Shown here one piece after another: positions 1 through 64,000 of a stretch of DNA of 64,000 bases. The translations under genes were made by a program, and so were the position numbers. The notes under the pieces are model-generated. The model did no database searches. It was not told the DNA's origin and saw nothing but the letters and a program-made list of their open reading frames with translations. How positions within the stretch are numbered: the stretch's first letter is position 1; each line of letters starts with the position of its first letter. This DNA is from Acidimicrobiia bacterium (GTDB lineage: Bacteria; Actinomycetota; Acidimicrobiia; Acidimicrobiales; Bin134), in NCBI GenBank assembly GCA_009842675.1, contig VYEX01000077.1, positions 44,207 through 108,206 of the forward strand, in the 5' to 3' direction.

Positions 1-1131
1 GTGAGGGCGGCTGGGATAGACGAGCGACGCCGGCTGCTGTCTGCGCGGCGTGACGAAGTCGAGCGACGGTTGAGCCAGATGGCTCAAGCCCGGTCCGAGG
101 CCGCCTCCCGTCGAGAGGCGGTCGACCAGCGACTCGCCATCGTCGACCAATTGATGGGCTTGGTACTCGAGCGTTCTCAGGAGGCGGGCCGTCAGCTTGA
201 GGAGCTGCGCCAACGGCGGGCCGAGGAGTCAGAGGCGGCTCGGATGGCTGCCCAGCGGCTTGAGGGCTTGCGCAGCCAGAGGGCACAGGCCGAAGCGCGG
301 TTGGGCCAGTTCAGGGAAAGAGACCGCAGCGCGGAGATCGAGTTGGCCGAAGCAGGAATCAGGCTGGAAGCAGCCACAGATCGGTGTCGCCGCGAGCTGG
401 ACTGCGAGCCTGCTGAGGCAGTGGCCACCGAATGCCCTCCTTTGGAAACGGGTGTCGCCCCCGCCGACCGGGTCAGGGCTTTGGAGCAAGAACTGCGAAT
501 TATGGGTCCGGTCAACCCGCTGGCGTTGGAGGAGTATGAGGCGCTCTCGGAGCGATATGAGTTCACCCAGGCCCAGATCGACGACATCCGTCAGAGCCGC
601 CGGGAACTCCGCAAGGTGATCCGCAAGATCGACGAGGAGATCGTCAGTGTGTTCTCGTCGGCCTATGCCGACGTGGCCCGCAATTTCGCCGATCTGTTCC
701 AGACGCTCTTTCCCGGCGGCGAGGGCAAGTTGCGGCTCACCCAGCCCGACGCGCTGCTGGACACCGGGGTGGAGATTGAAGCCCGCCCATCAGGCAAGAA
801 CATCAGGCGTTTGAGCCTGCTCTCGGGCGGTGAGCGCTCGCTTACCGCGCTGGCCTTCTTGTTTGCCGTGTTCCGCAGTCGTCCTTCGCCGTTCTATGTC
901 ATGGACGAGGTGGAAGCAGCCCTTGACGATGTAAACCTGCACCGCTTCCTCCAGCTGGTTGACGAATTCCGGGCGGACGCCCAGCTACTCATCGTGAGCC
1001 ACCAGAAGCACACCATGGAGGCGGCCGACTGCCTCTACGGAGTGTCAATGAAACCGGGAGGAAGCTCGAAAGTGCTTTCTGAAAGAGTGGTGGTAGCCTC
1101 AGAACCGAAGGTTTTGGTCGAGCAAGGCTGA
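1..1131 (+). CDS. smc: Chromosome segregation protein SMC, C-terminal part (5' truncated by window)
   Basis: Coiled coil, GPVNPLALEEY, ABC signature LSGGE, Walker B FYVMDEVEAALD. Confidence 0.97.
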   Translation: MRAAGIDERRRLLSARRDEVERRLSQMAQARSEAASRREAVDQRLAIVDQLMGLVLERSQEAGRQLEELRQRRAEESEAARMAAQRLEGLRSQRAQAEARLGQFRERDRSAEIELAEAGIRLEAATDRCRRELDCEPAEAVATECPPLETGVAPADRVRALEQELRIMGPVNPLALEEYEALSERYEFTQAQIDDIRQSRRELRKVIRKIDEEIVSVFSSAYADVARNFADLFQTLFPGGEGKLRLTQPDALLDTGVEIEARPSGKNIRRLSLLSGGERSLTALAFLFAVFRSRPSPFYVMDEVEAALDDVNLHRFLQLVDEFRADAQLLIVSHQKHTMEAADCLYGVSMKPGGSSKVLSERVVVASEPKVLVEQG

Positions 1132-1133
1132 GG

Positions 1134-2549
1134 ATGAGCAACGGGCCCGAAGATCCCCGGTCGGAGTGGGATCCCCTGGGGTGGGAACTGGAAGACTCAA
1201 GCGAGCAACCCAGGTATGTGCCTGCGCCGCGCGAGGTAGAAGTGGTGGAGTGGGTGCCCCAAACCAGTCCACCGCCTCAACCCCGCAATCCCGCAGTGAT
1301 CATGCTGGTGGCGTCGGTGCTGTTGGCTGTCCTGGGCCTGGTCGGCATAGGTATCGGTGTGGGCAGCATCTTCTTCAACCGGGACGCTCCGCCTCCCGAG
1401 ATTGTGGTGGTGTCGGGACCGCAGGTGGTGAGCGCCCCAGCCGAAGCCCCCGCCTTGCAAACTCCGCTGGTGGTGGCGCCCTCCGACCAGACACCGTCAG
1501 GCGAATCCCCTGGAGCCGACCAACTACCTAGCCCACTGGTGCCTGATGACCCGGTGGTGGCGGTAGCCCGAGCGGTCATTCCCTCGGTGGTGCTCATTCA
1601 GGTGGACGGACCCGATTTCGAAGATCCCGAGATTGCTCCCGAATTTCCCCCTGAGGACTGGGAGCCTGGGGACGAACTTCCTGAAGAATTCGAATTTCCC
1701 GATCCGGAGCAAAGGGGTGGACAGGGTTCTGGGATCATCTACGACTCGTCCGGTCATATTCTGACCAATGCCCACGTTCTGGGCGATGCTGAGACGGTGA
1801 GGGTGCAGTTTGCCGACGGCACCCGAGCTGAGGGCGTCGTCGTAGGAACCGCTCCGGCGATCGACGTCGGCCTGATACGGGTTGACACGGACATGGCACT
1901 GACGCCGGCAGTCTTTGCCGATCGCTCCACCGTCGAAGTCGGACAATTGGCGGTGGCGGTGGGCAGCCCGTTCGGGTTGCAGCAGTCGGTGACCTCGGGG
2001 ATTGTCAGCGCGGTGGGCCGAGCCATCAGAGAGGGGACCGGTGGCAGTGCCTTCGTCGAGATGATCCAGACCGATGCCCCGATCAACCCCGGAAATTCCG
2101 GCGGCGCCCTGGCTAATCGCTTCGGCCAGGTAATCGGAATGAACACCCTCATTCAGACCGATGGTTCAATTGGCAACATCGGATTGGGGTTCGCCATCCC
2201 CTCCGACATCGCCCTAAATATCGTCCAGCGCATCCTGAACGGTGAGAGCACCGAACTGGGATATCTGGGCGTCTACGGGACTGATCCCGAGATAGGACAC
2301 CCTGGAGCCCTTGTGGTGGAAGTGGAGCCGGATACTCCCGCCGAGCGAGCCGGGCTGATGGAGGGGGATTTGATCATCCTGATCGACAATGAGGTGGTTT
2401 CGACGTTCACTGAGCTTGCCGCCAAAGTTCAATTCCGCGTTCCGGGAACGGAAGTGGAATTGGAGGTGGTCCGCGACGACGAGAACATCACGCTCACCGT
2501 GGTCATCGGCTCTCGGCCATCTGTCGAAGAGCCCGAAGACGAAGAATAG
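1134..2549 (+). CDS. Membrane-anchored HtrA-family serine protease with one PDZ domain
   Basis: N-terminal TM helix, TNAHV, IQTDAPINPGNSGG, C-terminal PDZ. Confidence 0.93.
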   Translation: MSNGPEDPRSEWDPLGWELEDSSEQPRYVPAPREVEVVEWVPQTSPPPQPRNPAVIMLVASVLLAVLGLVGIGIGVGSIFFNRDAPPPEIVVVSGPQVVSAPAEAPALQTPLVVAPSDQTPSGESPGADQLPSPLVPDDPVVAVARAVIPSVVLIQVDGPDFEDPEIAPEFPPEDWEPGDELPEEFEFPDPEQRGGQGSGIIYDSSGHILTNAHVLGDAETVRVQFADGTRAEGVVVGTAPAIDVGLIRVDTDMALTPAVFADRSTVEVGQLAVAVGSPFGLQQSVTSGIVSAVGRAIREGTGGSAFVEMIQTDAPINPGNSGGALANRFGQVIGMNTLIQTDGSIGNIGLGFAIPSDIALNIVQRILNGESTELGYLGVYGTDPEIGHPGALVVEVEPDTPAERAGLMEGDLIILIDNEVVSTFTELAAKVQFRVPGTEVELEVVRDDENITLTVVIGSRPSVEEPEDEE

Positions 2550-2555
2550 GGTCTT

Positions 2556-3443
2556 GTGGTGCCTCGCCGACGTTGGCCCACCGCTCGGGGGACGTTCTCG
2601 GGCTTCTTGGCCTCGGTGGATTCTCGGGGAGTGGACGACGCCACCTGGGAGGAGCTGGAGGACGCGCTGATCCTGGCCGACGCCGGTGTGGGCACCACCA
2701 CCGCGTTGCTGGATCGGCTCAAAGAGCAGGCCAAAGCGAAGAAGGTCAACGATCCCGAGCAGTTGGTGGCCCTGCTGAAATCCCAGATGGCCGAAGATCT
2801 GGGGGGCCGAGACCTTGAACTGGGGACCGAGGGCAACCCTGCGGTGTGGCTGTTCGTGGGTGTGAATGGGGTGGGCAAAACCACCACCATCGGAAAGCTG
2901 GCCGACCGAGAGGTTCGAAGCGGACGCAAGGTGGTGCTGGCCGCGGGGGATACGTTTCGAGCGGCGGCCGCTGAGCAGCTTGGTCAGTGGGCGGATCGAT
3001 CAGGGGCCGAGCTGGTGCGGGGCGCAGAAGGCGCTGATCCGAGCTCGGTCATATACGACGCCGTCGAGCACGCGGCCGCCTCAGGGGTTCCGCTGGTCAT
3101 GGCCGATACCGCTGGCCGTCTGCACACCCGAGCCAACTTGATGGAAGAGCTGGCCAAGATCCACCGAGTGGCCGGCAAGGGGCCGGGAACGGTCACCGAG
3201 GTGCTGTTGGTGATCGACGCCAGCACCGGCCAAAACGGGCTGGCCCAAGCCCGACAGTTCACCGAGTCGGCCGAGCTGACCGGGGTGGTCCTCACCAAGC
3301 TCGACGGGTCGGCCAAGGGCGGCATCGTCATGGCCGTGCAAGATGAATTGGACATTCCGGTGAAGTTGGTGGGTCTGGGGGAGGGCATAGCCGACTTGGT
3401 GGAATTCGATGCCGACGATTACGTCGAGGCCCTGTTCTCCTAA
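2556..3443 (+). CDS. ftsY: SRP receptor FtsY (NG domain; start uncertain)
   Basis: GVNGVGKTTT, DTFRAAA, DTAGR, TKLDGSAKGG. Confidence 0.96.
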   Translation: MVPRRRWPTARGTFSGFLASVDSRGVDDATWEELEDALILADAGVGTTTALLDRLKEQAKAKKVNDPEQLVALLKSQMAEDLGGRDLELGTEGNPAVWLFVGVNGVGKTTTIGKLADREVRSGRKVVLAAGDTFRAAAAEQLGQWADRSGAELVRGAEGADPSSVIYDAVEHAAASGVPLVMADTAGRLHTRANLMEELAKIHRVAGKGPGTVTEVLLVIDASTGQNGLAQARQFTESAELTGVVLTKLDGSAKGGIVMAVQDELDIPVKLVGLGEGIADLVEFDADDYVEALFS

Positions 3444-3501
3444 CCCTTCCCTTGGTGTCGGATATCCAATCTGTTTCGCAAGGGCGTAGTCTGGGCCGCC
3501 C

Positions 3502-4932
3502 ATGTTCGACACGCTGAGCAACCGGTTCGAAGGCATTTTCAAGCGCATGCGGGGTCTGGGGATCCTGCGGGAGAGCGATGTCGACGAGGTGCTGCGGGAG
3601 ATCCGCCTTGCCCTTTTGGAGGCCGACGTCAACCTCCATGTGGTCCGGGGCTTTCAAGACAGGGTTCGCCAGCGATGTGTGGGAGCTGAGGTTCACAAGG
3701 CACTGAACCCGGTACAGCAGGTGATCAAGTTCGTCCATGAGGAGCTGATTGCCACCCTGGGCGGCGAAACCCTGGAAATCTCCCATCCGGCCAAAGCCCC
3801 TACGGTGGTGCTGTTGGCCGGGCTTCAAGGCTCGGGCAAGACCACCAACGCGGCCAAGCTTGCCTCCTGGTTCAAGCAGCAGGGTCGCAACCCGATGCTG
3901 GTGGGCGCCGATTTGCAGCGTCCGGCTGCGGTAGAGCAGCTCCGCACTCTGGGGGCCTCCATTGAGGTACCGGTGTTCAGCGAGCCCTCCGACCCCGTAG
4001 CAGTAGCCCGACAAGGGGTTGCCGAGGCGGTGGCAGCCAACCGCGACGTGGTGATCTGCGACACCGCCGGTCGGCTGGCCATCGACCAGGAGATGATGGA
4101 CCAGGTCGGACGGATATCCGACGCCATCGAGCCCCACTACACCTTCTTGGTGGTCGACGCCATGACCGGTCAGGACGCGGTCACCACGGCGGAGTCGTTC
4201 CATGAAATTCTGGAGCTCGACGGGGTGATCCTCACCAAAGTGGACGGCGATGCCCGCGGCGGCGCCGCGCTGTCGGTCAAGGAGGTGGTGGGACGGCCCA
4301 TCGCCTTCTCCTCCACCGGTGAGAAGATCGACGAGTTCGAGCTGTTCCACCCCGACCGGGTTGCCAGCCGGATACTCGGCATGGGCGATGTCTTGACCCT
4401 GGTGGAGAAGGCCGAGCAGGTTTACGAGGAGGCCGAGGCCGAGGCGACCGCGGCCAAGCTGCTGGAAGGGGAGTTCACGCTGGAGGACTTCTTGGAGCAG
4501 ATGCGCCAGCTCAAGAAGATGGGCTCGCTCCAGAATCTGGTGGGAATGCTCCCCGGCGTATCCCCCGAATTGCGCAATGCCGAGATCGAGGATGATCAGA
4601 TCGCCCAGGTCGAGGCCATCATCTGCTCTATGACCCCGCAGGAGCGGGCCACACCCCGGATCGTCGACGGCTCTCGCCGACAAAGAATTGCCGCTGGCTC
4701 CGGTACTCGGCCCTCAGAGGTCTCCCAGCTCCTGCGTCAGTTCAGCGAGGTGCAGCGGATGATGAAACGAATGGGGGGCAAAGGGCCGGGTTCGGGTCGC
4801 AAGAAGCCCAAGAAAGGCCGAAAGGGCAGTCGGGTGACCCCGCCAGGCGGCCAGCAGAGGAAGCCGGGAAAGCCCAAGTTGACCCTGCCGGGCTTGGAGG
4901 ACGGGGAATTCGATCTCTCATCCCTGAGGTAG
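3502..4932 (+). CDS. ffh: Signal recognition particle protein Ffh
   Basis: GLQGSGKTT, DTAGR, RILGMGD, M domain. Confidence 0.98.
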   Translation: MFDTLSNRFEGIFKRMRGLGILRESDVDEVLREIRLALLEADVNLHVVRGFQDRVRQRCVGAEVHKALNPVQQVIKFVHEELIATLGGETLEISHPAKAPTVVLLAGLQGSGKTTNAAKLASWFKQQGRNPMLVGADLQRPAAVEQLRTLGASIEVPVFSEPSDPVAVARQGVAEAVAANRDVVICDTAGRLAIDQEMMDQVGRISDAIEPHYTFLVVDAMTGQDAVTTAESFHEILELDGVILTKVDGDARGGAALSVKEVVGRPIAFSSTGEKIDEFELFHPDRVASRILGMGDVLTLVEKAEQVYEEAEAEATAAKLLEGEFTLEDFLEQMRQLKKMGSLQNLVGMLPGVSPELRNAEIEDDQIAQVEAIICSMTPQERATPRIVDGSRRQRIAAGSGTRPSEVSQLLRQFSEVQRMMKRMGGKGPGSGRKKPKKGRKGSRVTPPGGQQRKPGKPKLTLPGLEDGEFDLSSLR

Positions 4933-4953
4933 CCCACAGGGATTTTGGGCGGG

Positions 4954-5070
4954 TAGAGTTTGCCCATTCCGGCGGTCGGCGCCGGTTCGTGCCTGCACCG
5001 GCACTGACGACAGGCCAATTGGGCTCAGGACGTCCAATGGACCCAAGTAGACAGAAGGGCTGACCGGCTA
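4954..5070 (+). promoter_or_regulatory. Putative rpsP promoter and structured 5' leader
   Basis: TAGAGT -10-like box; hairpin GTCGGCGCCGGT(4975-4986)/ACCGGCACTGAC(4997-5008). Confidence 0.35.
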
Positions 5071-5589
5071 GTGGCAGTAAAACTCCGGCTGATGCGGATG
5101 GGCAAGAAAAAGCAGCCCACGTACCGCGTGGTGGCCGCTGATTCCCGCAAGGCCCGAAATGGGCGCTTCATCGAGATTGTGGGCACCTACAACCCCCGCC
5201 AGGAGCCGTCACTGATCGAGATCGACAACGAACGGGCCCTGCACTGGCTTCGCCATGGCGCCCAACCCAGCGAGCGGGTGCAGAAGCTGCTGGTCATCTC
5301 GGGTGCGTGGGAAGAGTTCACCGGAGAAGCCGCCCCCGCGATCAATGCACCGGCGAAGGTGACCAAGGCCGCATCAGCGGAGGCGGTGGATGCCCCAGCA
5401 GAAGATGCCTCGGCCGAAGATGTGTCGGCCGAAGATGCCTCGGCGGAGGCGCCCGATGCAGGGTCCGAGCCTGGTGAAGATTCCGAAGCCGCATCGGCAG
5501 AGGAAGAGGCAGACTCAAACGCTGAAACAGCTGAGGCTGAGGAGGCGGCAGAGGAAGACGCTGAGAAGGCCGAGGGCGGGGAATCGTGA
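5071..5589 (+). CDS. rpsP: 30S ribosomal protein S16 with Ala/Glu-rich tail
   Basis: MAVKLRLMRMGKKKQPTYRVVAADSR. Confidence 0.98.
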   Translation: MAVKLRLMRMGKKKQPTYRVVAADSRKARNGRFIEIVGTYNPRQEPSLIEIDNERALHWLRHGAQPSERVQKLLVISGAWEEFTGEAAPAINAPAKVTKAASAEAVDAPAEDASAEDVSAEDASAEAPDAGSEPGEDSEAASAEEEADSNAETAEAEEAAEEDAEKAEGGES

Positions 5590-6026
5590 GCGACACCGAC
5601 TTTGACGCCGAAGGCGACGACGCTGAGCACGACGACCCTGAAATCGACGACGCTGTGAACGACGACCCTGAGAACGAGGACCCTGTGAACGACGATGTCG
5701 GGAACGACGACTTCGAGGATGACGACTACCGCGATGACTTCGAGGAAGACGATTTCGACGAGGATGACGACATCAACACCATCGAAGTCCCGACCGCACG
5801 AAATGTCTTGGAATTCCTCGTCAAGTCGGTGGTGGAGAACCCCGACGACGTGGAAGTGGAAATAGTCGAGCGTCAGGGTTCGGTCACGCTGGAGGTCACG
5901 GTGGCCGAAGGGGACATGGGCCGGGTTATCGGCCGCCGGGGCCGGGTTGCCAACTCCATTCGCACGCTGGTGCGGGCTGCGGCCAGCAAAGACGGCAGTT
6001 CCATCGACGTTGAATTCGTTGACTGA
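5586..6026 (+). CDS. khpA: KH-domain RNA-binding protein KhpA with Asp-rich N-terminal extension
   Basis: DMGRVIGRRGRVANSIRTLV; position between rpsP and rimM. Confidence 0.92.
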   Translation: MSDTDFDAEGDDAEHDDPEIDDAVNDDPENEDPVNDDVGNDDFEDDDYRDDFEEDDFDEDDDINTIEVPTARNVLEFLVKSVVENPDDVEVEIVERQGSVTLEVTVAEGDMGRVIGRRGRVANSIRTLVRAAASKDGSSIDVEFVD

Positions 6027-6055
6027 CCGCCGGGCGTGACCCCTCGGCTAGTGGT

Positions 6056-6520
6056 GTGTCTCAACTTGAGGTAGGCCGCATCGACCGGGCCCACGGGGTC
6101 CGGGGGGAGACGGTGGTCACGCTCTGGACCAACCGCACCGAACGCCTTGAAGCCGGATCGGTGCTGACGGCTGATTTCGGCCCGCTCACGGTGGTGGAGG
6201 CCCGAGCCTTCCAGCAACGATGGATAGTGCAATTTGCCGAGGTTTTGGACCGGGACGCTGCCGACGGCCTGCGAGGCCAGGTGCTTCGCGCCTCCCCAAT
6301 TTTCGATCCCGACGAGCTTTGGGTTCACGAGTTGATCGGCAAGATGATCTGTGAGACCGACGGCACAGAGCGGGGGAGGGTAGAGGCAGTTCAGCAGAAC
6401 CCGGCCAGCGATCTGCTGGTTTCGGAGTCCGGCGCTTTGATTCCTCTCACCTTTCTCGTCGAGCAGTCCGGGGATCGGCTGATCGTGGATGTGCCGAGCG
6501 GCCTGTTCGACGAGACTTGA
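6056..6520 (+). CDS. rimM: Ribosome maturation factor RimM
   Basis: VGRIDRAHGVRGE, C-terminal PRC-barrel; synteny. Confidence 0.93.
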   Translation: MSQLEVGRIDRAHGVRGETVVTLWTNRTERLEAGSVLTADFGPLTVVEARAFQQRWIVQFAEVLDRDAADGLRGQVLRASPIFDPDELWVHELIGKMICETDGTERGRVEAVQQNPASDLLVSESGALIPLTFLVEQSGDRLIVDVPSGLFDET

Positions 6521-6534
6521 GGGTTCAACGAGCC

Positions 6535-7257
6535 ATGAGAGTCGACGTATTCACCATCTTCCCCTCGATGTTCGATGAGTTCTTGGACTTCGGGGTGATT
6601 GGCAGGGGGGTGAAGCAGGGCCGCTTTGTTGTTCGGGTTCACGATCTGCGGGCCGGAGCGGGCGATCCCCATCGCTCGGTGGACGATGCCCCTTTCGGGG
6701 GCGGTGCGGGAATGGTGATGATGCCGGAGCCCCTGTTCAATTCGGTAGAGCAGGCCGATCCCCCCCGTCCCCTGTTTCTCCTCGGTCCCGCTGGCCGCCG
6801 ATTCGATCAGGCCATTGCCCTCGAGCTGGCCTCCGGTGAGGGCTTCTCGCTGCTGTGCGGTCGCTATGAAGGGGTAGACCAGCGAGTTCGGGATCATCTT
6901 GTGGACGATGAGCTGTCACTGGGCGACTTCGTGTTGGCCGGAGGGGAAGTCGGGGCCATGGCGGTAATCGAGGCTGTCGGACGGCTTGTCCCCGGCGTTT
7001 TGGGCAACGAGCTCTCGGCCGCCGAGGACTCCTTTAGCGACGGGTTGTTGGAGTATCCCCACTACACCCGGCCTGCGGAATTTAGGGACTGGCCGGTGCC
7101 CGACGTGCTGTTGTCGGGAGACCACGGCCGGGTAGAGCGCTGGCGGAAGGCCCAGTCACTTGCCCGGACGGTGGCCTTGCGGCCCGACCTCGTCGACGCC
7201 CGGGGCGGCCTGAGCGACGAGGAGCGATCGCTCTTAGATGAGTTCGGCCTTTCATAA
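6535..7257 (+). CDS. trmD: tRNA (guanine-N1)-methyltransferase TrmD (alternative start TTG 6517)
   Basis: DDAPFGGGAGMVM, CGRYEGVDQR, LEYPHYTRP. Confidence 0.98.
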   Translation: MRVDVFTIFPSMFDEFLDFGVIGRGVKQGRFVVRVHDLRAGAGDPHRSVDDAPFGGGAGMVMMPEPLFNSVEQADPPRPLFLLGPAGRRFDQAIALELASGEGFSLLCGRYEGVDQRVRDHLVDDELSLGDFVLAGGEVGAMAVIEAVGRLVPGVLGNELSAAEDSFSDGLLEYPHYTRPAEFRDWPVPDVLLSGDHGRVERWRKAQSLARTVALRPDLVDARGGLSDEERSLLDEFGLS

Positions 7258-7267
7258 ACGGGCCGGA

Positions 7268-7273
7268 TATAAT
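7268..7273 (+). promoter_or_regulatory. Consensus -10 box for rplS
   Basis: TATAAT 57 nt before the rplS ATG, followed by a GCGCCC...GGGCGC leader hairpin. Confidence 0.6.
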
Positions 7274-7330
7274 TTCTCGTCGCGCCCCGATGCCAGAGTT
7301 GGGCGCTGAAGTACTCACAAGAGGCGTGCC

Positions 7331-7675
7331 ATGAATCCCACCGACATCGTTGATCGCGATACCAGACGCTCAGACATTCCCGAGTTCAGCCCCGGCGACG
7401 CGGTAAAGGTCCACGTCCGCGTGGTGGAGGGCAGCCGCGAGCGGGTCCAGATCTTCGAGGGAGTGGTCATCCGCCGACAGGGCAGCGGAATACGCGAGAC
7501 ATTCACCGTCCGAAAGGTCAGCTTTGGCGTGGGAGTGGAGCGCACTTTTCCGGTTCACTCGCCCATCATTGCCAAAGTCGAGGTAGGAGCCCGCGGCGAT
7601 GTGCGCCGAGCCAAGCTCTACTACCTGCGAGACCGAATTGGTCGGGCCGCCCGGGTCAAGGAGAAGCGCTTCTAG
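7331..7675 (+). CDS. rplS: 50S ribosomal protein L19
   Basis: [28 protein letters not shown]. Confidence 0.99.
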
Positions 7676-7693
7676 CCAAGCCCTTGGCCAAAT

Positions 7694-7715
7694 TGTCACC
7701 CACCGTGCTTACGGT
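7694..7715 (+). promoter_or_regulatory. TGTCAC-N10-TAnnnT promoter of yraN (RecA-NDp/PafBC-like, leaderless)
   Basis: TGTCAC CCACCGTGCT TACGGT, then 6 nt to ATG 7722. Confidence 0.75.
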
Positions 7716-7721
7716 GCAGGC

Positions 7722-8066
7722 ATGGCATACAGACAGGCGCTGGGCCGTTGGGGCGAAGACCGAGTAGTGCGGTGGTATCGCCGCCAGGGGTTTCAGGTTC
7801 TCGACCGCAACTGGCGGTGCAGCAGGGGCGAATTGGATGTGATCGTGCAACGGGGGTCGATCGTTGCCGTGTGCGAGGTGAAGACCCGGACATCGCTGGC
7901 ATTCGGCGCTCCCGCCGAGGCCGTCGGATGGCAGAAGCAGCGTCGGATACGCCGATTGGCCGCCCAGTGGTTGGCCGAGCAGGAGCGGTCAGGTCCGGTG
8001 CAGCTTCGATTCGACGTTGCCGAGGTGATGGGACGCGAGCTGCGGGTGATCGAAGCGGCGTTTTAG
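7722..8066 (+). CDS. yraN: YraN-family (UPF0102) PD-(D/E)xK nuclease
   Basis: LGRWGE, RNWRCSRGELDVI, EVKTR, RFDV. Confidence 0.93.
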   Translation: MAYRQALGRWGEDRVVRWYRRQGFQVLDRNWRCSRGELDVIVQRGSIVAVCEVKTRTSLAFGAPAEAVGWQKQRRIRRLAAQWLAEQERSGPVQLRFDVAEVMGRELRVIEAAF

Positions 8067-8230
8067 TGGTGTGTCTTGGGTTTAGCGCCGTGGATTGCGA
8101 CGGCAGCGGGGTTCCTCGCAAGGCGCACCGACGCAGCCATACCCGGAGCGTACGGCAAGGAGGAGCAACGCCGCGAGGGGCGTTGATGCCTAGCAGGACA
8201 CGCGCGAATAAACCCAAGACACACCGCTAG
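8064..8230. mobile_element. MITE-like element with 21-bp terminal inverted repeats
   Basis: TAGTGGTGTGTCTTGGGTTTA (8064-8084) vs TAAACCCAAGACACACCGCTA (8209-8229), 1 mismatch; TAG at both ends; internal stem-loops; no transposase. Confidence 0.8.
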
Positions 8231-8355
8231 CCCAGCACGGCCCACAGAATCAGCCCGACGCAAACCAGCACACCCGCGGCCACATACCAGTAGTCGAATC
8301 GAGTCCGCCGCTGCTTTCGTGTGGGATCGAAGCCGATATCCCAGTATGTTCCCAC
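8227..8355 (-). CDS. Small single-pass membrane protein (42 aa; start uncertain)
   Basis: Manual translation MGTYWDIGFDPTRKQRRTRFDYWYVAAGVLVCVGLILWAVLG*: basic patch then a TM helix; shorter than any ORF in the track. Confidence 0.6.
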   Translation of the reverse strand: MGTYWDIGFDPTRKQRRTRFDYWYVAAGVLVCVGLILWAVLG

Positions 8356-8723
8356 TGGTGGCTGCAAGGAAAGCCGTTGTCGCTTGGGTTGTGTTTTTGG
8401 CCTTGTCCGCGGCGGTGGGCGCCGGATGCGGGTCGGGTTCCTCCCCCGAGGTGGAGGCCGGTCCCGATGGGACCCCTGATCCCGTGCTGGTGGCCGGACG
8501 AGGAGTATTCGTTGACCGGTGCGCGTCTTGCCACGACGCCGATGGAAGCGGAACCGGAGACGGTCCCCGCCTGAACCGTGGTCGGCTGTTGCTGGAATAC
8601 CCCGACCCCAGCGGAGCTGTCGCCGTGGTTTCAGAGGGGAAGAACCGCATGCCGGGCTTCGGCGGTCTATTGACCTCGGACGAGATCGACGCGGTCCTCC
8701 GCTATATCAACGAGGTGCTCTGA
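8346..8723 (+). CDS. Monoheme cytochrome c, probable lipoprotein (start uncertain)
   Basis: Signal peptide ending in GAGC, CASCH heme motif, distal Met in RMPGF. Confidence 0.88.
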   Translation: MFPLVAARKAVVAWVVFLALSAAVGAGCGSGSSPEVEAGPDGTPDPVLVAGRGVFVDRCASCHDADGSGTGDGPRLNRGRLLLEYPDPSGAVAVVSEGKNRMPGFGGLLTSDEIDAVLRYINEVL

Positions 8724-8761
8724 GGGGATCTCCCCCTCTGGACGGCCGAAGACGGTGAAGT

Positions 8762-8783
8762 TGTCACCGGCTGTGGCTATGGT
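8762..8783 (+). promoter_or_regulatory. TGTCAC-N10-TAnnnT promoter of comM-dprA
   Basis: TGTCAC CGGCTGTGGC TATGGT, 73 nt before the start codon. Confidence 0.72.
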
Positions 8784-8856
8784 CGGGGAACGCTCGTGAC
8801 CAGCGAAACGGGTCTCTCTTCAGGCACGAGGAATCATCCTCGAGAAAGCACTCGCC

Positions 8857-10392
8857 GTGCTTGCAACTATTCCCGCCTCTGTTCTCGCCGGCATCACCGG
8901 ATATCCGGTTTCCGTGGAGGTCCACGTGTCATCGGGCCTGCCCACCTTCACCGTGGTGGGTCTGCCTGATGCCGCTTGCCGGGAGGCCCGTGACCGGGTT
9001 CGCGCCGCGCTCCTCTCCAGCGGCGTCGATTGGCCCCCGGGCCGCATCACCGTCAACCTGGCCCCCTCGGGCATCCGCAAGGAAGGCTCTGGCCTCGACC
9101 TGGCCATCGCTATGGGAGTTCTGGTTGCCGATGAGCAACTGCCTGCTGAAGCCGTGGGGGATATGGCCTTTCTGGCCGAACTGGGGCTCGACGGTCGGCT
9201 CCGGTCGGTTCCCGGCGTTCTGCCCCAGGTGCGCTCTCTAGAGTCTGCCGCCATTGTCGTAGCCCCGGAGAGCGCCGCGGAGGCTGCGCTGGCCAACGGT
9301 CCTGTGGTAAGGGCGCCGTCCACGCTGGCGGAGCTTGTTTCCGCTCTCCGAGGCGAGGACTCGTGGCCGGAACCGCCCCTGCTGGGGTCGGCTGACTTGC
9401 GGGAGGACGTCGCGGACTTGGCTGATGTGAGAGGACAGCACATGGCCCGTCTGGGCTTGGAGGTGGCTGCTGCCGGTGGGCACCACCTGCTGCTGATCGG
9501 TCCTCCAGGAGCGGGCAAGACCATGCTGGCTCGCCGTCTCCCCGGCCTGCTTCCCCCGTTAGATGAGAACACTGCCATCGAGGCCACCATGGTGCACTCC
9601 GCCGCCGGCTTGGACTTGCCGTCCTCTGGCTTGATTCGCCGAGCTCCTTGGCAGGCGCCCCACCATTCGGCCTCGATGATCGCCTTGGTCGGCGGGGGGA
9701 GCCATACGCTGCGTCCAGGGGCGATCAGCTGTGCCCATGGAGGAGTGCTGTTCTTGGACGAGATGGGGGAGTTCGGCCCTCAAGCCCTGGATGCGCTGCG
9801 CCAGCCCCTTGAGGAAGGGTCGATACGGGTCAACCGGGCCGCGGCTATGGCTACGTTTCCCGCCCGGTTCCTATTGGTAGGGGCGATGAACCCGTGTCCC
9901 TGCGGAGAGCTTGGACAACCTGGCATGTGCCGGTGCACACCAGTGGCCCGCTTGCGCTACGCCCGGCGGCTGAGCGGACCGCTCCTGGATCGATTCGACC
10001 TGAGGATTCATGTAGGCCGGCCGGAGGTGAGTGACCTCTTTGACGCCCCACCGGGTGAATCCTCGGCGCAGGTTCGCGACAGGGTGGATCAGGCACGAGC
10101 TGTCGCCCGCGACCGCGGCGTGGCCTCCAACAGCGAGCTGCCCGATAGTGCGCTGGATCAATTCGCTCCCCTGGACCCAGATGCCAAGAACCTGTTCAGT
10201 CACTCCATTGCCGAGGGCCGTCTTACTGCCCGAGGATTCCAGCGGGTGCGAAGGGTCGCCCTCACCCTGGGCGACTTGGCCGGTCAGGGGCCGCCGCTTA
10301 CCGGCGGCATCGTCGCCCAGGCGCTGTTCATGCGGACTGAGCCGGTCACAGTGGTTCACGATCCATGGAGCTGCTCCAGTGCCCGCCGATGA
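8857..10392 (+). CDS. comM: ComM/YifB-family AAA+ ATPase
   Basis: TVVGLPDAACREARDRVRAAL, GPPGAGKT, LFLDE, AMNPCPCG, SGPLLDRFD. Confidence 0.95.
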   Translation: MLATIPASVLAGITGYPVSVEVHVSSGLPTFTVVGLPDAACREARDRVRAALLSSGVDWPPGRITVNLAPSGIRKEGSGLDLAIAMGVLVADEQLPAEAVGDMAFLAELGLDGRLRSVPGVLPQVRSLESAAIVVAPESAAEAALANGPVVRAPSTLAELVSALRGEDSWPEPPLLGSADLREDVADLADVRGQHMARLGLEVAAAGGHHLLLIGPPGAGKTMLARRLPGLLPPLDENTAIEATMVHSAAGLDLPSSGLIRRAPWQAPHHSASMIALVGGGSHTLRPGAISCAHGGVLFLDEMGEFGPQALDALRQPLEEGSIRVNRAAAMATFPARFLLVGAMNPCPCGELGQPGMCRCTPVARLRYARRLSGPLLDRFDLRIHVGRPEVSDLFDAPPGESSAQVRDRVDQARAVARDRGVASNSELPDSALDQFAPLDPDAKNLFSHSIAEGRLTARGFQRVRRVALTLGDLAGQGPPLTGGIVAQALFMRTEPVTVVHDPWSCSSARR

Positions 10393-11530
10393 GTTCTCCG
10401 TAGCCGGGCCCCATGGCGAAGACGGAGGCGAGCTGCCAGTGGAGGCCTGGCTTGTGGCGCTGGCATCGCTGCCCGCGGTGGGGCCGGCCCGATTGCGGGC
10501 GCTGCTTGAGATCGGGAGCCCGCCCGTGGTGTGGGCCCGCTTGCAGGTGCCGGCATCACCTGAATTGGCCCAGATAGCCGGCAAGCAAGACCTGTACGGC
10601 CAGTGGCAGCGCGCCGCGGCTGGTTTGGATGTGGCGGCATTGTGGGCACGGCACCGCGAATACCGGGTGGGGGTGGCTGCACTGGGCACCCCCGGATACC
10701 CATCCGCTCTGTCCTACGACGTGGATCCGCCCGCGGTCGTGTTTCACAAGGGAGACCCCCAGGTGGTCGGCGGTCCCCGCGTGGCCATAGTCGGGACCCG
10801 CCGATGCACCCGCTACGGCAGTGATGTGGCCTTCGAATTGGGCCGAGACTTGGCCTCGGCCGGCGTGGGCGTCGTCTCCGGACTAGCGCTGGGCATAGAC
10901 GCCGCCGCTCATGCCGGGGCACTGCAAGCCAGAGCAGCCCCACCGATAGCGGTGGTGGGCAACGGCATGGACCGGGTCTATCCCGAGCGCAACCGAGCCC
11001 TGTGGCAAGCGGTGGCCGAACAAGGAGTGCTGTTGGGAGAGGCCCCTTTGGGAGCCCCGCCCGAGCGGTGGCGGTTTCCGGCTCGAAACCGGATCATCGC
11101 CGCGCTGGCCGATGTGGTGGTCGTGGTGGAGTCCCACGCCTCGGGCGGCGCCATGCACACCGTGGCCGAGGCTGCGGCCAGGGATCGAGCGGTGCTGGCG
11201 GTACCCGGTCCGGTCCGCAGCTCGGCATCCGATGGATGCCTCGAATTGCTGGCCGACGGCTGCGCCCCTTGCCGCGACGCCGATGACGTGCTCTTAGTTT
11301 TGGGCCTGTCCGGAGCCGAGACCGCCCCATTGGAAACCCGCCCCGACCCCGGCGATGCCGGGCAGCGAGTGCTGGAGGCACTGGGCTGGCAGCCCGCCGA
11401 TGCCGAGCAGATCAAAGGGCGTACTGGCTTGACCATGTCAGAAGTGGCCGGTGCAGTGGAGGAATTGCGGGTTGCGGGCTGGGTGGCAGTATCGGGCCGC
11501 TGGATAGAGCGGGTGGGCATTCCCCGGTGA
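10379..11530 (+). CDS. dprA: DNA-processing protein DprA (start inferred at GTG 10379)
   Basis: VAIVGTR, VSGLALGIDAAAH, FPARNRIIA, C-terminal winged helix. Confidence 0.95.
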   Translation: MPADEFSVAGPHGEDGGELPVEAWLVALASLPAVGPARLRALLEIGSPPVVWARLQVPASPELAQIAGKQDLYGQWQRAAAGLDVAALWARHREYRVGVAALGTPGYPSALSYDVDPPAVVFHKGDPQVVGGPRVAIVGTRRCTRYGSDVAFELGRDLASAGVGVVSGLALGIDAAAHAGALQARAAPPIAVVGNGMDRVYPERNRALWQAVAEQGVLLGEAPLGAPPERWRFPARNRIIAALADVVVVVESHASGGAMHTVAEAAARDRAVLAVPGPVRSSASDGCLELLADGCAPCRDADDVLLVLGLSGAETAPLETRPDPGDAGQRVLEALGWQPADAEQIKGRTGLTMSEVAGAVEELRVAGWVAVSGRWIERVGIPR

Positions 11531-11558
11531 GTTGGACCACAACCCGTAGTCTGGAGGG

Positions 11559-12470
11559 TTGATGGGGTGGGATCTGGACGCGTTTGCTGCGTCGACCGCT
11601 TCGGTCAGTGACGAAACCGCGGCAATGTACTGCCGCGAAGTAGCCGCGTTCTCCGAATGGCTTGCCGACAGCCGACATGGGTCCGGGACAGCTGATTCCT
11701 GGGATCCCGCTCCCGCAGAGGTCGATCTGCGCATGGTTCGCAGGTATCTGGCCCACCTGAGCAACAGGGGCTATGCCCGCAAGACGGTGGCCCGCAAGGC
11801 CACCTCCCTGCGACGCTATTTCGGTTGGGCGGAGCGCACCGGCCGGGTCGCCGCAGACCCCACCGTAGGGGCGATGACACCGACACGAGAGCGGCGGTTG
11901 CCCCGCGTGCTGCGCGCTGAGGAGCTGGGGACCCTGCTAGATGAGCCGCGTGCCGCAGTGGCCGACGACAGCAGCGCTCGGCAGGCTCGCGACATCGCGG
12001 TGCTGGAGCTGCTCTACGGCAGCGGTCTACGGGTCAGCGAAGTGTGCGCCATGCGGATTGGGGACATTGATCTGTCCCGTCGGCGCCTGATCGTGCACGG
12101 AAAGGGTTCGAAGCAGCGGGTCGTGCCGCTGAGCGAGCCGGCAGCTGTCGCCCTGGAGGAGTGGTTGGACCATGGGCGGCCGGAGATGGCTGATCCATCC
12201 ACAGCCGGTGATGCCGTGTTCGTGAACCTGTACGGGCGACCGCTGAACACCCAGGCCGTGCGGCGGCTCGTCAACCGTCGAGCGAGCACTCAGACCAACC
12301 CCCACGCCCTGCGGCACACGTTCGCCACCCATCTGCTCGACGGTGGGGCCGACCTGAGGCAGGTGCAGGAGCTGTTGGGCCACGCCGATCTGGGGTCCAC
12401 GCAGATATACACCCACGTCAGCCGTGACCGGCTCCGACGGGTGGTGGAGAAGAGCCACCCTCGGGCCTGA
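11559..12470 (+). CDS. xerC: Tyrosine recombinase XerC
   Basis: LYGSGLRVSE, GKGSKQR, HALRHTFATHLL, LLGH...TQIY; position after dprA. Confidence 0.9.
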   Translation: MMGWDLDAFAASTASVSDETAAMYCREVAAFSEWLADSRHGSGTADSWDPAPAEVDLRMVRRYLAHLSNRGYARKTVARKATSLRRYFGWAERTGRVAADPTVGAMTPTRERRLPRVLRAEELGTLLDEPRAAVADDSSARQARDIAVLELLYGSGLRVSEVCAMRIGDIDLSRRRLIVHGKGSKQRVVPLSEPAAVALEEWLDHGRPEMADPSTAGDAVFVNLYGRPLNTQAVRRLVNRRASTQTNPHALRHTFATHLLDGGADLRQVQELLGHADLGSTQIYTHVSRDRLRRVVEKSHPRA

Positions 12471-12536
12471 CAACCGCGGTTTGCCGGTAGTCTGAGAGCC
12501 GGCTTCCCCCCGGCTTTACAAGACTGAGGACAAGCC

Positions 12537-13076
12537 ATGGTGCTGGGAATGCGCATCGGCGGGCTGGCTGCTGTGGCGGTGTCGGCCTGGCTGGCACTCA
12601 GCCCCGCTCAGCCCGCGCCGGAGACGTTCCCACCGCCTGCTCTGAGTGAGGCGGCGCCGTCCCTTGTGGTGTACCGGCCTCCGGTGGACGCCGAGGTTGT
12701 CGATTCCTTTCGACCCCCGGCCCATGTGGGCGCACCGGGCAATCGGGGCTTGGAGTACGACCCCGAGCCGGGCCAGCCGGTATGGGCTTCAGCCGGAGGC
12801 GAAGTGGTGTTCGCCGGTCAAGTGGCCCGCAACCGGTTTGTGACCGTGCTCCACCGCGACGGGCTGCGCACCTCATATGGATACCTGGGCTGGATGGCAG
12901 TTGACGAGGGCGACATGGTGACTCCTGGTCAGTTGCTGGGCACCACATCAGGGCGGTTCTTCTTCAGTGTTCGCATTGGAGACCAATACCTTGATCCTGC
13001 CTTGGTTCTGTCATCGGGGCGCGTGCGGCTGGTACCCCATGGTGAGGCCGTTGGCCGCGGTCGGCTTCCTGCGTAG
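12537..13076 (+). CDS. Secreted M23-family peptidase-like protein
   Basis: Signal peptide, M23-like segment GNRGLEY...VVFAGQV...LRTSY; usual position before rpsB. Confidence 0.75.
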   Translation: MVLGMRIGGLAAVAVSAWLALSPAQPAPETFPPPALSEAAPSLVVYRPPVDAEVVDSFRPPAHVGAPGNRGLEYDPEPGQPVWASAGGEVVFAGQVARNRFVTVLHRDGLRTSYGYLGWMAVDEGDMVTPGQLLGTTSGRFFFSVRIGDQYLDPALVLSSGRVRLVPHGEAVGRGRLPA

Positions 13077-13132
13077 TAAGACGCCCAGACCAATTTGCGG
13101 CCGGACCACTAGGGTTCGAGGCCGTCGTCCGG

Positions 13133-13255
13133 CTATCGTTGTTCCCGGCCTGAAAGCAGTTTCCGGCCGTAGACAAATTCCGCCCGGGGCATCCCACGGT
13201 CGCCAATTGGTGCTGACCCCGGGTCTCGATGAACCGCTGGGAGAGGAGAAACACC
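13133..13255 (+). promoter_or_regulatory. rpsB promoter and structured leader (putative S2 autoregulatory leader)
   Basis: TATCGT -10-like box; stems CGGCC...GGCCG and CCCGGGG...CCCCGGG; SD GAGAGGAG. Confidence 0.45.
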
Positions 13256-14272
13256 ATGGCGCCAGTCGTGACGATGCGTCAGCTGCTCGATGCTGGAGTC
13301 CACTTCGGACACCAGACCCGCCGTTGGAATCCGAAAATGCAGAGGTTCATTTTCGGTGAGCGCAACGGCATCTACATCATCGATCTGACCCAGACGCTCG
13401 CCCATATCGAGGCGGCCTACACCTTTGTTCGCGATCTGGTGGCCAAAGGCGGCCAAGTGCTGTTTGTGGGAACCAAGAAGCAAGCCCAAGACAGCGTGCA
13501 GAGTTACGCCGAGCGTGTGGGCATGCCCTATGTGAATGAGCGTTGGCTGGGTGGTCTCCTGACCAACTTCGAGACAATCTCCAAGCGCATGGGCAAGATG
13601 AAGGAATTCCAGCGGATGCGCAGTTCGGGCGAGCTTGACGTGATGCCCAAGAAGGAGGCGTTGCTCATTTCCCGGGAGTTGGCGAAGCTTGAGCGCAACT
13701 TAAACGGCATTCGCGACCTGACTCGACCTCCCGATGCGGTTTTCGTGCTCGACACGAAAAAGGAACACATCGCGGTAGCCGAGGCCAACAAGCTGAAGCT
13801 GCCGGTAATAGCCGTAGTGGACACCAATTGCGATCCCGATGTCATTCAATTCGTCATCCCTGGAAATGACGATGCGATCCGGTCAGGAGAGCTGATGTGC
13901 CGAATCATCAGCGATGCGGTGCTCGAAGGCCGCTTCATCGCACAGGGAAATGCCTCCGCCAAGTCTCAGCCGACGGAAGAGGCTCCGACGGAAGACGACA
14001 CATCGGCCGCTCCCGCAGACGAAGCTCCGGCGGCTTCGGAGGCCGCTGCCGCAGAAGATTCCTCCGAGGTGGCGGAATCGCAGCCTGATGGGGACGCCCC
14101 GGCGGCTGCTGAGGCCGCTCCCGCAGACGAAGCTCCGGCGGCTTCGGAGGCCGCTGCCGCAGAAGATTCCTCCGAGGTGGCGGAATCGCAGCCTGATGGG
14201 GACGCCCCGGCGGCTGCGTCTGCCGAGCTAGCTGTTGATGCCGAATCGACCGAGCCCCAGGAGCAAGTGTGA
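13256..14272 (+). CDS. rpsB: 30S ribosomal protein S2 with duplicated acidic tail
   Basis: [28 protein letters not shown]. Confidence 0.99.
14005..14217 (+). repeat. In-frame tandem duplication in the rpsB tail (105 bp identical, period 108)
   Basis: Copies start at 14005 and 14113; each encodes [35 protein letters not shown]. Confidence 0.95.
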
Positions 14273-15060
14273 GTTCGTTTACCGCCCAAGACGTCAAGGC
14301 CCTTCGCGATGCCACTGGCGCCGGAATGATGGACTGCAAGCGCGCCCTCACTGAGAATGAGGGCGACATGGAGGCCGCCACCCAATGGCTCCGCGAGAAG
14401 GGCATGGCCAAGGCTGCGGCCCGAGCAGATAGGGCCAGCGACCAGGGAACAGTGGCCCTTGCCGCCGACGGTGAGGCTGCCGCCATCGTCGAGCTTCGCT
14501 GCGAGACAGATTTTTCCGCGAAGGCTGATGACTTCACCTCTATGGCTGAAGAGCTGGCCCAGCTGGTGCTGGCCGAGGGGGAAGACTCGGTGGAGTCTCG
14601 CAAGGCCGAGATCGAGGATCTCAGTCTGGCCAAGAAGGAGAATGTCCGGGTGGGCAAGGTGGTCAAGGTTCAGGCCGCTGATGGGAACATTCTGGACACC
14701 TACCTCCACACCCAGGACGGCCGGGGCACCAGTGCGGTTGTGGTGGAGGCCCGTGGCGTGAGTCAGGAGCTGGCCCATGAGATCGCCCTTCACATTGCCT
14801 TCGCCAAACCCTCGGTCTTGCACCGAGACGATGTCGACCCGGAAGAGGTGGAGAGGGAGCGCGTTGCGCTGACCGAGATGACCAAGGCCGAGGGCAAGCC
14901 TGAACAGGCCTGGGACAAGATCGTCACCGGCCGACTCAGGGCGTGGTACGCAGAGCGGGTGTTGCTGGAACAGGGCATGTTCGGGGAGAAGGAGACTGTG
15001 CAGTCCCGGTTGGGGGACGGCGAGATTGTCCGGTTCGAGCTGGCGGCTATCGGCAGTTAG
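14269..15060 (+). CDS. tsf: Elongation factor Ts
   Basis: [27 protein letters not shown]. Confidence 0.98.
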
Positions 15061-15069
15061 CACAGACCC

Positions 15070-15810
15070 ATGACCAGCGAGCGCACCAAGAGGTCGGGCC
15101 GATGGGACCGAATCGTCTTGAAGCTCTCCGGCGAGGCCTTTGCCGGAGAGGCTGGATACGGCATTGACGGGGAAATCGCCGCGCAGATCGCCAGCGAGAT
15201 CGTCAAGGTCAGGGCCGAGTTCGATGTAGATGTGGCCGTGGTGGTGGGCGGCGGGAACATCTGGCGGGGCATGACCGGAGCGGGCGCGGGAATGGACCGG
15301 GCCCAGGCCGACTACATGGGGATGCTGGCCACTGTCATCAACGCGCTTGCGCTGCAAGACACCCTCGAAAGGCTCAATCAGCCCACTCGGGTGCAGACGG
15401 CCATCGGCATGGCCCAGGTTGCCGAGCCATACATCCGCCGCCGGGCAATTCGACACTTGGAAAAGGGTCGCGTGGTCATTTTCGCCGCTGGCACCGGCAA
15501 TCCGTTCTTCACCACCGATACCGCAGCGGCGCTGCGAGCTGTGGAAATCGAGGCCGGAGTCCTCCTGAAGGGCACCCACAGCGGAACAGACGGGATTTAT
15601 ACCGCCGATCCTCGAACCGATCCCAATGCCGAGAAGCTCGATGAAGTGCAGTACTTGGATGTGCTGTCCCAGGGCCTGAGGGCCATGGACAGCACCGCGG
15701 TCTCTTTGTGCATGGACAACAAGTTGCCCATCGTCGTGTTCGACCTCATGAAGCCGGGAAACGTAAGCGCCATACTCGACGGGCAGTTGATCGGTACTCT
15801 GGTGTCATGA
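15070..15810 (+). CDS. pyrH: UMP kinase
   Basis: [24 protein letters not shown]. Confidence 0.98.
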
Positions 15811-15834
15811 GGGATGCCCCAAGGCATCGAAATA

Positions 15835-16410
15835 ATGACAACCGGCGATGAGTTGACCGATTTAGTGTTGGACGAAGCCGGTGGGCGCATGGACTCCGCC
15901 GTCCATCACACACGCCAGCAGTTCGCCTCCGTCAGAACCGGGCGGGCCTCTCCGGCGCTGTTCGAACGGTTTCTCGTGGAGTACTACGGCACCGAAGTCC
16001 CCTTGCAACAGCTGGCCAGCTTCAGCGTCCCCGAAGCGCAGTTGCTCGTCATCTCCCCGTTCGACAAGAGCTCCATATCGGCCATCGAAAGGGCCATCAT
16101 TCAAGCCGACCTCGGGCTCAATCCCAGCAACGACGGCAATGTTGTGAGGCTCACGTTCCCACCTCTGACCGAAGAGCGCCGCCGCGAGCTCGTCAGATTG
16201 GTCAAGCAGATGGCTGAAGAGGGGCGAGTGGCGATTCGAAACACCCGCCGCAGCAGCCGCCACGACATCGACCAGCTCAGCAAAGACGGGGATGTCTCTG
16301 AGGACATCGCCGCCCGGACCGAGAAGGAGCTCGACCGGCTAACCCACGACCATGAGCAGCTAATAAATGATGCCTTGAGTGTCAAAGAACAAGAGCTGCT
16401 CGAGATCTAG
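15835..16410 (+). CDS. frr: Ribosome recycling factor (alternative start 15814)
   Basis: VRTGRASP, YYGTEVPL, PPLTEERRRELV. Confidence 0.97.
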   Translation: MTTGDELTDLVLDEAGGRMDSAVHHTRQQFASVRTGRASPALFERFLVEYYGTEVPLQQLASFSVPEAQLLVISPFDKSSISAIERAIIQADLGLNPSNDGNVVRLTFPPLTEERRRELVRLVKQMAEEGRVAIRNTRRSSRHDIDQLSKDGDVSEDIAARTEKELDRLTHDHEQLINDALSVKEQELLEI

Positions 16411-16422
16411 CCTGGAGGGGCA

Positions 16423-17706
16423 GTGGACGACGACAATCCTTTCCAACGACCAAATGACCAGTTCGAAGAGGCGCCTGAAGACGATCAGGCCACCTTCTTG
16501 GACGATCTGACTTCCCTGTTCGACGAAGAAGAGGATGAGTCCGAACTTGCCGTTTGGGATGAACCTGCCGACACCGGCTCAGACGCCGACGAGGGCTGGG
16601 ACAGCCTCACCGAGGCCGCGCCCCGGTGGCGCGAAGACTCGGACGAGCACACATTCGCCGACCTAGCTGATCCCGTTGGAGGCAGCCCAATTGATGTCGG
16701 CGGAGCAACCGAAGGGGCAAGCGTCTTCGAAGACCCTGAGCCCACTGAGGCGGTGGAGTTTCCCTCGGTGGACCGGGTGGATGAGGTGCTGTCTTTGGAC
16801 GTAGCCGATTCTCCGTCCGTTGCAGAAATGCCGTCGCCCCTATCGGCACCGCATTCGACGGGTACCCACCCGAGGGCTACTGGCGCCAACGGCAACCTGA
16901 TGAGGGCCGTTGTGGTCGGATTGCTGCTGGGCGGCATCGTGCTAGGCGCGATCGCTCTGGGAGAGCGAGTCACTCTTGCGGTGTTGGTCATCGCACTGCT
17001 CATCGCCGCGGCGGAGTGGTTCACCACGCTGCGCCATGCTGGCTATCAGCCCCCAACGCTGGTGGGATTCGCCGCGGTGGTTGCCCTGCCGATAGCCGCC
17101 TTTTGGCGGGGCGCCGACGGGATGGTGATGGTGTTGGTCTTCGCGCTGTTCGGAGCCGGGCTGTGGTATTTGGGCGGCATTGGCCGCGACCGTCCGCTGG
17201 CCAATCTCGGGGTCACCCTGCTGGGCATCACCTATATCGGAGTCACCGGGGCGTTCGGCGGGCTCCTGCTGGACAACCCGGATGGAGCGGAACTAGTGCT
17301 GAGCGCGGTGATCTTGACCGTGGCCCACGACGTGGGGGCTTTCGCCGTCGGGCGGGCCGCAGGCCGCACGCCGTTGTCGAAGTCCAGTCCGAACAAGACG
17401 GTCGAGGGTTTGATCGGCGGCACGATTCTCACCATCGCAGTCGCATTGGTGTTCATCTCCATTCTGGAGATCGGCCCCTTTGGGGAAGAGCCTGGGTCGC
17501 GCTCCGATGGCGTCATCCTGGGCATCGTGATTGCCGCAGTTGCCCCGCTTTCCGATCTTCTGGAGTCGGCTCTCAAACGTGACCTCGGCGTCAAGGACAT
17601 GGGATCTTTGCTGCCCGGCCATGGAGGCATGCTGGATCGGATTGACGCCCTGCTCTTCGTTCTGCCGGCCACCTACTTCACCGCTCTCATGCTTGGGGTG
17701 ATCTGA
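16423..17706 (+). CDS. cdsA: Phosphatidate cytidylyltransferase with long acidic N-terminus
   Basis: SPNKTVEG, KRDLGVKDMGSLLPGHGGMLDRID. Confidence 0.95.
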   Translation: MDDDNPFQRPNDQFEEAPEDDQATFLDDLTSLFDEEEDESELAVWDEPADTGSDADEGWDSLTEAAPRWREDSDEHTFADLADPVGGSPIDVGGATEGASVFEDPEPTEAVEFPSVDRVDEVLSLDVADSPSVAEMPSPLSAPHSTGTHPRATGANGNLMRAVVVGLLLGGIVLGAIALGERVTLAVLVIALLIAAAEWFTTLRHAGYQPPTLVGFAAVVALPIAAFWRGADGMVMVLVFALFGAGLWYLGGIGRDRPLANLGVTLLGITYIGVTGAFGGLLLDNPDGAELVLSAVILTVAHDVGAFAVGRAAGRTPLSKSSPNKTVEGLIGGTILTIAVALVFISILEIGPFGEEPGSRSDGVILGIVIAAVAPLSDLLESALKRDLGVKDMGSLLPGHGGMLDRIDALLFVLPATYFTALMLGVI

Positions 17707-17736
17707 GCTTCCGGTCTATACCGACGTGATTCGCTC

Positions 17737-18912
17737 ATGACCTCCCTGTCTTTGCTTGGTTCCACTGGCTCAATCGGCGTTCAGACGCTGGACGTGATTC
17801 GGGCCGAATCCGAGGCCTGGGACGTGGTGGCTCTGGGTGCGGGACGCTCAATCGAGCAATTGGTGGTCCAAGCCCGAGAATTTCGCCCCCGCATTGTGGT
17901 GGTCGGCGATGACGGTCTGGTTCCCGAAGTACAGGAGGCACTGCCAGGGGTGACCGTGGCCAGTGGCTCAAAAGCACTAGCCGAGGCAGCCGCCATGGGG
18001 GAGGTGGTGGTCAACGGTGTTGTCGGTTTCGCCGGTCTGCCGGTGACGCTTGCCGCCCTGGAGAATGGTCGACGCCTGGCACTGGCCAACAAGGAGTCGC
18101 TGATCGCCGCTGGCCCGGTAGTCCAGCGGGCCCGGCAGACCTCCGGCGCCGAGCTGTTGCCAGTGGACAGCGAGCACTGCGCGGTCCACCAGTGCCTGCG
18201 GGCCAACGATGTGTTCACCACCGAAGCGGGAATGGAGCGCGTTCATCGCATAGTGCTCACCGCCAGCGGCGGGCCGTTCCGGGGCCGAACGAGGAGCGAG
18301 TTGGCCGATGTGACCGTGGAGCACGCGTTGGCCCACCCCACCTGGAGCATGGGCCCCAAGATCACGGTGGACTCCTCCACGCTGATGAACAAGGGCTTGG
18401 AAGTGATCGAGGCCAACGAGCTGTTCGGAATGGGGTATGACCGCATCGAGGTGGTGATCCATCCCCAGTCGGTGGTCCATTCCATGGTGGAGTACACCGA
18501 TGGCGCCACTATCGCCCAGCTCTCCCTGCCCGACATGCGGCTGTGCATTGGTTACGCCATGGCCTATCCCGACCGCATTGCCACGCCATTTGGCCGCATC
18601 GACTGGGCGGAGCTGCGCCGCTTGGATTTCGAGCCCCCCGACACCGAGGCGTTTCCCTGTCTGGAGTTGGCCTACACCGCCGGGCGCATGGGCGAGACTG
18701 CACCCGCTTTGCTGAATGCGGCCAACGAGGTGGCCGTGCAGGCTTTTCTCGATGAGCGGATACGATGGACAGCAATTCCCGAGATTCTGGAGACGGTCTT
18801 AGGCGACCACGACGGCACCGAGGCCGACTCCCTGGAGGCGGTCATGGAGATCGACGGCAAAGCCCGAGCCGCGGCCGAGCGAGTCGTCGTTAGCCAATCC
18901 GACCGCACTTAG
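17737..18912 (+). CDS. dxr: DXP reductoisomerase
   Basis: LGSTGSIG, LANKES, PVDSEH, HPTWSMGPKITVDS. Confidence 0.98.
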   Translation: MTSLSLLGSTGSIGVQTLDVIRAESEAWDVVALGAGRSIEQLVVQAREFRPRIVVVGDDGLVPEVQEALPGVTVASGSKALAEAAAMGEVVVNGVVGFAGLPVTLAALENGRRLALANKESLIAAGPVVQRARQTSGAELLPVDSEHCAVHQCLRANDVFTTEAGMERVHRIVLTASGGPFRGRTRSELADVTVEHALAHPTWSMGPKITVDSSTLMNKGLEVIEANELFGMGYDRIEVVIHPQSVVHSMVEYTDGATIAQLSLPDMRLCIGYAMAYPDRIATPFGRIDWAELRRLDFEPPDTEAFPCLELAYTAGRMGETAPALLNAANEVAVQAFLDERIRWTAIPEILETVLGDHDGTEADSLEAVMEIDGKARAAAERVVVSQSDRT

Positions 18913-18915
18913 TCG

Positions 18916-20229
18916 ATGACCTTCCATCAAGTCGGCTCCTCGGGGAGCGGTCAGCCTCCGGCGACCCCGCTCGGCAATTTGAGGGCATCGCGCGAGGGTT
19001 GGGGAGGTTTGATGCTGGTGGTCGGCCTGCTTGCCCTAGTGCAGGTGTTCTGGGGACTTCCGATGCTCATCGTCGTGCTGGCCGTTATTGGCATGATCTT
19101 CCTGCACGAGATGGGCCACTTTGTCGCCGCCCGGGCGGCGGGCATGAGTGTCACCGAGTTCTTCTTGGGATTTGGACCCCGCCTGTGGTCTGTCCGCCGG
19201 GGCGAGACCGTCTACGGCATCAAGGCAATACCGGCCGGGGCCTATGTGCGGATCATCGGGATGAACAATCTGGAGGAAGTTCCCCCGGCCGACGAACACC
19301 GCACCTATCGCAGCAAGCCTTACTGGAGGCGGATGTCGGTGGCCGTGGCCGGTTCGACCGTGCATTTTCTACTGGCGCTGGTTCTGATCTTCTCCTTCCT
19401 GGTTATTGGTGGCAAGCACGAAGACGTACCCTCTCCGGATTGGACGGTGAACTTCGTGGCTCCAGGTTCACCGGCCGAGGGGGCGGGGCTGCTGCCGGGC
19501 GACCGCATTGTGTCGGTCGACGACAGTCCGGTCGCCACCATGAGCGAGATGGTGGTGGTATTGCCCGAACCGGGTACCCCGGTGAGCTTGGGGGTAGACA
19601 GGGGAGGCGAAGAACTCGTCCGCACGCTGACACTTAGCACTCATCCTGATGACTCCAATAAGGGATTCATCGGCATCTCGTCTGCTTCAGCCTGGTCGCG
19701 TCATCAGGTAGAAGTCGGATACTTTGAGGCCGTTCCTGAGACACTGGATGAATTCGGTTTCCTGGTCAAGGAATCAGTCTTCGGCATCGGCAGATTCTTC
19801 TCCCCCAGCGGTCTCAGTGAATTCTTCCGCGATGTTGCCGACGAACCAGCCCAGCAGGGCACTGCTCCAGCTGGGGGAGGGTTCACTACGGCGGTGCCCG
19901 CCGACGACGGCGACCGAGTGGTCTCGATCTTCGGCGCGCTCAAGATCGGCGCTGACCTCACCGAGAATGGCTACGGGAATCTGCTGCTGTTCTTAGCTCT
20001 GTTGAATGTGTTCATTGGGGTCTTCAACATGATCCCGCTTCTTCCCTTTGATGGCGGCCATGTAGTGATCGCCACCTACGAGCGCCTGCGGTCCTGGCGA
20101 GGCCGTCGATACAGCGCCGACGTCTCCAAGATGGTGCCGGTGGCCTACGCCGTGATCTTGATTCTGGCCTTTGTCTTCATCGGGTCGGTATATCTCGACT
20201 TCACCGATCCGGTAGAGATTCCGAGTTGA
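18916..20229 (+). CDS. rseP: RseP/Rip1-type M50 site-2 protease with PDZ domain
   Basis: HEMGH, PDZ, FNMIPLLPFDGGH. Confidence 0.92.
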   Translation: MTFHQVGSSGSGQPPATPLGNLRASREGWGGLMLVVGLLALVQVFWGLPMLIVVLAVIGMIFLHEMGHFVAARAAGMSVTEFFLGFGPRLWSVRRGETVYGIKAIPAGAYVRIIGMNNLEEVPPADEHRTYRSKPYWRRMSVAVAGSTVHFLLALVLIFSFLVIGGKHEDVPSPDWTVNFVAPGSPAEGAGLLPGDRIVSVDDSPVATMSEMVVVLPEPGTPVSLGVDRGGEELVRTLTLSTHPDDSNKGFIGISSASAWSRHQVEVGYFEAVPETLDEFGFLVKESVFGIGRFFSPSGLSEFFRDVADEPAQQGTAPAGGGFTTAVPADDGDRVVSIFGALKIGADLTENGYGNLLLFLALLNVFIGVFNMIPLLPFDGGHVVIATYERLRSWRGRRYSADVSKMVPVAYAVILILAFVFIGSVYLDFTDPVEIPS

Positions 20230-20289
20230 GCAACGTGATGGGCTCTAACAATTGCGAACGCCACGCGGCGGGCGTGCCAAGCTGAGGGC

Positions 20290-21513
20290 ATGGAAGTAGA
20301 GGCAGCTTTCGAGCGGCGTCCAACCCGCCAGATCCATGTGGGCGATGTAGCCGTCGGCGGCGGCGCGCCCATCACTGTCCAGTCCATGACCATTACTCGC
20401 ACTGCTGATGTCGAGGGCACCCTTCAGCAGATATACGCCCTGGCTGCGGCGGGGGCCGACATTGTCCGCTGCACCTGCAATGAGATCGAGGCCGCCGAGG
20501 GGCTGGCCCAGATCGTGCCCCGCTCACCAGTGCCAATCGTGGCCGACATTCACCACCAGTACCGCATGGCGCTGGCCGCGCTGGACGCCGGCGTCCAGTG
20601 CCTGAGGCTGAATCCGGGGAATATCCGCAAGCCCGAGCACATCCAAGCGGTGGCCTCAGAGTGCCGGGATCGAGGAGTTCCCATTCGCATCGGCGTGAAC
20701 GGGGGATCACTGCACCCCGATCTCTACCGAAAGCACGGAGACCGGGTTACCCCGGAAGCCATGGTGGAGTCGGCCCAGATGGAGCTCGACTACTTCCGGG
20801 AAGTGGACTTCGACGATGTCAAGATCTCGGTCAAGGCATCCAGCGTGCCTTTGATGATCGAGGCCTACCGACAGTTGTCCGAAGTTACCGACCATCCCCT
20901 GCACCTCGGGGTGACCGAAGCGGGGCCGCCCCCGGTGGGATTGATCAAATCCACGGCGGGCATCGGCACTCTCTTGGCCGAGGGCATCGGCGACACCATC
21001 CGCTACAGCCTCACCGCCGATCCGGTGCAAGAGGCCAAGGCTGGCCGCCAGCTCCTTGAGTCCATGGGGCTGCGGGAGCGAAAGAACGTGGACTTGATCG
21101 CCTGCCCGAGCTGCGGTCGGGCCGAGATCGACGTCTACGCAGTGGCAGAGCAGGCCTTGGAAGCGTTCGGCGACCGGGAGATCCCCCTGCAAGTGGCCGT
21201 CATGGGCTGTGTGGTAAACGGACCCGGCGAGGCGCGCGACGCCGACATCGGCATCGCGGCCGGCAACAAGCGGGGTCACCTATTCGTAAAGGGCCGCAAC
21301 GTGGCCGTGGTGGCTGAGGAAGAAATGGTGTCCGCCCTGGTGGAGTGGGCGGAGCTCATTCACGAGCACGGGGCCGAGGCCGCGCTGGAAAAGGCCGACA
21401 CAGTGGCCGCGGCGCGAGAAGCCGAGCGGGACCGGAGTCGCCTGCTGGCCGAGCAGGGCGAGGATGCGAATCAGGCGGGCAAGAAGATCGAGCTGATCCG
21501 CAAAAGAGCTTGA
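20290..21513 (+). CDS. ispG: HMBPP synthase IspG
   Basis: VQSMT, RLNPGNI, GIGDTIRYSLT, CPSCGR, VMGCVVNGPGE. Confidence 0.98.
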   Translation: MEVEAAFERRPTRQIHVGDVAVGGGAPITVQSMTITRTADVEGTLQQIYALAAAGADIVRCTCNEIEAAEGLAQIVPRSPVPIVADIHHQYRMALAALDAGVQCLRLNPGNIRKPEHIQAVASECRDRGVPIRIGVNGGSLHPDLYRKHGDRVTPEAMVESAQMELDYFREVDFDDVKISVKASSVPLMIEAYRQLSEVTDHPLHLGVTEAGPPPVGLIKSTAGIGTLLAEGIGDTIRYSLTADPVQEAKAGRQLLESMGLRERKNVDLIACPSCGRAEIDVYAVAEQALEAFGDREIPLQVAVMGCVVNGPGEARDADIGIAAGNKRGHLFVKGRNVAVVAEEEMVSALVEWAELIHEHGAEAALEKADTVAAAREAERDRSRLLAEQGEDANQAGKKIELIRKRA

Positions 21514-21568
21514 ACATGGCGGACAAGGCAAATGAGGAGATCGAGATGAACCGCGGGAGAGCGTGAGC

Positions 21569-22981
21569 ATGGCCGACAAAGGGGTGCTTACCTCGCAGAC
21601 CGAGGATTTTCCCCGCTGGTACCAGGACATCCTCAACAAAGCGGAGTTGGCCGACAACGGGCCAGTGCGAGGCACCATGGTGATCCGCCCCTACGGGTAT
21701 GCCCTTTGGGAGCGGATGCAGGCCGAGGTGGACCAGCGCATCAAGGCTGCGGGGGCCGACAACGCCTACTTTCCGCTGTTCATCCCCGAGAGCTACCTGA
21801 ACCGGGAGTCAGACCACGTCGAGGGCTTCAGCCCCGAACTGGCTGTGGTTACCCAGGGCGGAGGCCGCGAGCTGGCCGAGCCGGTGGTTGTGCGCCCCAC
21901 TAGCGAGACCATCATCAATGCCTATTTTTCCAAGTGGGTGCAGAGCCATCGCGACCTGCCGCTGCTGATCAACCAGTGGGCCAACGTGGTCCGCTGGGAG
22001 ATGCGCCCCCGGATCTTCCTGCGGACCACCGAGTTCTTGTGGCAGGAGGGCCACACCGCCCATGCCACACGCCAGGAGGCCCGTGACTATGCCGCCCGAA
22101 TCCTCCACGAGGTGTATCGGGACTTCATGGAGTCGGTGCTGGCCATCCCGGTGCTCATCGGATACAAGACCGAGGCTGAGCGGTTTCCCGGGGCCATCAA
22201 CTCGATGTGCCTCGAAGGGATGATGCGAGACGGCAAGGCGCTCCAGATGGGGACTTCCCACGAGCTGGGGCAGAGCTTTGCCACCATGTTCGACATCACG
22301 TACCTGGATGGCGAGGGAAACCAGTCATATGTGTGGCAGACCTCGTGGGGAGTGTCGTCTCGAATGGTGGGCGGGTTGATCATGGCGCACGGCGACGACC
22401 GCGGCCTGGTCGTCCCGCCCCGTTTGGCCCCCATTCAAGTCGCGGTCATTGCGGTGCGGGATGCCGAGGGGGTCGTGGATGCCTGCCGTCGGCTGGCCGA
22501 TGAACTCGGCGCGGCCGGTATGCGGACGAGGGTGGACGATCGCACCGGAACCGGGTTTGGCCGCAGGGCCACCGACTGGGAACTGAAAGGCGTGCCTGTC
22601 AGGGTGGAGATTGGCCCTCGTGATTTGGAGCAGGGACAGGCCACCCTGGTGTCCCGGATTGGCGGCGAGAAGGAGGCAGTCAGCCTCTCTGAGGCGCCGA
22701 AGAGGGTGGAATCGCTGCTGGAGGCCATCCAACAAAGCGTTTATGACGATGCCATGGCGTGGAGGGACTCCCGGATTTCCGAAGCGGCAACAGCAGATGA
22801 GGTTCGGGAGGCGACTGCTACCGGGTTCGCCCGCATTCCTTGGGCCAAACTCGGGCCAGAAGGCGAAGCTGCCCTGGCCGAGGAAGCGATAACAGTGCGT
22901 TGCTTGCAACGCCCCGACGGGTCTCTGCCCCAAGCTGGCGACGAGCCCGATCTGGTGGCTGTCTGCGGCCGCAGCTACTGA
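21569..22981 (+). CDS. proS: Proline-tRNA ligase, archaeal/eukaryote-like type
   Basis: RPTSETII, QWANVVRWEMR, FLRTTEFLWQEGHTAH, C-terminal GRSY; no INS editing domain. Confidence 0.97.
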   Translation: MADKGVLTSQTEDFPRWYQDILNKAELADNGPVRGTMVIRPYGYALWERMQAEVDQRIKAAGADNAYFPLFIPESYLNRESDHVEGFSPELAVVTQGGGRELAEPVVVRPTSETIINAYFSKWVQSHRDLPLLINQWANVVRWEMRPRIFLRTTEFLWQEGHTAHATRQEARDYAARILHEVYRDFMESVLAIPVLIGYKTEAERFPGAINSMCLEGMMRDGKALQMGTSHELGQSFATMFDITYLDGEGNQSYVWQTSWGVSSRMVGGLIMAHGDDRGLVVPPRLAPIQVAVIAVRDAEGVVDACRRLADELGAAGMRTRVDDRTGTGFGRRATDWELKGVPVRVEIGPRDLEQGQATLVSRIGGEKEAVSLSEAPKRVESLLEAIQQSVYDDAMAWRDSRISEAATADEVREATATGFARIPWAKLGPEGEAALAEEAITVRCLQRPDGSLPQAGDEPDLVAVCGRSY

Positions 22982-23076
22982 AATATGCCCCGCCTGTGCA
23001 ACGACATGCCTGCGCTCAGCGGGTAAGATTGACGGCGTATCGTCGATCTCCATAGTCAAGCTCTATAGGCAGGTTG

Positions 23077-23108
23077 GGCGTGGGCTGGTGCCCACGCCTT
23101 CTCACTTT
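23077..23108 (+). promoter_or_regulatory. rimP leader hairpin / attenuator-like terminator
   Basis: Perfect stem GGCGTGGGC-TGGT-GCCCACGCC followed by TTCTCACTTT, upstream of rimP-nusA-infB. Confidence 0.7.
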
Positions 23109-23157
23109 GGAGACCGGCCAGAAAATCCGTCCAGAGTCGGTCCAGGAAAGGGGCGAA

Positions 23158-23640
23158 ATGTCAGTAGCAGACAACGTGCATGACCTGCTCGCGCCTCTTT
23201 TCCAGGGCAGGGGCCTAGAGGTATACGACCTCACCTATGGAGGCGGGGTCTTGCGCATCATCGTGGACAAGCCCGGCGGCGTCAGCCTGGATGAGGTGGC
23301 TGACGCCTCCAAGGTGGCCTCCCGACTGCTGGACGACAACGACCTCGTTCCCGGCCGTTACACCCTGGAGATGACCAGCCCTGGCCTGGAGCGGCCGTTG
23401 CGACGGCCAGAGCACTATGCCCGGGCAATTGGCGAGGAAATTAGCGTCAAACTCGGCCCCCAAGTCGAGGGACAACGTCGGATCCAGGGTGTGCTGATGG
23501 GATGTGACGATGATGGGATTACCATAGAAGAGGACGGAGTTCCTCGTAGGTTTTCGTTCAGCGACATCACCAAGGCCAGGACCGTTTTTGAATGGGGTCC
23601 GGAGCCGAAGAAAAAGATCAAGGAGAAGAGCAGCCGATGA
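23158..23640 (+). CDS. rimP: Ribosome maturation factor RimP
   Basis: YTLEMTSPGLERPL; synteny. Confidence 0.95.
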   Translation: MSVADNVHDLLAPLFQGRGLEVYDLTYGGGVLRIIVDKPGGVSLDEVADASKVASRLLDDNDLVPGRYTLEMTSPGLERPLRRPEHYARAIGEEISVKLGPQVEGQRRIQGVLMGCDDDGITIEEDGVPRRFSFSDITKARTVFEWGPEPKKKIKEKSSR

Positions 23641-24800
23641 ATCCCGACATGCTGGAAGCCCTGCAAGCGCTGGCCGCAGACAAGGGAATCTCGGTGGAAG
23701 CTCTGCTGGCTGCGCTGGCCGATGCCCTTGAATCGGCCTATAAGCGCATGCCCGACAGCGAGGAATACGCGTGGGTCACGATCAATCCTGAGACGGCCGA
23801 TATCCAGGTCTTCGCACAAAAGCTGGATGACGACGGTGAGCCCATCGGAGAACCGTTCGATGTGACCCCCGACGGCTTCGGCCGCATCGCGGCCCAGACG
23901 GCCAAGCAGGTCATGATGCAGCGAATTCGAGAGGTGGAGCGCGAGCTCAAGTACGAGGAATATGCCGGCCGCGAGGGCGACATCGTAACCGGGATCATTC
24001 AGCAGAACGATGCCCGCTACACCCTTCTGGATTTGGGACGCGTGGAGGCGCTCTTGCCCCAGGCCGAGCAGGTGCCCTTTGAGCGCCCCGATGCCAACAG
24101 CCGCCTCAAGGCCTACATCGTGGAGGTCCGCAAGACGGCCAAGGGCCCGCAAATCGTGGTCAGCCGAACCCACCCTGGACTGATCAGGCGGCTGTTCGAG
24201 CTGGAGGTTCCGGAAATCGCCGATGGCGTGGTGGAGATAAAGGCGTGCGCCCGAGAACCCGGTCACCGGACGAAGATCGCAGTGTCCTCCAATGACACCA
24301 ACGTGGATCCCGTTGGGGCGTGCGTGGGTGCCCGGGGTGCCCGGGTGCGGATGGTGGTCAACGAACTGCGGGGGGAGAAGATCGACATTGTTCCCTTCGC
24401 GGAAGACCCGGCCGACTTCGTGGCCAAAGCGCTGTCTCCGGCCAAGATCAAAGAGGTGTCAATCGACGAGGAGACTGGGGTAGCCGAGGTCGTCGTACCC
24501 GACTACCAGCTTTCGCTGGCCATCGGCAAAGAGGGCCAGAATGCGCGGCTGTCGGCCCGATTGACCGGATGGCGAATCGACATCAAGAGCGAAACCCAGT
24601 TGGCCCAGGAAGCCGCCTATGAGGAGATGGACTGGGCCGAAGGAGAATGGGTGGTTGACGAGACAACCGGCGAGCAAGTTTGGCGGCCAGCTGAAGGGGG
24701 CCCCGCGCTTTCGGCCGAAGAATGGGCAGCTGAGGGGAGTGAAGGGAGCCCGGTTGAGGAGTTGGGGGAACCAGTGGAAGGCGGTCCTCCAACGGGGTAA
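23637..24800 (+). CDS. nusA: Transcription factor NusA
   Basis: FGRIAAQTAKQV, AREPGHRTKIAV, LAIGKEGQNARL. Confidence 0.98.
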   Translation: MNPDMLEALQALAADKGISVEALLAALADALESAYKRMPDSEEYAWVTINPETADIQVFAQKLDDDGEPIGEPFDVTPDGFGRIAAQTAKQVMMQRIREVERELKYEEYAGREGDIVTGIIQQNDARYTLLDLGRVEALLPQAEQVPFERPDANSRLKAYIVEVRKTAKGPQIVVSRTHPGLIRRLFELEVPEIADGVVEIKACAREPGHRTKIAVSSNDTNVDPVGACVGARGARVRMVVNELRGEKIDIVPFAEDPADFVAKALSPAKIKEVSIDEETGVAEVVVPDYQLSLAIGKEGQNARLSARLTGWRIDIKSETQLAQEAAYEEMDWAEGEWVVDETTGEQVWRPAEGGPALSAEEWAAEGSEGSPVEELGEPVEGGPPTG

Positions 24801-24909
24801 AGACCAGTGCCTCAGATTGACTTCGAAATCTGACGGCTGGGCGTGAGAAAATAAAATCCCGACCCAAATGGGTCGGCCGCGCATTGCGGACGGACCAAGA
24901 AAGAGCCAT

Positions 24910-27609
24910 TTGCCAGCAAAAATTCGGGTGTACGAGCTTGCCCGCGAGCTCGGCCTCACGAACAAGGAAACGCTTGATCTCTGCGTGAAACTGGGGATCG
25001 GCGTCAACAGCCACTCCTCGAGCATCGTGGATGCTCAAGCTGACCGCGTCCGGCGGCGAGCGGATCGTGATGGGCTGATTCGGCCACCCGAGCCCGAGCC
25101 TGAACCCGAACCGGAGCCCGAACCGGAGCCTGAGCCCGAACCAGAGCCCGAACCGGAGCCTGAGCCCGAGCCCGAACCGGAGCCTGAGCCCGAACCAGAG
25201 CCCGAGCTCAAATCGGAGCCTGAGCTTGAGGCGGAGCCCGAGCCCGTGGAACCCCCGAAGCCGACGCGGGTGGTCACCTCCAGTGGCGGGATGTCACCTC
25301 GCCCCCGTCCAGCAGCGCCCGCGGCTGAGCCTCCCTCCGCCGCCCCGTCCCCGCCACCCCGAACCGCTCCCAAGCCGGCAGCCGAACCACCTGCGGCTCA
25401 ACCGGCTGCCTCTGCTCGAACCATTCCACCGGTCTCACGCTCGGGTAAGCCGATTCCCCCGCCACCCGGCCGACCGCCTACGTCTTCTTCGGGCAAGCCG
25501 ATTCCCCCGCCCCCTGGTCGGGGCGGTCGGGGTCCGTCACCGAGTCCGCGCCGCGGCCCACGCGGTCCAGTCCGCCCGGCAGCCGGAACCCAAGGGCCGG
25601 GGGTGGCAACGCCCGGCCGGTCACCGGCGCCGTTGCCGGCACGCGGCCCGTCTGGTGCCCTAGGAGGTCCTCCCGGAGGCCCCGGAGGCCCTGCAGGTCG
25701 GGGTAGAGGGGGTCCCCAGCGTCCTCAGCAGAGGCGGCGCAAGAGCCGGCGGCGTCGGCGGGTGGCCGAAGACCTCCAGCCCATGATTACCCCCGACTAC
25801 ACCCCGACGGATGCGGCCGCACCCACGGGTGAGGTGGTGATCGAGCGGGCGTCGACACCGCTGGAGGTGGGTCCGAAGCTGAATCAGACGGCTGCTGATG
25901 TAGTCCGGTTCCTCATGCAGCAGGGAGAGATGGTCACCGCGACCCAGTCCCTGACCGACGACATGATCGAGCTCTTTGCCGCCGAGGTAGGCGCCGAGAT
26001 CCGGCTGGTGGATCCCGGAGAGGAGCAGGAAAACGAGCTGCTCAAACTGCTAGAGGCCGATTTCGACCAAGTTGAACTCACAGAGGACTTCCCCATCCGG
26101 CCTCCGGTGATAACCGTCATGGGCCACGTGGACCATGGCAAGACCAAGCTCCTCGATCAGATCCGCAACGCCAACGTGGCCGAGGGCGAGGCCGGGGGCA
26201 TCACCCAGCACATCGGCGCCTATCAGGTGGACAAGGAAGGGCGAACCCTGACGTTCATCGACACACCCGGCCACGCCGCGTTCACAGCCATGCGGGCCCG
26301 GGGCGCCGACGCCACCGACATCGTGGTGCTGGTAGTGGCAGCCGACGACGGCGTTATGCCCCAGACTCTGGAGGCCATCAACCATGCCCAGGCGGCCGAT
26401 GTTCCCATCGTCGTGGCCGTCAACAAGATCGATCGCAACAACGCCGATCCCAATCGGACCATGCAGCAGCTCTCCGAGCACGAGCTGGTGCCCGAGCAGT
26501 GGGGTGGCGACACAATCATGGTGGAGATCTCTGCTCTTCAGAATCTCGGTATCGACGACTTGCTCGAACAGCTGGCCGTGGTGGCCGAGGTGGAAGACCT
26601 GCGGGCCGATCCGGAGGGTCGGGCCCGAGGAGTGGTATTGGAATCCAACTTGGACATCGGGCGAGGTCCCGTGGCCACATTGTTGGTCCAGCACGGATCC
26701 CTAAGGCGAGGAGACCCAGTGGTTGCCGGGGCATCCTGGGGACGGGTCCGGGCATTGCTCGACGACCGCGGCAACCAGATTAAAGAGGCTCTGCCATCGA
26801 AGCCGGTGCAGGTGCTCGGCCTCTCCGACGTGGCCAACGCCGGTGACGCCTTTGTGGTCGCTCCCAACGAAAAGGTGGCGGCCAAAGTTGCCCAGACACG
26901 AGAGCACTCCCAGCGGATCGCCAGCCTGGGCCGAGACGCCGCCACCACAGGCGGCGCCCGCCTAGAGGACATCTTCAACCAGATCCAGGCCGGCGAGACC
27001 GCCACGCTGAACCTCATCGTCAAGGCAGATGTGAACGGGTCGCTGGAAGCAGTCGTGGACAGCCTCCAGCGCTTGGGGCGCGACGAGGTGAAACTGGCCT
27101 TCGTGCACCGGGGTGTGGGTGGAGTGACTGCCAACGACATCCAGTTGGCCGCCGCGTCCAACGCCACCATCATCGGCTTCAATGTCAGGCCCGATCGCAA
27201 GGCCAGAGAGCTGGCCGAGCTGGAGAAAGTGGAGATCCGCACCTACGAGATCATCTACAAGCTGATCGAGGACGTAGAAAACGCCATGGTGGGGATGCTC
27301 GCTCCTGAATTCGAGGAAGTCGTCACCGGCGACGCCGAGGTGCGGGAGATCTTCCGGATTCCCCGGGTCGGCGCGGTGGCTGGCTGCTATGTGCTCAATG
27401 GGGCCATCTCCCGGGGCTCCAAAGTCCGGTTCTTGCGGGAAGGCGCGGTCATCTGGCGGGGCACAGTCTCCTCTCTCAAGCGATTCAAAGAGGATGTGCG
27501 CGAAGTGCAGTCCGGTTTCGAGTGCGGCATCGGCTTGTCCGACTTCCAAGACCTCAAGCAAGGCGACATCATCGAGACGTTTGAGGAGCGGGAAGTCGCC
27601 CGAGTCTGA
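24910..27609 (+). CDS. infB: Translation initiation factor IF-2 (TTG start inferred)
   Basis: [30 protein letters not shown]. Confidence 0.98.
25087..25206 (+). repeat. (Pro-Glu) x ~20 hexamer microsatellite in infB
   Basis: CCNGAR units encoding PEPEPE. Confidence 0.95.
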
Positions 27610-27704
27610 CAACACGAGGGGTGAGGTGAATTGATGCGTGCCGCCACCAGTGTGGATGCCCCAGAATTCACTTTGTCCGCCTGCTCAAGGGGCTAGGCAG
27701 TCCG

Positions 27705-27998
27705 ATGCACGTTCTCGCCGTGGTCTATGACTTGCACATCCCAGGCTGTCAATCGCTGAAAGAGCGTCGCTCGGCATTGCGTCCGGTCCTGTCGGGCGTG
27801 GCCCGCAAATTCGGCATCTCGGTGGCGGAGACCGGACACACCGATCTCTGGCAGCGAGCCGAGGTGGGAGTGGCCTTGGTGTCGGGGCAGCCCAGCCAGT
27901 GCCGGACAATGGCCGAGGAGGTGGATCGATATATGTGGTCGATCCCCGACATCGAAGTTGTGGACTCCACGGCCCATTGGCTCAACACCGAGGAGTAG
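27705..27998 (+). CDS. DUF503/YlxP-family protein
   Basis: SLKERRSALRP, SVAETGHTDLWQRAEVG; position between infB and rbfA. Confidence 0.88.
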   Translation: MHVLAVVYDLHIPGCQSLKERRSALRPVLSGVARKFGISVAETGHTDLWQRAEVGVALVSGQPSQCRTMAEEVDRYMWSIPDIEVVDSTAHWLNTEE

Positions 27999-28006
27999 GA
28001 ACTGCC

Positions 28007-28381
28007 ATGGCCCGCAGCCGGTCGTCGCGACCCGTCCGCTATTCACGGTCAGCCCGCCTCGGGGAGTTGCTGCGCGAGATAGTGGCCTCCGAACTGGCTC
28101 AGCTGGACGACGATCGATTGGCGCTGACCAGCGTCACCGGCGTGGAAACCAGCGTCGAGTTGAGCCGGGCCACGGTGTATATCAGCGCCTTGGACGATGA
28201 CGCGGCCACCCAGGCTCTGGAGGCCTTGGAGGAGCATCGCTACCAGCTCAAACAGGCGGTTGCCCGCGCTGCCGCCGTCCGGAGGGTGCCTGACCTCTCG
28301 TTCGCCCTCGACCCGTCAATATCAGCCGGTGAGCGGGTCGACCAGATACTGCGGAATCTGGCTGACGAGGCTGAAGAGTGA
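28007..28381 (+). CDS. rbfA: Ribosome-binding factor A
   Basis: RLGELLREIVASEL, RRVPDLSF; synteny. Confidence 0.93.
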   Translation: MARSRSSRPVRYSRSARLGELLREIVASELAQLDDDRLALTSVTGVETSVELSRATVYISALDDDAATQALEALEEHRYQLKQAVARAAAVRRVPDLSFALDPSISAGERVDQILRNLADEAEE

Positions 28382-28433
28382 CAACCGCTGACGGGCTGGC
28401 TGACGAGGCTGAAGAGTGACAACCGTCGATGGG
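28358..28433 (+). repeat. 38-bp tandem duplication of the rbfA/truB junction
   Basis: CTGGCTGACGAGGCTGAAGAGTGACAACCG at 28358 and 28396. Confidence 0.95.
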
Positions 28434-29315
28434 CTGGCCGTCATCGATAAGGAGGCGGGTTGGACCTCCCATGATGTGGTGGCCAAGGCCCGGGGAATCT
28501 TCGGCACTCGCAAGATAGGGCATTCCGGGACGCTGGATCCCGATGCCACCGGGGTGCTGCTGTTGGGAGTGGGTCGGGCCACCCGGCTGCTGCGATTCCT
28601 CACGCCGCTTCCCAAGCAGTACGTGGGCGAGCTGGTATTGGGTGCCGAGACCACCACGTTGGATGCTTCTGGCGAGGTCACCGCACTCCACGACATGGCC
28701 GAAGTGACCCCGCACCAGGTGGCTGAGGCCGCTTCCCGATTCGTCGGAGACATCATGCAGGTGCCGCCGATGGTCTCGGCCATCAAAGTCGGGGGCCGCC
28801 GGCTGCACGAGCTGGCCCGAGAGGGCATCGAGGTCGAGCGGGAAGCCCGGCCGGTGACCGTCCATGAGCTGGCCGTTGCCCCGGTTGACGCTCCCGCGGG
28901 GGTGTACCGGATCGAGGTGAACTGTTCATCGGGAACCTACGTCCGATCGCTGGCTGCCGATATCGGCTCTGCCCTGGGCGGCGGCGGGCACTTGCGGGCG
29001 TTGCGGCGGTTGGCGGTCGGCTCCTTCGCTATTGAAGAAGCCCACCCAGTTGGCTCGTTCGCCATAGATGAAGCCCACCCAGTTGGCGCTCCAGAGCTGC
29101 TGTCGATGGTGGAGGCCCTGCGTGACTATCCCTCGGTCACGGTCGACGTCGACCTCGGTCGAAGGGTGGCCAACGGACAGGTGCTGAGATCTGAGGAGAT
29201 CGCGGCGGAGGGGGATGGCCCCTGGGCTGTGCTCGGGGCGCAGGGCCAACTGTTGGCCGTTTACGAAACGCACAGATCGGGGATGGTCAAACCGGCGGTG
29301 GTCATCCCCGCTTAA
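28416..29315 (+). CDS. truB: tRNA pseudouridine(55) synthase TruB
   Basis: TSHDVV, GHSGTLDPDATGVL, CSSGTYVRSLA. Confidence 0.97.
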   Translation: MTTVDGLAVIDKEAGWTSHDVVAKARGIFGTRKIGHSGTLDPDATGVLLLGVGRATRLLRFLTPLPKQYVGELVLGAETTTLDASGEVTALHDMAEVTPHQVAEAASRFVGDIMQVPPMVSAIKVGGRRLHELAREGIEVEREARPVTVHELAVAPVDAPAGVYRIEVNCSSGTYVRSLAADIGSALGGGGHLRALRRLAVGSFAIEEAHPVGSFAIDEAHPVGAPELLSMVEALRDYPSVTVDVDLGRRVANGQVLRSEEIAAEGDGPWAVLGAQGQLLAVYETHRSGMVKPAVVIPA

Positions 29316-29386
29316 TTCGCCTTGAGCGGCCCCGTAGTCGAGCGGGATTGTCCAGTTTGACGCTGCGGCCGCTACCGTGCAACGCG

Positions 29387-30340
29387 GTGCAGGTCATCGA
29401 AGACTTTGATCGCCTAGAAGGCATTGAGGAGACCGCCGCCAGCATCGGGGTGTACGACGGCGTCCATGTTGGACATCAGGCCGTCATAAATCAGCTCCTC
29501 TCCGAAGCGGAAAGGCTGGGGGTGGCACCGGCGGTGGTGACATTCGACCGCCACCCAGCGCTGGTCTTGCGGCCCGAAAACGCCCCCAAACTGCTGAACT
29601 CCCTCGACCAGAAGCTGGAACTGCTCGAGGCGGCCGGCATTGAGTACGTGTACCTGATCGAATTCTCCCCGGATAGAGCCCACACCATGCCGGAAGAATT
29701 TGTGCGCCAGGTCTTCGTGAACAGGCTTCGAGTGCGAAGCGTGGTGGTGGGGGAGGACTTTCACTTCGGGCGGTCGCGTATGGGAAACATCGACACGCTG
29801 CGGAAATTCGGTATGGAAATGGGCTTCGAAGTTCAAGCGGTGAAGCTGCTGCACCATGACAAGAAGTGGCCCGAGCCCGTTTCATCCACTGCCGTGCGCC
29901 GTGCACTGGCCGGCGGGGATGTTCGCACCGCGGCGGCCATGCTGGGGAGGTATCACGAGATCAGGGGCAAGGTGGTGCTGGGCGATCGGCGGGGGATGAC
30001 CATCGGGTTCCCCACTGCGAACATCCCGGTTTCTATGGTCATGGCCTGGCCGGCCGACGCCGTTTATGCCGGCTGGTACACCCGTCCCGACGGATCCCGA
30101 TACATGGCAGCCATTAACATCGGCCGACGGCCCACCTTCTACGAGCACGCCCAGCAGTCGCTGCTGGAGGCGCACCTCCTGGACTTTGAGGGCGACCTGT
30201 ACGGCGAGGAGGCCAGAGTGGAGTTTGTGGAGTTGCTGCGAAGCGAGCATCGCTTCGACGGCATCGAGTCTCTGGTGAAACAGCTCCGCATCGACGTTGC
30301 CTTGTCTCGGGAAATCCTGATGGCGGAACCTTCTCTCTAG
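29387..30340 (+). CDS. ribF: Riboflavin kinase/FAD synthetase
   Basis: GVYDGVHVGHQ, VVGEDFHFG, GFPTAN, NIGRRPTF. Confidence 0.97.
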   Translation: MQVIEDFDRLEGIEETAASIGVYDGVHVGHQAVINQLLSEAERLGVAPAVVTFDRHPALVLRPENAPKLLNSLDQKLELLEAAGIEYVYLIEFSPDRAHTMPEEFVRQVFVNRLRVRSVVVGEDFHFGRSRMGNIDTLRKFGMEMGFEVQAVKLLHHDKKWPEPVSSTAVRRALAGGDVRTAAAMLGRYHEIRGKVVLGDRRGMTIGFPTANIPVSMVMAWPADAVYAGWYTRPDGSRYMAAINIGRRPTFYEHAQQSLLEAHLLDFEGDLYGEEARVEFVELLRSEHRFDGIESLVKQLRIDVALSREILMAEPSL

Positions 30341-30405
30341 TTGTTATGAGGCCTTTTCCTCCCTCAAGGGAGGTCTTGAGCGCGGAACCTTCCCGCTAGC
30401 CGCCC

Positions 30406-31515
30406 ATGGAACTAGCCCTTTTCTCGGAAATCCCGGTACCTCGGCCGTGGCACGCCGATAGCGAGATGCTGCGCTACCGGGAACTGATCCAACAGGCCGT
30501 GCTAGCCGACCAACTCGGGTACCACAGCTTCTGGACGGTGGAGCACCATTTTCTCGAGGAGATGTCGCACAGCTCCAACCCCGAAGTGCTCTACGGAGCA
30601 GTGGCCGCGCTCACCGAGCAGATTCGACTGGGCTATGGGGTGCGCCTGACCCCGAAGCCCTACAACCACCCGGTCCGCAGTGCCGAGTCGGCGGCCACGC
30701 TCGACGTGATCAGCGGGGGACGAGTGGAATTCGGCACCGGCCGCTCCACCACCCGAGCCGAGCTGGAGGGTTTCGGAATCGATCCTCGGGAGACCAGGGC
30801 CATGTGGGCCGAGGCCGTCGGGCACATCGCGGGCTGTTGGCTGAATGACGAATACGAGTTTGAGGGCCAGTACTGGTCGATGCCTCGTCGCCGGGTTCTG
30901 CCCAAGCCAGTGCAGAAGCCCCATCCCCCGATATGGGCAGCCACTGGCAGTCGGGAGACCCATCAGCTGGTGGGGGAGATGGGGATGGGCCTGCTGTCGT
31001 TCAGTGCCGGCGTGTCGCTGGAGGAACTGGAGCTTCGGATCAACCTTTACCGCGAGGGGTTGGAGGCTTGCCAGAACCCGGTGGGGGGCTACGTGAACGA
31101 CCGGGTGGCCACCTTCGCCATGTTCCACTGCGCGCCCACCACAGCCGAGGCCTATGACAACGCCCGGGAGTCGTTCTGGTGGTATCCCACAGTGGCGTTC
31201 AAGTTGGTGGGCAGCGTGGCCGAGATGCTCCAAGAAGAGGGGGCCGACCTCGGCGATTGGAACTATCTCCGGTATTTGCCCGGCATGACCGCGGACGCCG
31301 ATTGGGATACCACTTTCAACATCGAGGACCTGGTTGAGCAGGGTGTCTCCATCGCCGGCGACCCCGACCAGTGCATTGAGCTATGTCAGGGCTTCGCCGA
31401 CCTCGGCGTCGACCTGCTGCTGTGCATGATGAACCCCTACAACATCCCCCACGACAAGGTCATGGAAAGCCTCCGCCTCACCGCCACCCACGTCCTGCCC
31501 TCTCTCAAGGACTAG
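30406..31515 (+). CDS. LLM-class flavin-dependent oxidoreductase
   Basis: WTVEHHF, LDVISGGRVEFGTGR, PKPVQKPHPPIW. Confidence 0.92.
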   Translation: MELALFSEIPVPRPWHADSEMLRYRELIQQAVLADQLGYHSFWTVEHHFLEEMSHSSNPEVLYGAVAALTEQIRLGYGVRLTPKPYNHPVRSAESAATLDVISGGRVEFGTGRSTTRAELEGFGIDPRETRAMWAEAVGHIAGCWLNDEYEFEGQYWSMPRRRVLPKPVQKPHPPIWAATGSRETHQLVGEMGMGLLSFSAGVSLEELELRINLYREGLEACQNPVGGYVNDRVATFAMFHCAPTTAEAYDNARESFWWYPTVAFKLVGSVAEMLQEEGADLGDWNYLRYLPGMTADADWDTTFNIEDLVEQGVSIAGDPDQCIELCQGFADLGVDLLLCMMNPYNIPHDKVMESLRLTATHVLPSLKD

Positions 31516-31518
31516 TGA

Positions 31519-32397
31519 TTATTTCTGCGACAAACCACTAGGACTGCCGTCGAGCAGGGCGCTGACCTCGGCCCGGGTGGGCATGGAGGGCTGGGCGCCG
31601 GGGGTCTGTACCGCCAGGGCGCCGGCGGCGTTGGCGAATCGAACGGCCTCGATGAGGGGGCGCTCTTCGGCGAGGGCAACGCCCAAGGCGCCGCAGAAGG
31701 CATCTCCGGCACCGGTGGGGTCCACTACTTCGGCGGGAAAGGAGGGAACTAGCACATCGTCAAGCTGGGCTCCTCGACCGCCCAGAGTGAGGACTATGTC
31801 GAACTGGCCGGTTTCAGGGCCGATGGATTCGATCTGGGCTTGCTCGGCCCGGTTCACCACCAGCACGTCGGTAAGCGGCACAACGGCCTCCACCAGGAAT
31901 GGATCGACCGGAGCGGGATTGAAGAGCACGGTGGTCCCACCTGAGCGAGCTGCTTGGGCTGCCTTTCTGGCGCCGGCCGCCCCCACCTCGCCTTGCAGCA
32001 GCAGCACATCGGCGGCGGCGATCACTTCGGCGGCCGCGTCAGCGTCGGCGACCCCGGTGCTGGCATTGGCGCCGGCGACGATGACGATAGATACGTCCGC
32101 CGGGGAGATGAGCGGCACCGCGGTGCCGGTGGGCTCGTCGGCGATGCGAACAAGGCTGGTGTCCACGCCACTTTCGTTGAGCACTTCCACCAGCCAGCGG
32201 CCCCGGTCGTCATCGCCTACGCAGCCCACCATGTGCGTGTCAGCCCCGAGCCGGGCCGCGGCCGTTGCCTGGTTGGCGCCCTTGCCCCCGGAAAATGCCT
32301 CCATCCTTTGGGCCCGCAGGGTTTCATCCGGGCCGGGAAGCCGCTCCAGCCAGATGGACAGGTCGTAGTTGAGGCTCCCGAAGGACACAACCTTCAC
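31519..32397 (-). CDS. rbsK: Ribokinase (PfkB family)
   Basis: GSLNYD, GGKGANQA, NPAP, DPTGAGDAF. Confidence 0.88.
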   Translation of the reverse strand: MKVVSFGSLNYDLSIWLERLPGPDETLRAQRMEAFSGGKGANQATAAARLGADTHMVGCVGDDDRGRWLVEVLNESGVDTSLVRIADEPTGTAVPLISPADVSIVIVAGANASTGVADADAAAEVIAAADVLLLQGEVGAAGARKAAQAARSGGTTVLFNPAPVDPFLVEAVVPLTDVLVVNRAEQAQIESIGPETGQFDIVLTLGGRGAQLDDVLVPSFPAEVVDPTGAGDAFCGALGVALAEERPLIEAVRFANAAGALAVQTPGAQPSMPTRAEVSALLDGSPSGLSQK

Positions 32398-32535
32398 GCC
32401 ACCAGTATTCCGCAAAAGCTCTCAGGTAGGTGTTTGAGGCTTCAGAGTGGTAGTTTGGATGGGTCCCCCGGGCACAAGTACGGCAAGGTGCCATGCAATC
32501 GCCCGTTTTCTGACCGACGGACACACTGAGTAGGG

Positions 32536-32805
32536 ATGGCCGAGAAGCTACTGTCAAAGACCGCGACGATCGAACAGCACCGCCTGCACGACACCGATAC
32601 AGGCTCGCCTGAGGTCCAGATCGCTCTGCTTACTGAGCGCATCAATCACCTCACCGAGCATCTGAAGGTGCATGAGAAGGACCACCACAGCAGGCGGGGC
32701 CTGCTGATGATGGTGGGTCGTCGGCGACGGCTGCTCGACTACGTCAAGGACAACGACGTGGAGCGGTACCGCGGCATAATTGCCGAACTCGGCCTTCGAC
32801 GCTAA
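32536..32805 (+). CDS. rpsO: 30S ribosomal protein S15
   Basis: [27 protein letters not shown]. Confidence 0.99.
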
Positions 32806-32862
32806 GTGGGTTGTGCCGCTGAGAAGCGGGCGTTGCCCAGGCGACCAATGGAAAACACATAA

Positions 32863-32949
32863 GCGGGCCTAGAGAATGGCCAGCTGCCAGTTGAAGGGGC
32901 CGAGTAGCCCTGGGCCTCTCCAACTGGGAACTGGCTCCGCACGGCCTGC
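32863..32949 (+). promoter_or_regulatory. pnp 5'-UTR long hairpin (Actino-pnp-like leader)
   Basis: GCCAG..CCAGTTG.AGGGGCC pairs with GGCCTCT.CAACTGG..CTGGC (32879-32935); outer GCGGGCC/GGCCTGC. Confidence 0.65.
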
Positions 32950-32981
32950 TCGGACCTCGTATGGTCCGGAGAGGAGCAAAC

Positions 32982-35585
32982 ATGGCGGAAGCCATCACCG
33001 TTTCAGTCGCTGTGAGCGGCGCGGAAAACAAAACCCTGTCCTTTGAGACAGGTCGTCTGGCCGGACAGGCCGACGGTGCCGTTGTGGCCCGCATGGGCGA
33101 CACCACCATCCTGGTGACCGCAACTGCGGCCCGGCGTGTTCGTGAAGGGGCGGATTTCTTCCCCCTCACCGTCGACATCGAGGAGCGGATGTATGCCGCG
33201 GGCAAGATTCCCGGCTCGTTCTTTCGGCGTGAGGGCAGGGCCCCTGAATCGGCCATCTTGACCTGCCGGCTGATCGATCGGCCTCTGCGGCCCTCGTTTC
33301 CCGACGGGTTCCGCAACGAGATCCACGTTGTCGGAACGGTGTTGGGTGCCGACCAGGAGAACCCCTATGACGTGATCGCCATCAATGGGGCATCGGCCGC
33401 ACTGAGCATCTCGGGCATCCCGTTTGCCGGGCCGATTGGTGCCGTGAGAGTGGCCCACAGCGCTGATGGGGAGTGGATTCCCCACCCCACCTACGCCGAG
33501 GGCGCCGAGTCCACGTTTGAGATGGTGGTAGCCGGCCGTGTCTTGGACGACGGCGACGTCGCCATCATGATGGTGGAGGCCAACGGCACCGAGGCAGGCT
33601 GGGAGCTCTATAGCAACGGCACTCCAAAAGTGGACGAAGCAGCCCTGGCCGAGGGCTTGGAGAAGTCCAAGGAGTGGATCAAAGAAGCGGTGGGCCTCCA
33701 GCGCCGGCTGATCGCCACTGCCGGGGTGAAACCCCCCATGGAATACGAACTTCAGGTGGACTACTCCTCCGAGATCGAAGCGGCGGTCGCCGAAGTCGGC
33801 TCTGAGAAGCTGGCCTCGGCCATGTCCATCGCCGACAAAGCAGAGCGCCAGGAGACCGAGTCTCAGGCAAAAGAGGATGTCGCCGCCGCGCTGGCCGACC
33901 GGTTCGCCGAAGTCGAAGGGGCAGACAAGCAGATCTCAGCCGCAGTCCGCTCGCTCACCAAGAGCATCGTTCGCAACCGCATCGTGCAAGACGGCGTGCG
34001 GATCGACGGCCGGGGAGCGGTTGATCTCCGGCCGCTGGGCTCTGATGTGGGGGTGGTGGAGACCGCTCATGGCTCAGGATTGTTCGAGCGGGGCGAGACC
34101 CAAGTGTTGAACATCACCACGCTGGGCACCGCCCGGATGGACCAGATGATCGACGGGATCGATCCCATCGACAAGAAGCGCTACATCCACCACTACAACT
34201 TCCCGCCGTACTCCACCGGGGAGACCGGCTTCATGCGGGGTCCCAAGCGCCGGGAGATCGGGCACGGGGCCCTGGCCGAGAAGGCGCTGGTGCCGGTGGT
34301 GCCCAGCATGGACGAGTTCCCCTACACGCTGCGCTTGGTGTCGGAAGTGCTCTCATCCAATGGCTCTACGTCGATGGGCTCGGTGTGCTCGTCCACGCTG
34401 TCGCTCATGGACGCCGGCGTTCCCATCAAGGCACCCGTCGCGGGCATCGCCATGGGGTTGGTCTTCCATGAGGGCCAATACATAACCCTCACCGACATTT
34501 TGGGTGCCGAGGATGCATTTGGCGACATGGACTTCAAGGTGGCAGGAACCGCTGACTTTGTGACCGCCCTGCAACTCGATACCAAGATCGACGGTCTGCC
34601 CGCCGATGTTCTGGCCGGTGCCCTCAATCAGGCCCGCGACGCCCGGCTGAAGATCTTGGAGGTCATGGCCGGGGCTATTGATGCTCCTCGGGATGATGTG
34701 CGGCCTACCGCGCCCAAGATCATCAAGTTTGAGATCCCGCTGGACAAGATCGGCGAGGTGATCGGGCCCAAGGGCAAGGTGATCAATTCCATTCAGGCCG
34801 AGACCGGGGCTGAGGTCAACGTGGACGACGCCCAAGACGCGGGCATCGTTACCATCTCCTCGCCCGACCGTGATTGCGTGGACGAGGCGGAGCGCCAAAT
34901 CCGCTTGATTCTGGATCCACCCACCGCCGACGTGGGAGAGGTTTACAACGGGAAGGTGGTGAACATCACCGCCTTCGGGGCGTTCGTGAACATCCTCCCG
35001 GGTCGCGATGGATTGGTGCACATCTCCAAGCTGGGCCGAGGTCGACGGGTGGAGCGCGTTGAGGACGTGGTTGCGCTGGGCGACGACCTTGAGGTTGTCG
35101 TGGAAGACATCGATCCAAACGGCAAGATCAGTCTCAAGCTGGTCGGCGACGAGAGCGGCGACGATCGCGATTCTGGTTCTCGATCAGATGATCGGGGTGG
35201 CCGCGACCGTGACGACCGCCGTGATGATCGGGGTGGCCGGGGTCGCCGTGATGACCGGGGTGGCCGCGACCGTGACGACCGCCGTGATGATCGGGGTGGC
35301 CGGGGTCGCCGTGATGACCGGGGTGGCCGCGACCGTGACGACCGCCGTGATGATCGGGGTGGCCGGGACCGTGACGACCGCCGTGATGATCGGGGTGGCC
35401 GGGGTCGCCGTGACGAACGCGGCGGCCGAGACCGCAGGGATTGGGACGGCCCTTCCCAAGCGGCTTCCTTCGAGGAAGACTTCGAAGCTCAACTGCGCGA
35501 TGAATTCGGCGATCTGGGTCCCAGCGGGGGCTCGCATCGTCGAGGAGGGGGTCGCGGTCGCGACCGGGATCGGGCACCGCGCTAG
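32982..35585 (+). CDS. pnp: Polyribonucleotide nucleotidyltransferase with RD/RGG-rich tail
   Basis: DFFPLTVD, RREIGHG, SNGSTSMGSVC, DAFGDMDFKVAG, KH and S1 domains. Confidence 0.99.
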   Translation: MAEAITVSVAVSGAENKTLSFETGRLAGQADGAVVARMGDTTILVTATAARRVREGADFFPLTVDIEERMYAAGKIPGSFFRREGRAPESAILTCRLIDRPLRPSFPDGFRNEIHVVGTVLGADQENPYDVIAINGASAALSISGIPFAGPIGAVRVAHSADGEWIPHPTYAEGAESTFEMVVAGRVLDDGDVAIMMVEANGTEAGWELYSNGTPKVDEAALAEGLEKSKEWIKEAVGLQRRLIATAGVKPPMEYELQVDYSSEIEAAVAEVGSEKLASAMSIADKAERQETESQAKEDVAAALADRFAEVEGADKQISAAVRSLTKSIVRNRIVQDGVRIDGRGAVDLRPLGSDVGVVETAHGSGLFERGETQVLNITTLGTARMDQMIDGIDPIDKKRYIHHYNFPPYSTGETGFMRGPKRREIGHGALAEKALVPVVPSMDEFPYTLRLVSEVLSSNGSTSMGSVCSSTLSLMDAGVPIKAPVAGIAMGLVFHEGQYITLTDILGAEDAFGDMDFKVAGTADFVTALQLDTKIDGLPADVLAGALNQARDARLKILEVMAGAIDAPRDDVRPTAPKIIKFEIPLDKIGEVIGPKGKVINSIQAETGAEVNVDDAQDAGIVTISSPDRDCVDEAERQIRLILDPPTADVGEVYNGKVVNITAFGAFVNILPGRDGLVHISKLGRGRRVERVEDVVALGDDLEVVVEDIDPNGKISLKLVGDESGDDRDSGSRSDDRGGRDRDDRRDDRGGRGRRDDRGGRDRDDRRDDRGGRGRRDDRGGRDRDDRRDDRGGRDRDDRRDDRGGRGRRDERGGRDRRDWDGPSQAASFEEDFEAQLRDEFGDLGPSGGSHRRGGGRGRDRDRAPR
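35187..35438 (+). repeat. Composite tandem repeat of 36-bp and 27-bp units in the pnp tail
   Basis: Unit A = DDRGGRDRDDRR, unit B = DDRGGRGRR; order A-B-A-B-A-A-B. Confidence 0.93.
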
Positions 35586-35647
35586 ACCACCCTCCTGCTT
35601 CAAATCCGAGCCCATTACTCAACGCCCGGCCCTATATCGTCTCGTTC

Positions 35648-36418
35648 ATGATCCAGGTAGGGGTGTTCGGCGCGGGCGGCAGAATGGGCGCCACCGTCTG
35701 TGAAGCGGTGGCTTCCGACCCTGACATGAATCTGGTGGCCGCGGTTGATCCCTACGGCGTAGGAGCGTCGGCCGGAGGTGTGGTTGCCGTTGCCGACCGC
35801 CAGGCAGTGGTTGACGCGGGCGCCGACGTGGTGGTGGATTTCACCATCGCTGAAGCGGCCCGAGACAACCTGGTCTGGCTGGCTGAGCAGCGAGTCCACG
35901 CCGTCGTGGGAACCACCGGGTTCACGGACGGCGACTTGGAGCGATTCCAGGCTGCATTCGAAGCGGCGGAGCGGGCCTGCATCATCGCTCCCAACTTCGC
36001 CATCAGCGCGGTGCTGATGATGCGGTTTGCCGAGTTGGCCGCGCCTTACTTCGAGACGGCCGAGGTCATTGAGCTGCACCATGACGCCAAGATCGACGCT
36101 CCGTCGGGAACCGCCCGGCTAACGGTGGAGAAGATGGCCGCCGCATCAGATGCCTGGGCACCCGATCCCACCGAGCACGAAATGCTCTCGGGAATTCGGG
36201 GCGCGGAGGGTCCCGCGGGCATCCGGGTCCATGCCGTGCGCATGAGGGGGATGGTGGCCCATCACGAGGTGATCTTGGGAGCCGAGGGCCAAACCCTGAC
36301 CATTCGCCAAGACTCCACCGATCGGTCCTCCTTCATGCCTGGAGTCCTGGCTGCGGTGAAAGCCGCCCCCGACCACACCGGGCTCATCGTCGGACTCGAC
36401 GCCCTGCTGGACATCTAA
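35648..36418 (+). CDS. dapB: 4-hydroxy-tetrahydrodipicolinate reductase
   Basis: GAGGRMG, VVGTTG, ELHHDAKIDAPSGTA. Confidence 0.97.
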   Translation: MIQVGVFGAGGRMGATVCEAVASDPDMNLVAAVDPYGVGASAGGVVAVADRQAVVDAGADVVVDFTIAEAARDNLVWLAEQRVHAVVGTTGFTDGDLERFQAAFEAAERACIIAPNFAISAVLMMRFAELAAPYFETAEVIELHHDAKIDAPSGTARLTVEKMAAASDAWAPDPTEHEMLSGIRGAEGPAGIRVHAVRMRGMVAHHEVILGAEGQTLTIRQDSTDRSSFMPGVLAAVKAAPDHTGLIVGLDALLDI

Positions 36419-36427
36419 ACCCCTGTT

Positions 36428-37183
36428 GTGTCGCTCCGGCGCCTCTTGACGAACGTCGCGGTTCTGCTGGCCGTAGCGGCCATGGTCATCGCCGGCTTCT
36501 GGCAGCTCCACCGGCTGTCGGAGCGCCGAGATCGAAACAGCACGATCACCGACCGCAGCGAACTCCCTGTTGTCGAGGTGCAAAGCCTGGTGGAAAGCGC
36601 CAGCGGCTTCGACGTGGGGAACGACATCGAGTTCCGCCCGGTCCGGGCTGTCGGTTTCTATCAGGCCGAAGATGAGGTGCTGATCCGCAACCGGACCTAC
36701 CAGGGATCTGCCGGGTATTGGGTCCTCACCCCGCTGCGGCTCCGAACCGGCGACATCGTGGCTGTCAATCGGGGCTGGATCCCCCACGCCGCGGGCACCG
36801 GCACTGCTCCCGCTGAATTCGCTCCCGCCACCGGCGAGGTACAGGTGGTCGGGCTGGTCCGGGCCACGGTCACCGCCGAGGGACTCCAGCGGTCGGACCC
36901 GTCAAGCGGGGTGCTGGCCGAGATGGCCCGACCCGATCTGGCCCGTCTGTCCCAACAGCTCGAAGGCGCCCTTCTGCCGGTCTACGTGCAACTCCAGGCC
37001 CAGACCCCGTCCTCTGGTGATCTGCCCGTCCCCGTTCCCCCTCCCGACCTGGGAGAAGGATCGCATTTGGCCTATGCCGTCCAGTGGTTCGTCTTCGCCT
37101 CCATAGCCCTGGTGGGCTATCCGCTGATCTTGCGCCGTCTGGGCCGTCCCGGCGACCCCGATCAAGAAGCAAAAGTAGGCTGA
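36428..37183 (+). CDS. SURF1-family cytochrome oxidase biogenesis protein
   Basis: GFWQLHRL, GYWVLTPL, VNRGWIP, HLAYAVQWF. Confidence 0.92.
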   Translation: MSLRRLLTNVAVLLAVAAMVIAGFWQLHRLSERRDRNSTITDRSELPVVEVQSLVESASGFDVGNDIEFRPVRAVGFYQAEDEVLIRNRTYQGSAGYWVLTPLRLRTGDIVAVNRGWIPHAAGTGTAPAEFAPATGEVQVVGLVRATVTAEGLQRSDPSSGVLAEMARPDLARLSQQLEGALLPVYVQLQAQTPSSGDLPVPVPPPDLGEGSHLAYAVQWFVFASIALVGYPLILRRLGRPGDPDQEAKVG

Positions 37184-37187
37184 TCCG

Positions 37188-37832
37188 GTGGCGCATTCAG
37201 GAGAATCCATGCCGCGGGTGCTTCATGCATTGCGCACCAAGGGCATGGCCGAGGTCGATGCAGTGGCTCATGCCGCTGGCTTGACGGAGGACCAGGCGGG
37301 CGGCGTATTGCACGAACTCGGCGATCGGGGATGGGCCCGCTACCGGGACGGCAATCGGGCCAAGGGCTGGATGCTGCTGGGGGAGGGCCGGGCTGAGGCC
37401 GAGCGACTGGCCACCGCTGAGATGGAGGCTTCCGGCCAGCGGTCCGCGGTCTTCGATCTCTACGAGGCGTTCAAGGTGTTGGATCCCGAATTGAAGCAGG
37501 CCTGCACCGATTTTCAGATACGCGGAGATCAGACTCTGAACGACCACACCGACCCCGACTACGACGCGGCGGTCATCGCCCGCTTGGCTGAGATCAATCG
37601 GCGCGTCCAGCCGATCATGGCCAGCCTGACCGACGCCCTAGGGCGCTTCGGGCACTATGGACCGAGACTCAACTTTGCGCTGACCCAGGTGGTGGGCGGT
37701 GACATTAACTGGTTTACGAAACCCTCGCTGGATTCGTACCATGAGGTGTGGTTCGAGCTGCACGAGGATCTTCTGGTGACACTGGGAATTGATCGGGCAT
37801 CCGAGCTGACCGTCGATTCCGCTGACGCGTAA
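37188..37832 (+). CDS. Uncharacterised protein with N-terminal wHTH-like segment and DSYHxVWFELHEDLL motif
   Basis: Long ORF packed tightly between neighbours; family recalled from memory only. Confidence 0.7.
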   Translation: MAHSGESMPRVLHALRTKGMAEVDAVAHAAGLTEDQAGGVLHELGDRGWARYRDGNRAKGWMLLGEGRAEAERLATAEMEASGQRSAVFDLYEAFKVLDPELKQACTDFQIRGDQTLNDHTDPDYDAAVIARLAEINRRVQPIMASLTDALGRFGHYGPRLNFALTQVVGGDINWFTKPSLDSYHEVWFELHEDLLVTLGIDRASELTVDSADA

Positions 37833-37841
37833 GGAGAACCC

Positions 37842-38735
37842 ATGGCTCGATTCGGCAAGGTGCTTACCGCCATGGTCACACCGTTTCGAGACGACGGCTC
37901 GCTCGATCTGGAGACGGCTGCGTCATTGGCCCAATGGCTGAGCGACAACGGAAGCGATGGGCTGGTCATCGCGGGCACAACCGGCGAGGCGCCTACCCTG
38001 ACTCACGACGAGCAGATCGATCTCATCGGTGCCGTCGTGGCCGCGGTGGATGTCCCGGTGGTGGCCGGAGCGGGCAGCAACGACACCGCCGCGGCGGTTG
38101 AGCTCACCGAGCGGGCCCAGGAGGCCGGAGCCGACGGAATCTTGTCGGTGGCCCCGTACTACAACCGCCCCTCGCAGGCTGGCTTGGCCAAGCACTTTGC
38201 CTCGGTGGCGGCGGCAACCGACCTTCCGGTGATCATCTACGACATTCCCGTTCGCACCGGGCGCAAGGTGGACACCGCCACGCTGCTGGACCTGGCCCAC
38301 GGTGTGGCCAACATCGTCGGGGTCAAGGACGCCGCCGGCGACCCCGCCGAAACCGCTGGCCTCATCGCCCAGGCGCCCGATGATTTCGAGGTGTATAGCG
38401 GCGACGACAGCCTCACACTGCCGTTGCTGTCGGTTGGGGCGGTGGGCGTCATCGGAGTGGCCACCCACTGGGCCGGCGCCGAGCACGCCGAGATGATCGC
38501 CGCCTTCGAGAAGGGCGACGTGGCGGCCGCCCGCCAGATCAACGCCAGCCTCATGCCTTCGTATGACTATGAGACGGGGTTGGCCGCGCCCAACCCCATC
38601 CCGGCCAAGGCCATGATGCGCCTCATCGGGCTGCCGGTGGGCCGGTGCCGACCGCCGCTGGACGTAGAACCCGACGGCCTGATCGAGGCCGCCGCCGAAG
38701 TGCTGGCCGGCACACGACTCGGTGCAGATGACTGA
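37842..38735 (+). CDS. dapA: 4-hydroxy-tetrahydrodipicolinate synthase
   Basis: AMVTPF, GTTGE, YDIPVRTG, GVKDA, YSGDD. Confidence 0.97.
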   Translation: MARFGKVLTAMVTPFRDDGSLDLETAASLAQWLSDNGSDGLVIAGTTGEAPTLTHDEQIDLIGAVVAAVDVPVVAGAGSNDTAAAVELTERAQEAGADGILSVAPYYNRPSQAGLAKHFASVAAATDLPVIIYDIPVRTGRKVDTATLLDLAHGVANIVGVKDAAGDPAETAGLIAQAPDDFEVYSGDDSLTLPLLSVGAVGVIGVATHWAGAEHAEMIAAFEKGDVAAARQINASLMPSYDYETGLAAPNPIPAKAMMRLIGLPVGRCRPPLDVEPDGLIEAAAEVLAGTRLGADD

Positions 38736-38764
38736 ACCTGCGATCACATTGAGGATTCCCGCCA

Positions 38765-40423
38765 ATGGCTGAACCGGTTCAGATCACCTTTCTGGGCGGG
38801 TTAGGCGACATCGGGAGGAACTGCGCGGCCATCGAATCCCAGGGCGAGGTGCTCCTCTTGGACTGCGGCGTGCTGTTCCCCGATGAGGACATGCCCGGAG
38901 CCGACTTCGTGCTGCCCGATCTGGAGTATCTGCGCGACAGGGCCGACCGCATCGTGGGCTGCATCTGCACTCACGGCCACGAGGATCACATCGGCGCCCT
39001 GCCCCGGGCGCTGGAGTGGCTGTCGTTCCCCGTCTACGCGTCGCCGTTCACCCTCGGGCTGATACGCAACCGTCTTGAGGAGCGGGAGGTGAGCGACCGC
39101 GCCACCCTCATTCCCATCGGCGACCACGACCGTGTGCGCATCGGTTCGTTCGACTGTGAGTTCATCCCGGTCACCCACTCGGTTCCCTCAGGGTTGATCT
39201 CGGCCATTCGCACACCGCAGGGGGTGATCCTCCATTCCAGCGATTTCAAGCTGGACCTGAACCCAGTGGACGGCCGCCGCACCGATCTTGCCCGAATCGG
39301 GGCCATCGCCCGCGATGAGGGGATTCGGCTGTTGCTGTGCGATTCCACCAACTCTGAAATACCCGGCAGTTCCCGGTCGGAATCCGAGATCGGTGAGGTG
39401 CTGAGGGGAGTGTTCGCCGCCCATCCCAATCGACGCCTGGTGGTGGCGGCGTTCTCCAGCCACATCCATCGGATTCAGCAGGTGGCCGACGCCGCGGTCG
39501 AGTCCGGGCGCAAAGTGGCCACGCTGGGGCTTTCTATGAAGCGCAACTTCGCTCTGGCCCGCGAGTTGGGCTTGCTCCGGCTGCCCGACAATGCGGTAAT
39601 CGAGGTGTCCGATGCCGAGCACTATTCGCCCGGAGAGGTGTGCGTAGTGTCCACCGGCTCTCAGGGGGAGAACCGCTCGGCGCTGGCCATGGCCGCCACC
39701 GGCGACAGCCGCTGGATCAAGATCGGCTCCGACGACACCGTGGTTCTGAGCTCTAGCCCCATACCCGGCAACGAGGCTCGAGTCTCCCGCATGATCAACA
39801 GCCTGGTGTACCGGGGGGCGAAGGTGGTCCACAGCGGCCAACTGGAGGTTCACACCACCGGCCACGGCAAACAGGACGAGCTTCGCACCCTGCACACCGT
39901 GGCCGACCCCGAGTATTTCGTGCCGGTCCACGGCGAGGTCCGCCACTTGGCGGCCCATGCCGAGCTGGCTTTGAAGATGGGCATGGCAACTGATCGGGTG
40001 GTCCTGGCCCGAGACGGCGAGCAAGTGGAGTTGAGCGACCGCGGTCTGGCCAATCGGGGTCAGGTCACCTCCGGGGACTACTACTACGTGAACGGACAGC
40101 TGATCGAGAGCGGCCGTGAGCTGTTCAGCGAGCGTTTCATCCTCGGCGGCCAGGGAGTGGTCAATGTCGTGGTGGTGTTGAGCCGCGAGGAGGGTCGTCT
40201 GCTGGCCCGCCCCCGCGTGGAGAGCAAGGGCTGGGTGGGAGCCGACCTCGTCCGAGAATTCGAACATGCCGCGGCTGACGAGGTGGAGGCTGCGGTGGAG
40301 GAATATCTGGAATCGGGAGAAGACGATGGGTTGGAGCGCTTGGTTCGAAGGGCAACGGGCCAATTCGTCAATCACAACACCGGCCGCCGTCCCATGATCG
40401 TTCCCATCATCATCGAACTCTGA
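38765..40423 (+). CDS. rnj: Ribonuclease J
   Basis: FLGGLGDIGRN, THGHEDHIGA, THSVP, HTTGH, PVHGE. Confidence 0.96.
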   Translation: MAEPVQITFLGGLGDIGRNCAAIESQGEVLLLDCGVLFPDEDMPGADFVLPDLEYLRDRADRIVGCICTHGHEDHIGALPRALEWLSFPVYASPFTLGLIRNRLEEREVSDRATLIPIGDHDRVRIGSFDCEFIPVTHSVPSGLISAIRTPQGVILHSSDFKLDLNPVDGRRTDLARIGAIARDEGIRLLLCDSTNSEIPGSSRSESEIGEVLRGVFAAHPNRRLVVAAFSSHIHRIQQVADAAVESGRKVATLGLSMKRNFALARELGLLRLPDNAVIEVSDAEHYSPGEVCVVSTGSQGENRSALAMAATGDSRWIKIGSDDTVVLSSSPIPGNEARVSRMINSLVYRGAKVVHSGQLEVHTTGHGKQDELRTLHTVADPEYFVPVHGEVRHLAAHAELALKMGMATDRVVLARDGEQVELSDRGLANRGQVTSGDYYYVNGQLIESGRELFSERFILGGQGVVNVVVVLSREEGRLLARPRVESKGWVGADLVREFEHAAADEVEAAVEEYLESGEDDGLERLVRRATGQFVNHNTGRRPMIVPIIIEL

Positions 40424-40486
40424 GCGCTGACCTGGCCAGCCCTGTCGGCCCAAACCATTGGTTACTGGTGTTGTCAATGGTACGTT

Positions 40487-42946
40487 GTGGTTGTTGTGGC
40501 TACCAAAACCGCTCGAAAGCCCCCTACAAAGCCCAGCGCAAAGTCCAAATCCAAGGCCGGAGCCTCATCGGACAGCCGATTGAGGCAGGCATCTGCCGCG
40601 GTCTGGGCCAGACACCGCGCCGACATCATCGCCGTGGGGTTCATCCTCGCCGGGCTGGTGGCGGCATGCGCCGTTTGGGCCGATGTGGCCGGACCGTTCG
40701 GCAAAGGCCTCCGGATCATGCTCGGCGCGCTCATTGGCACCGCCAGGTCTGCCATTCCGATTGCTCTGGTGGCCATAGGGGTTGTGCTGTTGCGGGGTCC
40801 CCGCCCCGACGACGAGGAGGATGTGCAACCCGCTTCCGAGTCCTTCGACAAGAACCCCTACACCGACCCGGCCCGGGCCGACTTGGTGCAGGCAGTTCGC
40901 CTCGGCCTCGGCACCTCACTGACGCTCCTGTCGGTGACCGGTCTTCTTCACATAGCCATCGACCGGCCGGGCATCGAGGACCTCGACGGGCTGATGGGGG
41001 CCGGTGGTGCTCTGGGCTTGGCCTTCGGGGGCACGCTGGCCGCGTTCATGGGAGTTTGGGGTGCGAGCCTGGTGGTGGGCGCGTTCGGCCTGCTGGGAAT
41101 GGTGGTGCTCACCCGGGTGTCGCTGCGGGCATGGGCCCGCCGAGTAGACGGTGCCAAGCTCAAAGCCGCCCTGGTCCGGGCCCTTCACTCTGCTACCGGC
41201 ACGCCCGTGCCGGCCGAAAACCCCTCCGTGCACCATCAGGAGAACTGGGCAGAAGCGATTCCGGTCGAACCGGAGGTGCCCGGCTCCGATGTGGTGGTCA
41301 TACCCGAACCGCGCCCGGAACCGGAACCGGTGCCCGCTCCCGAGACCAGTTCGGCACCTGAACCCGAACCCAGTCCTCCTTCTCCCGACCCGGAGCCGGA
41401 TTGGCAGGCACCGGCGATCGTGGGTGAGAAGGGGTCCAAGTCGCCCAAGTCGTCGAAGTGGAAGCTCCCCTCGCTCAAGCTGCTGAGCGGGTCCGATCCC
41501 CAACAGATCAACCAGGATGAGGCCACCCGTAAGGGCGCCGCCCTCGAGCAGGCCCTGGCCGCCCATGATGTGGAGACCAAGCTGGTGGGGATGGTGATCG
41601 GTCCCACCGTGACCCGCTACGAGCTGGAGCTCGCCCCCGGGGTCAAGGTCAGCCGGGTCACCAGCTTGAGCAAGGACATCGCCTATGCGCTGGCCTCGCC
41701 CGACGTCCGCATCCTGGCCCCGATCCCCGGGCGTCAGGCCATCGGCGTGGAGGTTCCCAACCGCGACCGCCAAGTGGTGTCGCTGGGCGGGATCCTGGCG
41801 TCGGCCGAGGCCCGCAAAGCCAACCATCCCTTGGAGGTGGCCATCGGGCGGGACATCAACGCCAAGCCGGTGATGATGGACCTGTCCCGGATGCCTCACA
41901 TTCTCATCGCCGGGGCCACTGGAGCGGGCAAGTCGTCGTGCATCAATTCCATGATCACGTCGGTGCTCATGCGCTCCACCCCCGACCAGGTCCGCATGAT
42001 CCTGGTCGACCCCAAGATGGTGGAGATGGCCCAATACGAGCATGTGCCCCACCTGCTCACCCAGCCGGTAGTCGATCCCAAGAAGGCGGCCAACGCCCTG
42101 GCGTGGGCCTGTCGGGAGATGGACCGTCGCTATGAGGTGCTGGCCTCGGTGGGCGTGCGGGACATCGATGGCTACAACGACGCCTGTGCCCGGGGCGTGT
42201 TCGAGAACGATCGCAAACTGGGGATTGAAGAGTCTGAGCCCAAAGAGCGGATGCCGCTCATTTTGGTGGTGGTGGACGAGCTCTCCGACCTGATGATGGT
42301 GGCCCCCCGCGACGTGGAGGACTCCATCTGCCGGATCGCCCAGAAGGCCCGGGCAGTGGGCATCCACTTGGTGATCGCCACCCAGCGTCCGTCCATCAAC
42401 GTGATCACCGGGGTCATCAAGGCCAACATTCCGGCCCGGCTGGCCTTTGCGGTGTCCAGCCAAACCGATAGCCGGGTGATCCTCGACCAGCAGGGCGCCG
42501 AGCGCTTGGTGGGTCAGGGCGACATGCTCTTGCTCAGCCCCACCTCCACGTCGCCCCAGCGCATACAGGGCGCGTGGGTGACCGAGGAGGAGGTCCGCAA
42601 GGTGGTGGCCGCCTGGCGGCGTCAGGACGTGGTCATGGAGCCACCCAGTCCTTCGGCTTCGGTGACCACCGACGGAGGCGACGGCGACGACGACCCGCTG
42701 GCCCCCGCGCCTTCGACTGCCACGAGCGGGGGCGGCGACGATGACGATGAGCTGCTGGTGCAGGCCATGAGGCTGGTGGTGGAGAGCCAGCTGGGCTCCA
42801 CCTCGATGCTCCAGCGCAAGCTCCGAGTGGGATTCGCCCGAGCCGGGCGTCTGATGGACCTGATGGAGCAGCGGGGCGTGGTGGGGCCATCTGAGGGGTC
42901 GAAAGCACGAGAGGTGCTGATGACCCCCGACGAGCTTCCCTCTTAA
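40487..42946 (+). CDS. ftsK: DNA translocase FtsK (start could be 40496)
   Basis: N-terminal TM helices, AGATGAGKS, VVDELSDLM, LATQRPS-like, gamma domain STSMLQRKL. Confidence 0.97.
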   Translation: MVVVATKTARKPPTKPSAKSKSKAGASSDSRLRQASAAVWARHRADIIAVGFILAGLVAACAVWADVAGPFGKGLRIMLGALIGTARSAIPIALVAIGVVLLRGPRPDDEEDVQPASESFDKNPYTDPARADLVQAVRLGLGTSLTLLSVTGLLHIAIDRPGIEDLDGLMGAGGALGLAFGGTLAAFMGVWGASLVVGAFGLLGMVVLTRVSLRAWARRVDGAKLKAALVRALHSATGTPVPAENPSVHHQENWAEAIPVEPEVPGSDVVVIPEPRPEPEPVPAPETSSAPEPEPSPPSPDPEPDWQAPAIVGEKGSKSPKSSKWKLPSLKLLSGSDPQQINQDEATRKGAALEQALAAHDVETKLVGMVIGPTVTRYELELAPGVKVSRVTSLSKDIAYALASPDVRILAPIPGRQAIGVEVPNRDRQVVSLGGILASAEARKANHPLEVAIGRDINAKPVMMDLSRMPHILIAGATGAGKSSCINSMITSVLMRSTPDQVRMILVDPKMVEMAQYEHVPHLLTQPVVDPKKAANALAWACREMDRRYEVLASVGVRDIDGYNDACARGVFENDRKLGIEESEPKERMPLILVVVDELSDLMMVAPRDVEDSICRIAQKARAVGIHLVIATQRPSINVITGVIKANIPARLAFAVSSQTDSRVILDQQGAERLVGQGDMLLLSPTSTSPQRIQGAWVTEEEVRKVVAAWRRQDVVMEPPSPSASVTTDGGDGDDDPLAPAPSTATSGGGDDDDELLVQAMRLVVESQLGSTSMLQRKLRVGFARAGRLMDLMEQRGVVGPSEGSKAREVLMTPDELPS

Positions 42947-42976
42947 ACGCTGATTGAGCGTCGGTAGTCTCAGGTC

Positions 42977-44029
42977 GTGGCTTTAGCAGCGGTGCTCCTG
43001 GCCGGGGGCCTCCTCGTGCTGGCGGTGGGCGCCGACCAACTGGTCATCGGCGCATCCCGGCTGGCCTTCGCCCGGGGTATCTCGCCCATCGTGATCGGGG
43101 CGCTGGTCATCGGATTCGGCACCAGCGCTCCGGAGATGCTGGTGTCGGGCCTGGCCGCGGCCGACGGCAACGTCGATTTGGGAGTGGGCAACATCGTCGG
43201 CTCCAACGTGGCCAATTTGAGCTTGGTGCTGGGCTTCTCCGCGCTGGTGGCGGCGGTGGCCGTCGGAGGCCGCTTCATCCGCGTGGCCAACAGCACGCTG
43301 TGGCGGGAGGGCGTGGTGTCGCTGGCGGCCGCCGGTTTGTTCTGGGTGCTGGTACAGGACGGATTCGAGCGTTGGGAGGGCTTCGTCCTGCTGGCGGCCT
43401 TCGTGGTGGCCATGGGTGCCATTTTGTGGCGGTCCGCCTACGACCTCAGCGCTCCCGATGTTGTCCACACCGACAAGCCCACCAACCAGCGCACCGAGTT
43501 GGTCCGCACCATTGTTGGGTTGGCGGCCACCGTGGTCGGTGCCCAATTGGCGGTGACCGGTGCGGTGGACATCGCCCAAGAGGTGGGCCTGGGATCGGGG
43601 TTCGTGGGGCTGTCGCTGGTGGCATTCGGCACCTCGCTGCCCGAGCTGATCACCGGGGTGCAGGCCGCCCGCCGCGGCGAGGCCGATCTGCTGGTGGGCA
43701 ACATCTTGGGCTCCAACACGTTCAACAGCCTGCTGGTGAGCGCAGTGGTGGCACTGGTGGGGCCGGGACCGCTGGCCGACGGGAACCTCTCGGGTTTGGC
43801 GGTATGGATCATGATGGGCATCTCCATCGCGGCCTGGATGTTCATGTTCAGGGGCGAAGGCTTGGAGCGGTGGTGGGAGGGTGCCTTCCTTTTGGCCGTG
43901 TACCTGGCGTCGCTGCCGTTTCTTATCTCCGACCATGAAGAAGATGTGGATGCCGTCCCGGTGGTCGAGGCGGTTGAGGTGGCTGAGGCGGTGCCTGTTG
44001 CTGGTGGCTCAGGCATCAATTCCACCTAG
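42977..44029 (+). CDS. Calcium/sodium antiporter (CaCA, YrbG-like)
   Basis: Two alpha repeats: GTSAPE...GNIVGSN and GTSLPE...GNILGSN. Confidence 0.93.
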   Translation: MALAAVLLAGGLLVLAVGADQLVIGASRLAFARGISPIVIGALVIGFGTSAPEMLVSGLAAADGNVDLGVGNIVGSNVANLSLVLGFSALVAAVAVGGRFIRVANSTLWREGVVSLAAAGLFWVLVQDGFERWEGFVLLAAFVVAMGAILWRSAYDLSAPDVVHTDKPTNQRTELVRTIVGLAATVVGAQLAVTGAVDIAQEVGLGSGFVGLSLVAFGTSLPELITGVQAARRGEADLLVGNILGSNTFNSLLVSAVVALVGPGPLADGNLSGLAVWIMMGISIAAWMFMFRGEGLERWWEGAFLLAVYLASLPFLISDHEEDVDAVPVVEAVEVAEAVPVAGGSGINST

Positions 44030-44036
44030 TCTCGGT

Positions 44037-45302
44037 ATGGTGCGCCGGTTTTGGGTTGAGACGCTGGGGTGTCCCAAGAATCAGGTGGACTCCGACAAGA
44101 TCACCGGTTTGCTGGTTGGCGACGGGATGGCCGCGGCCAGTGCCCCCGAAGAAGCCGATCTGGTGGTGGTAAACACCTGCGCCTTCATCGAGGAGGCCCG
44201 CCAGGAGTCGGTGGACACGGTGCTGGCGTTGCGCTCGACGGCCTCCGAAGCCGAATTGGTGGTCACCGGGTGCATGGCCGAGCGCTACGGCGCTGAGCTG
44301 GCTGAAGCCCTGCCTGAGGTCGACCGGGTGGCCGGGTTCGGCGTGCCGGTCAGCATCGGAGCGAAGCCCTCTGATTCGTCGCGGAGCCCGGCGGAGCTTC
44401 CCTCGTTCGACCTATTGAACCTACCTCGGCCGCCGGCGGAAGCACCCTGGGCCTACGTGAAGATCGCCGAGGGCTGCGACCGGCGCTGCGGGTACTGCGC
44501 CATTCCCAGCTTCCGAGGGCCCCAGCGCTCTCGGTCGGCCGAATCCATCGCGGCCGAGGTAGACATGCTCGGAGTGCGGGAGGCAGTGCTGGTGGCCCAA
44601 GACCTGGCCTCCTACGGGCGAGACCAGGGCCAGGGGGAGCGGGGCATCATCCCGCTAGTGGAGTCGCTTTGCCAGCGGGTGGATTGGGTGCGTCTGCTGT
44701 ACCTGTACCCGTCCGATCTCACCGACCCACTAATCGACACCATCTGCTCCACCGATGTGCCCTATTTCGACCTGTCGTTGCAGCACGTATCTAGGCCGCT
44801 GTTGGCCCGAATGCGCCGGTGGGGCGACGGCGATCGCTTCGCCGCCCGTATTGCCGAGATTCGCCAGCGGCAGCCAGAGGCGGTGTTCCGGTCGAACTTC
44901 ATCGTGGGCTATCCCGGCGAGACCGAGGCCGACCACGACGCGCTGCTGGATTTTGTGGCCGATGTGGGCCTCGACTGGTGCGGGTTCTTCACCTACTCCG
45001 CGGAGACGGGCACCTACGCAACCACTCTCGACAACCAGGTGCCCGCCGAGCTGGCCGCGGAGCGCCGTCGGGAGCTGGCCGAGGTCCAGGACGCGATCAC
45101 CGCATCCAAGCGTGACCAACTCATCGGCCGCGAGGTCGAAGTGCTGGTGGATGCCCCCGGCCTGGCCCGCAGCTACCGAGAAGCCCCGGAGATCGACGGC
45201 ATCGTCTCAGTGCCCGATCACTTGGCTGTTGGCCAATTCCACACCGTGCGGGTGACCGACGCAATGGGTCCCGACGTTATGGCCGAGGCGATGGAGCCAT
45301 GA
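44037..45302 (+). CDS. rimO: Ribosomal protein S12 methylthiotransferase RimO
   Basis: TLGCPKNQVDS, NTCAFI, EGCDRRCGYC, EAPEIDG. Confidence 0.96.
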   Translation: MVRRFWVETLGCPKNQVDSDKITGLLVGDGMAAASAPEEADLVVVNTCAFIEEARQESVDTVLALRSTASEAELVVTGCMAERYGAELAEALPEVDRVAGFGVPVSIGAKPSDSSRSPAELPSFDLLNLPRPPAEAPWAYVKIAEGCDRRCGYCAIPSFRGPQRSRSAESIAAEVDMLGVREAVLVAQDLASYGRDQGQGERGIIPLVESLCQRVDWVRLLYLYPSDLTDPLIDTICSTDVPYFDLSLQHVSRPLLARMRRWGDGDRFAARIAEIRQRQPEAVFRSNFIVGYPGETEADHDALLDFVADVGLDWCGFFTYSAETGTYATTLDNQVPAELAAERRRELAEVQDAITASKRDQLIGREVEVLVDAPGLARSYREAPEIDGIVSVPDHLAVGQFHTVRVTDAMGPDVMAEAMEP

Positions 45303-45880
45303 GCCAGGTAGGGGCCTATTCCTGGGCCGATCTGCGCTTGACGGCCAACCTGATCACGCTGGGGCGGATTCTGGTTTCGCCTCTGCTGTTTGTGCTGATC
45401 TTGACCGCCTCGGACAGCGGAGGGACATCGTGGGCCGTGGTGGCCGTGGGCTGGGTGTTGGGCGCCAGCGACTACTACGACGGATGGGTGGCTCGGGCAT
45501 CGGACAGCGTCAGCCGCTGGGGGGCCTTCTTGGACCCGTTGGCCGACAAGGTGATGATCCTGGGAGCGGCCTGGTGCTTCGTGGCCGTGGACCGCCTGTT
45601 CTGGGTTCCGGTGCTAATCATCACGGCGCGGGAGCTCCTGATGAGCGCGGCCCGGACTCGATGGGCTCGAGACGGCCTGTCGCTTCCTGCTCGCTACTCG
45701 GCCAAGCTCAAGACGCTGATGCAAGGCGGGGCGCTCACCGTGGCCGCGCTGCCTCCGCTGGAGAACGTCGACTGGGCGGTGTCGCTGGCCATCTGGCTGG
45801 CGGTGGCCATAACCCTCTACTCCGGCTGGCGCTACTGGGCCGACGGGCGGGCCGGAGCCATTGCCGCCTCAGGCCAGTAG
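45299..45880 (+). CDS. pgsA: CDP-alcohol phosphatidyltransferase (PgsA-like)
   Basis: SDYYDGWVAR...GAFLDPLADK; rimO-pgsA-cinA synteny. Confidence 0.88.
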   Translation: MSQVGAYSWADLRLTANLITLGRILVSPLLFVLILTASDSGGTSWAVVAVGWVLGASDYYDGWVARASDSVSRWGAFLDPLADKVMILGAAWCFVAVDRLFWVPVLIITARELLMSAARTRWARDGLSLPARYSAKLKTLMQGGALTVAALPPLENVDWAVSLAIWLAVAITLYSGWRYWADGRAGAIAASGQ

Positions 45881-45911
45881 CTGAAGGCGGGCGGCGGTAT
45901 AGCCTCCCAGC

Positions 45912-47150
45912 GTGAATTGTGAAGTAATCGCGGTGGGAACCGAGCTCCTGCTCGGCCAGATTGTCGACACCAACTCGTCATGGATCGGCGAGCAGCTGGC
46001 GCTGGCCGGAATCGACTCGCACCACCAGGTCAAGGTGGGCGACAACTTCGATCGCATGCAGGCGGTGCTCAATCAGGCCTTGGATCGCAGCGACTCGGTC
46101 ATCATGTGCGGGGGTCTGGGCCCCACCCAGGACGACATCACCCGGGACGTGATCGCGGCGGCCCTCGGGGTGGAGCTGGTGCGGCGCGACGACATCGTGG
46201 AGCGCATTTCCCGGGTGTTTGGCGGCCGAGGTCGGGCCATGCCCGAGAACAACCTGCGTCAGGCTGACGTGCCCGACGGGGCCGAGGTGCTGCCGCTGAT
46301 GCCCGGCACCGCCCCTGGCTTCAAGGTGGAAACCGGCGGCAAGGCGGTGTACGCCGTGCCTGGCGTGCCCTGGGAGATGCAGCAGATGGTGGGGGAGTGC
46401 GTGCTACCCGACCTCAAGCAAAGGGCGGGGATCACCGCGGTTATCAAGAGCCGCACCCTGCGCACCTGGGGCGATTCCGAGTCGGGTCTGGCCGAGAAAT
46501 TGCACGAAGAGATCGAAAGGCTGGACGAGACCGGCGAGTGCACCATCGCCTTCCTGGCTTCGGGAATGGAGGGCCTCAAGGTGCGGCTTACCGCCAAGGC
46601 TCCCAGCGAGGCCGAGGTGGATGAGATCCTGGCCAACGAGGACCAGATCGTGCGGGGCATCATCGGCGACATCGTGTTCGGGGTGGACGACGAGACCATG
46701 GAGTCGGCCGTGCTCGACGCCTTGCGGCAGCGGGGGTGGACCCTGGCGCTGGCCGAGTCGCTCACCGGTGGTCTGATCGGCTCTCGGCTCACCGCCGTGC
46801 CCGGGGCCAGCGACGTGTTCCGGGGCGGGCTGGTGTCCTACGCCAGCGATGTGAAGTTCGACCTGCTGGACGTGCCCGAGGGCCCGGTGGTGAGCGAAGA
46901 GGCCGTCACCGCCATGGCCCGGGGGGCGGCCAAGCTGCTGGGCGCCGACTGTGCCATTGCCGTCACCGGCGTGGCCGGCCCCGACCCCCTCGACGGCGAA
47001 GACCCCGGCACCGTGTGGATGGCCACTCTGGTCAAAGGCGAAGTGGAGGCCACCAAGGTCAAATTCCCCTTCGACCGCGAGCGCACCCGCCAGTTCACCA
47101 CCGTCTCCATCCTCAACAACCTCCGCATGAGGGTGCTGGCCGGCAAGTAG
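45912..47150 (+). CDS. cinA: CinA (MocF-like domain fused to NMN deamidase PncC)
   Basis: VGTELLLGQIVDTN, GGLGPTQDD, AESLTGG, TGVAGP. Confidence 0.95.
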   Translation: MNCEVIAVGTELLLGQIVDTNSSWIGEQLALAGIDSHHQVKVGDNFDRMQAVLNQALDRSDSVIMCGGLGPTQDDITRDVIAAALGVELVRRDDIVERISRVFGGRGRAMPENNLRQADVPDGAEVLPLMPGTAPGFKVETGGKAVYAVPGVPWEMQQMVGECVLPDLKQRAGITAVIKSRTLRTWGDSESGLAEKLHEEIERLDETGECTIAFLASGMEGLKVRLTAKAPSEAEVDEILANEDQIVRGIIGDIVFGVDDETMESAVLDALRQRGWTLALAESLTGGLIGSRLTAVPGASDVFRGGLVSYASDVKFDLLDVPEGPVVSEEAVTAMARGAAKLLGADCAIAVTGVAGPDPLDGEDPGTVWMATLVKGEVEATKVKFPFDRERTRQFTTVSILNNLRMRVLAGK

Positions 47151-47179
47151 GACGCCCAGACCAATTGGCAGCCGGGCCG

Positions 47180-47956
47180 CTAAACCTCGGGGTTGACGAA
47201 GCCGGCGAGCATCCCGCCGTCGGCGACGAACTCGGCGCCGGTGCTGTAGGAGGAGTCGTCGGAGGCCAGATACATGGCCAGGTGGGCGATTTCGACGGGC
47301 TGGGCGGCCCGGCCCAACGGGAGCATGGCGTAGACCGCGGCCTTTTCCTCTTCGGTAATGGCGTCGCCCAAGGCGTCCTGGGAGGTCATTGGCGTATCCA
47401 CCCCACCGGGGTGGATGGAGTTGACCCGGATGCCGTGTTTGCCCAGTTCCAACGCCGCGTCCTTGGTCATGCCCCGCACCGCGAACTTGGAGGCGGTGTA
47501 GGCCACCGTGCCGCTGTAGCCGGCGATGCCGTTGGTGGAGCTGATGTTGACGATGGAACCGCCGCCGGCTTCGATCATGGCCGGGACGGTGTGCTTCATG
47601 CCCAAGAACACTCCCACCTGGTTGACGTTGATCACCTGCATGTAGTCGTCGAGTGACATGTCCATGAGCGACACGCCGAACACGAGGATCCCGGCGTTGT
47701 TCACCAGCACGTTGGGGGGTCCGTAGAGGCTGACGGTCTCGTCCACCGCCTTCTGCCACGCCCCGGGGTCGGTTACGTCCAAGGGGATGTAGTGGACATT
47801 GGGGCCCACATCGGCGGCTACTGCCTCTCCGAGGTCGTGGAGCACGTCGCCGAACACCACCTTTGCGCCCTCGGCGGCGAACAGCCGCACCTCGGCCTCG
47901 CCCTGGCCCCGGGCGCCGCCGGAGATGAGGGCCACTTTTCCGTCCAGCCTGCCCAT
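47180..47956 (-). CDS. SDR-family oxidoreductase (3-alpha/20-beta-HSD-like)
   Basis: SGGARGQG, NNAG, YTASK. Confidence 0.92.
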   Translation of the reverse strand: MGRLDGKVALISGGARGQGEAEVRLFAAEGAKVVFGDVLHDLGEAVAADVGPNVHYIPLDVTDPGAWQKAVDETVSLYGPPNVLVNNAGILVFGVSLMDMSLDDYMQVINVNQVGVFLGMKHTVPAMIEAGGGSIVNISSTNGIAGYSGTVAYTASKFAVRGMTKDAALELGKHGIRVNSIHPGGVDTPMTSQDALGDAITEEEKAAVYAMLPLGRAAQPVEIAHLAMYLASDDSSYSTGAEFVADGGMLAGFVNPEV

Positions 47957-47957
47957 G

Positions 47958-48362
47958 TCAGTTGTCCTCCATATCGCGATCAAGGCGGAGCGACGCCGAG
48001 TTCATGCAGTAGCGCTCTCCGGTGGGGTGGGGGCCATCGGGGAAGATATGGCCCAGATGTGCTCCACATGATGCACACACTGCCTCGGTGCGGACCATGC
48101 CGTGGCTGCTGTCGGTGTGGCGGTTCACCTTGCCCTCGGCGACCTCCTCGTAGAACGACGGCCAGCCGGTGCCCGAGTCGTACTTGGTGTCAGAAGAGAA
48201 CAGCGGCTCGCCGCACACCCGGCAGCGGTACATACCGTCGTCCTTGCAATCCCAGTACTCGCCGGTGAAGGCCCGCTCGGTGCCGGCTTGCTGGGTGATG
48301 TGGTACTGCTCGGGAGTGAGCCTCTGGCGCAGTTCCTCGTCGGTGAACGTGGTCTCAGACAT
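47958..48362 (-). CDS. msrB: Peptide-methionine (R)-S-oxide reductase
   Basis: [30 protein letters not shown]. Confidence 0.97.
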
Positions 48363-48470
48363 GAGTGCCACCGTATCGGATTTCTGAGGCAAACAGGCAG
48401 GTTGGACCAGCGGGGTACTTGTGAAATTTGACCGCCGTAACTACGCTGATGTCATTCATCGGGGACAAAC

Positions 48471-48492
48471 TGTCACTGGTCGTCTTTAGAGT
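48471..48492 (+). promoter_or_regulatory. TGTCAC-N10-TAnnnT promoter of recA (RecA-NDp/PafBC-like)
   Basis: TGTCAC TGGTCGTCTT TAGAGT, 60 nt before the recA start. Confidence 0.8.
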
Positions 48493-48552
48493 GTGGCTCG
48501 ACATTCCCCCTGCAAACTCGCAGCCGTAAAACCCTGACCTGAAGGAGGAGAT

Positions 48553-49584
48553 GTGGAGCGAGACAAGGCACTAGAGATGGCCCTGGGCCAGATCGAGAAG
48601 CAATTCGGCCAAGGCGCCGTAATGAAGATGGGCGAGAAGGGCGCCATGGCCATAGAGACCACCCCCACCGGGGCGCTGGCCCTCGACTTGGCACTAGGCG
48701 TCGGGGGGCTCCCCCGAGGCCGGGTGGTGGAGATCTTCGGCCCGGAGTCCTCGGGCAAGACCACCTTGGCGCTGCACGCCGTGGCCGAGGCCCAGCGGAA
48801 CGGGGGGATCTGCGCGTTCGTCGACGCCGAGCACGCCCTCGATCCGATCTACGCCAAAGCCATCGGCGTGGACGTGGACGAGCTGTTGATCTCACAGCCC
48901 GACACTGGCGAGCAGGCCCTGGAGATCACCGACATGTTGATCCGCTCGAGTGCGCTCGACGTGATCGTCATCGACTCGGTGGCCGCCCTCACCCCCCGGG
49001 CCGAGATCGAGGGGGACATGGGCGACACCCACGTGGGCCTGCAAGCCCGGCTCATGTCGCAGGCGCTGCGCAAGCTCACCGCCAACTTGAACAAGTCCAA
49101 GACGGTGTGCATCTTCATCAACCAACTGCGGGAGAAGATCGGCGTGATGTTCGGCTCTCCAGAGACCACACCAGGTGGCCGGGCGCTGAAGTTCTACTCG
49201 TCGGTCCGCCTCGACATCCGCCGCATCGAGTCCCTCAAGCAGGGGGTAGACGTAGTCGGCAACCGCACCCGGGTAAAGGTGGTCAAGAACAAGGTGGCCC
49301 CGCCGTTCCGGCAGGCCGAGTTCGACATCATGTACTCCAAGGGCATCAGCCGGGAGGGCTCGCTGCTCGATGTGGGCGTCGACCTGGACATCATCGACAA
49401 GTCCGGGGCCTGGTTCACCTACGAGGGCGAGCACCTCGGCCAGGGCCGGGACAAGGCCAAGGCGTTTCTGGGCGAGCACCCCGAGATCATGGTGGAGATC
49501 ACCGAGCGGGTGTGGAAGGCGGTGAGCCCTCAGTCTGAGGAGGAAACCGCCGAAACCGAAGAGCCAGCTGCCCAAACCGGCTAG
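48553..49584 (+). CDS. recA: Recombinase RecA (no intein)
   Basis: [41 protein letters not shown]. Confidence 0.99.
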
Positions 49585-49630
49585 GAGGCCCACAAACCGG
49601 CCAAAAGGCCCGCAAACCGGTTAGTGGGCC
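49571..49630 (+). repeat. Three degenerate 20-bp tandem repeats over the recA stop
   Basis: CCCAAACCGGCTAGGAGGCC / CACAAACCGGCCAAAAGGCC / CGCAAACCGGTTAGTGGGCC. Confidence 0.85.
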
Positions 49631-49658
49631 ACTGGAGGCCGACAGGTAGCCTGACGGG

Positions 49659-51071
49659 GTGAGCCGCAGCTATTTCATCCGCACCTACGGGTGCCAGATG
49701 AACGAGCACGACACCGAGCGCATCGCCGGGCTGTTGGAGGCCGACGGGATGACTTCGGCCGACGCCATGGAGTCGGCCGACGTCATCGTGCTCAACACCT
49801 GCTGCATCCGCGAAAACGCCGACAACAAGCTCTATGGCCAGCTCGGCCACCTCAAACGGCTCAAGCAGCAGCGCCCCGATATGCAGATCGCGGTGGCTGG
49901 CTGTCTGGCCCAGAAGGACCGGGATCTGATCCAGGAGCGGGCCGACCACGTGGACGTGGTATTCGGCACCCACAACGTTCACCGGGCTGCGGAACTGATC
50001 GGAGCTGCGGCCGACGGACCCATCATCGAGATTCTGGAAGCGGCGGTCGAGGACGACCGCGACAGCTTCCCCTCCGCTTTGCCGGTGCGCCGCGACGCCC
50101 CCTACGCGGCGTGGATGACCATCCAGGTGGGCTGCGACAACTCGTGCGCCTTCTGCATCGTGCCGGCGGTGCGGGGCGCTGAGATCAGCCGTCCCCTGGA
50201 GCTGCTGGTGGACGAGGCCACCGACCTCGTCGAGGGCGGGGTCACCGAGATCACATTGTTGGGCCAGAACGTGAATTCCTACGGCCGCGATCTCCAGCGG
50301 GACCGCCGCCAAGCTGGCGAGAAGGTATCGCTGCGGCCGCTGTTTGCCGACCTGCTCCGGGCGGTGGGCGCGGTGGACGGCATCGAGCGGATCCGCTTCA
50401 CCAGCCCCCATCCAAAAGACCTGCGGCCCGAGACCATCGAGGCCATGGCCGAGGTGCCCGCGGTGTGCGAGCACCTCCACCTCCCCCTGCAATCGGGCAG
50501 CGACCGGGTGCTGGCCGCCATGCACCGGGGCTACACCGCCGAGCGGTATCTCGATCGGCTGCATGCCGCCCGGGAATCGGTCGGCGACCTGGCCGTGTCC
50601 ACCGACATCATCGTGGGATTTCCCGGCGAGACCGAGGACGACTTCGAGCAGACCCTGCTGGTGGCCGCCGAGGCGGAGTACGACTCGGCGTTCACCTTCG
50701 TGTTCTCGCCCCGCCCGGGCACCGAGGCGGCTGAGATGGCCGACCAGTATTGCGATCCCGACGAGGTGCGGGATCGCTTCGAGCGGCTCCGGGCAGTGGT
50801 GGAGCGCTCCAGCCGCCGGGGGAATCAGGCCCGGGTCGGTTGCCGCGAGGAAGTGGTGGTGGAAGGCCCGTCCAAGAAGGACCCGGGCCTGCTCACCGGG
50901 CGCACCCGCCAGAACCGCCTGGTGCACTTCCCCTCCTCGCAGAAGCTGAAGCCGGGAACCTTCGCCAAGGTAGACGTGACCGCGGCGGGCGCCCACCACC
51001 TGCGGGGTGAGCTGGCAGAGGTCACCGCGCCTCCCCGGTGGCGCACCCGGATCCCGGTGGCTGCGCTCTGA
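49659..51071 (+). CDS. miaB: tRNA methylthiotransferase MiaB
   Basis: TYGCQMN, GCDNSCAFCIVP, FTSPHP, TRAM domain; TAGCCT 6 nt upstream. Confidence 0.97.
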   Translation: MSRSYFIRTYGCQMNEHDTERIAGLLEADGMTSADAMESADVIVLNTCCIRENADNKLYGQLGHLKRLKQQRPDMQIAVAGCLAQKDRDLIQERADHVDVVFGTHNVHRAAELIGAAADGPIIEILEAAVEDDRDSFPSALPVRRDAPYAAWMTIQVGCDNSCAFCIVPAVRGAEISRPLELLVDEATDLVEGGVTEITLLGQNVNSYGRDLQRDRRQAGEKVSLRPLFADLLRAVGAVDGIERIRFTSPHPKDLRPETIEAMAEVPAVCEHLHLPLQSGSDRVLAAMHRGYTAERYLDRLHAARESVGDLAVSTDIIVGFPGETEDDFEQTLLVAAEAEYDSAFTFVFSPRPGTEAAEMADQYCDPDEVRDRFERLRAVVERSSRRGNQARVGCREEVVVEGPSKKDPGLLTGRTRQNRLVHFPSSQKLKPGTFAKVDVTAAGAHHLRGELAEVTAPPRWRTRIPVAAL

Positions 51072-52021
51072 GCAGTTCCCCGCCCTCCGATGCCGTCGGC
51101 GCGCCGGGCGCGCTGGCCATCGTCGGGGTCACCGCCACCGGCAAATCGACGGTGGCGATGGCCATTGCCCGCCGACTGGGAAATGCCGAGATCATCTCGG
51201 TCGACTCCATGCAGGTGTACCGGGAGATGGACATCGGCACCGACAAGCCCCCCGTCGCGGTGCGAGCCGAGGTGCCCCACCACCTGATCGACGTGGCCGA
51301 CCCCTCAGAGGACTTCTCCCTGACCATGTTCCAAGCCGCCGCCCGCCAGGCCCGGGCTGATATCGCAACCAGAGGCCGCACCGCGGTGCTGGTAGGGGGC
51401 ACTGGGCTGTACCACCGGGCGGTGATCGACGACCTGGACATACCGGGTCGTTTTCCGGAGACGGCGGCGGAATTGGAGGAGGAGCTCGACACCGAGGCTC
51501 TGCACCGTCGCTTGGTTGAGCTCGACCCGCTGGCCGCCTCCCGCATGGAGTCCACCAACCGCCGGCGAATCGTGCGGGCCCTGGAGGTGACGGTGGGCAG
51601 CGGCCGGCCGTTCTCCTCCTACGGGCCGGGGTTGGGCGACTATCCGCCTTGCGACATCGCTCAGATCGGCCTATCGCTGTCGCGTGCCGAGATCGACCAC
51701 CGCATCGAACAGCGATACCACCAGCAGATGGAAGCCGGTTTCCTAGCAGAGGTGGAGGCGCTGGCCCACCGCCAGCCGCCGCTGTCGCGCACCGCATCTC
51801 AGGCCCTGGGCTACAAGGAGTTGTTGGGGCATCTCAACGGTGAGATGTCACTAGACGAGGCGCTGGACTTGGCCATCGCCCGCACTCGGAAGTTCGCCCG
51901 CCGCCAAGAGCGCTGGTTTAGGCGCGACCCCCGCATCGTCTGGCTCAACGCTGATGACGACGTCGAGGCGCTGGTCGACGAAGCGCTCTCCCGCACAGCC
52001 CAGCACGAGTCCCCAGGCTGA
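51038..52021 (+). CDS. miaA: tRNA dimethylallyltransferase MiaA (start uncertain)
   Basis: GVTATGKS, DSMQVYREMDIGTDKP, VGGTGLY. Confidence 0.96.
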   Translation: MAHPDPGGCALSSSPPSDAVGAPGALAIVGVTATGKSTVAMAIARRLGNAEIISVDSMQVYREMDIGTDKPPVAVRAEVPHHLIDVADPSEDFSLTMFQAAARQARADIATRGRTAVLVGGTGLYHRAVIDDLDIPGRFPETAAELEEELDTEALHRRLVELDPLAASRMESTNRRRIVRALEVTVGSGRPFSSYGPGLGDYPPCDIAQIGLSLSRAEIDHRIEQRYHQQMEAGFLAEVEALAHRQPPLSRTASQALGYKELLGHLNGEMSLDEALDLAIARTRKFARRQERWFRRDPRIVWLNADDDVEALVDEALSRTAQHESPG

Positions 52022-52070
52022 GACCGAAATGGTGCGCGGCGCAGGGCCCAGAACTTGTCAGACTGGAGCG

Positions 52071-52866
52071 ATGCAGCTGACCAAGCACCACGGCTTGGGA
52101 AACGACTTTTTGATCGCCCTGGCCGACGCGCTGCCCGCCGACGCCCCGGCGATGGCCGAAGCGGCGTGCCATCGTACCCGCGGCGTGGGCGCCGACGGGC
52201 TTATCTTCGGCTTGCCCGGTGATGCCGGCGCGGGCACCGACGTCACGATGGTGCTGTTCAACGCCGACGGGTCCCGGGCCGAGATGAGCGGCAACGGCAT
52301 CCGCTGTTTGGCCCATGCGTTCGTCCAACACGACGACCGCGGCACCAACCGAGAGCTGTCCATCGGCACCGACGCCGGCATTCGAACCGTGAGCGTTGAA
52401 TCCACCGCCGATCCCACCGTGGTCCAGGCTCGCGTGGACATGGGGCCGATCGGCCCGGGCCCCAATCTGGAAGACGGAGAGGTCGCCCACTACCTCCGCA
52501 ATTACGGCTTCGCCGACCACTTCTTCACCGCTGACGTGGGCAATCCCCATCTGGTGGTGGGAGTCAACGATGTGCAGCTGATCGACGTGGCCCGGAACGG
52601 ATCGGAGCTCTCCCGTTTGGCCGGTGGGATCAACGTGGAATTCATCAGCGCCACCTCCGTCGGAATCGACATGCGGGTGTGGGAACGAGGGGTAGGGGTG
52701 ACCGAGGCGTGCGGGACCGGTGCGTGCGCCGCCGCCCAGGCAGCCCACCACTGGGGGCTGGTCGGCCCGGTGGTCTCAGTGTCGATGCCCGGCGGCGATG
52801 TAGTGGTGAAGCTGGGCGACACCGCCGTGCTGACCGGTCCATCCCAATACATCGCGACGGTGGACT

Positions 52867-52874
<8 letters not shown>
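52071..52874 (+). CDS. dapF: Diaminopimelate epimerase
   Basis: KHHGLGNDF, EMSGNGIRC, GNPH, ERGVGVTEACGTGACA. Confidence 0.95.
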
Positions 52875-54176
<1,302 letters not shown>

Positions 54177-54177
<1 letters not shown>

Positions 54178-55310
54178 TGGCAGGCTTCGTTCCCCCTCCC
54201 TATCCCTACGACCGTCTCGACGAGCTGCGGGCGGTGGCCGACCGCTTCGACGGCCGCTGCGTCGACCTGTCGGTGGGGGCGCCGTCTGACCCGCCTCCCC
54301 CGGAGGTGGTGACCGCCCTATCGACCTCCAACGCCGAGCGAGGCTACCCGGCGTCTGTCGGCTCTCCCGCCTACCGGGAGGCTGCCCTGGGCTGGCTGAC
54401 CCGCCGATTCGGCATCGACACCGGAGAAACGGCGCTGGCGGCCTGCGTGGGCACCAAGGAGTTCGTGGCCTCGGTTCCCCACTATCTGCGACTGCGGTAC
54501 CCAAGCCGCGACACCGTGCTGTTTCCCGCGATCTCCTATCCCACCTATGCCATGGGTGCGGAACTGGCCGGGTGCCGGGCCGTTCCGGTGGCCGTGGACC
54601 ACCAGTGGTGTCTCGAACTCGATTCGATAGACCCCGACGATGCCGCTCGCGCCCTGTGCCTTTGGGTCAACACTCCGGGCAACCCCGCCGGAGGCCTTGA
54701 AGATCTGGCCGCCATCGCCCAGTGGGGCCGGGACCGAGGCGTTCCGGTGTTCAGCGACGAGTGCTATATCGAGTTCACCTGGGGGGCCGATGCCGGTGCC
54801 AGCATTTTGCACCACGGCGCCCAGGGAGTGATGGCGGTCCACTCTTTGTCCAAGCGGTCGAACATGGCCGGGATCAGGGCGGGTTTTTTTGCCGGCGACC
54901 CCGATCTGGTCGGCTACTTGTCGGAGGTTCGCAAGCACGCCGGGATGATGGTTCCTGCTCCGGCGCAGGCTGCCGCGGTGGTCGCATTCAACGACGACGC
55001 CCATGTCGACGCCCAGAGGGCCGTCTACACCACTCGGCTGAACCGCCTGCGAGAGCTCTTCTCGACCTATGACGCCGAGGTGGCCCTGCCCGGCGGGGGG
55101 CTTTATCTGTGGGCCGCGTCTCCCGACGGAGACGGCTGGGCGCTGGCCCGCCGGGTGGCCGAGGAAATGGGGGCGCTGGCCAGTCCCGGGGAGTTCTACG
55201 GTCCATCGGGCCAAGGCCACATCCGGGTGGCCGCCGTGGCCCCCGATGCCCGAATCGATCTGCTTGAACAGCGTATGGCCGCCCGGCGCGGCGATACCGT
55301 GAGGAAGTGA
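54177..55310 (+). CDS. dapC: N-succinyl-diaminopimelate aminotransferase
   Basis: PLP class I motifs SDECY and SLSKRSNMAG; adjacent to dapD and dapE. Confidence 0.88.
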
Positions 55311-56143
55311 GCAATAGCATGAGCGATCTGCAAGCCCGGATTGAGGCGCTGTGGGCCGACCGGACACCGATCACCGAGGGCGATGGTGAGGCTCGAGCGG
55401 CAGTGACCGAGGCCATCGGCCTGCTCGACGCCGGCGAGGCCCGGGTGGCCGAGGTGAACGGTGACGGCGAGGTGGTGGTGAACCAATGGCTCAAGCAGGC
55501 CATCCTGCTGCTGTTCTCCATGGCCGAGATGGAGACCATGGAGCTGGGCCCGTTTGAGTACGCCGACAAGATCCCCCTCAAGACCGACTATCAGGCCGCC
55601 GGTGTCCGAGTGGTGCCCGGGGCGTCGGCCCGCTGGGGATCGTTCTTGGACCGGGGCGTGATCATGATGCCCAGCTACGTGAACATTGGCGCCCGAGTGG
55701 GGGCCAACACCATGGTCGACACCTGGGCCACCGTGGGATCGTGCGCTCAGATCGGGGCCAACGTCCACCTGTCGGGCGGCGTGGGGATCGGCGGGGTTTT
55801 GGAGCCCCCGCAGGCCGCCCCGGTGATCGTGGGCGACGACTGCCTGATCGGCAGCCGCTGCATCGTGGCCGATGGCGCCCGGGTGGGCGACGGCGTGGTG
55901 CTGGGGGCTGGCTGCGTGCTCACCGGCTCGATCCCGGTCATCGACGCAGCCACCGGCGAGGAATTGGGCCGAGGAGTGGTGCCCGACTGGTGTGTGGCGG
56001 TGTCGGCCACCCGGTCTCGCACCTTCGACGGGGGGACGTTTGGAATGCCATGCGTGCTGGTGATCAAGCATCTGGAGGCCGGCGAGCGCCACGACAAGGC
56101 CCAACTGAACGCCGTATTACGCGACCATGGAGCTGCGACCTAA
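55307..56143 (+). CDS. dapD: Tetrahydrodipicolinate N-succinyltransferase (start 55307 or 55319)
   Basis: WLKQAILL, DKIPLK, MPSYVNIGA, DTWATVGSCAQIG, GGVLEPPQA. Confidence 0.96.
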   Translation: MSNSMSDLQARIEALWADRTPITEGDGEARAAVTEAIGLLDAGEARVAEVNGDGEVVVNQWLKQAILLLFSMAEMETMELGPFEYADKIPLKTDYQAAGVRVVPGASARWGSFLDRGVIMMPSYVNIGARVGANTMVDTWATVGSCAQIGANVHLSGGVGIGGVLEPPQAAPVIVGDDCLIGSRCIVADGARVGDGVVLGAGCVLTGSIPVIDAATGEELGRGVVPDWCVAVSATRSRTFDGGTFGMPCVLVIKHLEAGERHDKAQLNAVLRDHGAAT

Positions 56144-56221
56144 TGGCGCTTTATCCACAGGCTGGCCTCTTCAACAGGCGCGCGGCTTCCCACACGGCGA
56201 GAATCGTTACCGGAGTAGGCC

Positions 56222-57286
56222 GTGAGCGCTGATTTGCTGGCCAAGGCGGCCGAGCTGATCGACGTCGCCTCGGTGTCTTACCACGAGAGCGAAATCGCCG
56301 ATCTCATTGAGGAGAGGCTGAGCGCCGTGCCCGGCCTCACCGTGGACCGTGTGGGCGACAACGTGGTAGCCCGGACCGATTTGAGCCGACCTCTGCGGGT
56401 GCTGATCGGCGGCCACAGCGACACCGTGCCTCCCAACGACAACGCGGTCGCCCGCATCGAGGGCGACGTGCTGTGGGGCCTGGGAGCCGCCGACATGAAA
56501 TCAGCGCTGGCGGTGATCCTGGAGCTGGCTGCCGAGGTGGCCGAGCCGACGGTGGATGTGACGTGGCTGTTCTACGCCCGAGAGGAGGTCCGCGTCGCCG
56601 ACAGCGGACTGCGGGAGCTGTTCGATGTGCGCCCCGACCTGCTGGCCGCCGATGTGGCCCTTCTGGGCGAGCCCACCGGGGGAGCGGTGGAGGCCGGATG
56701 CCAGGGTTCCATGCGGGCCGTAGTCACGCTGGCCGGCGCCCGGGCCCACACCGCCCGGCCCTGGATGGGGGTCAATGCCATCCACCGGCTGGGATCGGTG
56801 CTCAGGCTGGCCGAGGATTACGAGCCCCGCGAACCGGTGATCGACGGCTGCCAGTACCGGGAGTCGCTTCAGGCGGTGGCGGTGGAGGGCGGTGTGGCCG
56901 GCAACGTGGTGCCCGACCGGGCCCAGGTAACCCTGGGCTATCGCTACGCCCCCGACCGCGGTCCCGCCGAAGCCGAGGACATCCTGCGAGAGATGGTGGC
57001 GCCCCTGCTGGGCGACGACGACCGCTTCGAGGTAACCGAGCACGCGCCGGCTGCCCCGCCGGGGTTGGGCCACCCGGTGCTGCAACGGCTCATCGCCGAC
57101 AACGAACTGGAGATCAAGGCCAAGCTGGGATGGACCGACGTGGCCTTTTTTGCCGAGCGGGGCATACCCGCGGCCAACTTCGGGCCGGGGGAATCGACCT
57201 TGGCCCACACCGCCGAGGAGCGGGTTGACCGGGCCGCGTTGGAGGCCTACCACCGCGCCCTGCAAGGGGTACTCACCGCCGGGTGA
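56222..57286 (+). CDS. dapE: Succinyl-diaminopimelate desuccinylase
   Basis: GHSDTVP, GAADMKS, EE, HTARPWMGVNAIH, GWTDV. Confidence 0.95.
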   Translation: MSADLLAKAAELIDVASVSYHESEIADLIEERLSAVPGLTVDRVGDNVVARTDLSRPLRVLIGGHSDTVPPNDNAVARIEGDVLWGLGAADMKSALAVILELAAEVAEPTVDVTWLFYAREEVRVADSGLRELFDVRPDLLAADVALLGEPTGGAVEAGCQGSMRAVVTLAGARAHTARPWMGVNAIHRLGSVLRLAEDYEPREPVIDGCQYRESLQAVAVEGGVAGNVVPDRAQVTLGYRYAPDRGPAEAEDILREMVAPLLGDDDRFEVTEHAPAAPPGLGHPVLQRLIADNELEIKAKLGWTDVAFFAERGIPAANFGPGESTLAHTAEERVDRAALEAYHRALQGVLTAG

Positions 57287-57367
57287 AATACCGGCTTGGA
57301 ATTTGTAAACGGCCAGCTAAACAGCCATATTCGGGGCAACTGTCACCCCGGTCTGGACAATGGACGC

Positions 57368-57667
57368 ATGGCTTTACCCATGTGCGAACAACCTCCGGTC
57401 CGGCCCGCCTTGACCCTGGTATCTGGCTGCCCGACGCCCCGGCATCGCCCTCCGGCCGTGGCGCGGCTGCCCGCTTCGGTGTACTGGTTTCGAAGAGCGC
57501 TGGCTGTATCCGTCCTGTTTCTTGTGCTGTGGGCCAGTTCTTTCCTGGCTGGCAAGCTCCACTGGTCGCTATCCCCTGAAGGCCCGGCCGCAGGGCTGCC
57601 CCAGTCAGAGCCCGCCTACGTGATCGTGGACGACACCGCTCTGCGGGTCAGCTCCGGCGGCCGATAG
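57368..57667 (+). CDS. Small membrane protein, ChiZ/YneA-like architecture without an intact LysM domain
   Basis: VYWFRR plus TM helix, Pro-rich linker, YVIVDDT; TGTCAC motif upstream. Confidence 0.55.
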   Translation: MALPMCEQPPVRPALTLVSGCPTPRHRPPAVARLPASVYWFRRALAVSVLFLVLWASSFLAGKLHWSLSPEGPAAGLPQSEPAYVIVDDTALRVSSGGR

Positions 57668-57681
57668 CTGCTTGGAGCCGG

Positions 57682-58416
57682 TCAATGGGCGAGGTAGCGC
57701 AGAAACAGGGTGTGGTCTTGGGCCAGCACTCGATCCAGGCGAAGCTGCTGGAGCCGGGCTGGCGCGCCCTTGGCCATCCTCGAGGAGTCGCCGCCGGCCA
57801 GCGTCGGCGAGATCGTCCAGCACACTTCGTCCAGAAGCCCCGCGGCCAACAGCTGCCCGTTGAGAGTGGGCCCGCCTTCGGCCAACACCACAGAGGCGCC
57901 CAGCTGTCCGATCCGGGCCATCGCCGTGGTCAGGTCCACCCGGTCGGTGCCCATGCGATGGACCTCGGCCACCACCTCGGCCTGGGCCAGCCTGTCGGCG
58001 GGCGGCTCGGTCACGGTGAACAGCAGCGGCGGCGGGCTGTCGCCGAAAACCGGGGCGGTGAAGTCCAAGTCCAGCGAGCGGCTCACCACGGCCAAGCGGG
58101 GACGGGGCGCCTGGTTGCGGGTGGCTCGGTCAGCGGCCGCTTCCGGGCTGGACTTGGGCGGCCCGTAGCCCTCGCGCCGCACCGTCTCGGCGGCCACCAC
58201 CACCACATCGGCCACCGACCGGATGGCCGCGAACACCCGCCGGTCCACGGGGCTCGACAGGCTTGCCGACACCCCGTCGGCCGACGTGGCGCCGTCGGCC
58301 GAGGTGACCATGTTCAGCATCAGCCACGGGCGGTCGGGGTGCGGGATGCGGCTGTCGGACGCATAGAGCGCGACCGGGTCGACGTCGGAGACGAACCGAG
58401 GAAACAGCTGATCCAC
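57682..58416 (-). CDS. RibD C-terminal/DHFR-like pyrimidine reductase family protein
   Basis: NMVTSADGA, DRRVF, TVRREGY, EGGPTLNG, LLDE. Confidence 0.9.
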   Translation of the reverse strand: MDQLFPRFVSDVDPVALYASDSRIPHPDRPWLMLNMVTSADGATSADGVSASLSSPVDRRVFAAIRSVADVVVVAAETVRREGYGPPKSSPEAAADRATRNQAPRPRLAVVSRSLDLDFTAPVFGDSPPPLLFTVTEPPADRLAQAEVVAEVHRMGTDRVDLTTAMARIGQLGASVVLAEGGPTLNGQLLAAGLLDEVCWTISPTLAGGDSSRMAKGAPARLQQLRLDRVLAQDHTLFLRYLAH

Positions 58417-58538
58417 GTGCTGTCGACGGTAGCAGGCAGATCAGTTCGCCACGTCTTGAGAAATTCACCTGAAATCCACAGGGAATCCCCCTTATCCTCC
58501 TTACGGTCCACAGGCCCGATGCTCTACCGTGACCTATT

Positions 58539-58699
58539 GCTGCGGTGTGAGTGGCCGGAATGGTGGCTGACGCCGACGACCATAGTGGGGTTCAGGCGAC
58601 TCCTTGAGGGGTCCAGCCCGTTGTTTGGGCGGGCTGGCGTGTCAGGTGCAGGCACGCCTCATGAAGAGGCTCCTTTGACCTGGCCGCTCACGCCGCAGC
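58539..58699 (+). ncRNA. Candidate structured RNA (6S-like rod, or nrdJ leader)
   Basis: 20-bp closing stem 58539-58558/58680-58699 with 3 G-U pairs; nested stems; TACCGT -10 at 58525-58530. Confidence 0.6.
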
Positions 58700-58766
58700 C
58701 TCATTCGAGCAAGGATAAAATGAACGCGGTATGCGCCATAAGAGCTGCATCCGTTGAGGAGTGCTG

Positions 58767-61529
58767 ATGGCTCTGGCATCTGACCGCACCAGAATCGGGC
58801 TGCGCCGCCATTTCAGCCGAGCTGACGTCCACCCCTACGACGAGGTGGAATGGCATCGTCGCGACGCCCGAATCACCAGCGCAGACGGTGAGGTGGCCTT
58901 CGAGCAGGCCAATGTGGAGTTTCCGCAGAGCTGGTCGGTCAATGCCGGCAACATCGTGGCCCAGAAGTACTTTCGGGGCGGTTTGGGCACGCCGGAGCGG
59001 GAAACGTCGCTGCGCCAGGTGATCGACCGGGTGGTGGACACGCTGGTGGCGTGGGGAACCGAGTCGGGGCATCTGGCCGAGCCGGAGGAGGCTGAAGCGT
59101 TCGGCGATGAGCTTCGCTGGCTGCTGGTCCGCCAGCGGGCGGCGTTCAACTCGCCGGTTTGGTTCAACCTCGGGGTTCCCGGTGCCGTCCCCCAGTCCTC
59201 GGCCTGCTTCATCTTGTCGGTGGACGACACCATGGAGTCGATCCTCGACTGGTACGGAGAAGAGGGCCGGATCTTCAAGGGGGGTTCGGGGGCCGGTGTC
59301 AATCTGAGCCGGATTCGGTCTCGGAAGGAGAGGATGAGCGGCGGGGGCGCGCCCAGCGGCCCGGTGAGCTTCATGCGGGGCGCGGATGCCTCGGCCGGCA
59401 CCATCAAGTCGGGGGGCAAGACCCGGCGGGCGGCCAAGATGGTGGTGCTCGACGCCGACCATCCCGACGTGTCCGAGTTCATCTGGTGCAAGGCCGTCGA
59501 GGAGCGCAAAGCCCGGGCCCTGCGCGATGCCGGATTCGACATGGATCTCGACGGCGCCGACGTCCACTCCATCCAGTATCAGAACGCCAACAACTCGGTG
59601 CGGCTCAGCGACGCCTTCATGGCGGCGGCGGTCGACGACGGGGAGTGGCAGCTCACCGCCCGCACCACCGGCGAAGTGCTGGAGACGGTGCCGGCCCGGT
59701 CGATTCTCACCCAGATCGCCGAGGCTGCCTGGGAGTGCGCCGATCCCGGGGTGCAGTTTGAGACCACCATCAACCGCTGGAATACCGCGGCCCAAACCGG
59801 CCGCATCACCGCCAGCAACCCCTGTTCGGAGTACCTCCATCTGGACAACTCGGCCTGCAACTTGTCCAGCCTGAACCTGCTGTCGTTCGTCGGCGACGAC
59901 GGGGCGTTCGATACCGACGGTTTCAGCGCCGCAGTCCGGGTGATGACCGTGGCCCAGGAGATACTGGTCGGCCCATCGCACTATCCCACCGAGCAGATCG
60001 GGGCCACCACCCGCCGGTTCCGACAGCTGGGCCTGGGCTACGCCAACCTGGGGGCGATGCTCATGGCCCTGGGCCTGGCCTATGACTCCGACGAGGGCCG
60101 GGGCGTGGCCGCATCGGTCACCGCGTTGATGACCGGGGTGGCCTACGAGACTTCGGGGCGCATGGCTGCTCGCCTCGGACCGTTCGAGGGGTTTGCCGAG
60201 AACCAGGATCCCACCCGGCGGGTGCTGCACATGCACCGGGACGCATTGAACCGGCTGGAGGGCGAGCCGGTGCCCTCCGACGTTCTCAACGCCGCCCGGG
60301 CCGCGTGGGACGCCGCGGTGGAGTGGGGCGACACCGTAGGAGTCCGCAATTCGCAGGCCACCGTGCTGGCGCCCACCGGCACCATCTCGTTCATGATGGA
60401 CTGCGACACCACCGGCATCGAACCCGACCTGGGCCTGGTCAAGACAAAGAAGCTGGTGGGCGGCGGCACCATGCCCATCGTCAACCAAACGGTGGATAGG
60501 GCCCTGCATCGCCTGGGCTACAGCCCCGACCAAGTCACCGATATCGAGGCCCATGTCCATACCCGGGGCACGGTGGTGGGCGCTCCCCATCTGGAGCGGG
60601 CTCACCTGCCGGTGTTTGCCTGCTCGATGGGCGACAACGTGATCTCCCCCAGCGGCCACGTGAAGATGATGGCCGCGGTGCAGCCCTGGCTCTCAGGGGG
60701 CATCAGCAAGACGGTGAATGTCCCCGAGGACACCACGGCCGGCGAGATCGAGCAGCTCTTCGTGGACGCCTGGCAGATGGGCGTGAAGGCCCTGGCCGTG
60801 TACCGGGACAACTGCAAGCTGGGCCAGCCCCTTTCGGTATCCGACTCTGGTGGCGCCGTGTCTCACCATGCCGCGGTATCCGACGCCTCGGCCGCCCAGC
60901 CCGATCAGGCTTCGGACTCGGCGACGGCGGCGCAGCCGAAGCGCCGGCGGCTGCCCCGGTTGCGTACCAGCCGCACTTTCGAGTTCCGGGTGGCCGACTG
61001 CAAGGGCTTCGCCACCGTGGGGGAGTACGAGGATGGCAGCCCTGGCGAGATCTTTATTCGGGTGTCCAAGCAGGGAACCACCCTGGCCGGGTTCATGGAC
61101 TCGTTCGCCATGGCGGTGAGCCACGGACTGCAATACGGGGTGCCCCTGCGGGCCTACGTGGACGCCTTCACCGGCATGCGCTTCGAGCCAGCCGGGATGA
61201 CCGACGACCCCGACATCCGCATCGCCACCAGCCTCATCGACTACCTGTTCCGCCGATTGGCGGTGGAGTACCTCGAGCCCGAAGAACGCCACGAACTGGC
61301 GATATTCACCACTGACGAGCGCATTCAACCCACCCTGCCCGGGGTAGAGGAACAGGTTCCGGTCACCGTGCCCAGCGACATCGTGGAGCCCGACCCGCCG
61401 TCTCCGTACACCCGCCGGACCCCCCTGGATGCCCACGCCCCCGTCTGCTACGACTGCGGCGTCTTGATGATCCGGGCCGGCAGCTGCCACGCCTGCCCCG
61501 ACTGCGGCTCCACCTCCGGCTGCTCCTAA
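58767..61529 (+). CDS. nrdJ: Class II (B12-dependent) ribonucleotide reductase
   Basis: FNSPVWFN, SACF, SNPCSEY, APTGTI, ISKTVN, TSCPD-like domain, C-terminal CPDCGSTSGCS. Confidence 0.96.
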   Translation: MALASDRTRIGLRRHFSRADVHPYDEVEWHRRDARITSADGEVAFEQANVEFPQSWSVNAGNIVAQKYFRGGLGTPERETSLRQVIDRVVDTLVAWGTESGHLAEPEEAEAFGDELRWLLVRQRAAFNSPVWFNLGVPGAVPQSSACFILSVDDTMESILDWYGEEGRIFKGGSGAGVNLSRIRSRKERMSGGGAPSGPVSFMRGADASAGTIKSGGKTRRAAKMVVLDADHPDVSEFIWCKAVEERKARALRDAGFDMDLDGADVHSIQYQNANNSVRLSDAFMAAAVDDGEWQLTARTTGEVLETVPARSILTQIAEAAWECADPGVQFETTINRWNTAAQTGRITASNPCSEYLHLDNSACNLSSLNLLSFVGDDGAFDTDGFSAAVRVMTVAQEILVGPSHYPTEQIGATTRRFRQLGLGYANLGAMLMALGLAYDSDEGRGVAASVTALMTGVAYETSGRMAARLGPFEGFAENQDPTRRVLHMHRDALNRLEGEPVPSDVLNAARAAWDAAVEWGDTVGVRNSQATVLAPTGTISFMMDCDTTGIEPDLGLVKTKKLVGGGTMPIVNQTVDRALHRLGYSPDQVTDIEAHVHTRGTVVGAPHLERAHLPVFACSMGDNVISPSGHVKMMAAVQPWLSGGISKTVNVPEDTTAGEIEQLFVDAWQMGVKALAVYRDNCKLGQPLSVSDSGGAVSHHAAVSDASAAQPDQASDSATAAQPKRRRLPRLRTSRTFEFRVADCKGFATVGEYEDGSPGEIFIRVSKQGTTLAGFMDSFAMAVSHGLQYGVPLRAYVDAFTGMRFEPAGMTDDPDIRIATSLIDYLFRRLAVEYLEPEERHELAIFTTDERIQPTLPGVEEQVPVTVPSDIVEPDPPSPYTRRTPLDAHAPVCYDCGVLMIRAGSCHACPDCGSTSGCS

Positions 61530-61607
61530 CCCCAAGCTTCGGCACATGAGCGCCTCCCGTTGGTAGTTTGACGGGGCTTGTCAAGGGGCTAGGCAGGAGA
61601 AGAATCC

Positions 61608-62702
61608 ATGAGAGCAGCGCTGTTTTTGGACGGGCACGAAGACTTAGTGGTGGACGAGGTGGACGTGGCTGCCCCGATCGGCAGCGAGGTACTGATTCAC
61701 ACCGCGGCCTCAGGACTGTGCCATAGCGATCTTCACTTCATGGAGACCGAGGGCTGGGTTGTGCCCCGGCCCATCGTGCTGGGCCATGAGGCCGCTGGTG
61801 TGGTGGAGGCGGTGGGCCCCGATGTGCGCGAGGTGCAGCCCGGCGACCATGTCATCTGCTGTCTGTCGGTGTTCTGCGGGCGCTGCGAATTCTGCTTGAG
61901 CGGCCGGCCCTACCTGTGCGTGCAAAGCCGAGTCGACTGTATTCGCAGCGAGGATCAGCCCGCCCGGCTCAGTCGCGGTGGCCAAGAAGTAAACCAATTC
62001 GCCAACCTGTCGTCGTTCGCCGAGCAGATGCTGGTGCACGAGAACGCGGTGGTGAAGGTCCGCGAGGACATGCCCTTGGATCGGGCCGCGCTCATAGGCT
62101 GCGGGGTCACCACCGGAACCGGTGCGGTGTTCCGCACCGCCGGTGTGGGGCCCGGATCGTCAGTCGCGGTCATCGGCTGCGGCGGCGTGGGCATGTCGTC
62201 GCTCCAGGCCGCCCGCATAGCGGGCGCGACTACGATCATCGCCGTCGACCTTGAGCCTCGAAAGCTGGACACCGCTTTGCGCTTGGGCGCCACTCACGCG
62301 GTCAATCCCGCCGACGGCGACCCAGTGGAGCAGGTTATGGAGCTCACCGGCGGGGGAGTTGACTACTCCTTCGAGGCCATCGGACTGGCCATCACCGCCC
62401 AGCAGGCGTTCGGGATGATCCGCCGAGGGGGAACCGCCACGGTGATGGGCATGATCCCGCCGGGGTCCAAAGTTGAGATCGAGGGCCAGGAGCTGTTCAT
62501 GTCCGACAAGCGCCTCCAGGGGTCGCTGATGGGATCCAACGTGTTCCGCGTCGACATGCCCCGCCTCGTCGACCTCTACCTCGACGGCCGCCTGCTGCTC
62601 GACGAGATGGTCTCGGCCACCATCGGCCTCGACGACGTGAACGACGGCTTTGCCGCCATGAAGGCGGGCGACGTGGTGCGCAGCGTCATCGCCTTCGACT
62701 GA
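61608..62702 (+). CDS. Zn-dependent alcohol dehydrogenase
   Basis: GLCHSD, GHEAAG, CGRCEFC...C, GCGVTTG, GCGGVG. Confidence 0.94.
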   Translation: MRAALFLDGHEDLVVDEVDVAAPIGSEVLIHTAASGLCHSDLHFMETEGWVVPRPIVLGHEAAGVVEAVGPDVREVQPGDHVICCLSVFCGRCEFCLSGRPYLCVQSRVDCIRSEDQPARLSRGGQEVNQFANLSSFAEQMLVHENAVVKVREDMPLDRAALIGCGVTTGTGAVFRTAGVGPGSSVAVIGCGGVGMSSLQAARIAGATTIIAVDLEPRKLDTALRLGATHAVNPADGDPVEQVMELTGGGVDYSFEAIGLAITAQQAFGMIRRGGTATVMGMIPPGSKVEIEGQELFMSDKRLQGSLMGSNVFRVDMPRLVDLYLDGRLLLDEMVSATIGLDDVNDGFAAMKAGDVVRSVIAFD

Positions 62703-62737
62703 GCAAAACCACCCCGCTCCAAGAGACGCTTGAGACT

Positions 62738-64000
62738 ATGGCCCAAGACAACCTCCGCTGGTGGGACCGCGAGGTGGGCTATGAGGTGTATATCCGGTCG
62801 TTCGCCGACGGAAACAACGACGGGGTCGGCGATTTCCCCGGCCTCACCGAGAAGCTGGACTACCTGGCCTGGCTCGGGGTCGGCATCGTGTGGATCACCC
62901 CCTTCTACCCGTCGCCCATGGCCGATTTCGGCTATGACGTGGCCGACTACACCGGGGTCGACCCCCTTTTCGGCACCCTGGACGATTTCGACGCCTGCAT
63001 TTCCGAAGCCCACCGGCTGGGGCTGCGGGTGCTCATCGACCTGGTTCCCAATCACTCATCTGACCAGCATCAGTGGTTCCAGGCCTCCCGTTCTGATCCC
63101 GACAGCCCCATGCGGGGCTACTACCACTGGCGGGATCCTGCCCTGGGAGGCGGCCCCCCCAACAACTGGATATCGCACTTCGGCGGGTCGGCCTGGACTT
63201 TCGATGAGGCCAGCGAGCAGTACTACTTGCACTTGTTCCTGCCCGAGCAGCCCGACCTGAACTGGTCCAATCCCAATCTGGTGAGGGAATTCGACCAGGT
63301 TTTGACCTTCTGGCTCGATCGCGGGGCTGACGGATTCCGCATCGACGTGGCCCATGGCTTGGTCAAGAACATGCTCATGCCCGACAACCCGCAGCGCTAT
63401 CCGGTCACCGCTGACATGGGCCCACGTCAGGTGTTTGACAGCTACGAGCATCGCTACGACTTGGACCAGGCTGGCAACACCGCCATCTATCGCCGTTGGC
63501 GGAACATCGTCGAGCCCTATAATGCGCTCTTGCTAGGGGAGGTGTACCTAAGGGACAACAACCCCAACCGGGCCAGCCGCTATGTGGCCAACCAAGACGG
63601 CCTGCACCGGGCCTTCTACTTCCCCCCCATGCACACCCCCTGGGAACCGTCGGCCATGTGGTCCACGTTCCGGGATGCCCTCGACGCCGCCCCCCGGGAC
63701 TTCTCCTGGGCGGTCAGCAGCCACGACGACCCCCGGGCGCCTACCCGGCTCGGGGGTGGGGAGCTCGGCCAGTCACGGGCGCTGGCCTACTGCGTGCTGA
63801 TGTTCGCCCTGCCCGGATTGCCGTTCCTCTATCAGGGCGACGAGCTGGGCCTCTCTGATGTCGACGTTCCCCCGGACCGGTGCCTAGATCCGGTGGCGGT
63901 TCGCAACCGGAACCCCTCCAACGGACGAGACGGCTGCCGGACGCCGATGCCGTGGGCGCCTGGGCCGGAGGCCGGATTTACTGACGGAGCCGAGCCATGG
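62738..64000 (+). CDS. GH13 alpha-glucosidase/oligo-1,6-glucosidase-like (3' truncated; not in ORF track)
   Basis: Manual translation MAQDNLRWWDREVGYEVYIRSFADGNNDGVGD...DFGYDVADY...DLVPNHSS...DGFRIDVAH...YQGDELG. Confidence 0.93.
   Translation, partial: MAQDNLRWWDREVGYEVYIRSFADGNNDGVGDFPGLTEKLDYLAWLGVGIVWITPFYPSPMADFGYDVADYTGVDPLFGTLDDFDACISEAHRLGLRVLIDLVPNHSSDQHQWFQASRSDPDSPMRGYYHWRDPALGGGPPNNWISHFGGSAWTFDEASEQYYLHLFLPEQPDLNWSNPNLVREFDQVLTFWLDRGADGFRIDVAHGLVKNMLMPDNPQRYPVTADMGPRQVFDSYEHRYDLDQAGNTAIYRRWRNIVEPYNALLLGEVYLRDNNPNRASRYVANQDGLHRAFYFPPMHTPWEPSAMWSTFRDALDAAPRDFSWAVSSHDDPRAPTRLGGGELGQSRALAYCVLMFALPGLPFLYQGDELGLSDVDVPPDRCLDPVAVRNRNPSNGRDGCRTPMPWAPGPEAGFTDGAEPW

Follow-up and report, generated by a model that had tools for sequence, protein, structure and literature searches.

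Three promoters in a 64-kb stretch of DNA from an Acidimicrobiales bacterium (the window), those preceding yraN, comM-dprA and recA, share an exact TGTCAC-N10-TANNNT element and, judging from their sequence, are very probably PafBC-dependent promoters of the RecA-NDp (−26 element) type. PafBC binding, damage induction and the transcription start points are predictions of our analysis. What is new here is that TGTCAC is a lineage variant of the element, that LexA, detected in 78/79 other genera of the order, was found in 0/40 genomes of the genus, and that the PafB recognition helix of the genus has diverged.

Promoter sites in the window

The initial annotation of this DNA had described three exact sites, and all three are present on the + strand, at positions 7694-7715, 8762-8783 and 48471-48492. 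Shuffling the window gave an expectation of 0.02 such sites, and 0 of 100 shuffles reached three. The annotation had not noticed the motif before other genes of the window; indeed, the only matches to the shorter pattern TGTC-N12-TANNNT in the window are these three. In the yraN promoter (7694..7715) the −26 element TGTCAC (7694-7699) is followed by a 10-nt spacer and the −10 box TACGGT (7710-7715), while the comM-dprA (8762..8783) and recA (48471..48492) promoters combine TGTCAC and a 10-nt spacer with TATGGT and TAGAGT, respectively, each site being an exact match.

The yraN gene (7722..8066, + strand) encodes a UPF0102 protein of the PD-(D/E)XK nuclease family (Pfam UPF0102, E 3.8e-27), and since its ATG (7722) lies only 6 nt past the −10 box, it would be leaderless. 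The comM gene (8857..10392, + strand), a Mg-chelatase-like/MCM-type helicase (Pfam Mg_chelatase, E 2e-83, plus ChlI and Mg_chelatase_C), starts with GTG at 8857 and has a leader of 73 nt from the −10 box. The dprA frame follows and overlaps comM (longest ORF 10031..11530, + strand; Pfam DNA_processg_A, E 5e-60, and DprA_WH); its actual start probably lies close to the stop codon of comM, and neither a gap nor a separate promoter motif was seen. The recA gene (48553..49584, + strand; Pfam RecA, E 2.4e-142) starts with GTG at 48553, with a 60-nt leader and the ribosome site GAAGGAGG. As had been noted before, recA lacks a LexA box: within the 460 nt preceding the gene, even the closest approach to TCGAAC-N4-GTTCGA shows 4/12 mismatches.

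Genome-wide enrichment of the element

Scanning the whole genome (3.39 Mb in 81 contigs, 95.5% complete) yielded 27 exact TGTCAC-N10-TANNNT sites, showing that the motif is real and enriched. The 27 sites at spacing 10 compare with a mean of 0.8 at the remaining spacings (4-30, with 9-11 excluded), and when all hexamers are ranked at spacing 10, TGTCAC comes first with a z of 23.7 and the second-best hexamer reaches 5.1. The element is strict. Hexamers with one mismatch are hardly enriched (TGTCAT 6 versus 1.3, TGTCGC 7 versus 2.6, CGTCAC 4 versus 1.3, TGTCAG 3 versus 1.0), relaxed −10 boxes downstream of TGTCAC show no enrichment genome-wide, GTC is invariant, and positions 5-6 of the hexamer are AC in 27/27 sites.

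The position matrix of the 27 sites reads G-c-C-a-A-A at the place of a −35 element (about −7 to −2 relative to TGTCAC), with nothing resembling TTGACA. The A-rich bases that had been reported ahead of the motif are a general feature, with A at −4, −3 and −2 in 13, 17 and 16 of the 27 sites against a background of about 18%. At 16 of the sites a start codon lies 5-10 nt past the −10 box and begins a high-GC3 ORF of 100 aa or longer (18 under a looser test); the same leaderless criterion selects 883 of all 6627 TANNNT sites in the genome (13%).

The geometry had been likened to that of mycobacterial PafBC promoters, and it is identical to that of the motif published for them, tGTCgg(N10)tA(N3)T, in which a −26 element is combined with a SigA −10 box and GTC is read by R46 and R50 of PafB (PMC8635444). 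The difference lies at positions 5-6, which according to the same source are 'gg' or 'Rg' in Mycobacterium smegmatis and at most 50% conserved (PMC8635444). In the present genome the mycobacterial form TGTCRG-N10-TANNNT occurs 6 times versus 15 in the control, i.e. at or below control level.

Conservation in the genus and across the phylum

The motif is conserved in relatives, being enriched in 24 of 24 genomes of the genus with 16-56 sites each; the reversed motif gave 1-9 sites in the same genomes, except for one (G013) with 29. The suggestion that the comM copy is under selection is borne out: 22 of the 23 genus loci with DNA upstream retain it, and the spacers have diverged. Counted over 25 genus loci, the site precedes ComM residue 2 by 76-77 nt in 22 (20 TGTCAC, 2 TGTCGC), and a site equivalent to that of yraN, TGTC[A/G][C/G]-N10-TANNNT at the equivalent distance from comM, is found in 20, again with diverged spacers. 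The 22-mer of the recA promoter is identical in G004 and G017 and near-identical in G012, G014 and G021, and relatives also hold near-identical 22-mers of the adnA, rmuC, comF-like, ctaA and methylase sites.

Beyond the genus, we examined 51 of 80 recA loci. One GTC-N12-TANNNT site lies 5′ of recA in 40/45 non-control Actinomycetota records, with Rubrobacter set aside; no such site was found in the 4 non-actinobacterial controls or in the 2 Rubrobacter records. The named records of class Actinomycetes have a recA site in 22 of 22 cases (14 TGTCGG, 4 TGTCAG, 4 others, 0 TGTCAC), and TGTCAC is present at recA in 7/13 records titled as Acidimicrobiia. TGTCAC, previously proposed to be a variant, is thus a true lineage variant, the named class-Actinomycetes genera having mostly TGTCGG or TGTCAG at recA.

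The PafB-PafC pair and the absence of LexA

Searching for the regulator located pafB and pafC in tandem directly after pafA, in a Pup-proteasome locus with the order mpa-dop-prcB-prcA-pafA-pafB-pafC; they are the only WYL genes in the genome. The best solved relative of PafB is M. smegmatis PafB (7p5x, E 3.9e-26), and for PafC the fused PafBC of A. aurescens (6sj9, E 4.9e-29) ranks ahead of M. smegmatis PafC (7p5x, E 6.5e-22). Residues aligned to R46, R50 and A43 are retained in this genome's PafB, and the DNA-reading arginines R46 and R50 in 13/13 PafBs of the genus and 20/20 PafBs outside it. The recognition helix reads RAFHRD(M/I/Q)N in the genus versus RxFERDK in 20/20 PafBs outside it; relative to these 20, the genus has substituted K52 (M/I/Q), R56 (A/K/T/S) and E49 (H), and it has an insertion ahead of the recognition helix. 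In M. smegmatis the substituted residues make contact with the DNA backbone, and the binding mode may therefore differ.

Such an unusual helix, together with hexamer positions 5-6 unlike the mycobacterial consensus, might indicate that PafBC is uninvolved and that the motif is read by another factor, which could be an alternative sigma or an unrelated activator that overlaps the −35 region. We hold this to be very unlikely. The −10 box is the housekeeping TANNNT that is common to 883 leaderless genes, and no sigma −35 spacing accommodates a box whose end lies 10 nt from the −10, whereas the GTC triplet, the spacing and the targets (recA, adnA) match PafBC exactly. Moreover, this class of motif stands at recA wherever PafBC-bearing actinobacteria were sampled, but not in the controls or Rubrobacter.

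Neither LexA_DNA_bind (PF01726) nor Peptidase_S24 (PF00717) was found in this 95.5% complete genome. LexA exceeded the cut-off in 0/40 genomes of the genus, many of them single-contig, and was found in 78/79 other genera of the order. With LexA missing from the genus, global regulation of the damage response is probably left to PafBC alone.

Target genes and scope of the proposed regulon

Some 17 of the 27 units downstream have functions on DNA, among them recA, ruvCAB, adnAB-like genes, nadK-recN, ligA, dnaX-recR, rmuC, yraN and comM-dprA, as well as a type IIA topoisomerase pair, three DNA methylases and three DUF222-HNH genes; DUF222-HNH genes are damage-induced in mycobacteria. The motif also precedes a ComF-like gene, whose match to TIGR00201 (E 1.1e-23) is under the cut-off. 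For six of the 27 targets a role on DNA is not evident (two ABC systems, ctaA, punA-pgm, an ilvB-like leader and a GAF protein), and three could not be assigned to a family. Not all classic damage genes carry a site. While uvrA carries the TGTCAG variant, uvrB has no credible site, just AGTCGT with a 9-nt spacer 362 nt upstream.

The initial annotation had proposed a recombination/competence regulon, in which YraN, ComM, DprA and RecA act together in transformation. Two reports back such cooperation: YraN and ComM together make up a D-loop system for transformation, and Bifidobacterium requires the dprA-comM-yraN cluster in order to be transformed (bioRxiv 10.1101/2024.02.06.579203; PMC13660472); no paper linking PafBC with dprA or yraN was found in the literature that we searched. 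Were TGTCAC dedicated to competence, co-inducing YraN, ComM, DprA, ComF and RecA upon DNA uptake, its presence at yraN, comM-dprA, the ComF-like gene and recA would follow directly, and so might the TGTCNN-N10-TANNNT sites directly 5′ of comM in 8/40 other genomes of the phylum, compared with 0 on the opposite strand of the same regions. We nevertheless consider a dedicated competence regulon very improbable, as just 4/27 units belong to this module, the remainder being repair, replication, restriction-modification and unrelated genes. Furthermore, no GTC-type site lies within 2.5 kb upstream of comEC, a match to a pilus or uptake family was seen for none of the 27 targets (three of them family-less), and the regulator family is known as a sensor of DNA damage. 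What stands of the earlier proposal is that the cytoplasmic recombination module is included; the repair, metabolic and transport targets and the siteless comEC do not fit it. The repair and non-DNA targets and the lack of a comEC site therefore point to a general DNA-damage regulon that includes this module, and the label "competence regulon" is too narrow.

Housekeeping targets such as ligA, dnaX, ctaA and the ilvB-like leader need expression without damage, as would be expected if TGTCAC were simply an upstream element boosting weak, −35-less promoters that are constitutive and unregulated. The enrichment of repair genes among the targets and the homology to a damage-activated system make this scarcely credible. 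Such targets are compatible with PafBC control, because PafBC also sets the basal level of mycobacterial adnA, a PafBC-only gene (PMC8682763). The points that count against the PafBC reading are AC at positions 5-6, the altered PafB helix, the non-DNA and family-less targets and the siteless uvrB.

Proposed mechanism and relation to known systems

Following the mycobacterial model, DNA damage would give rise to single-stranded DNA, which would activate the PafB-PafC heterodimer. PafBC would be positioned so as to bridge the promoter and the housekeeping sigma factor's region 4. Two arginines of the PafB helix-turn-helix would read the GTC of TGTCAC, centred near −26, and ten bases further on sigma would recognise an ordinary −10 box, TANNNT. 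Transcription would start about 7 nt past the −10 box; for most targets the start base would be that of the start codon, and the mRNA would therefore be leaderless. A search for RNA data returned metatranscriptome contigs of relatives about 90% alike, from which starts cannot be read. By this mechanism TGTCAC would head some 27 transcription units forming a DNA-damage regulon, including yraN, comM-dprA and the ComF-like gene.

A more far-reaching proposal, which we put forward as speculative and on balance doubtful, is that PafBC acts as the sole master damage regulator with a specificity shifted to TGTCAC and has the whole cytoplasmic transformation-recombination module (ComF-like, DprA, ComM, YraN and RecA) wired to damage. 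The stricter TGTCAC would then have co-evolved with the genus helix, which has His for Glu49 and has lost two backbone-contact residues. If so, incoming or damaged single-stranded DNA would be handled by a single damage-induced pathway, and this uncultured actinobacterial lineage would show damage-induced proficiency for transformation.

The system resembles the mycobacterial PafBC regulon in its 22-nt bipartite motif with GTC, a 10-nt gap, a SigA-type TANNNT and no −35, in the location of pafB-pafC after pafA in the Pup-proteasome locus, in the retained arginines aligned to R46 and R50, and in its recA and adnAB targets and DUF222-HNH genes. It differs in its very strict element, with invariant TGTCAC in place of tGTCgg, in the preferred A-tract at −4 to −2, in the absence of a LexA partner pathway from the genus and in that most targets are predicted to be leaderless. 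With the LexA/RecA SOS response it shares the character of a global DNA-damage regulon containing recA, ruv, uvrA and recN, but it has no LexA, S24 peptidase domain or recA SOS box, and control would be by activation rather than by release of repression. DriD of Caulobacter and other WYL-domain activators are likewise described as sensing ssDNA and switching on a damage response that is independent of SOS; DriD, however, is homodimeric and differs in target site and promoter geometry, whereas synteny and best matches here indicate a PafB/PafC pair. Finally, yraN, comM and dprA are present as in competence regulons and the Bifidobacterium module, apparently co-regulated with recA and the ComF-like gene, but no uptake genes were recognised in the regulon and a damage sensor would take the place of a competence factor.

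A variant site at 57341

A fourth site had been listed as a variant at 57341. TGTCAC is indeed there, but the spacer is 9 nt and the −10 box is GACAAT instead of TANNNT (probable variant promoter, 57341..57361, + strand). Genome-wide, TGTCAC occurs 4 times at spacing 9 from TANNNT versus a background of 0.8. GACAAT is followed by 6 nt and the ATG at 57368 of a leaderless 99-aa ORF (57368..57667, + strand), whose inspected translation has one hydrophobic segment and gave no match in Pfam and NCBIfam searches; a 360-aa ORF without a family and nrdJ lie 3′ of it. It is the variant promoter that suggests that this ORF may belong to the regulon. The arrangement TGTCAC-N9-GACAAT-N6-ATG is retained in 5/5 compared genomes of the genus, and the DNA 5′ of it has diverged.

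Three exactly spaced sites and the genome-wide motif

The initial annotation placed yraN, comM-dprA and recA behind a shared motif, TGTCAC-N10-TANNNT (a -26 hexamer, a 10-nt spacer and a -10 box; 22 nt), and read it as a PafBC-like recombination and competence regulon. All three sites are present on the forward strand: at 7694 before yraN (UPF0102), with the ATG 6 nt past the -10 box; at 8762 before comM, with the GTG 73 nt past the box and the overlapping dprA ORF next; and at 48471 before recA, whose GTG lies 60 nt past the box and is preceded by a GAAGGAGG site. Shuffles of the window predict 0.02 such sites versus the 3 present, and the looser pattern TGTC-N12-TANNNT recovers the same three only.

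The source assembly (G000; 3.39 Mb, 81 contigs, 64.7% G+C, 95.5% complete) contains 27 exact sites. By counting all hexamers at each distance from 4 to 30 before TANNNT, we found TGTCAC 27 times at distance 10 versus 0.8 times on average at other distances (z 23.7; the runner-up hexamer reached z 5.1), with no distance peak for TGTCAG or TGTCGG in the same count. The hexamer is strict in this genome, its single-mismatch versions being barely enriched, and relaxed -10 boxes gave no enrichment. The A-rich bases noticed before the window sites recur in the matrix of the 27 sites (A in 13, 17 and 16 of them at -4 to -2 of the hexamer); position 7 is never G, and a -35-like box is absent from the matrix.

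In the usual actinobacterial arrangement a leaderless mRNA starts about 7 nt past a TANNNT box. A start codon 5–10 nt past the -10 box, opening a high-GC3 ORF of 100 aa or more, was found at 16 of the 27 motif sites, as against 883 (13%) of the genome's 6627 TANNNT sites; a looser test scores 18 of the 27 as leaderless. Judged by this excess of start codons just past the -10 box, the motif sites are working promoters. Three RNA runs contained nothing but contigs of relatives about 90% alike; one spans the promoter and another begins at an adapter. TANNNT itself is scarce, the 6627 sites on both strands comparing with roughly 37,000 by our estimate from base composition, and the proportion lying 5–10 nt before a good ORF start suggests that roughly 880 genes may lack a leader.

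Members of the regulon

About 17 of the 27 units have products acting on DNA. The repair, recombination and replication targets are recA, ruvC-ruvA-ruvB, ligA, rmuC, dnaX followed by recR, NAD kinase followed by recN (TIGR00634, above cut-off), and a gene for a 1063-aa PD-(D/E)XK protein followed by one for a 1109-aa UvrD/PD-(D/E)XK helicase, which resemble AdnAB. Another site precedes a type IIA topoisomerase A subunit gene followed by that for the B subunit (G000:C39:120415-125939; the A subunit scores above the NF004044 cut-off and below that for gyrA), and this pair, with its A-then-B order, may be a second, damage-regulated topoisomerase. Nucleases, methylases and defence are represented by three DUF222-HNH endonucleases, three DNA methyltransferases and a TIR-SAVED protein. 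In mycobacteria the DUF222 (13E12) family counts among the damage-induced genes; a literature check joining it with PafBC returned nothing. A recombination module comprises yraN, comM-dprA and a gene for a ComF-family-like phosphoribosyltransferase (E 1.1e-23, below cut-off) followed by hpf. No DNA role is evident for ctaA, for purine-nucleoside phosphorylase and the phosphomutase behind it, for two ABC systems, for a GAF protein gene 170 nt from its site, or for a leader ORF upstream of an ilvB-like gene; a further three sites precede ORFs without a family. The leader (G000:C35:90606) consists of a 15-codon Ile/Leu/Val-rich ORF and a GC-rich inverted repeat ahead of the TPP-enzyme (ilvB-like) gene, and resembles a transcription-attenuation leader; its site recurs as near-identical 22-mers in two comparison genomes (G021 and G004). 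Among small ORFs behind sites lacking a nearby long ORF, nothing else was convincing.

Relaxed motifs were tried as an extension of the regulon and set aside, as few credible members were gained: uvrA (TGTCAG-N10-TAAGTT, start 6 nt past the box), dnaG and ftsH (both behind TGTCGC) and a YgjP-like peptidase gene (behind CGTCAC). Single-mismatch hexamers before aldolase, MFS, molybdopterin and M16 peptidase genes may be due to chance. Among the repair and uptake genes that the initial annotation proposed to check, ruvCAB has an exact site and uvrA the TGTCAG variant; uvrB is without a credible site, comEC has none within 2.5 kb upstream, and radA was not found (no TIGR00416 match in the 95.5%-complete assembly). 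The description as a competence regulon holds for yraN, comM-dprA, the ComF-like gene and recA, but is too narrow, given that comEC is siteless and general repair genes are included.

A variant at 57341, TGTCAC-N9-GACAAT-N6-ATG, is retained in all five genus genomes compared. Behind it and upstream of nrdJ lies a leaderless 99-aa ORF (57368-57667) that has a single hydrophobic segment and belongs to no family. Damage-induced cell-division inhibitors are usually small membrane proteins under a damage promoter, and one might speculate that this ORF encodes such an inhibitor.

A PafBC pair in a genus that has very probably lost LexA

To our knowledge, PafBC, the WYL-domain DNA-damage activator, has been characterised in mycobacteria only. 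The source genome has just two WYL-domain genes, in tandem directly behind pafA (locus order mpa, dop, prcB, prcA, pafA, then the pair). For the first product the top match is M. smegmatis PafB in its RNA polymerase complex (7p5x, E 3.9e-26); for the second it is the PafC half of PafBC from A. aurescens, a fused protein (6sj9, E 4.9e-29), ahead of M. smegmatis PafC of 7p5x (E 6.5e-22). In the published work the PafBC consensus is tGTCgg(N10)tA(N3)T, whose 3′ portion is the SigA -10 box and whose 5′ portion, spanning -23 to -28, is the '-26 element'; PafB R46 and R50 read both G:C pairs of the GTC triplet, and PafC touches sigma region 4, which the authors term 'sigma adaptation' (PMC8635444). 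The PafB found here retains the residues that align with R46, R50 and A43. Mycobacterial adnA is exclusively PafBC-dependent (PMC8682763), and the motif before the adnA-like gene is in keeping with this. Together with recA as a target, the published geometry and the pafA-linked pair uphold the PafBC-like reading: judged from sequence, the sites are very probably damage promoters of the PafBC type, with TGTCAC as a lineage-specific form. For these promoters we infer damage induction, PafBC binding and the transcription start points.

The initial annotation had seen no LexA box at recA, and we found none there either. Genome-wide, matches to the SOS box number 1 exact and 25 with one mismatch, where a block shuffle gives 1 and 5; none of them lies at recA. 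In the source genome we found no LexA DNA-binding domain and no S24 peptidase domain, and none of 40 genomes of the genus has a LexA match over the cut-off (one weak match, 21.4 bits), as against 78 of 79 genera elsewhere in the order (76 of 77 without two unpublished genomes). The genus has thus very probably lost LexA. Such a loss would explain the missing box and would leave PafBC as the one global damage regulator that can be recognised, making the genus a natural test of PafBC in that role.

Conservation and variation of the hexamer

RecA shares 83–85% identity with RecA of Acidimicrobiales genomes. In our recA promoter survey (51 of 80 fetched loci, 600 nt upstream, NGTCNN-N10-TANNNT), all 22 records from named genera of the class Actinomycetes had one site, with hexamers TGTCGG (14), TGTCAG (4), TGTCGT (2), CGTCAG (1) and TGTCTG (1), and never TGTCAC. 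Among the 13 records titled Acidimicrobiia, Acidimicrobiales, Ilumatobacteraceae or Aquihabitans, seven had TGTCAC (a cultured Aquihabitans isolate among them), four other hexamers and two no site, which agrees with TGTCAC being a variant form. No site was found in four non-actinobacterial controls or in two Rubrobacter records. One published cross-species promoter comparison covers the class Actinomycetes only, according to its Fig. 3 legend (PMC8635444). The present sites extend the PafBC-type system to Acidimicrobiia, with a -26 hexamer that is different and very strict.

The motif is enriched in all 24 relatives within the genus (16–56 sites versus 1–9 in a reversed control, or 29 in the control for G013). 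A comM site lies 76–77 nt before ComM residue 2 at 22 of 25 genus loci; two of the remaining three come without upstream DNA and the third (G005) is siteless. At the yraN promoter position a site is found at 20 of 25 loci. Spacer sequences at yraN and comM vary freely, with both boxes and their distance preserved, and the suggestion that comM's own copy is under selection is well supported by this pattern.

In 16 other families of the order, TGTCAC is used at 0 to 34 sites. Among 100 other genomes sampled across the phylum (tallies take in five unpublished genomes; named examples are all published), hexamer positions 5–6 vary by lineage, being AC only (TGTCAC; e.g. G193, G211), RG only (TGTCRG; e.g. 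G142, G171, G213, G132) or both (e.g. G170, G198, G212). In G193, a single-contig genome of the same class, many of the sites share a long consensus, TGTCACACCCCTGTTTTATAAT/TAGAGT (35 sites versus 4 in the control), with a spacer far more constrained than in the source genome.

In all 13 genus genomes, even the most divergent (64% identity), the PafB recognition helix reads (K/R)RAFHRD(M/I/Q)N, versus RxFERDK in 20 of 20 PafBs outside the genus. Within the genus, E49 is replaced by H and K52 by M, I or Q, R56 is not kept (mostly A, otherwise K, T or S), and an insertion precedes the helix; in M. smegmatis PafB, K52 and R56 contact the DNA backbone. Since AC-type lineages outside the genus retain the canonical RxFERDK, the ability to read AC does not stem from the helix changes. 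A search for covariation of helix-3 residues with the AC or RG type gave no clean rule among 21 PafBs.

The recombination module in the proposed damage regulon

The regulon does hold the whole cytoplasmic recombination module (YraN, ComM, DprA, the ComF-like protein and RecA), and yraN, comM-dprA and the ComF-like gene belong to it here and in several other actinobacterial families. Directly before comM, TGTCNN-N10-TANNNT occurs in 8 of 40 further phylum genomes, and the opposite strand of those 40 regions has no site. YraN and ComM form a transformation D-loop system (bioRxiv 10.1101/2024.02.06.579203, PMC13660472). Regulon membership ties this recently defined machinery to the damage response. 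Our literature search, with mycobacterial ChIP-seq and RNA-seq supplementary tables outside it, returned nothing joining PafBC with dprA, comM or yraN, and no paper placing the module in a PafBC regulon, including under PafBC with Acidimicrobiia. For metagenome-assembled genomes of this group, the motif would serve as a simple and accurate predictor of which promoters respond to damage.

In a genome from another family of the order (G040, locus L133), four tandem promoter-like units, TGTCAC/CGTCAC-N10-TACGCT, lie 66, 148, 232 and 318 nt before comM, with a period of about 84 nt. In the window, a 167-nt element (8066-8232) with 21-nt terminal inverted repeats and a predicted fold of -96 kcal/mol separates yraN from a cytochrome c gene. 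No Rfam family reached its gathering score anywhere in the window, this element included. At least six further full or partial copies are found in the source genome (contigs C54, C12, C74, C56, C37 and C29), and the element looks like a MITE-like mobile repeat. In two comparison genomes (G007 and G011) the yraN site is 153 nt nearer comM, which fits absence of the element there.
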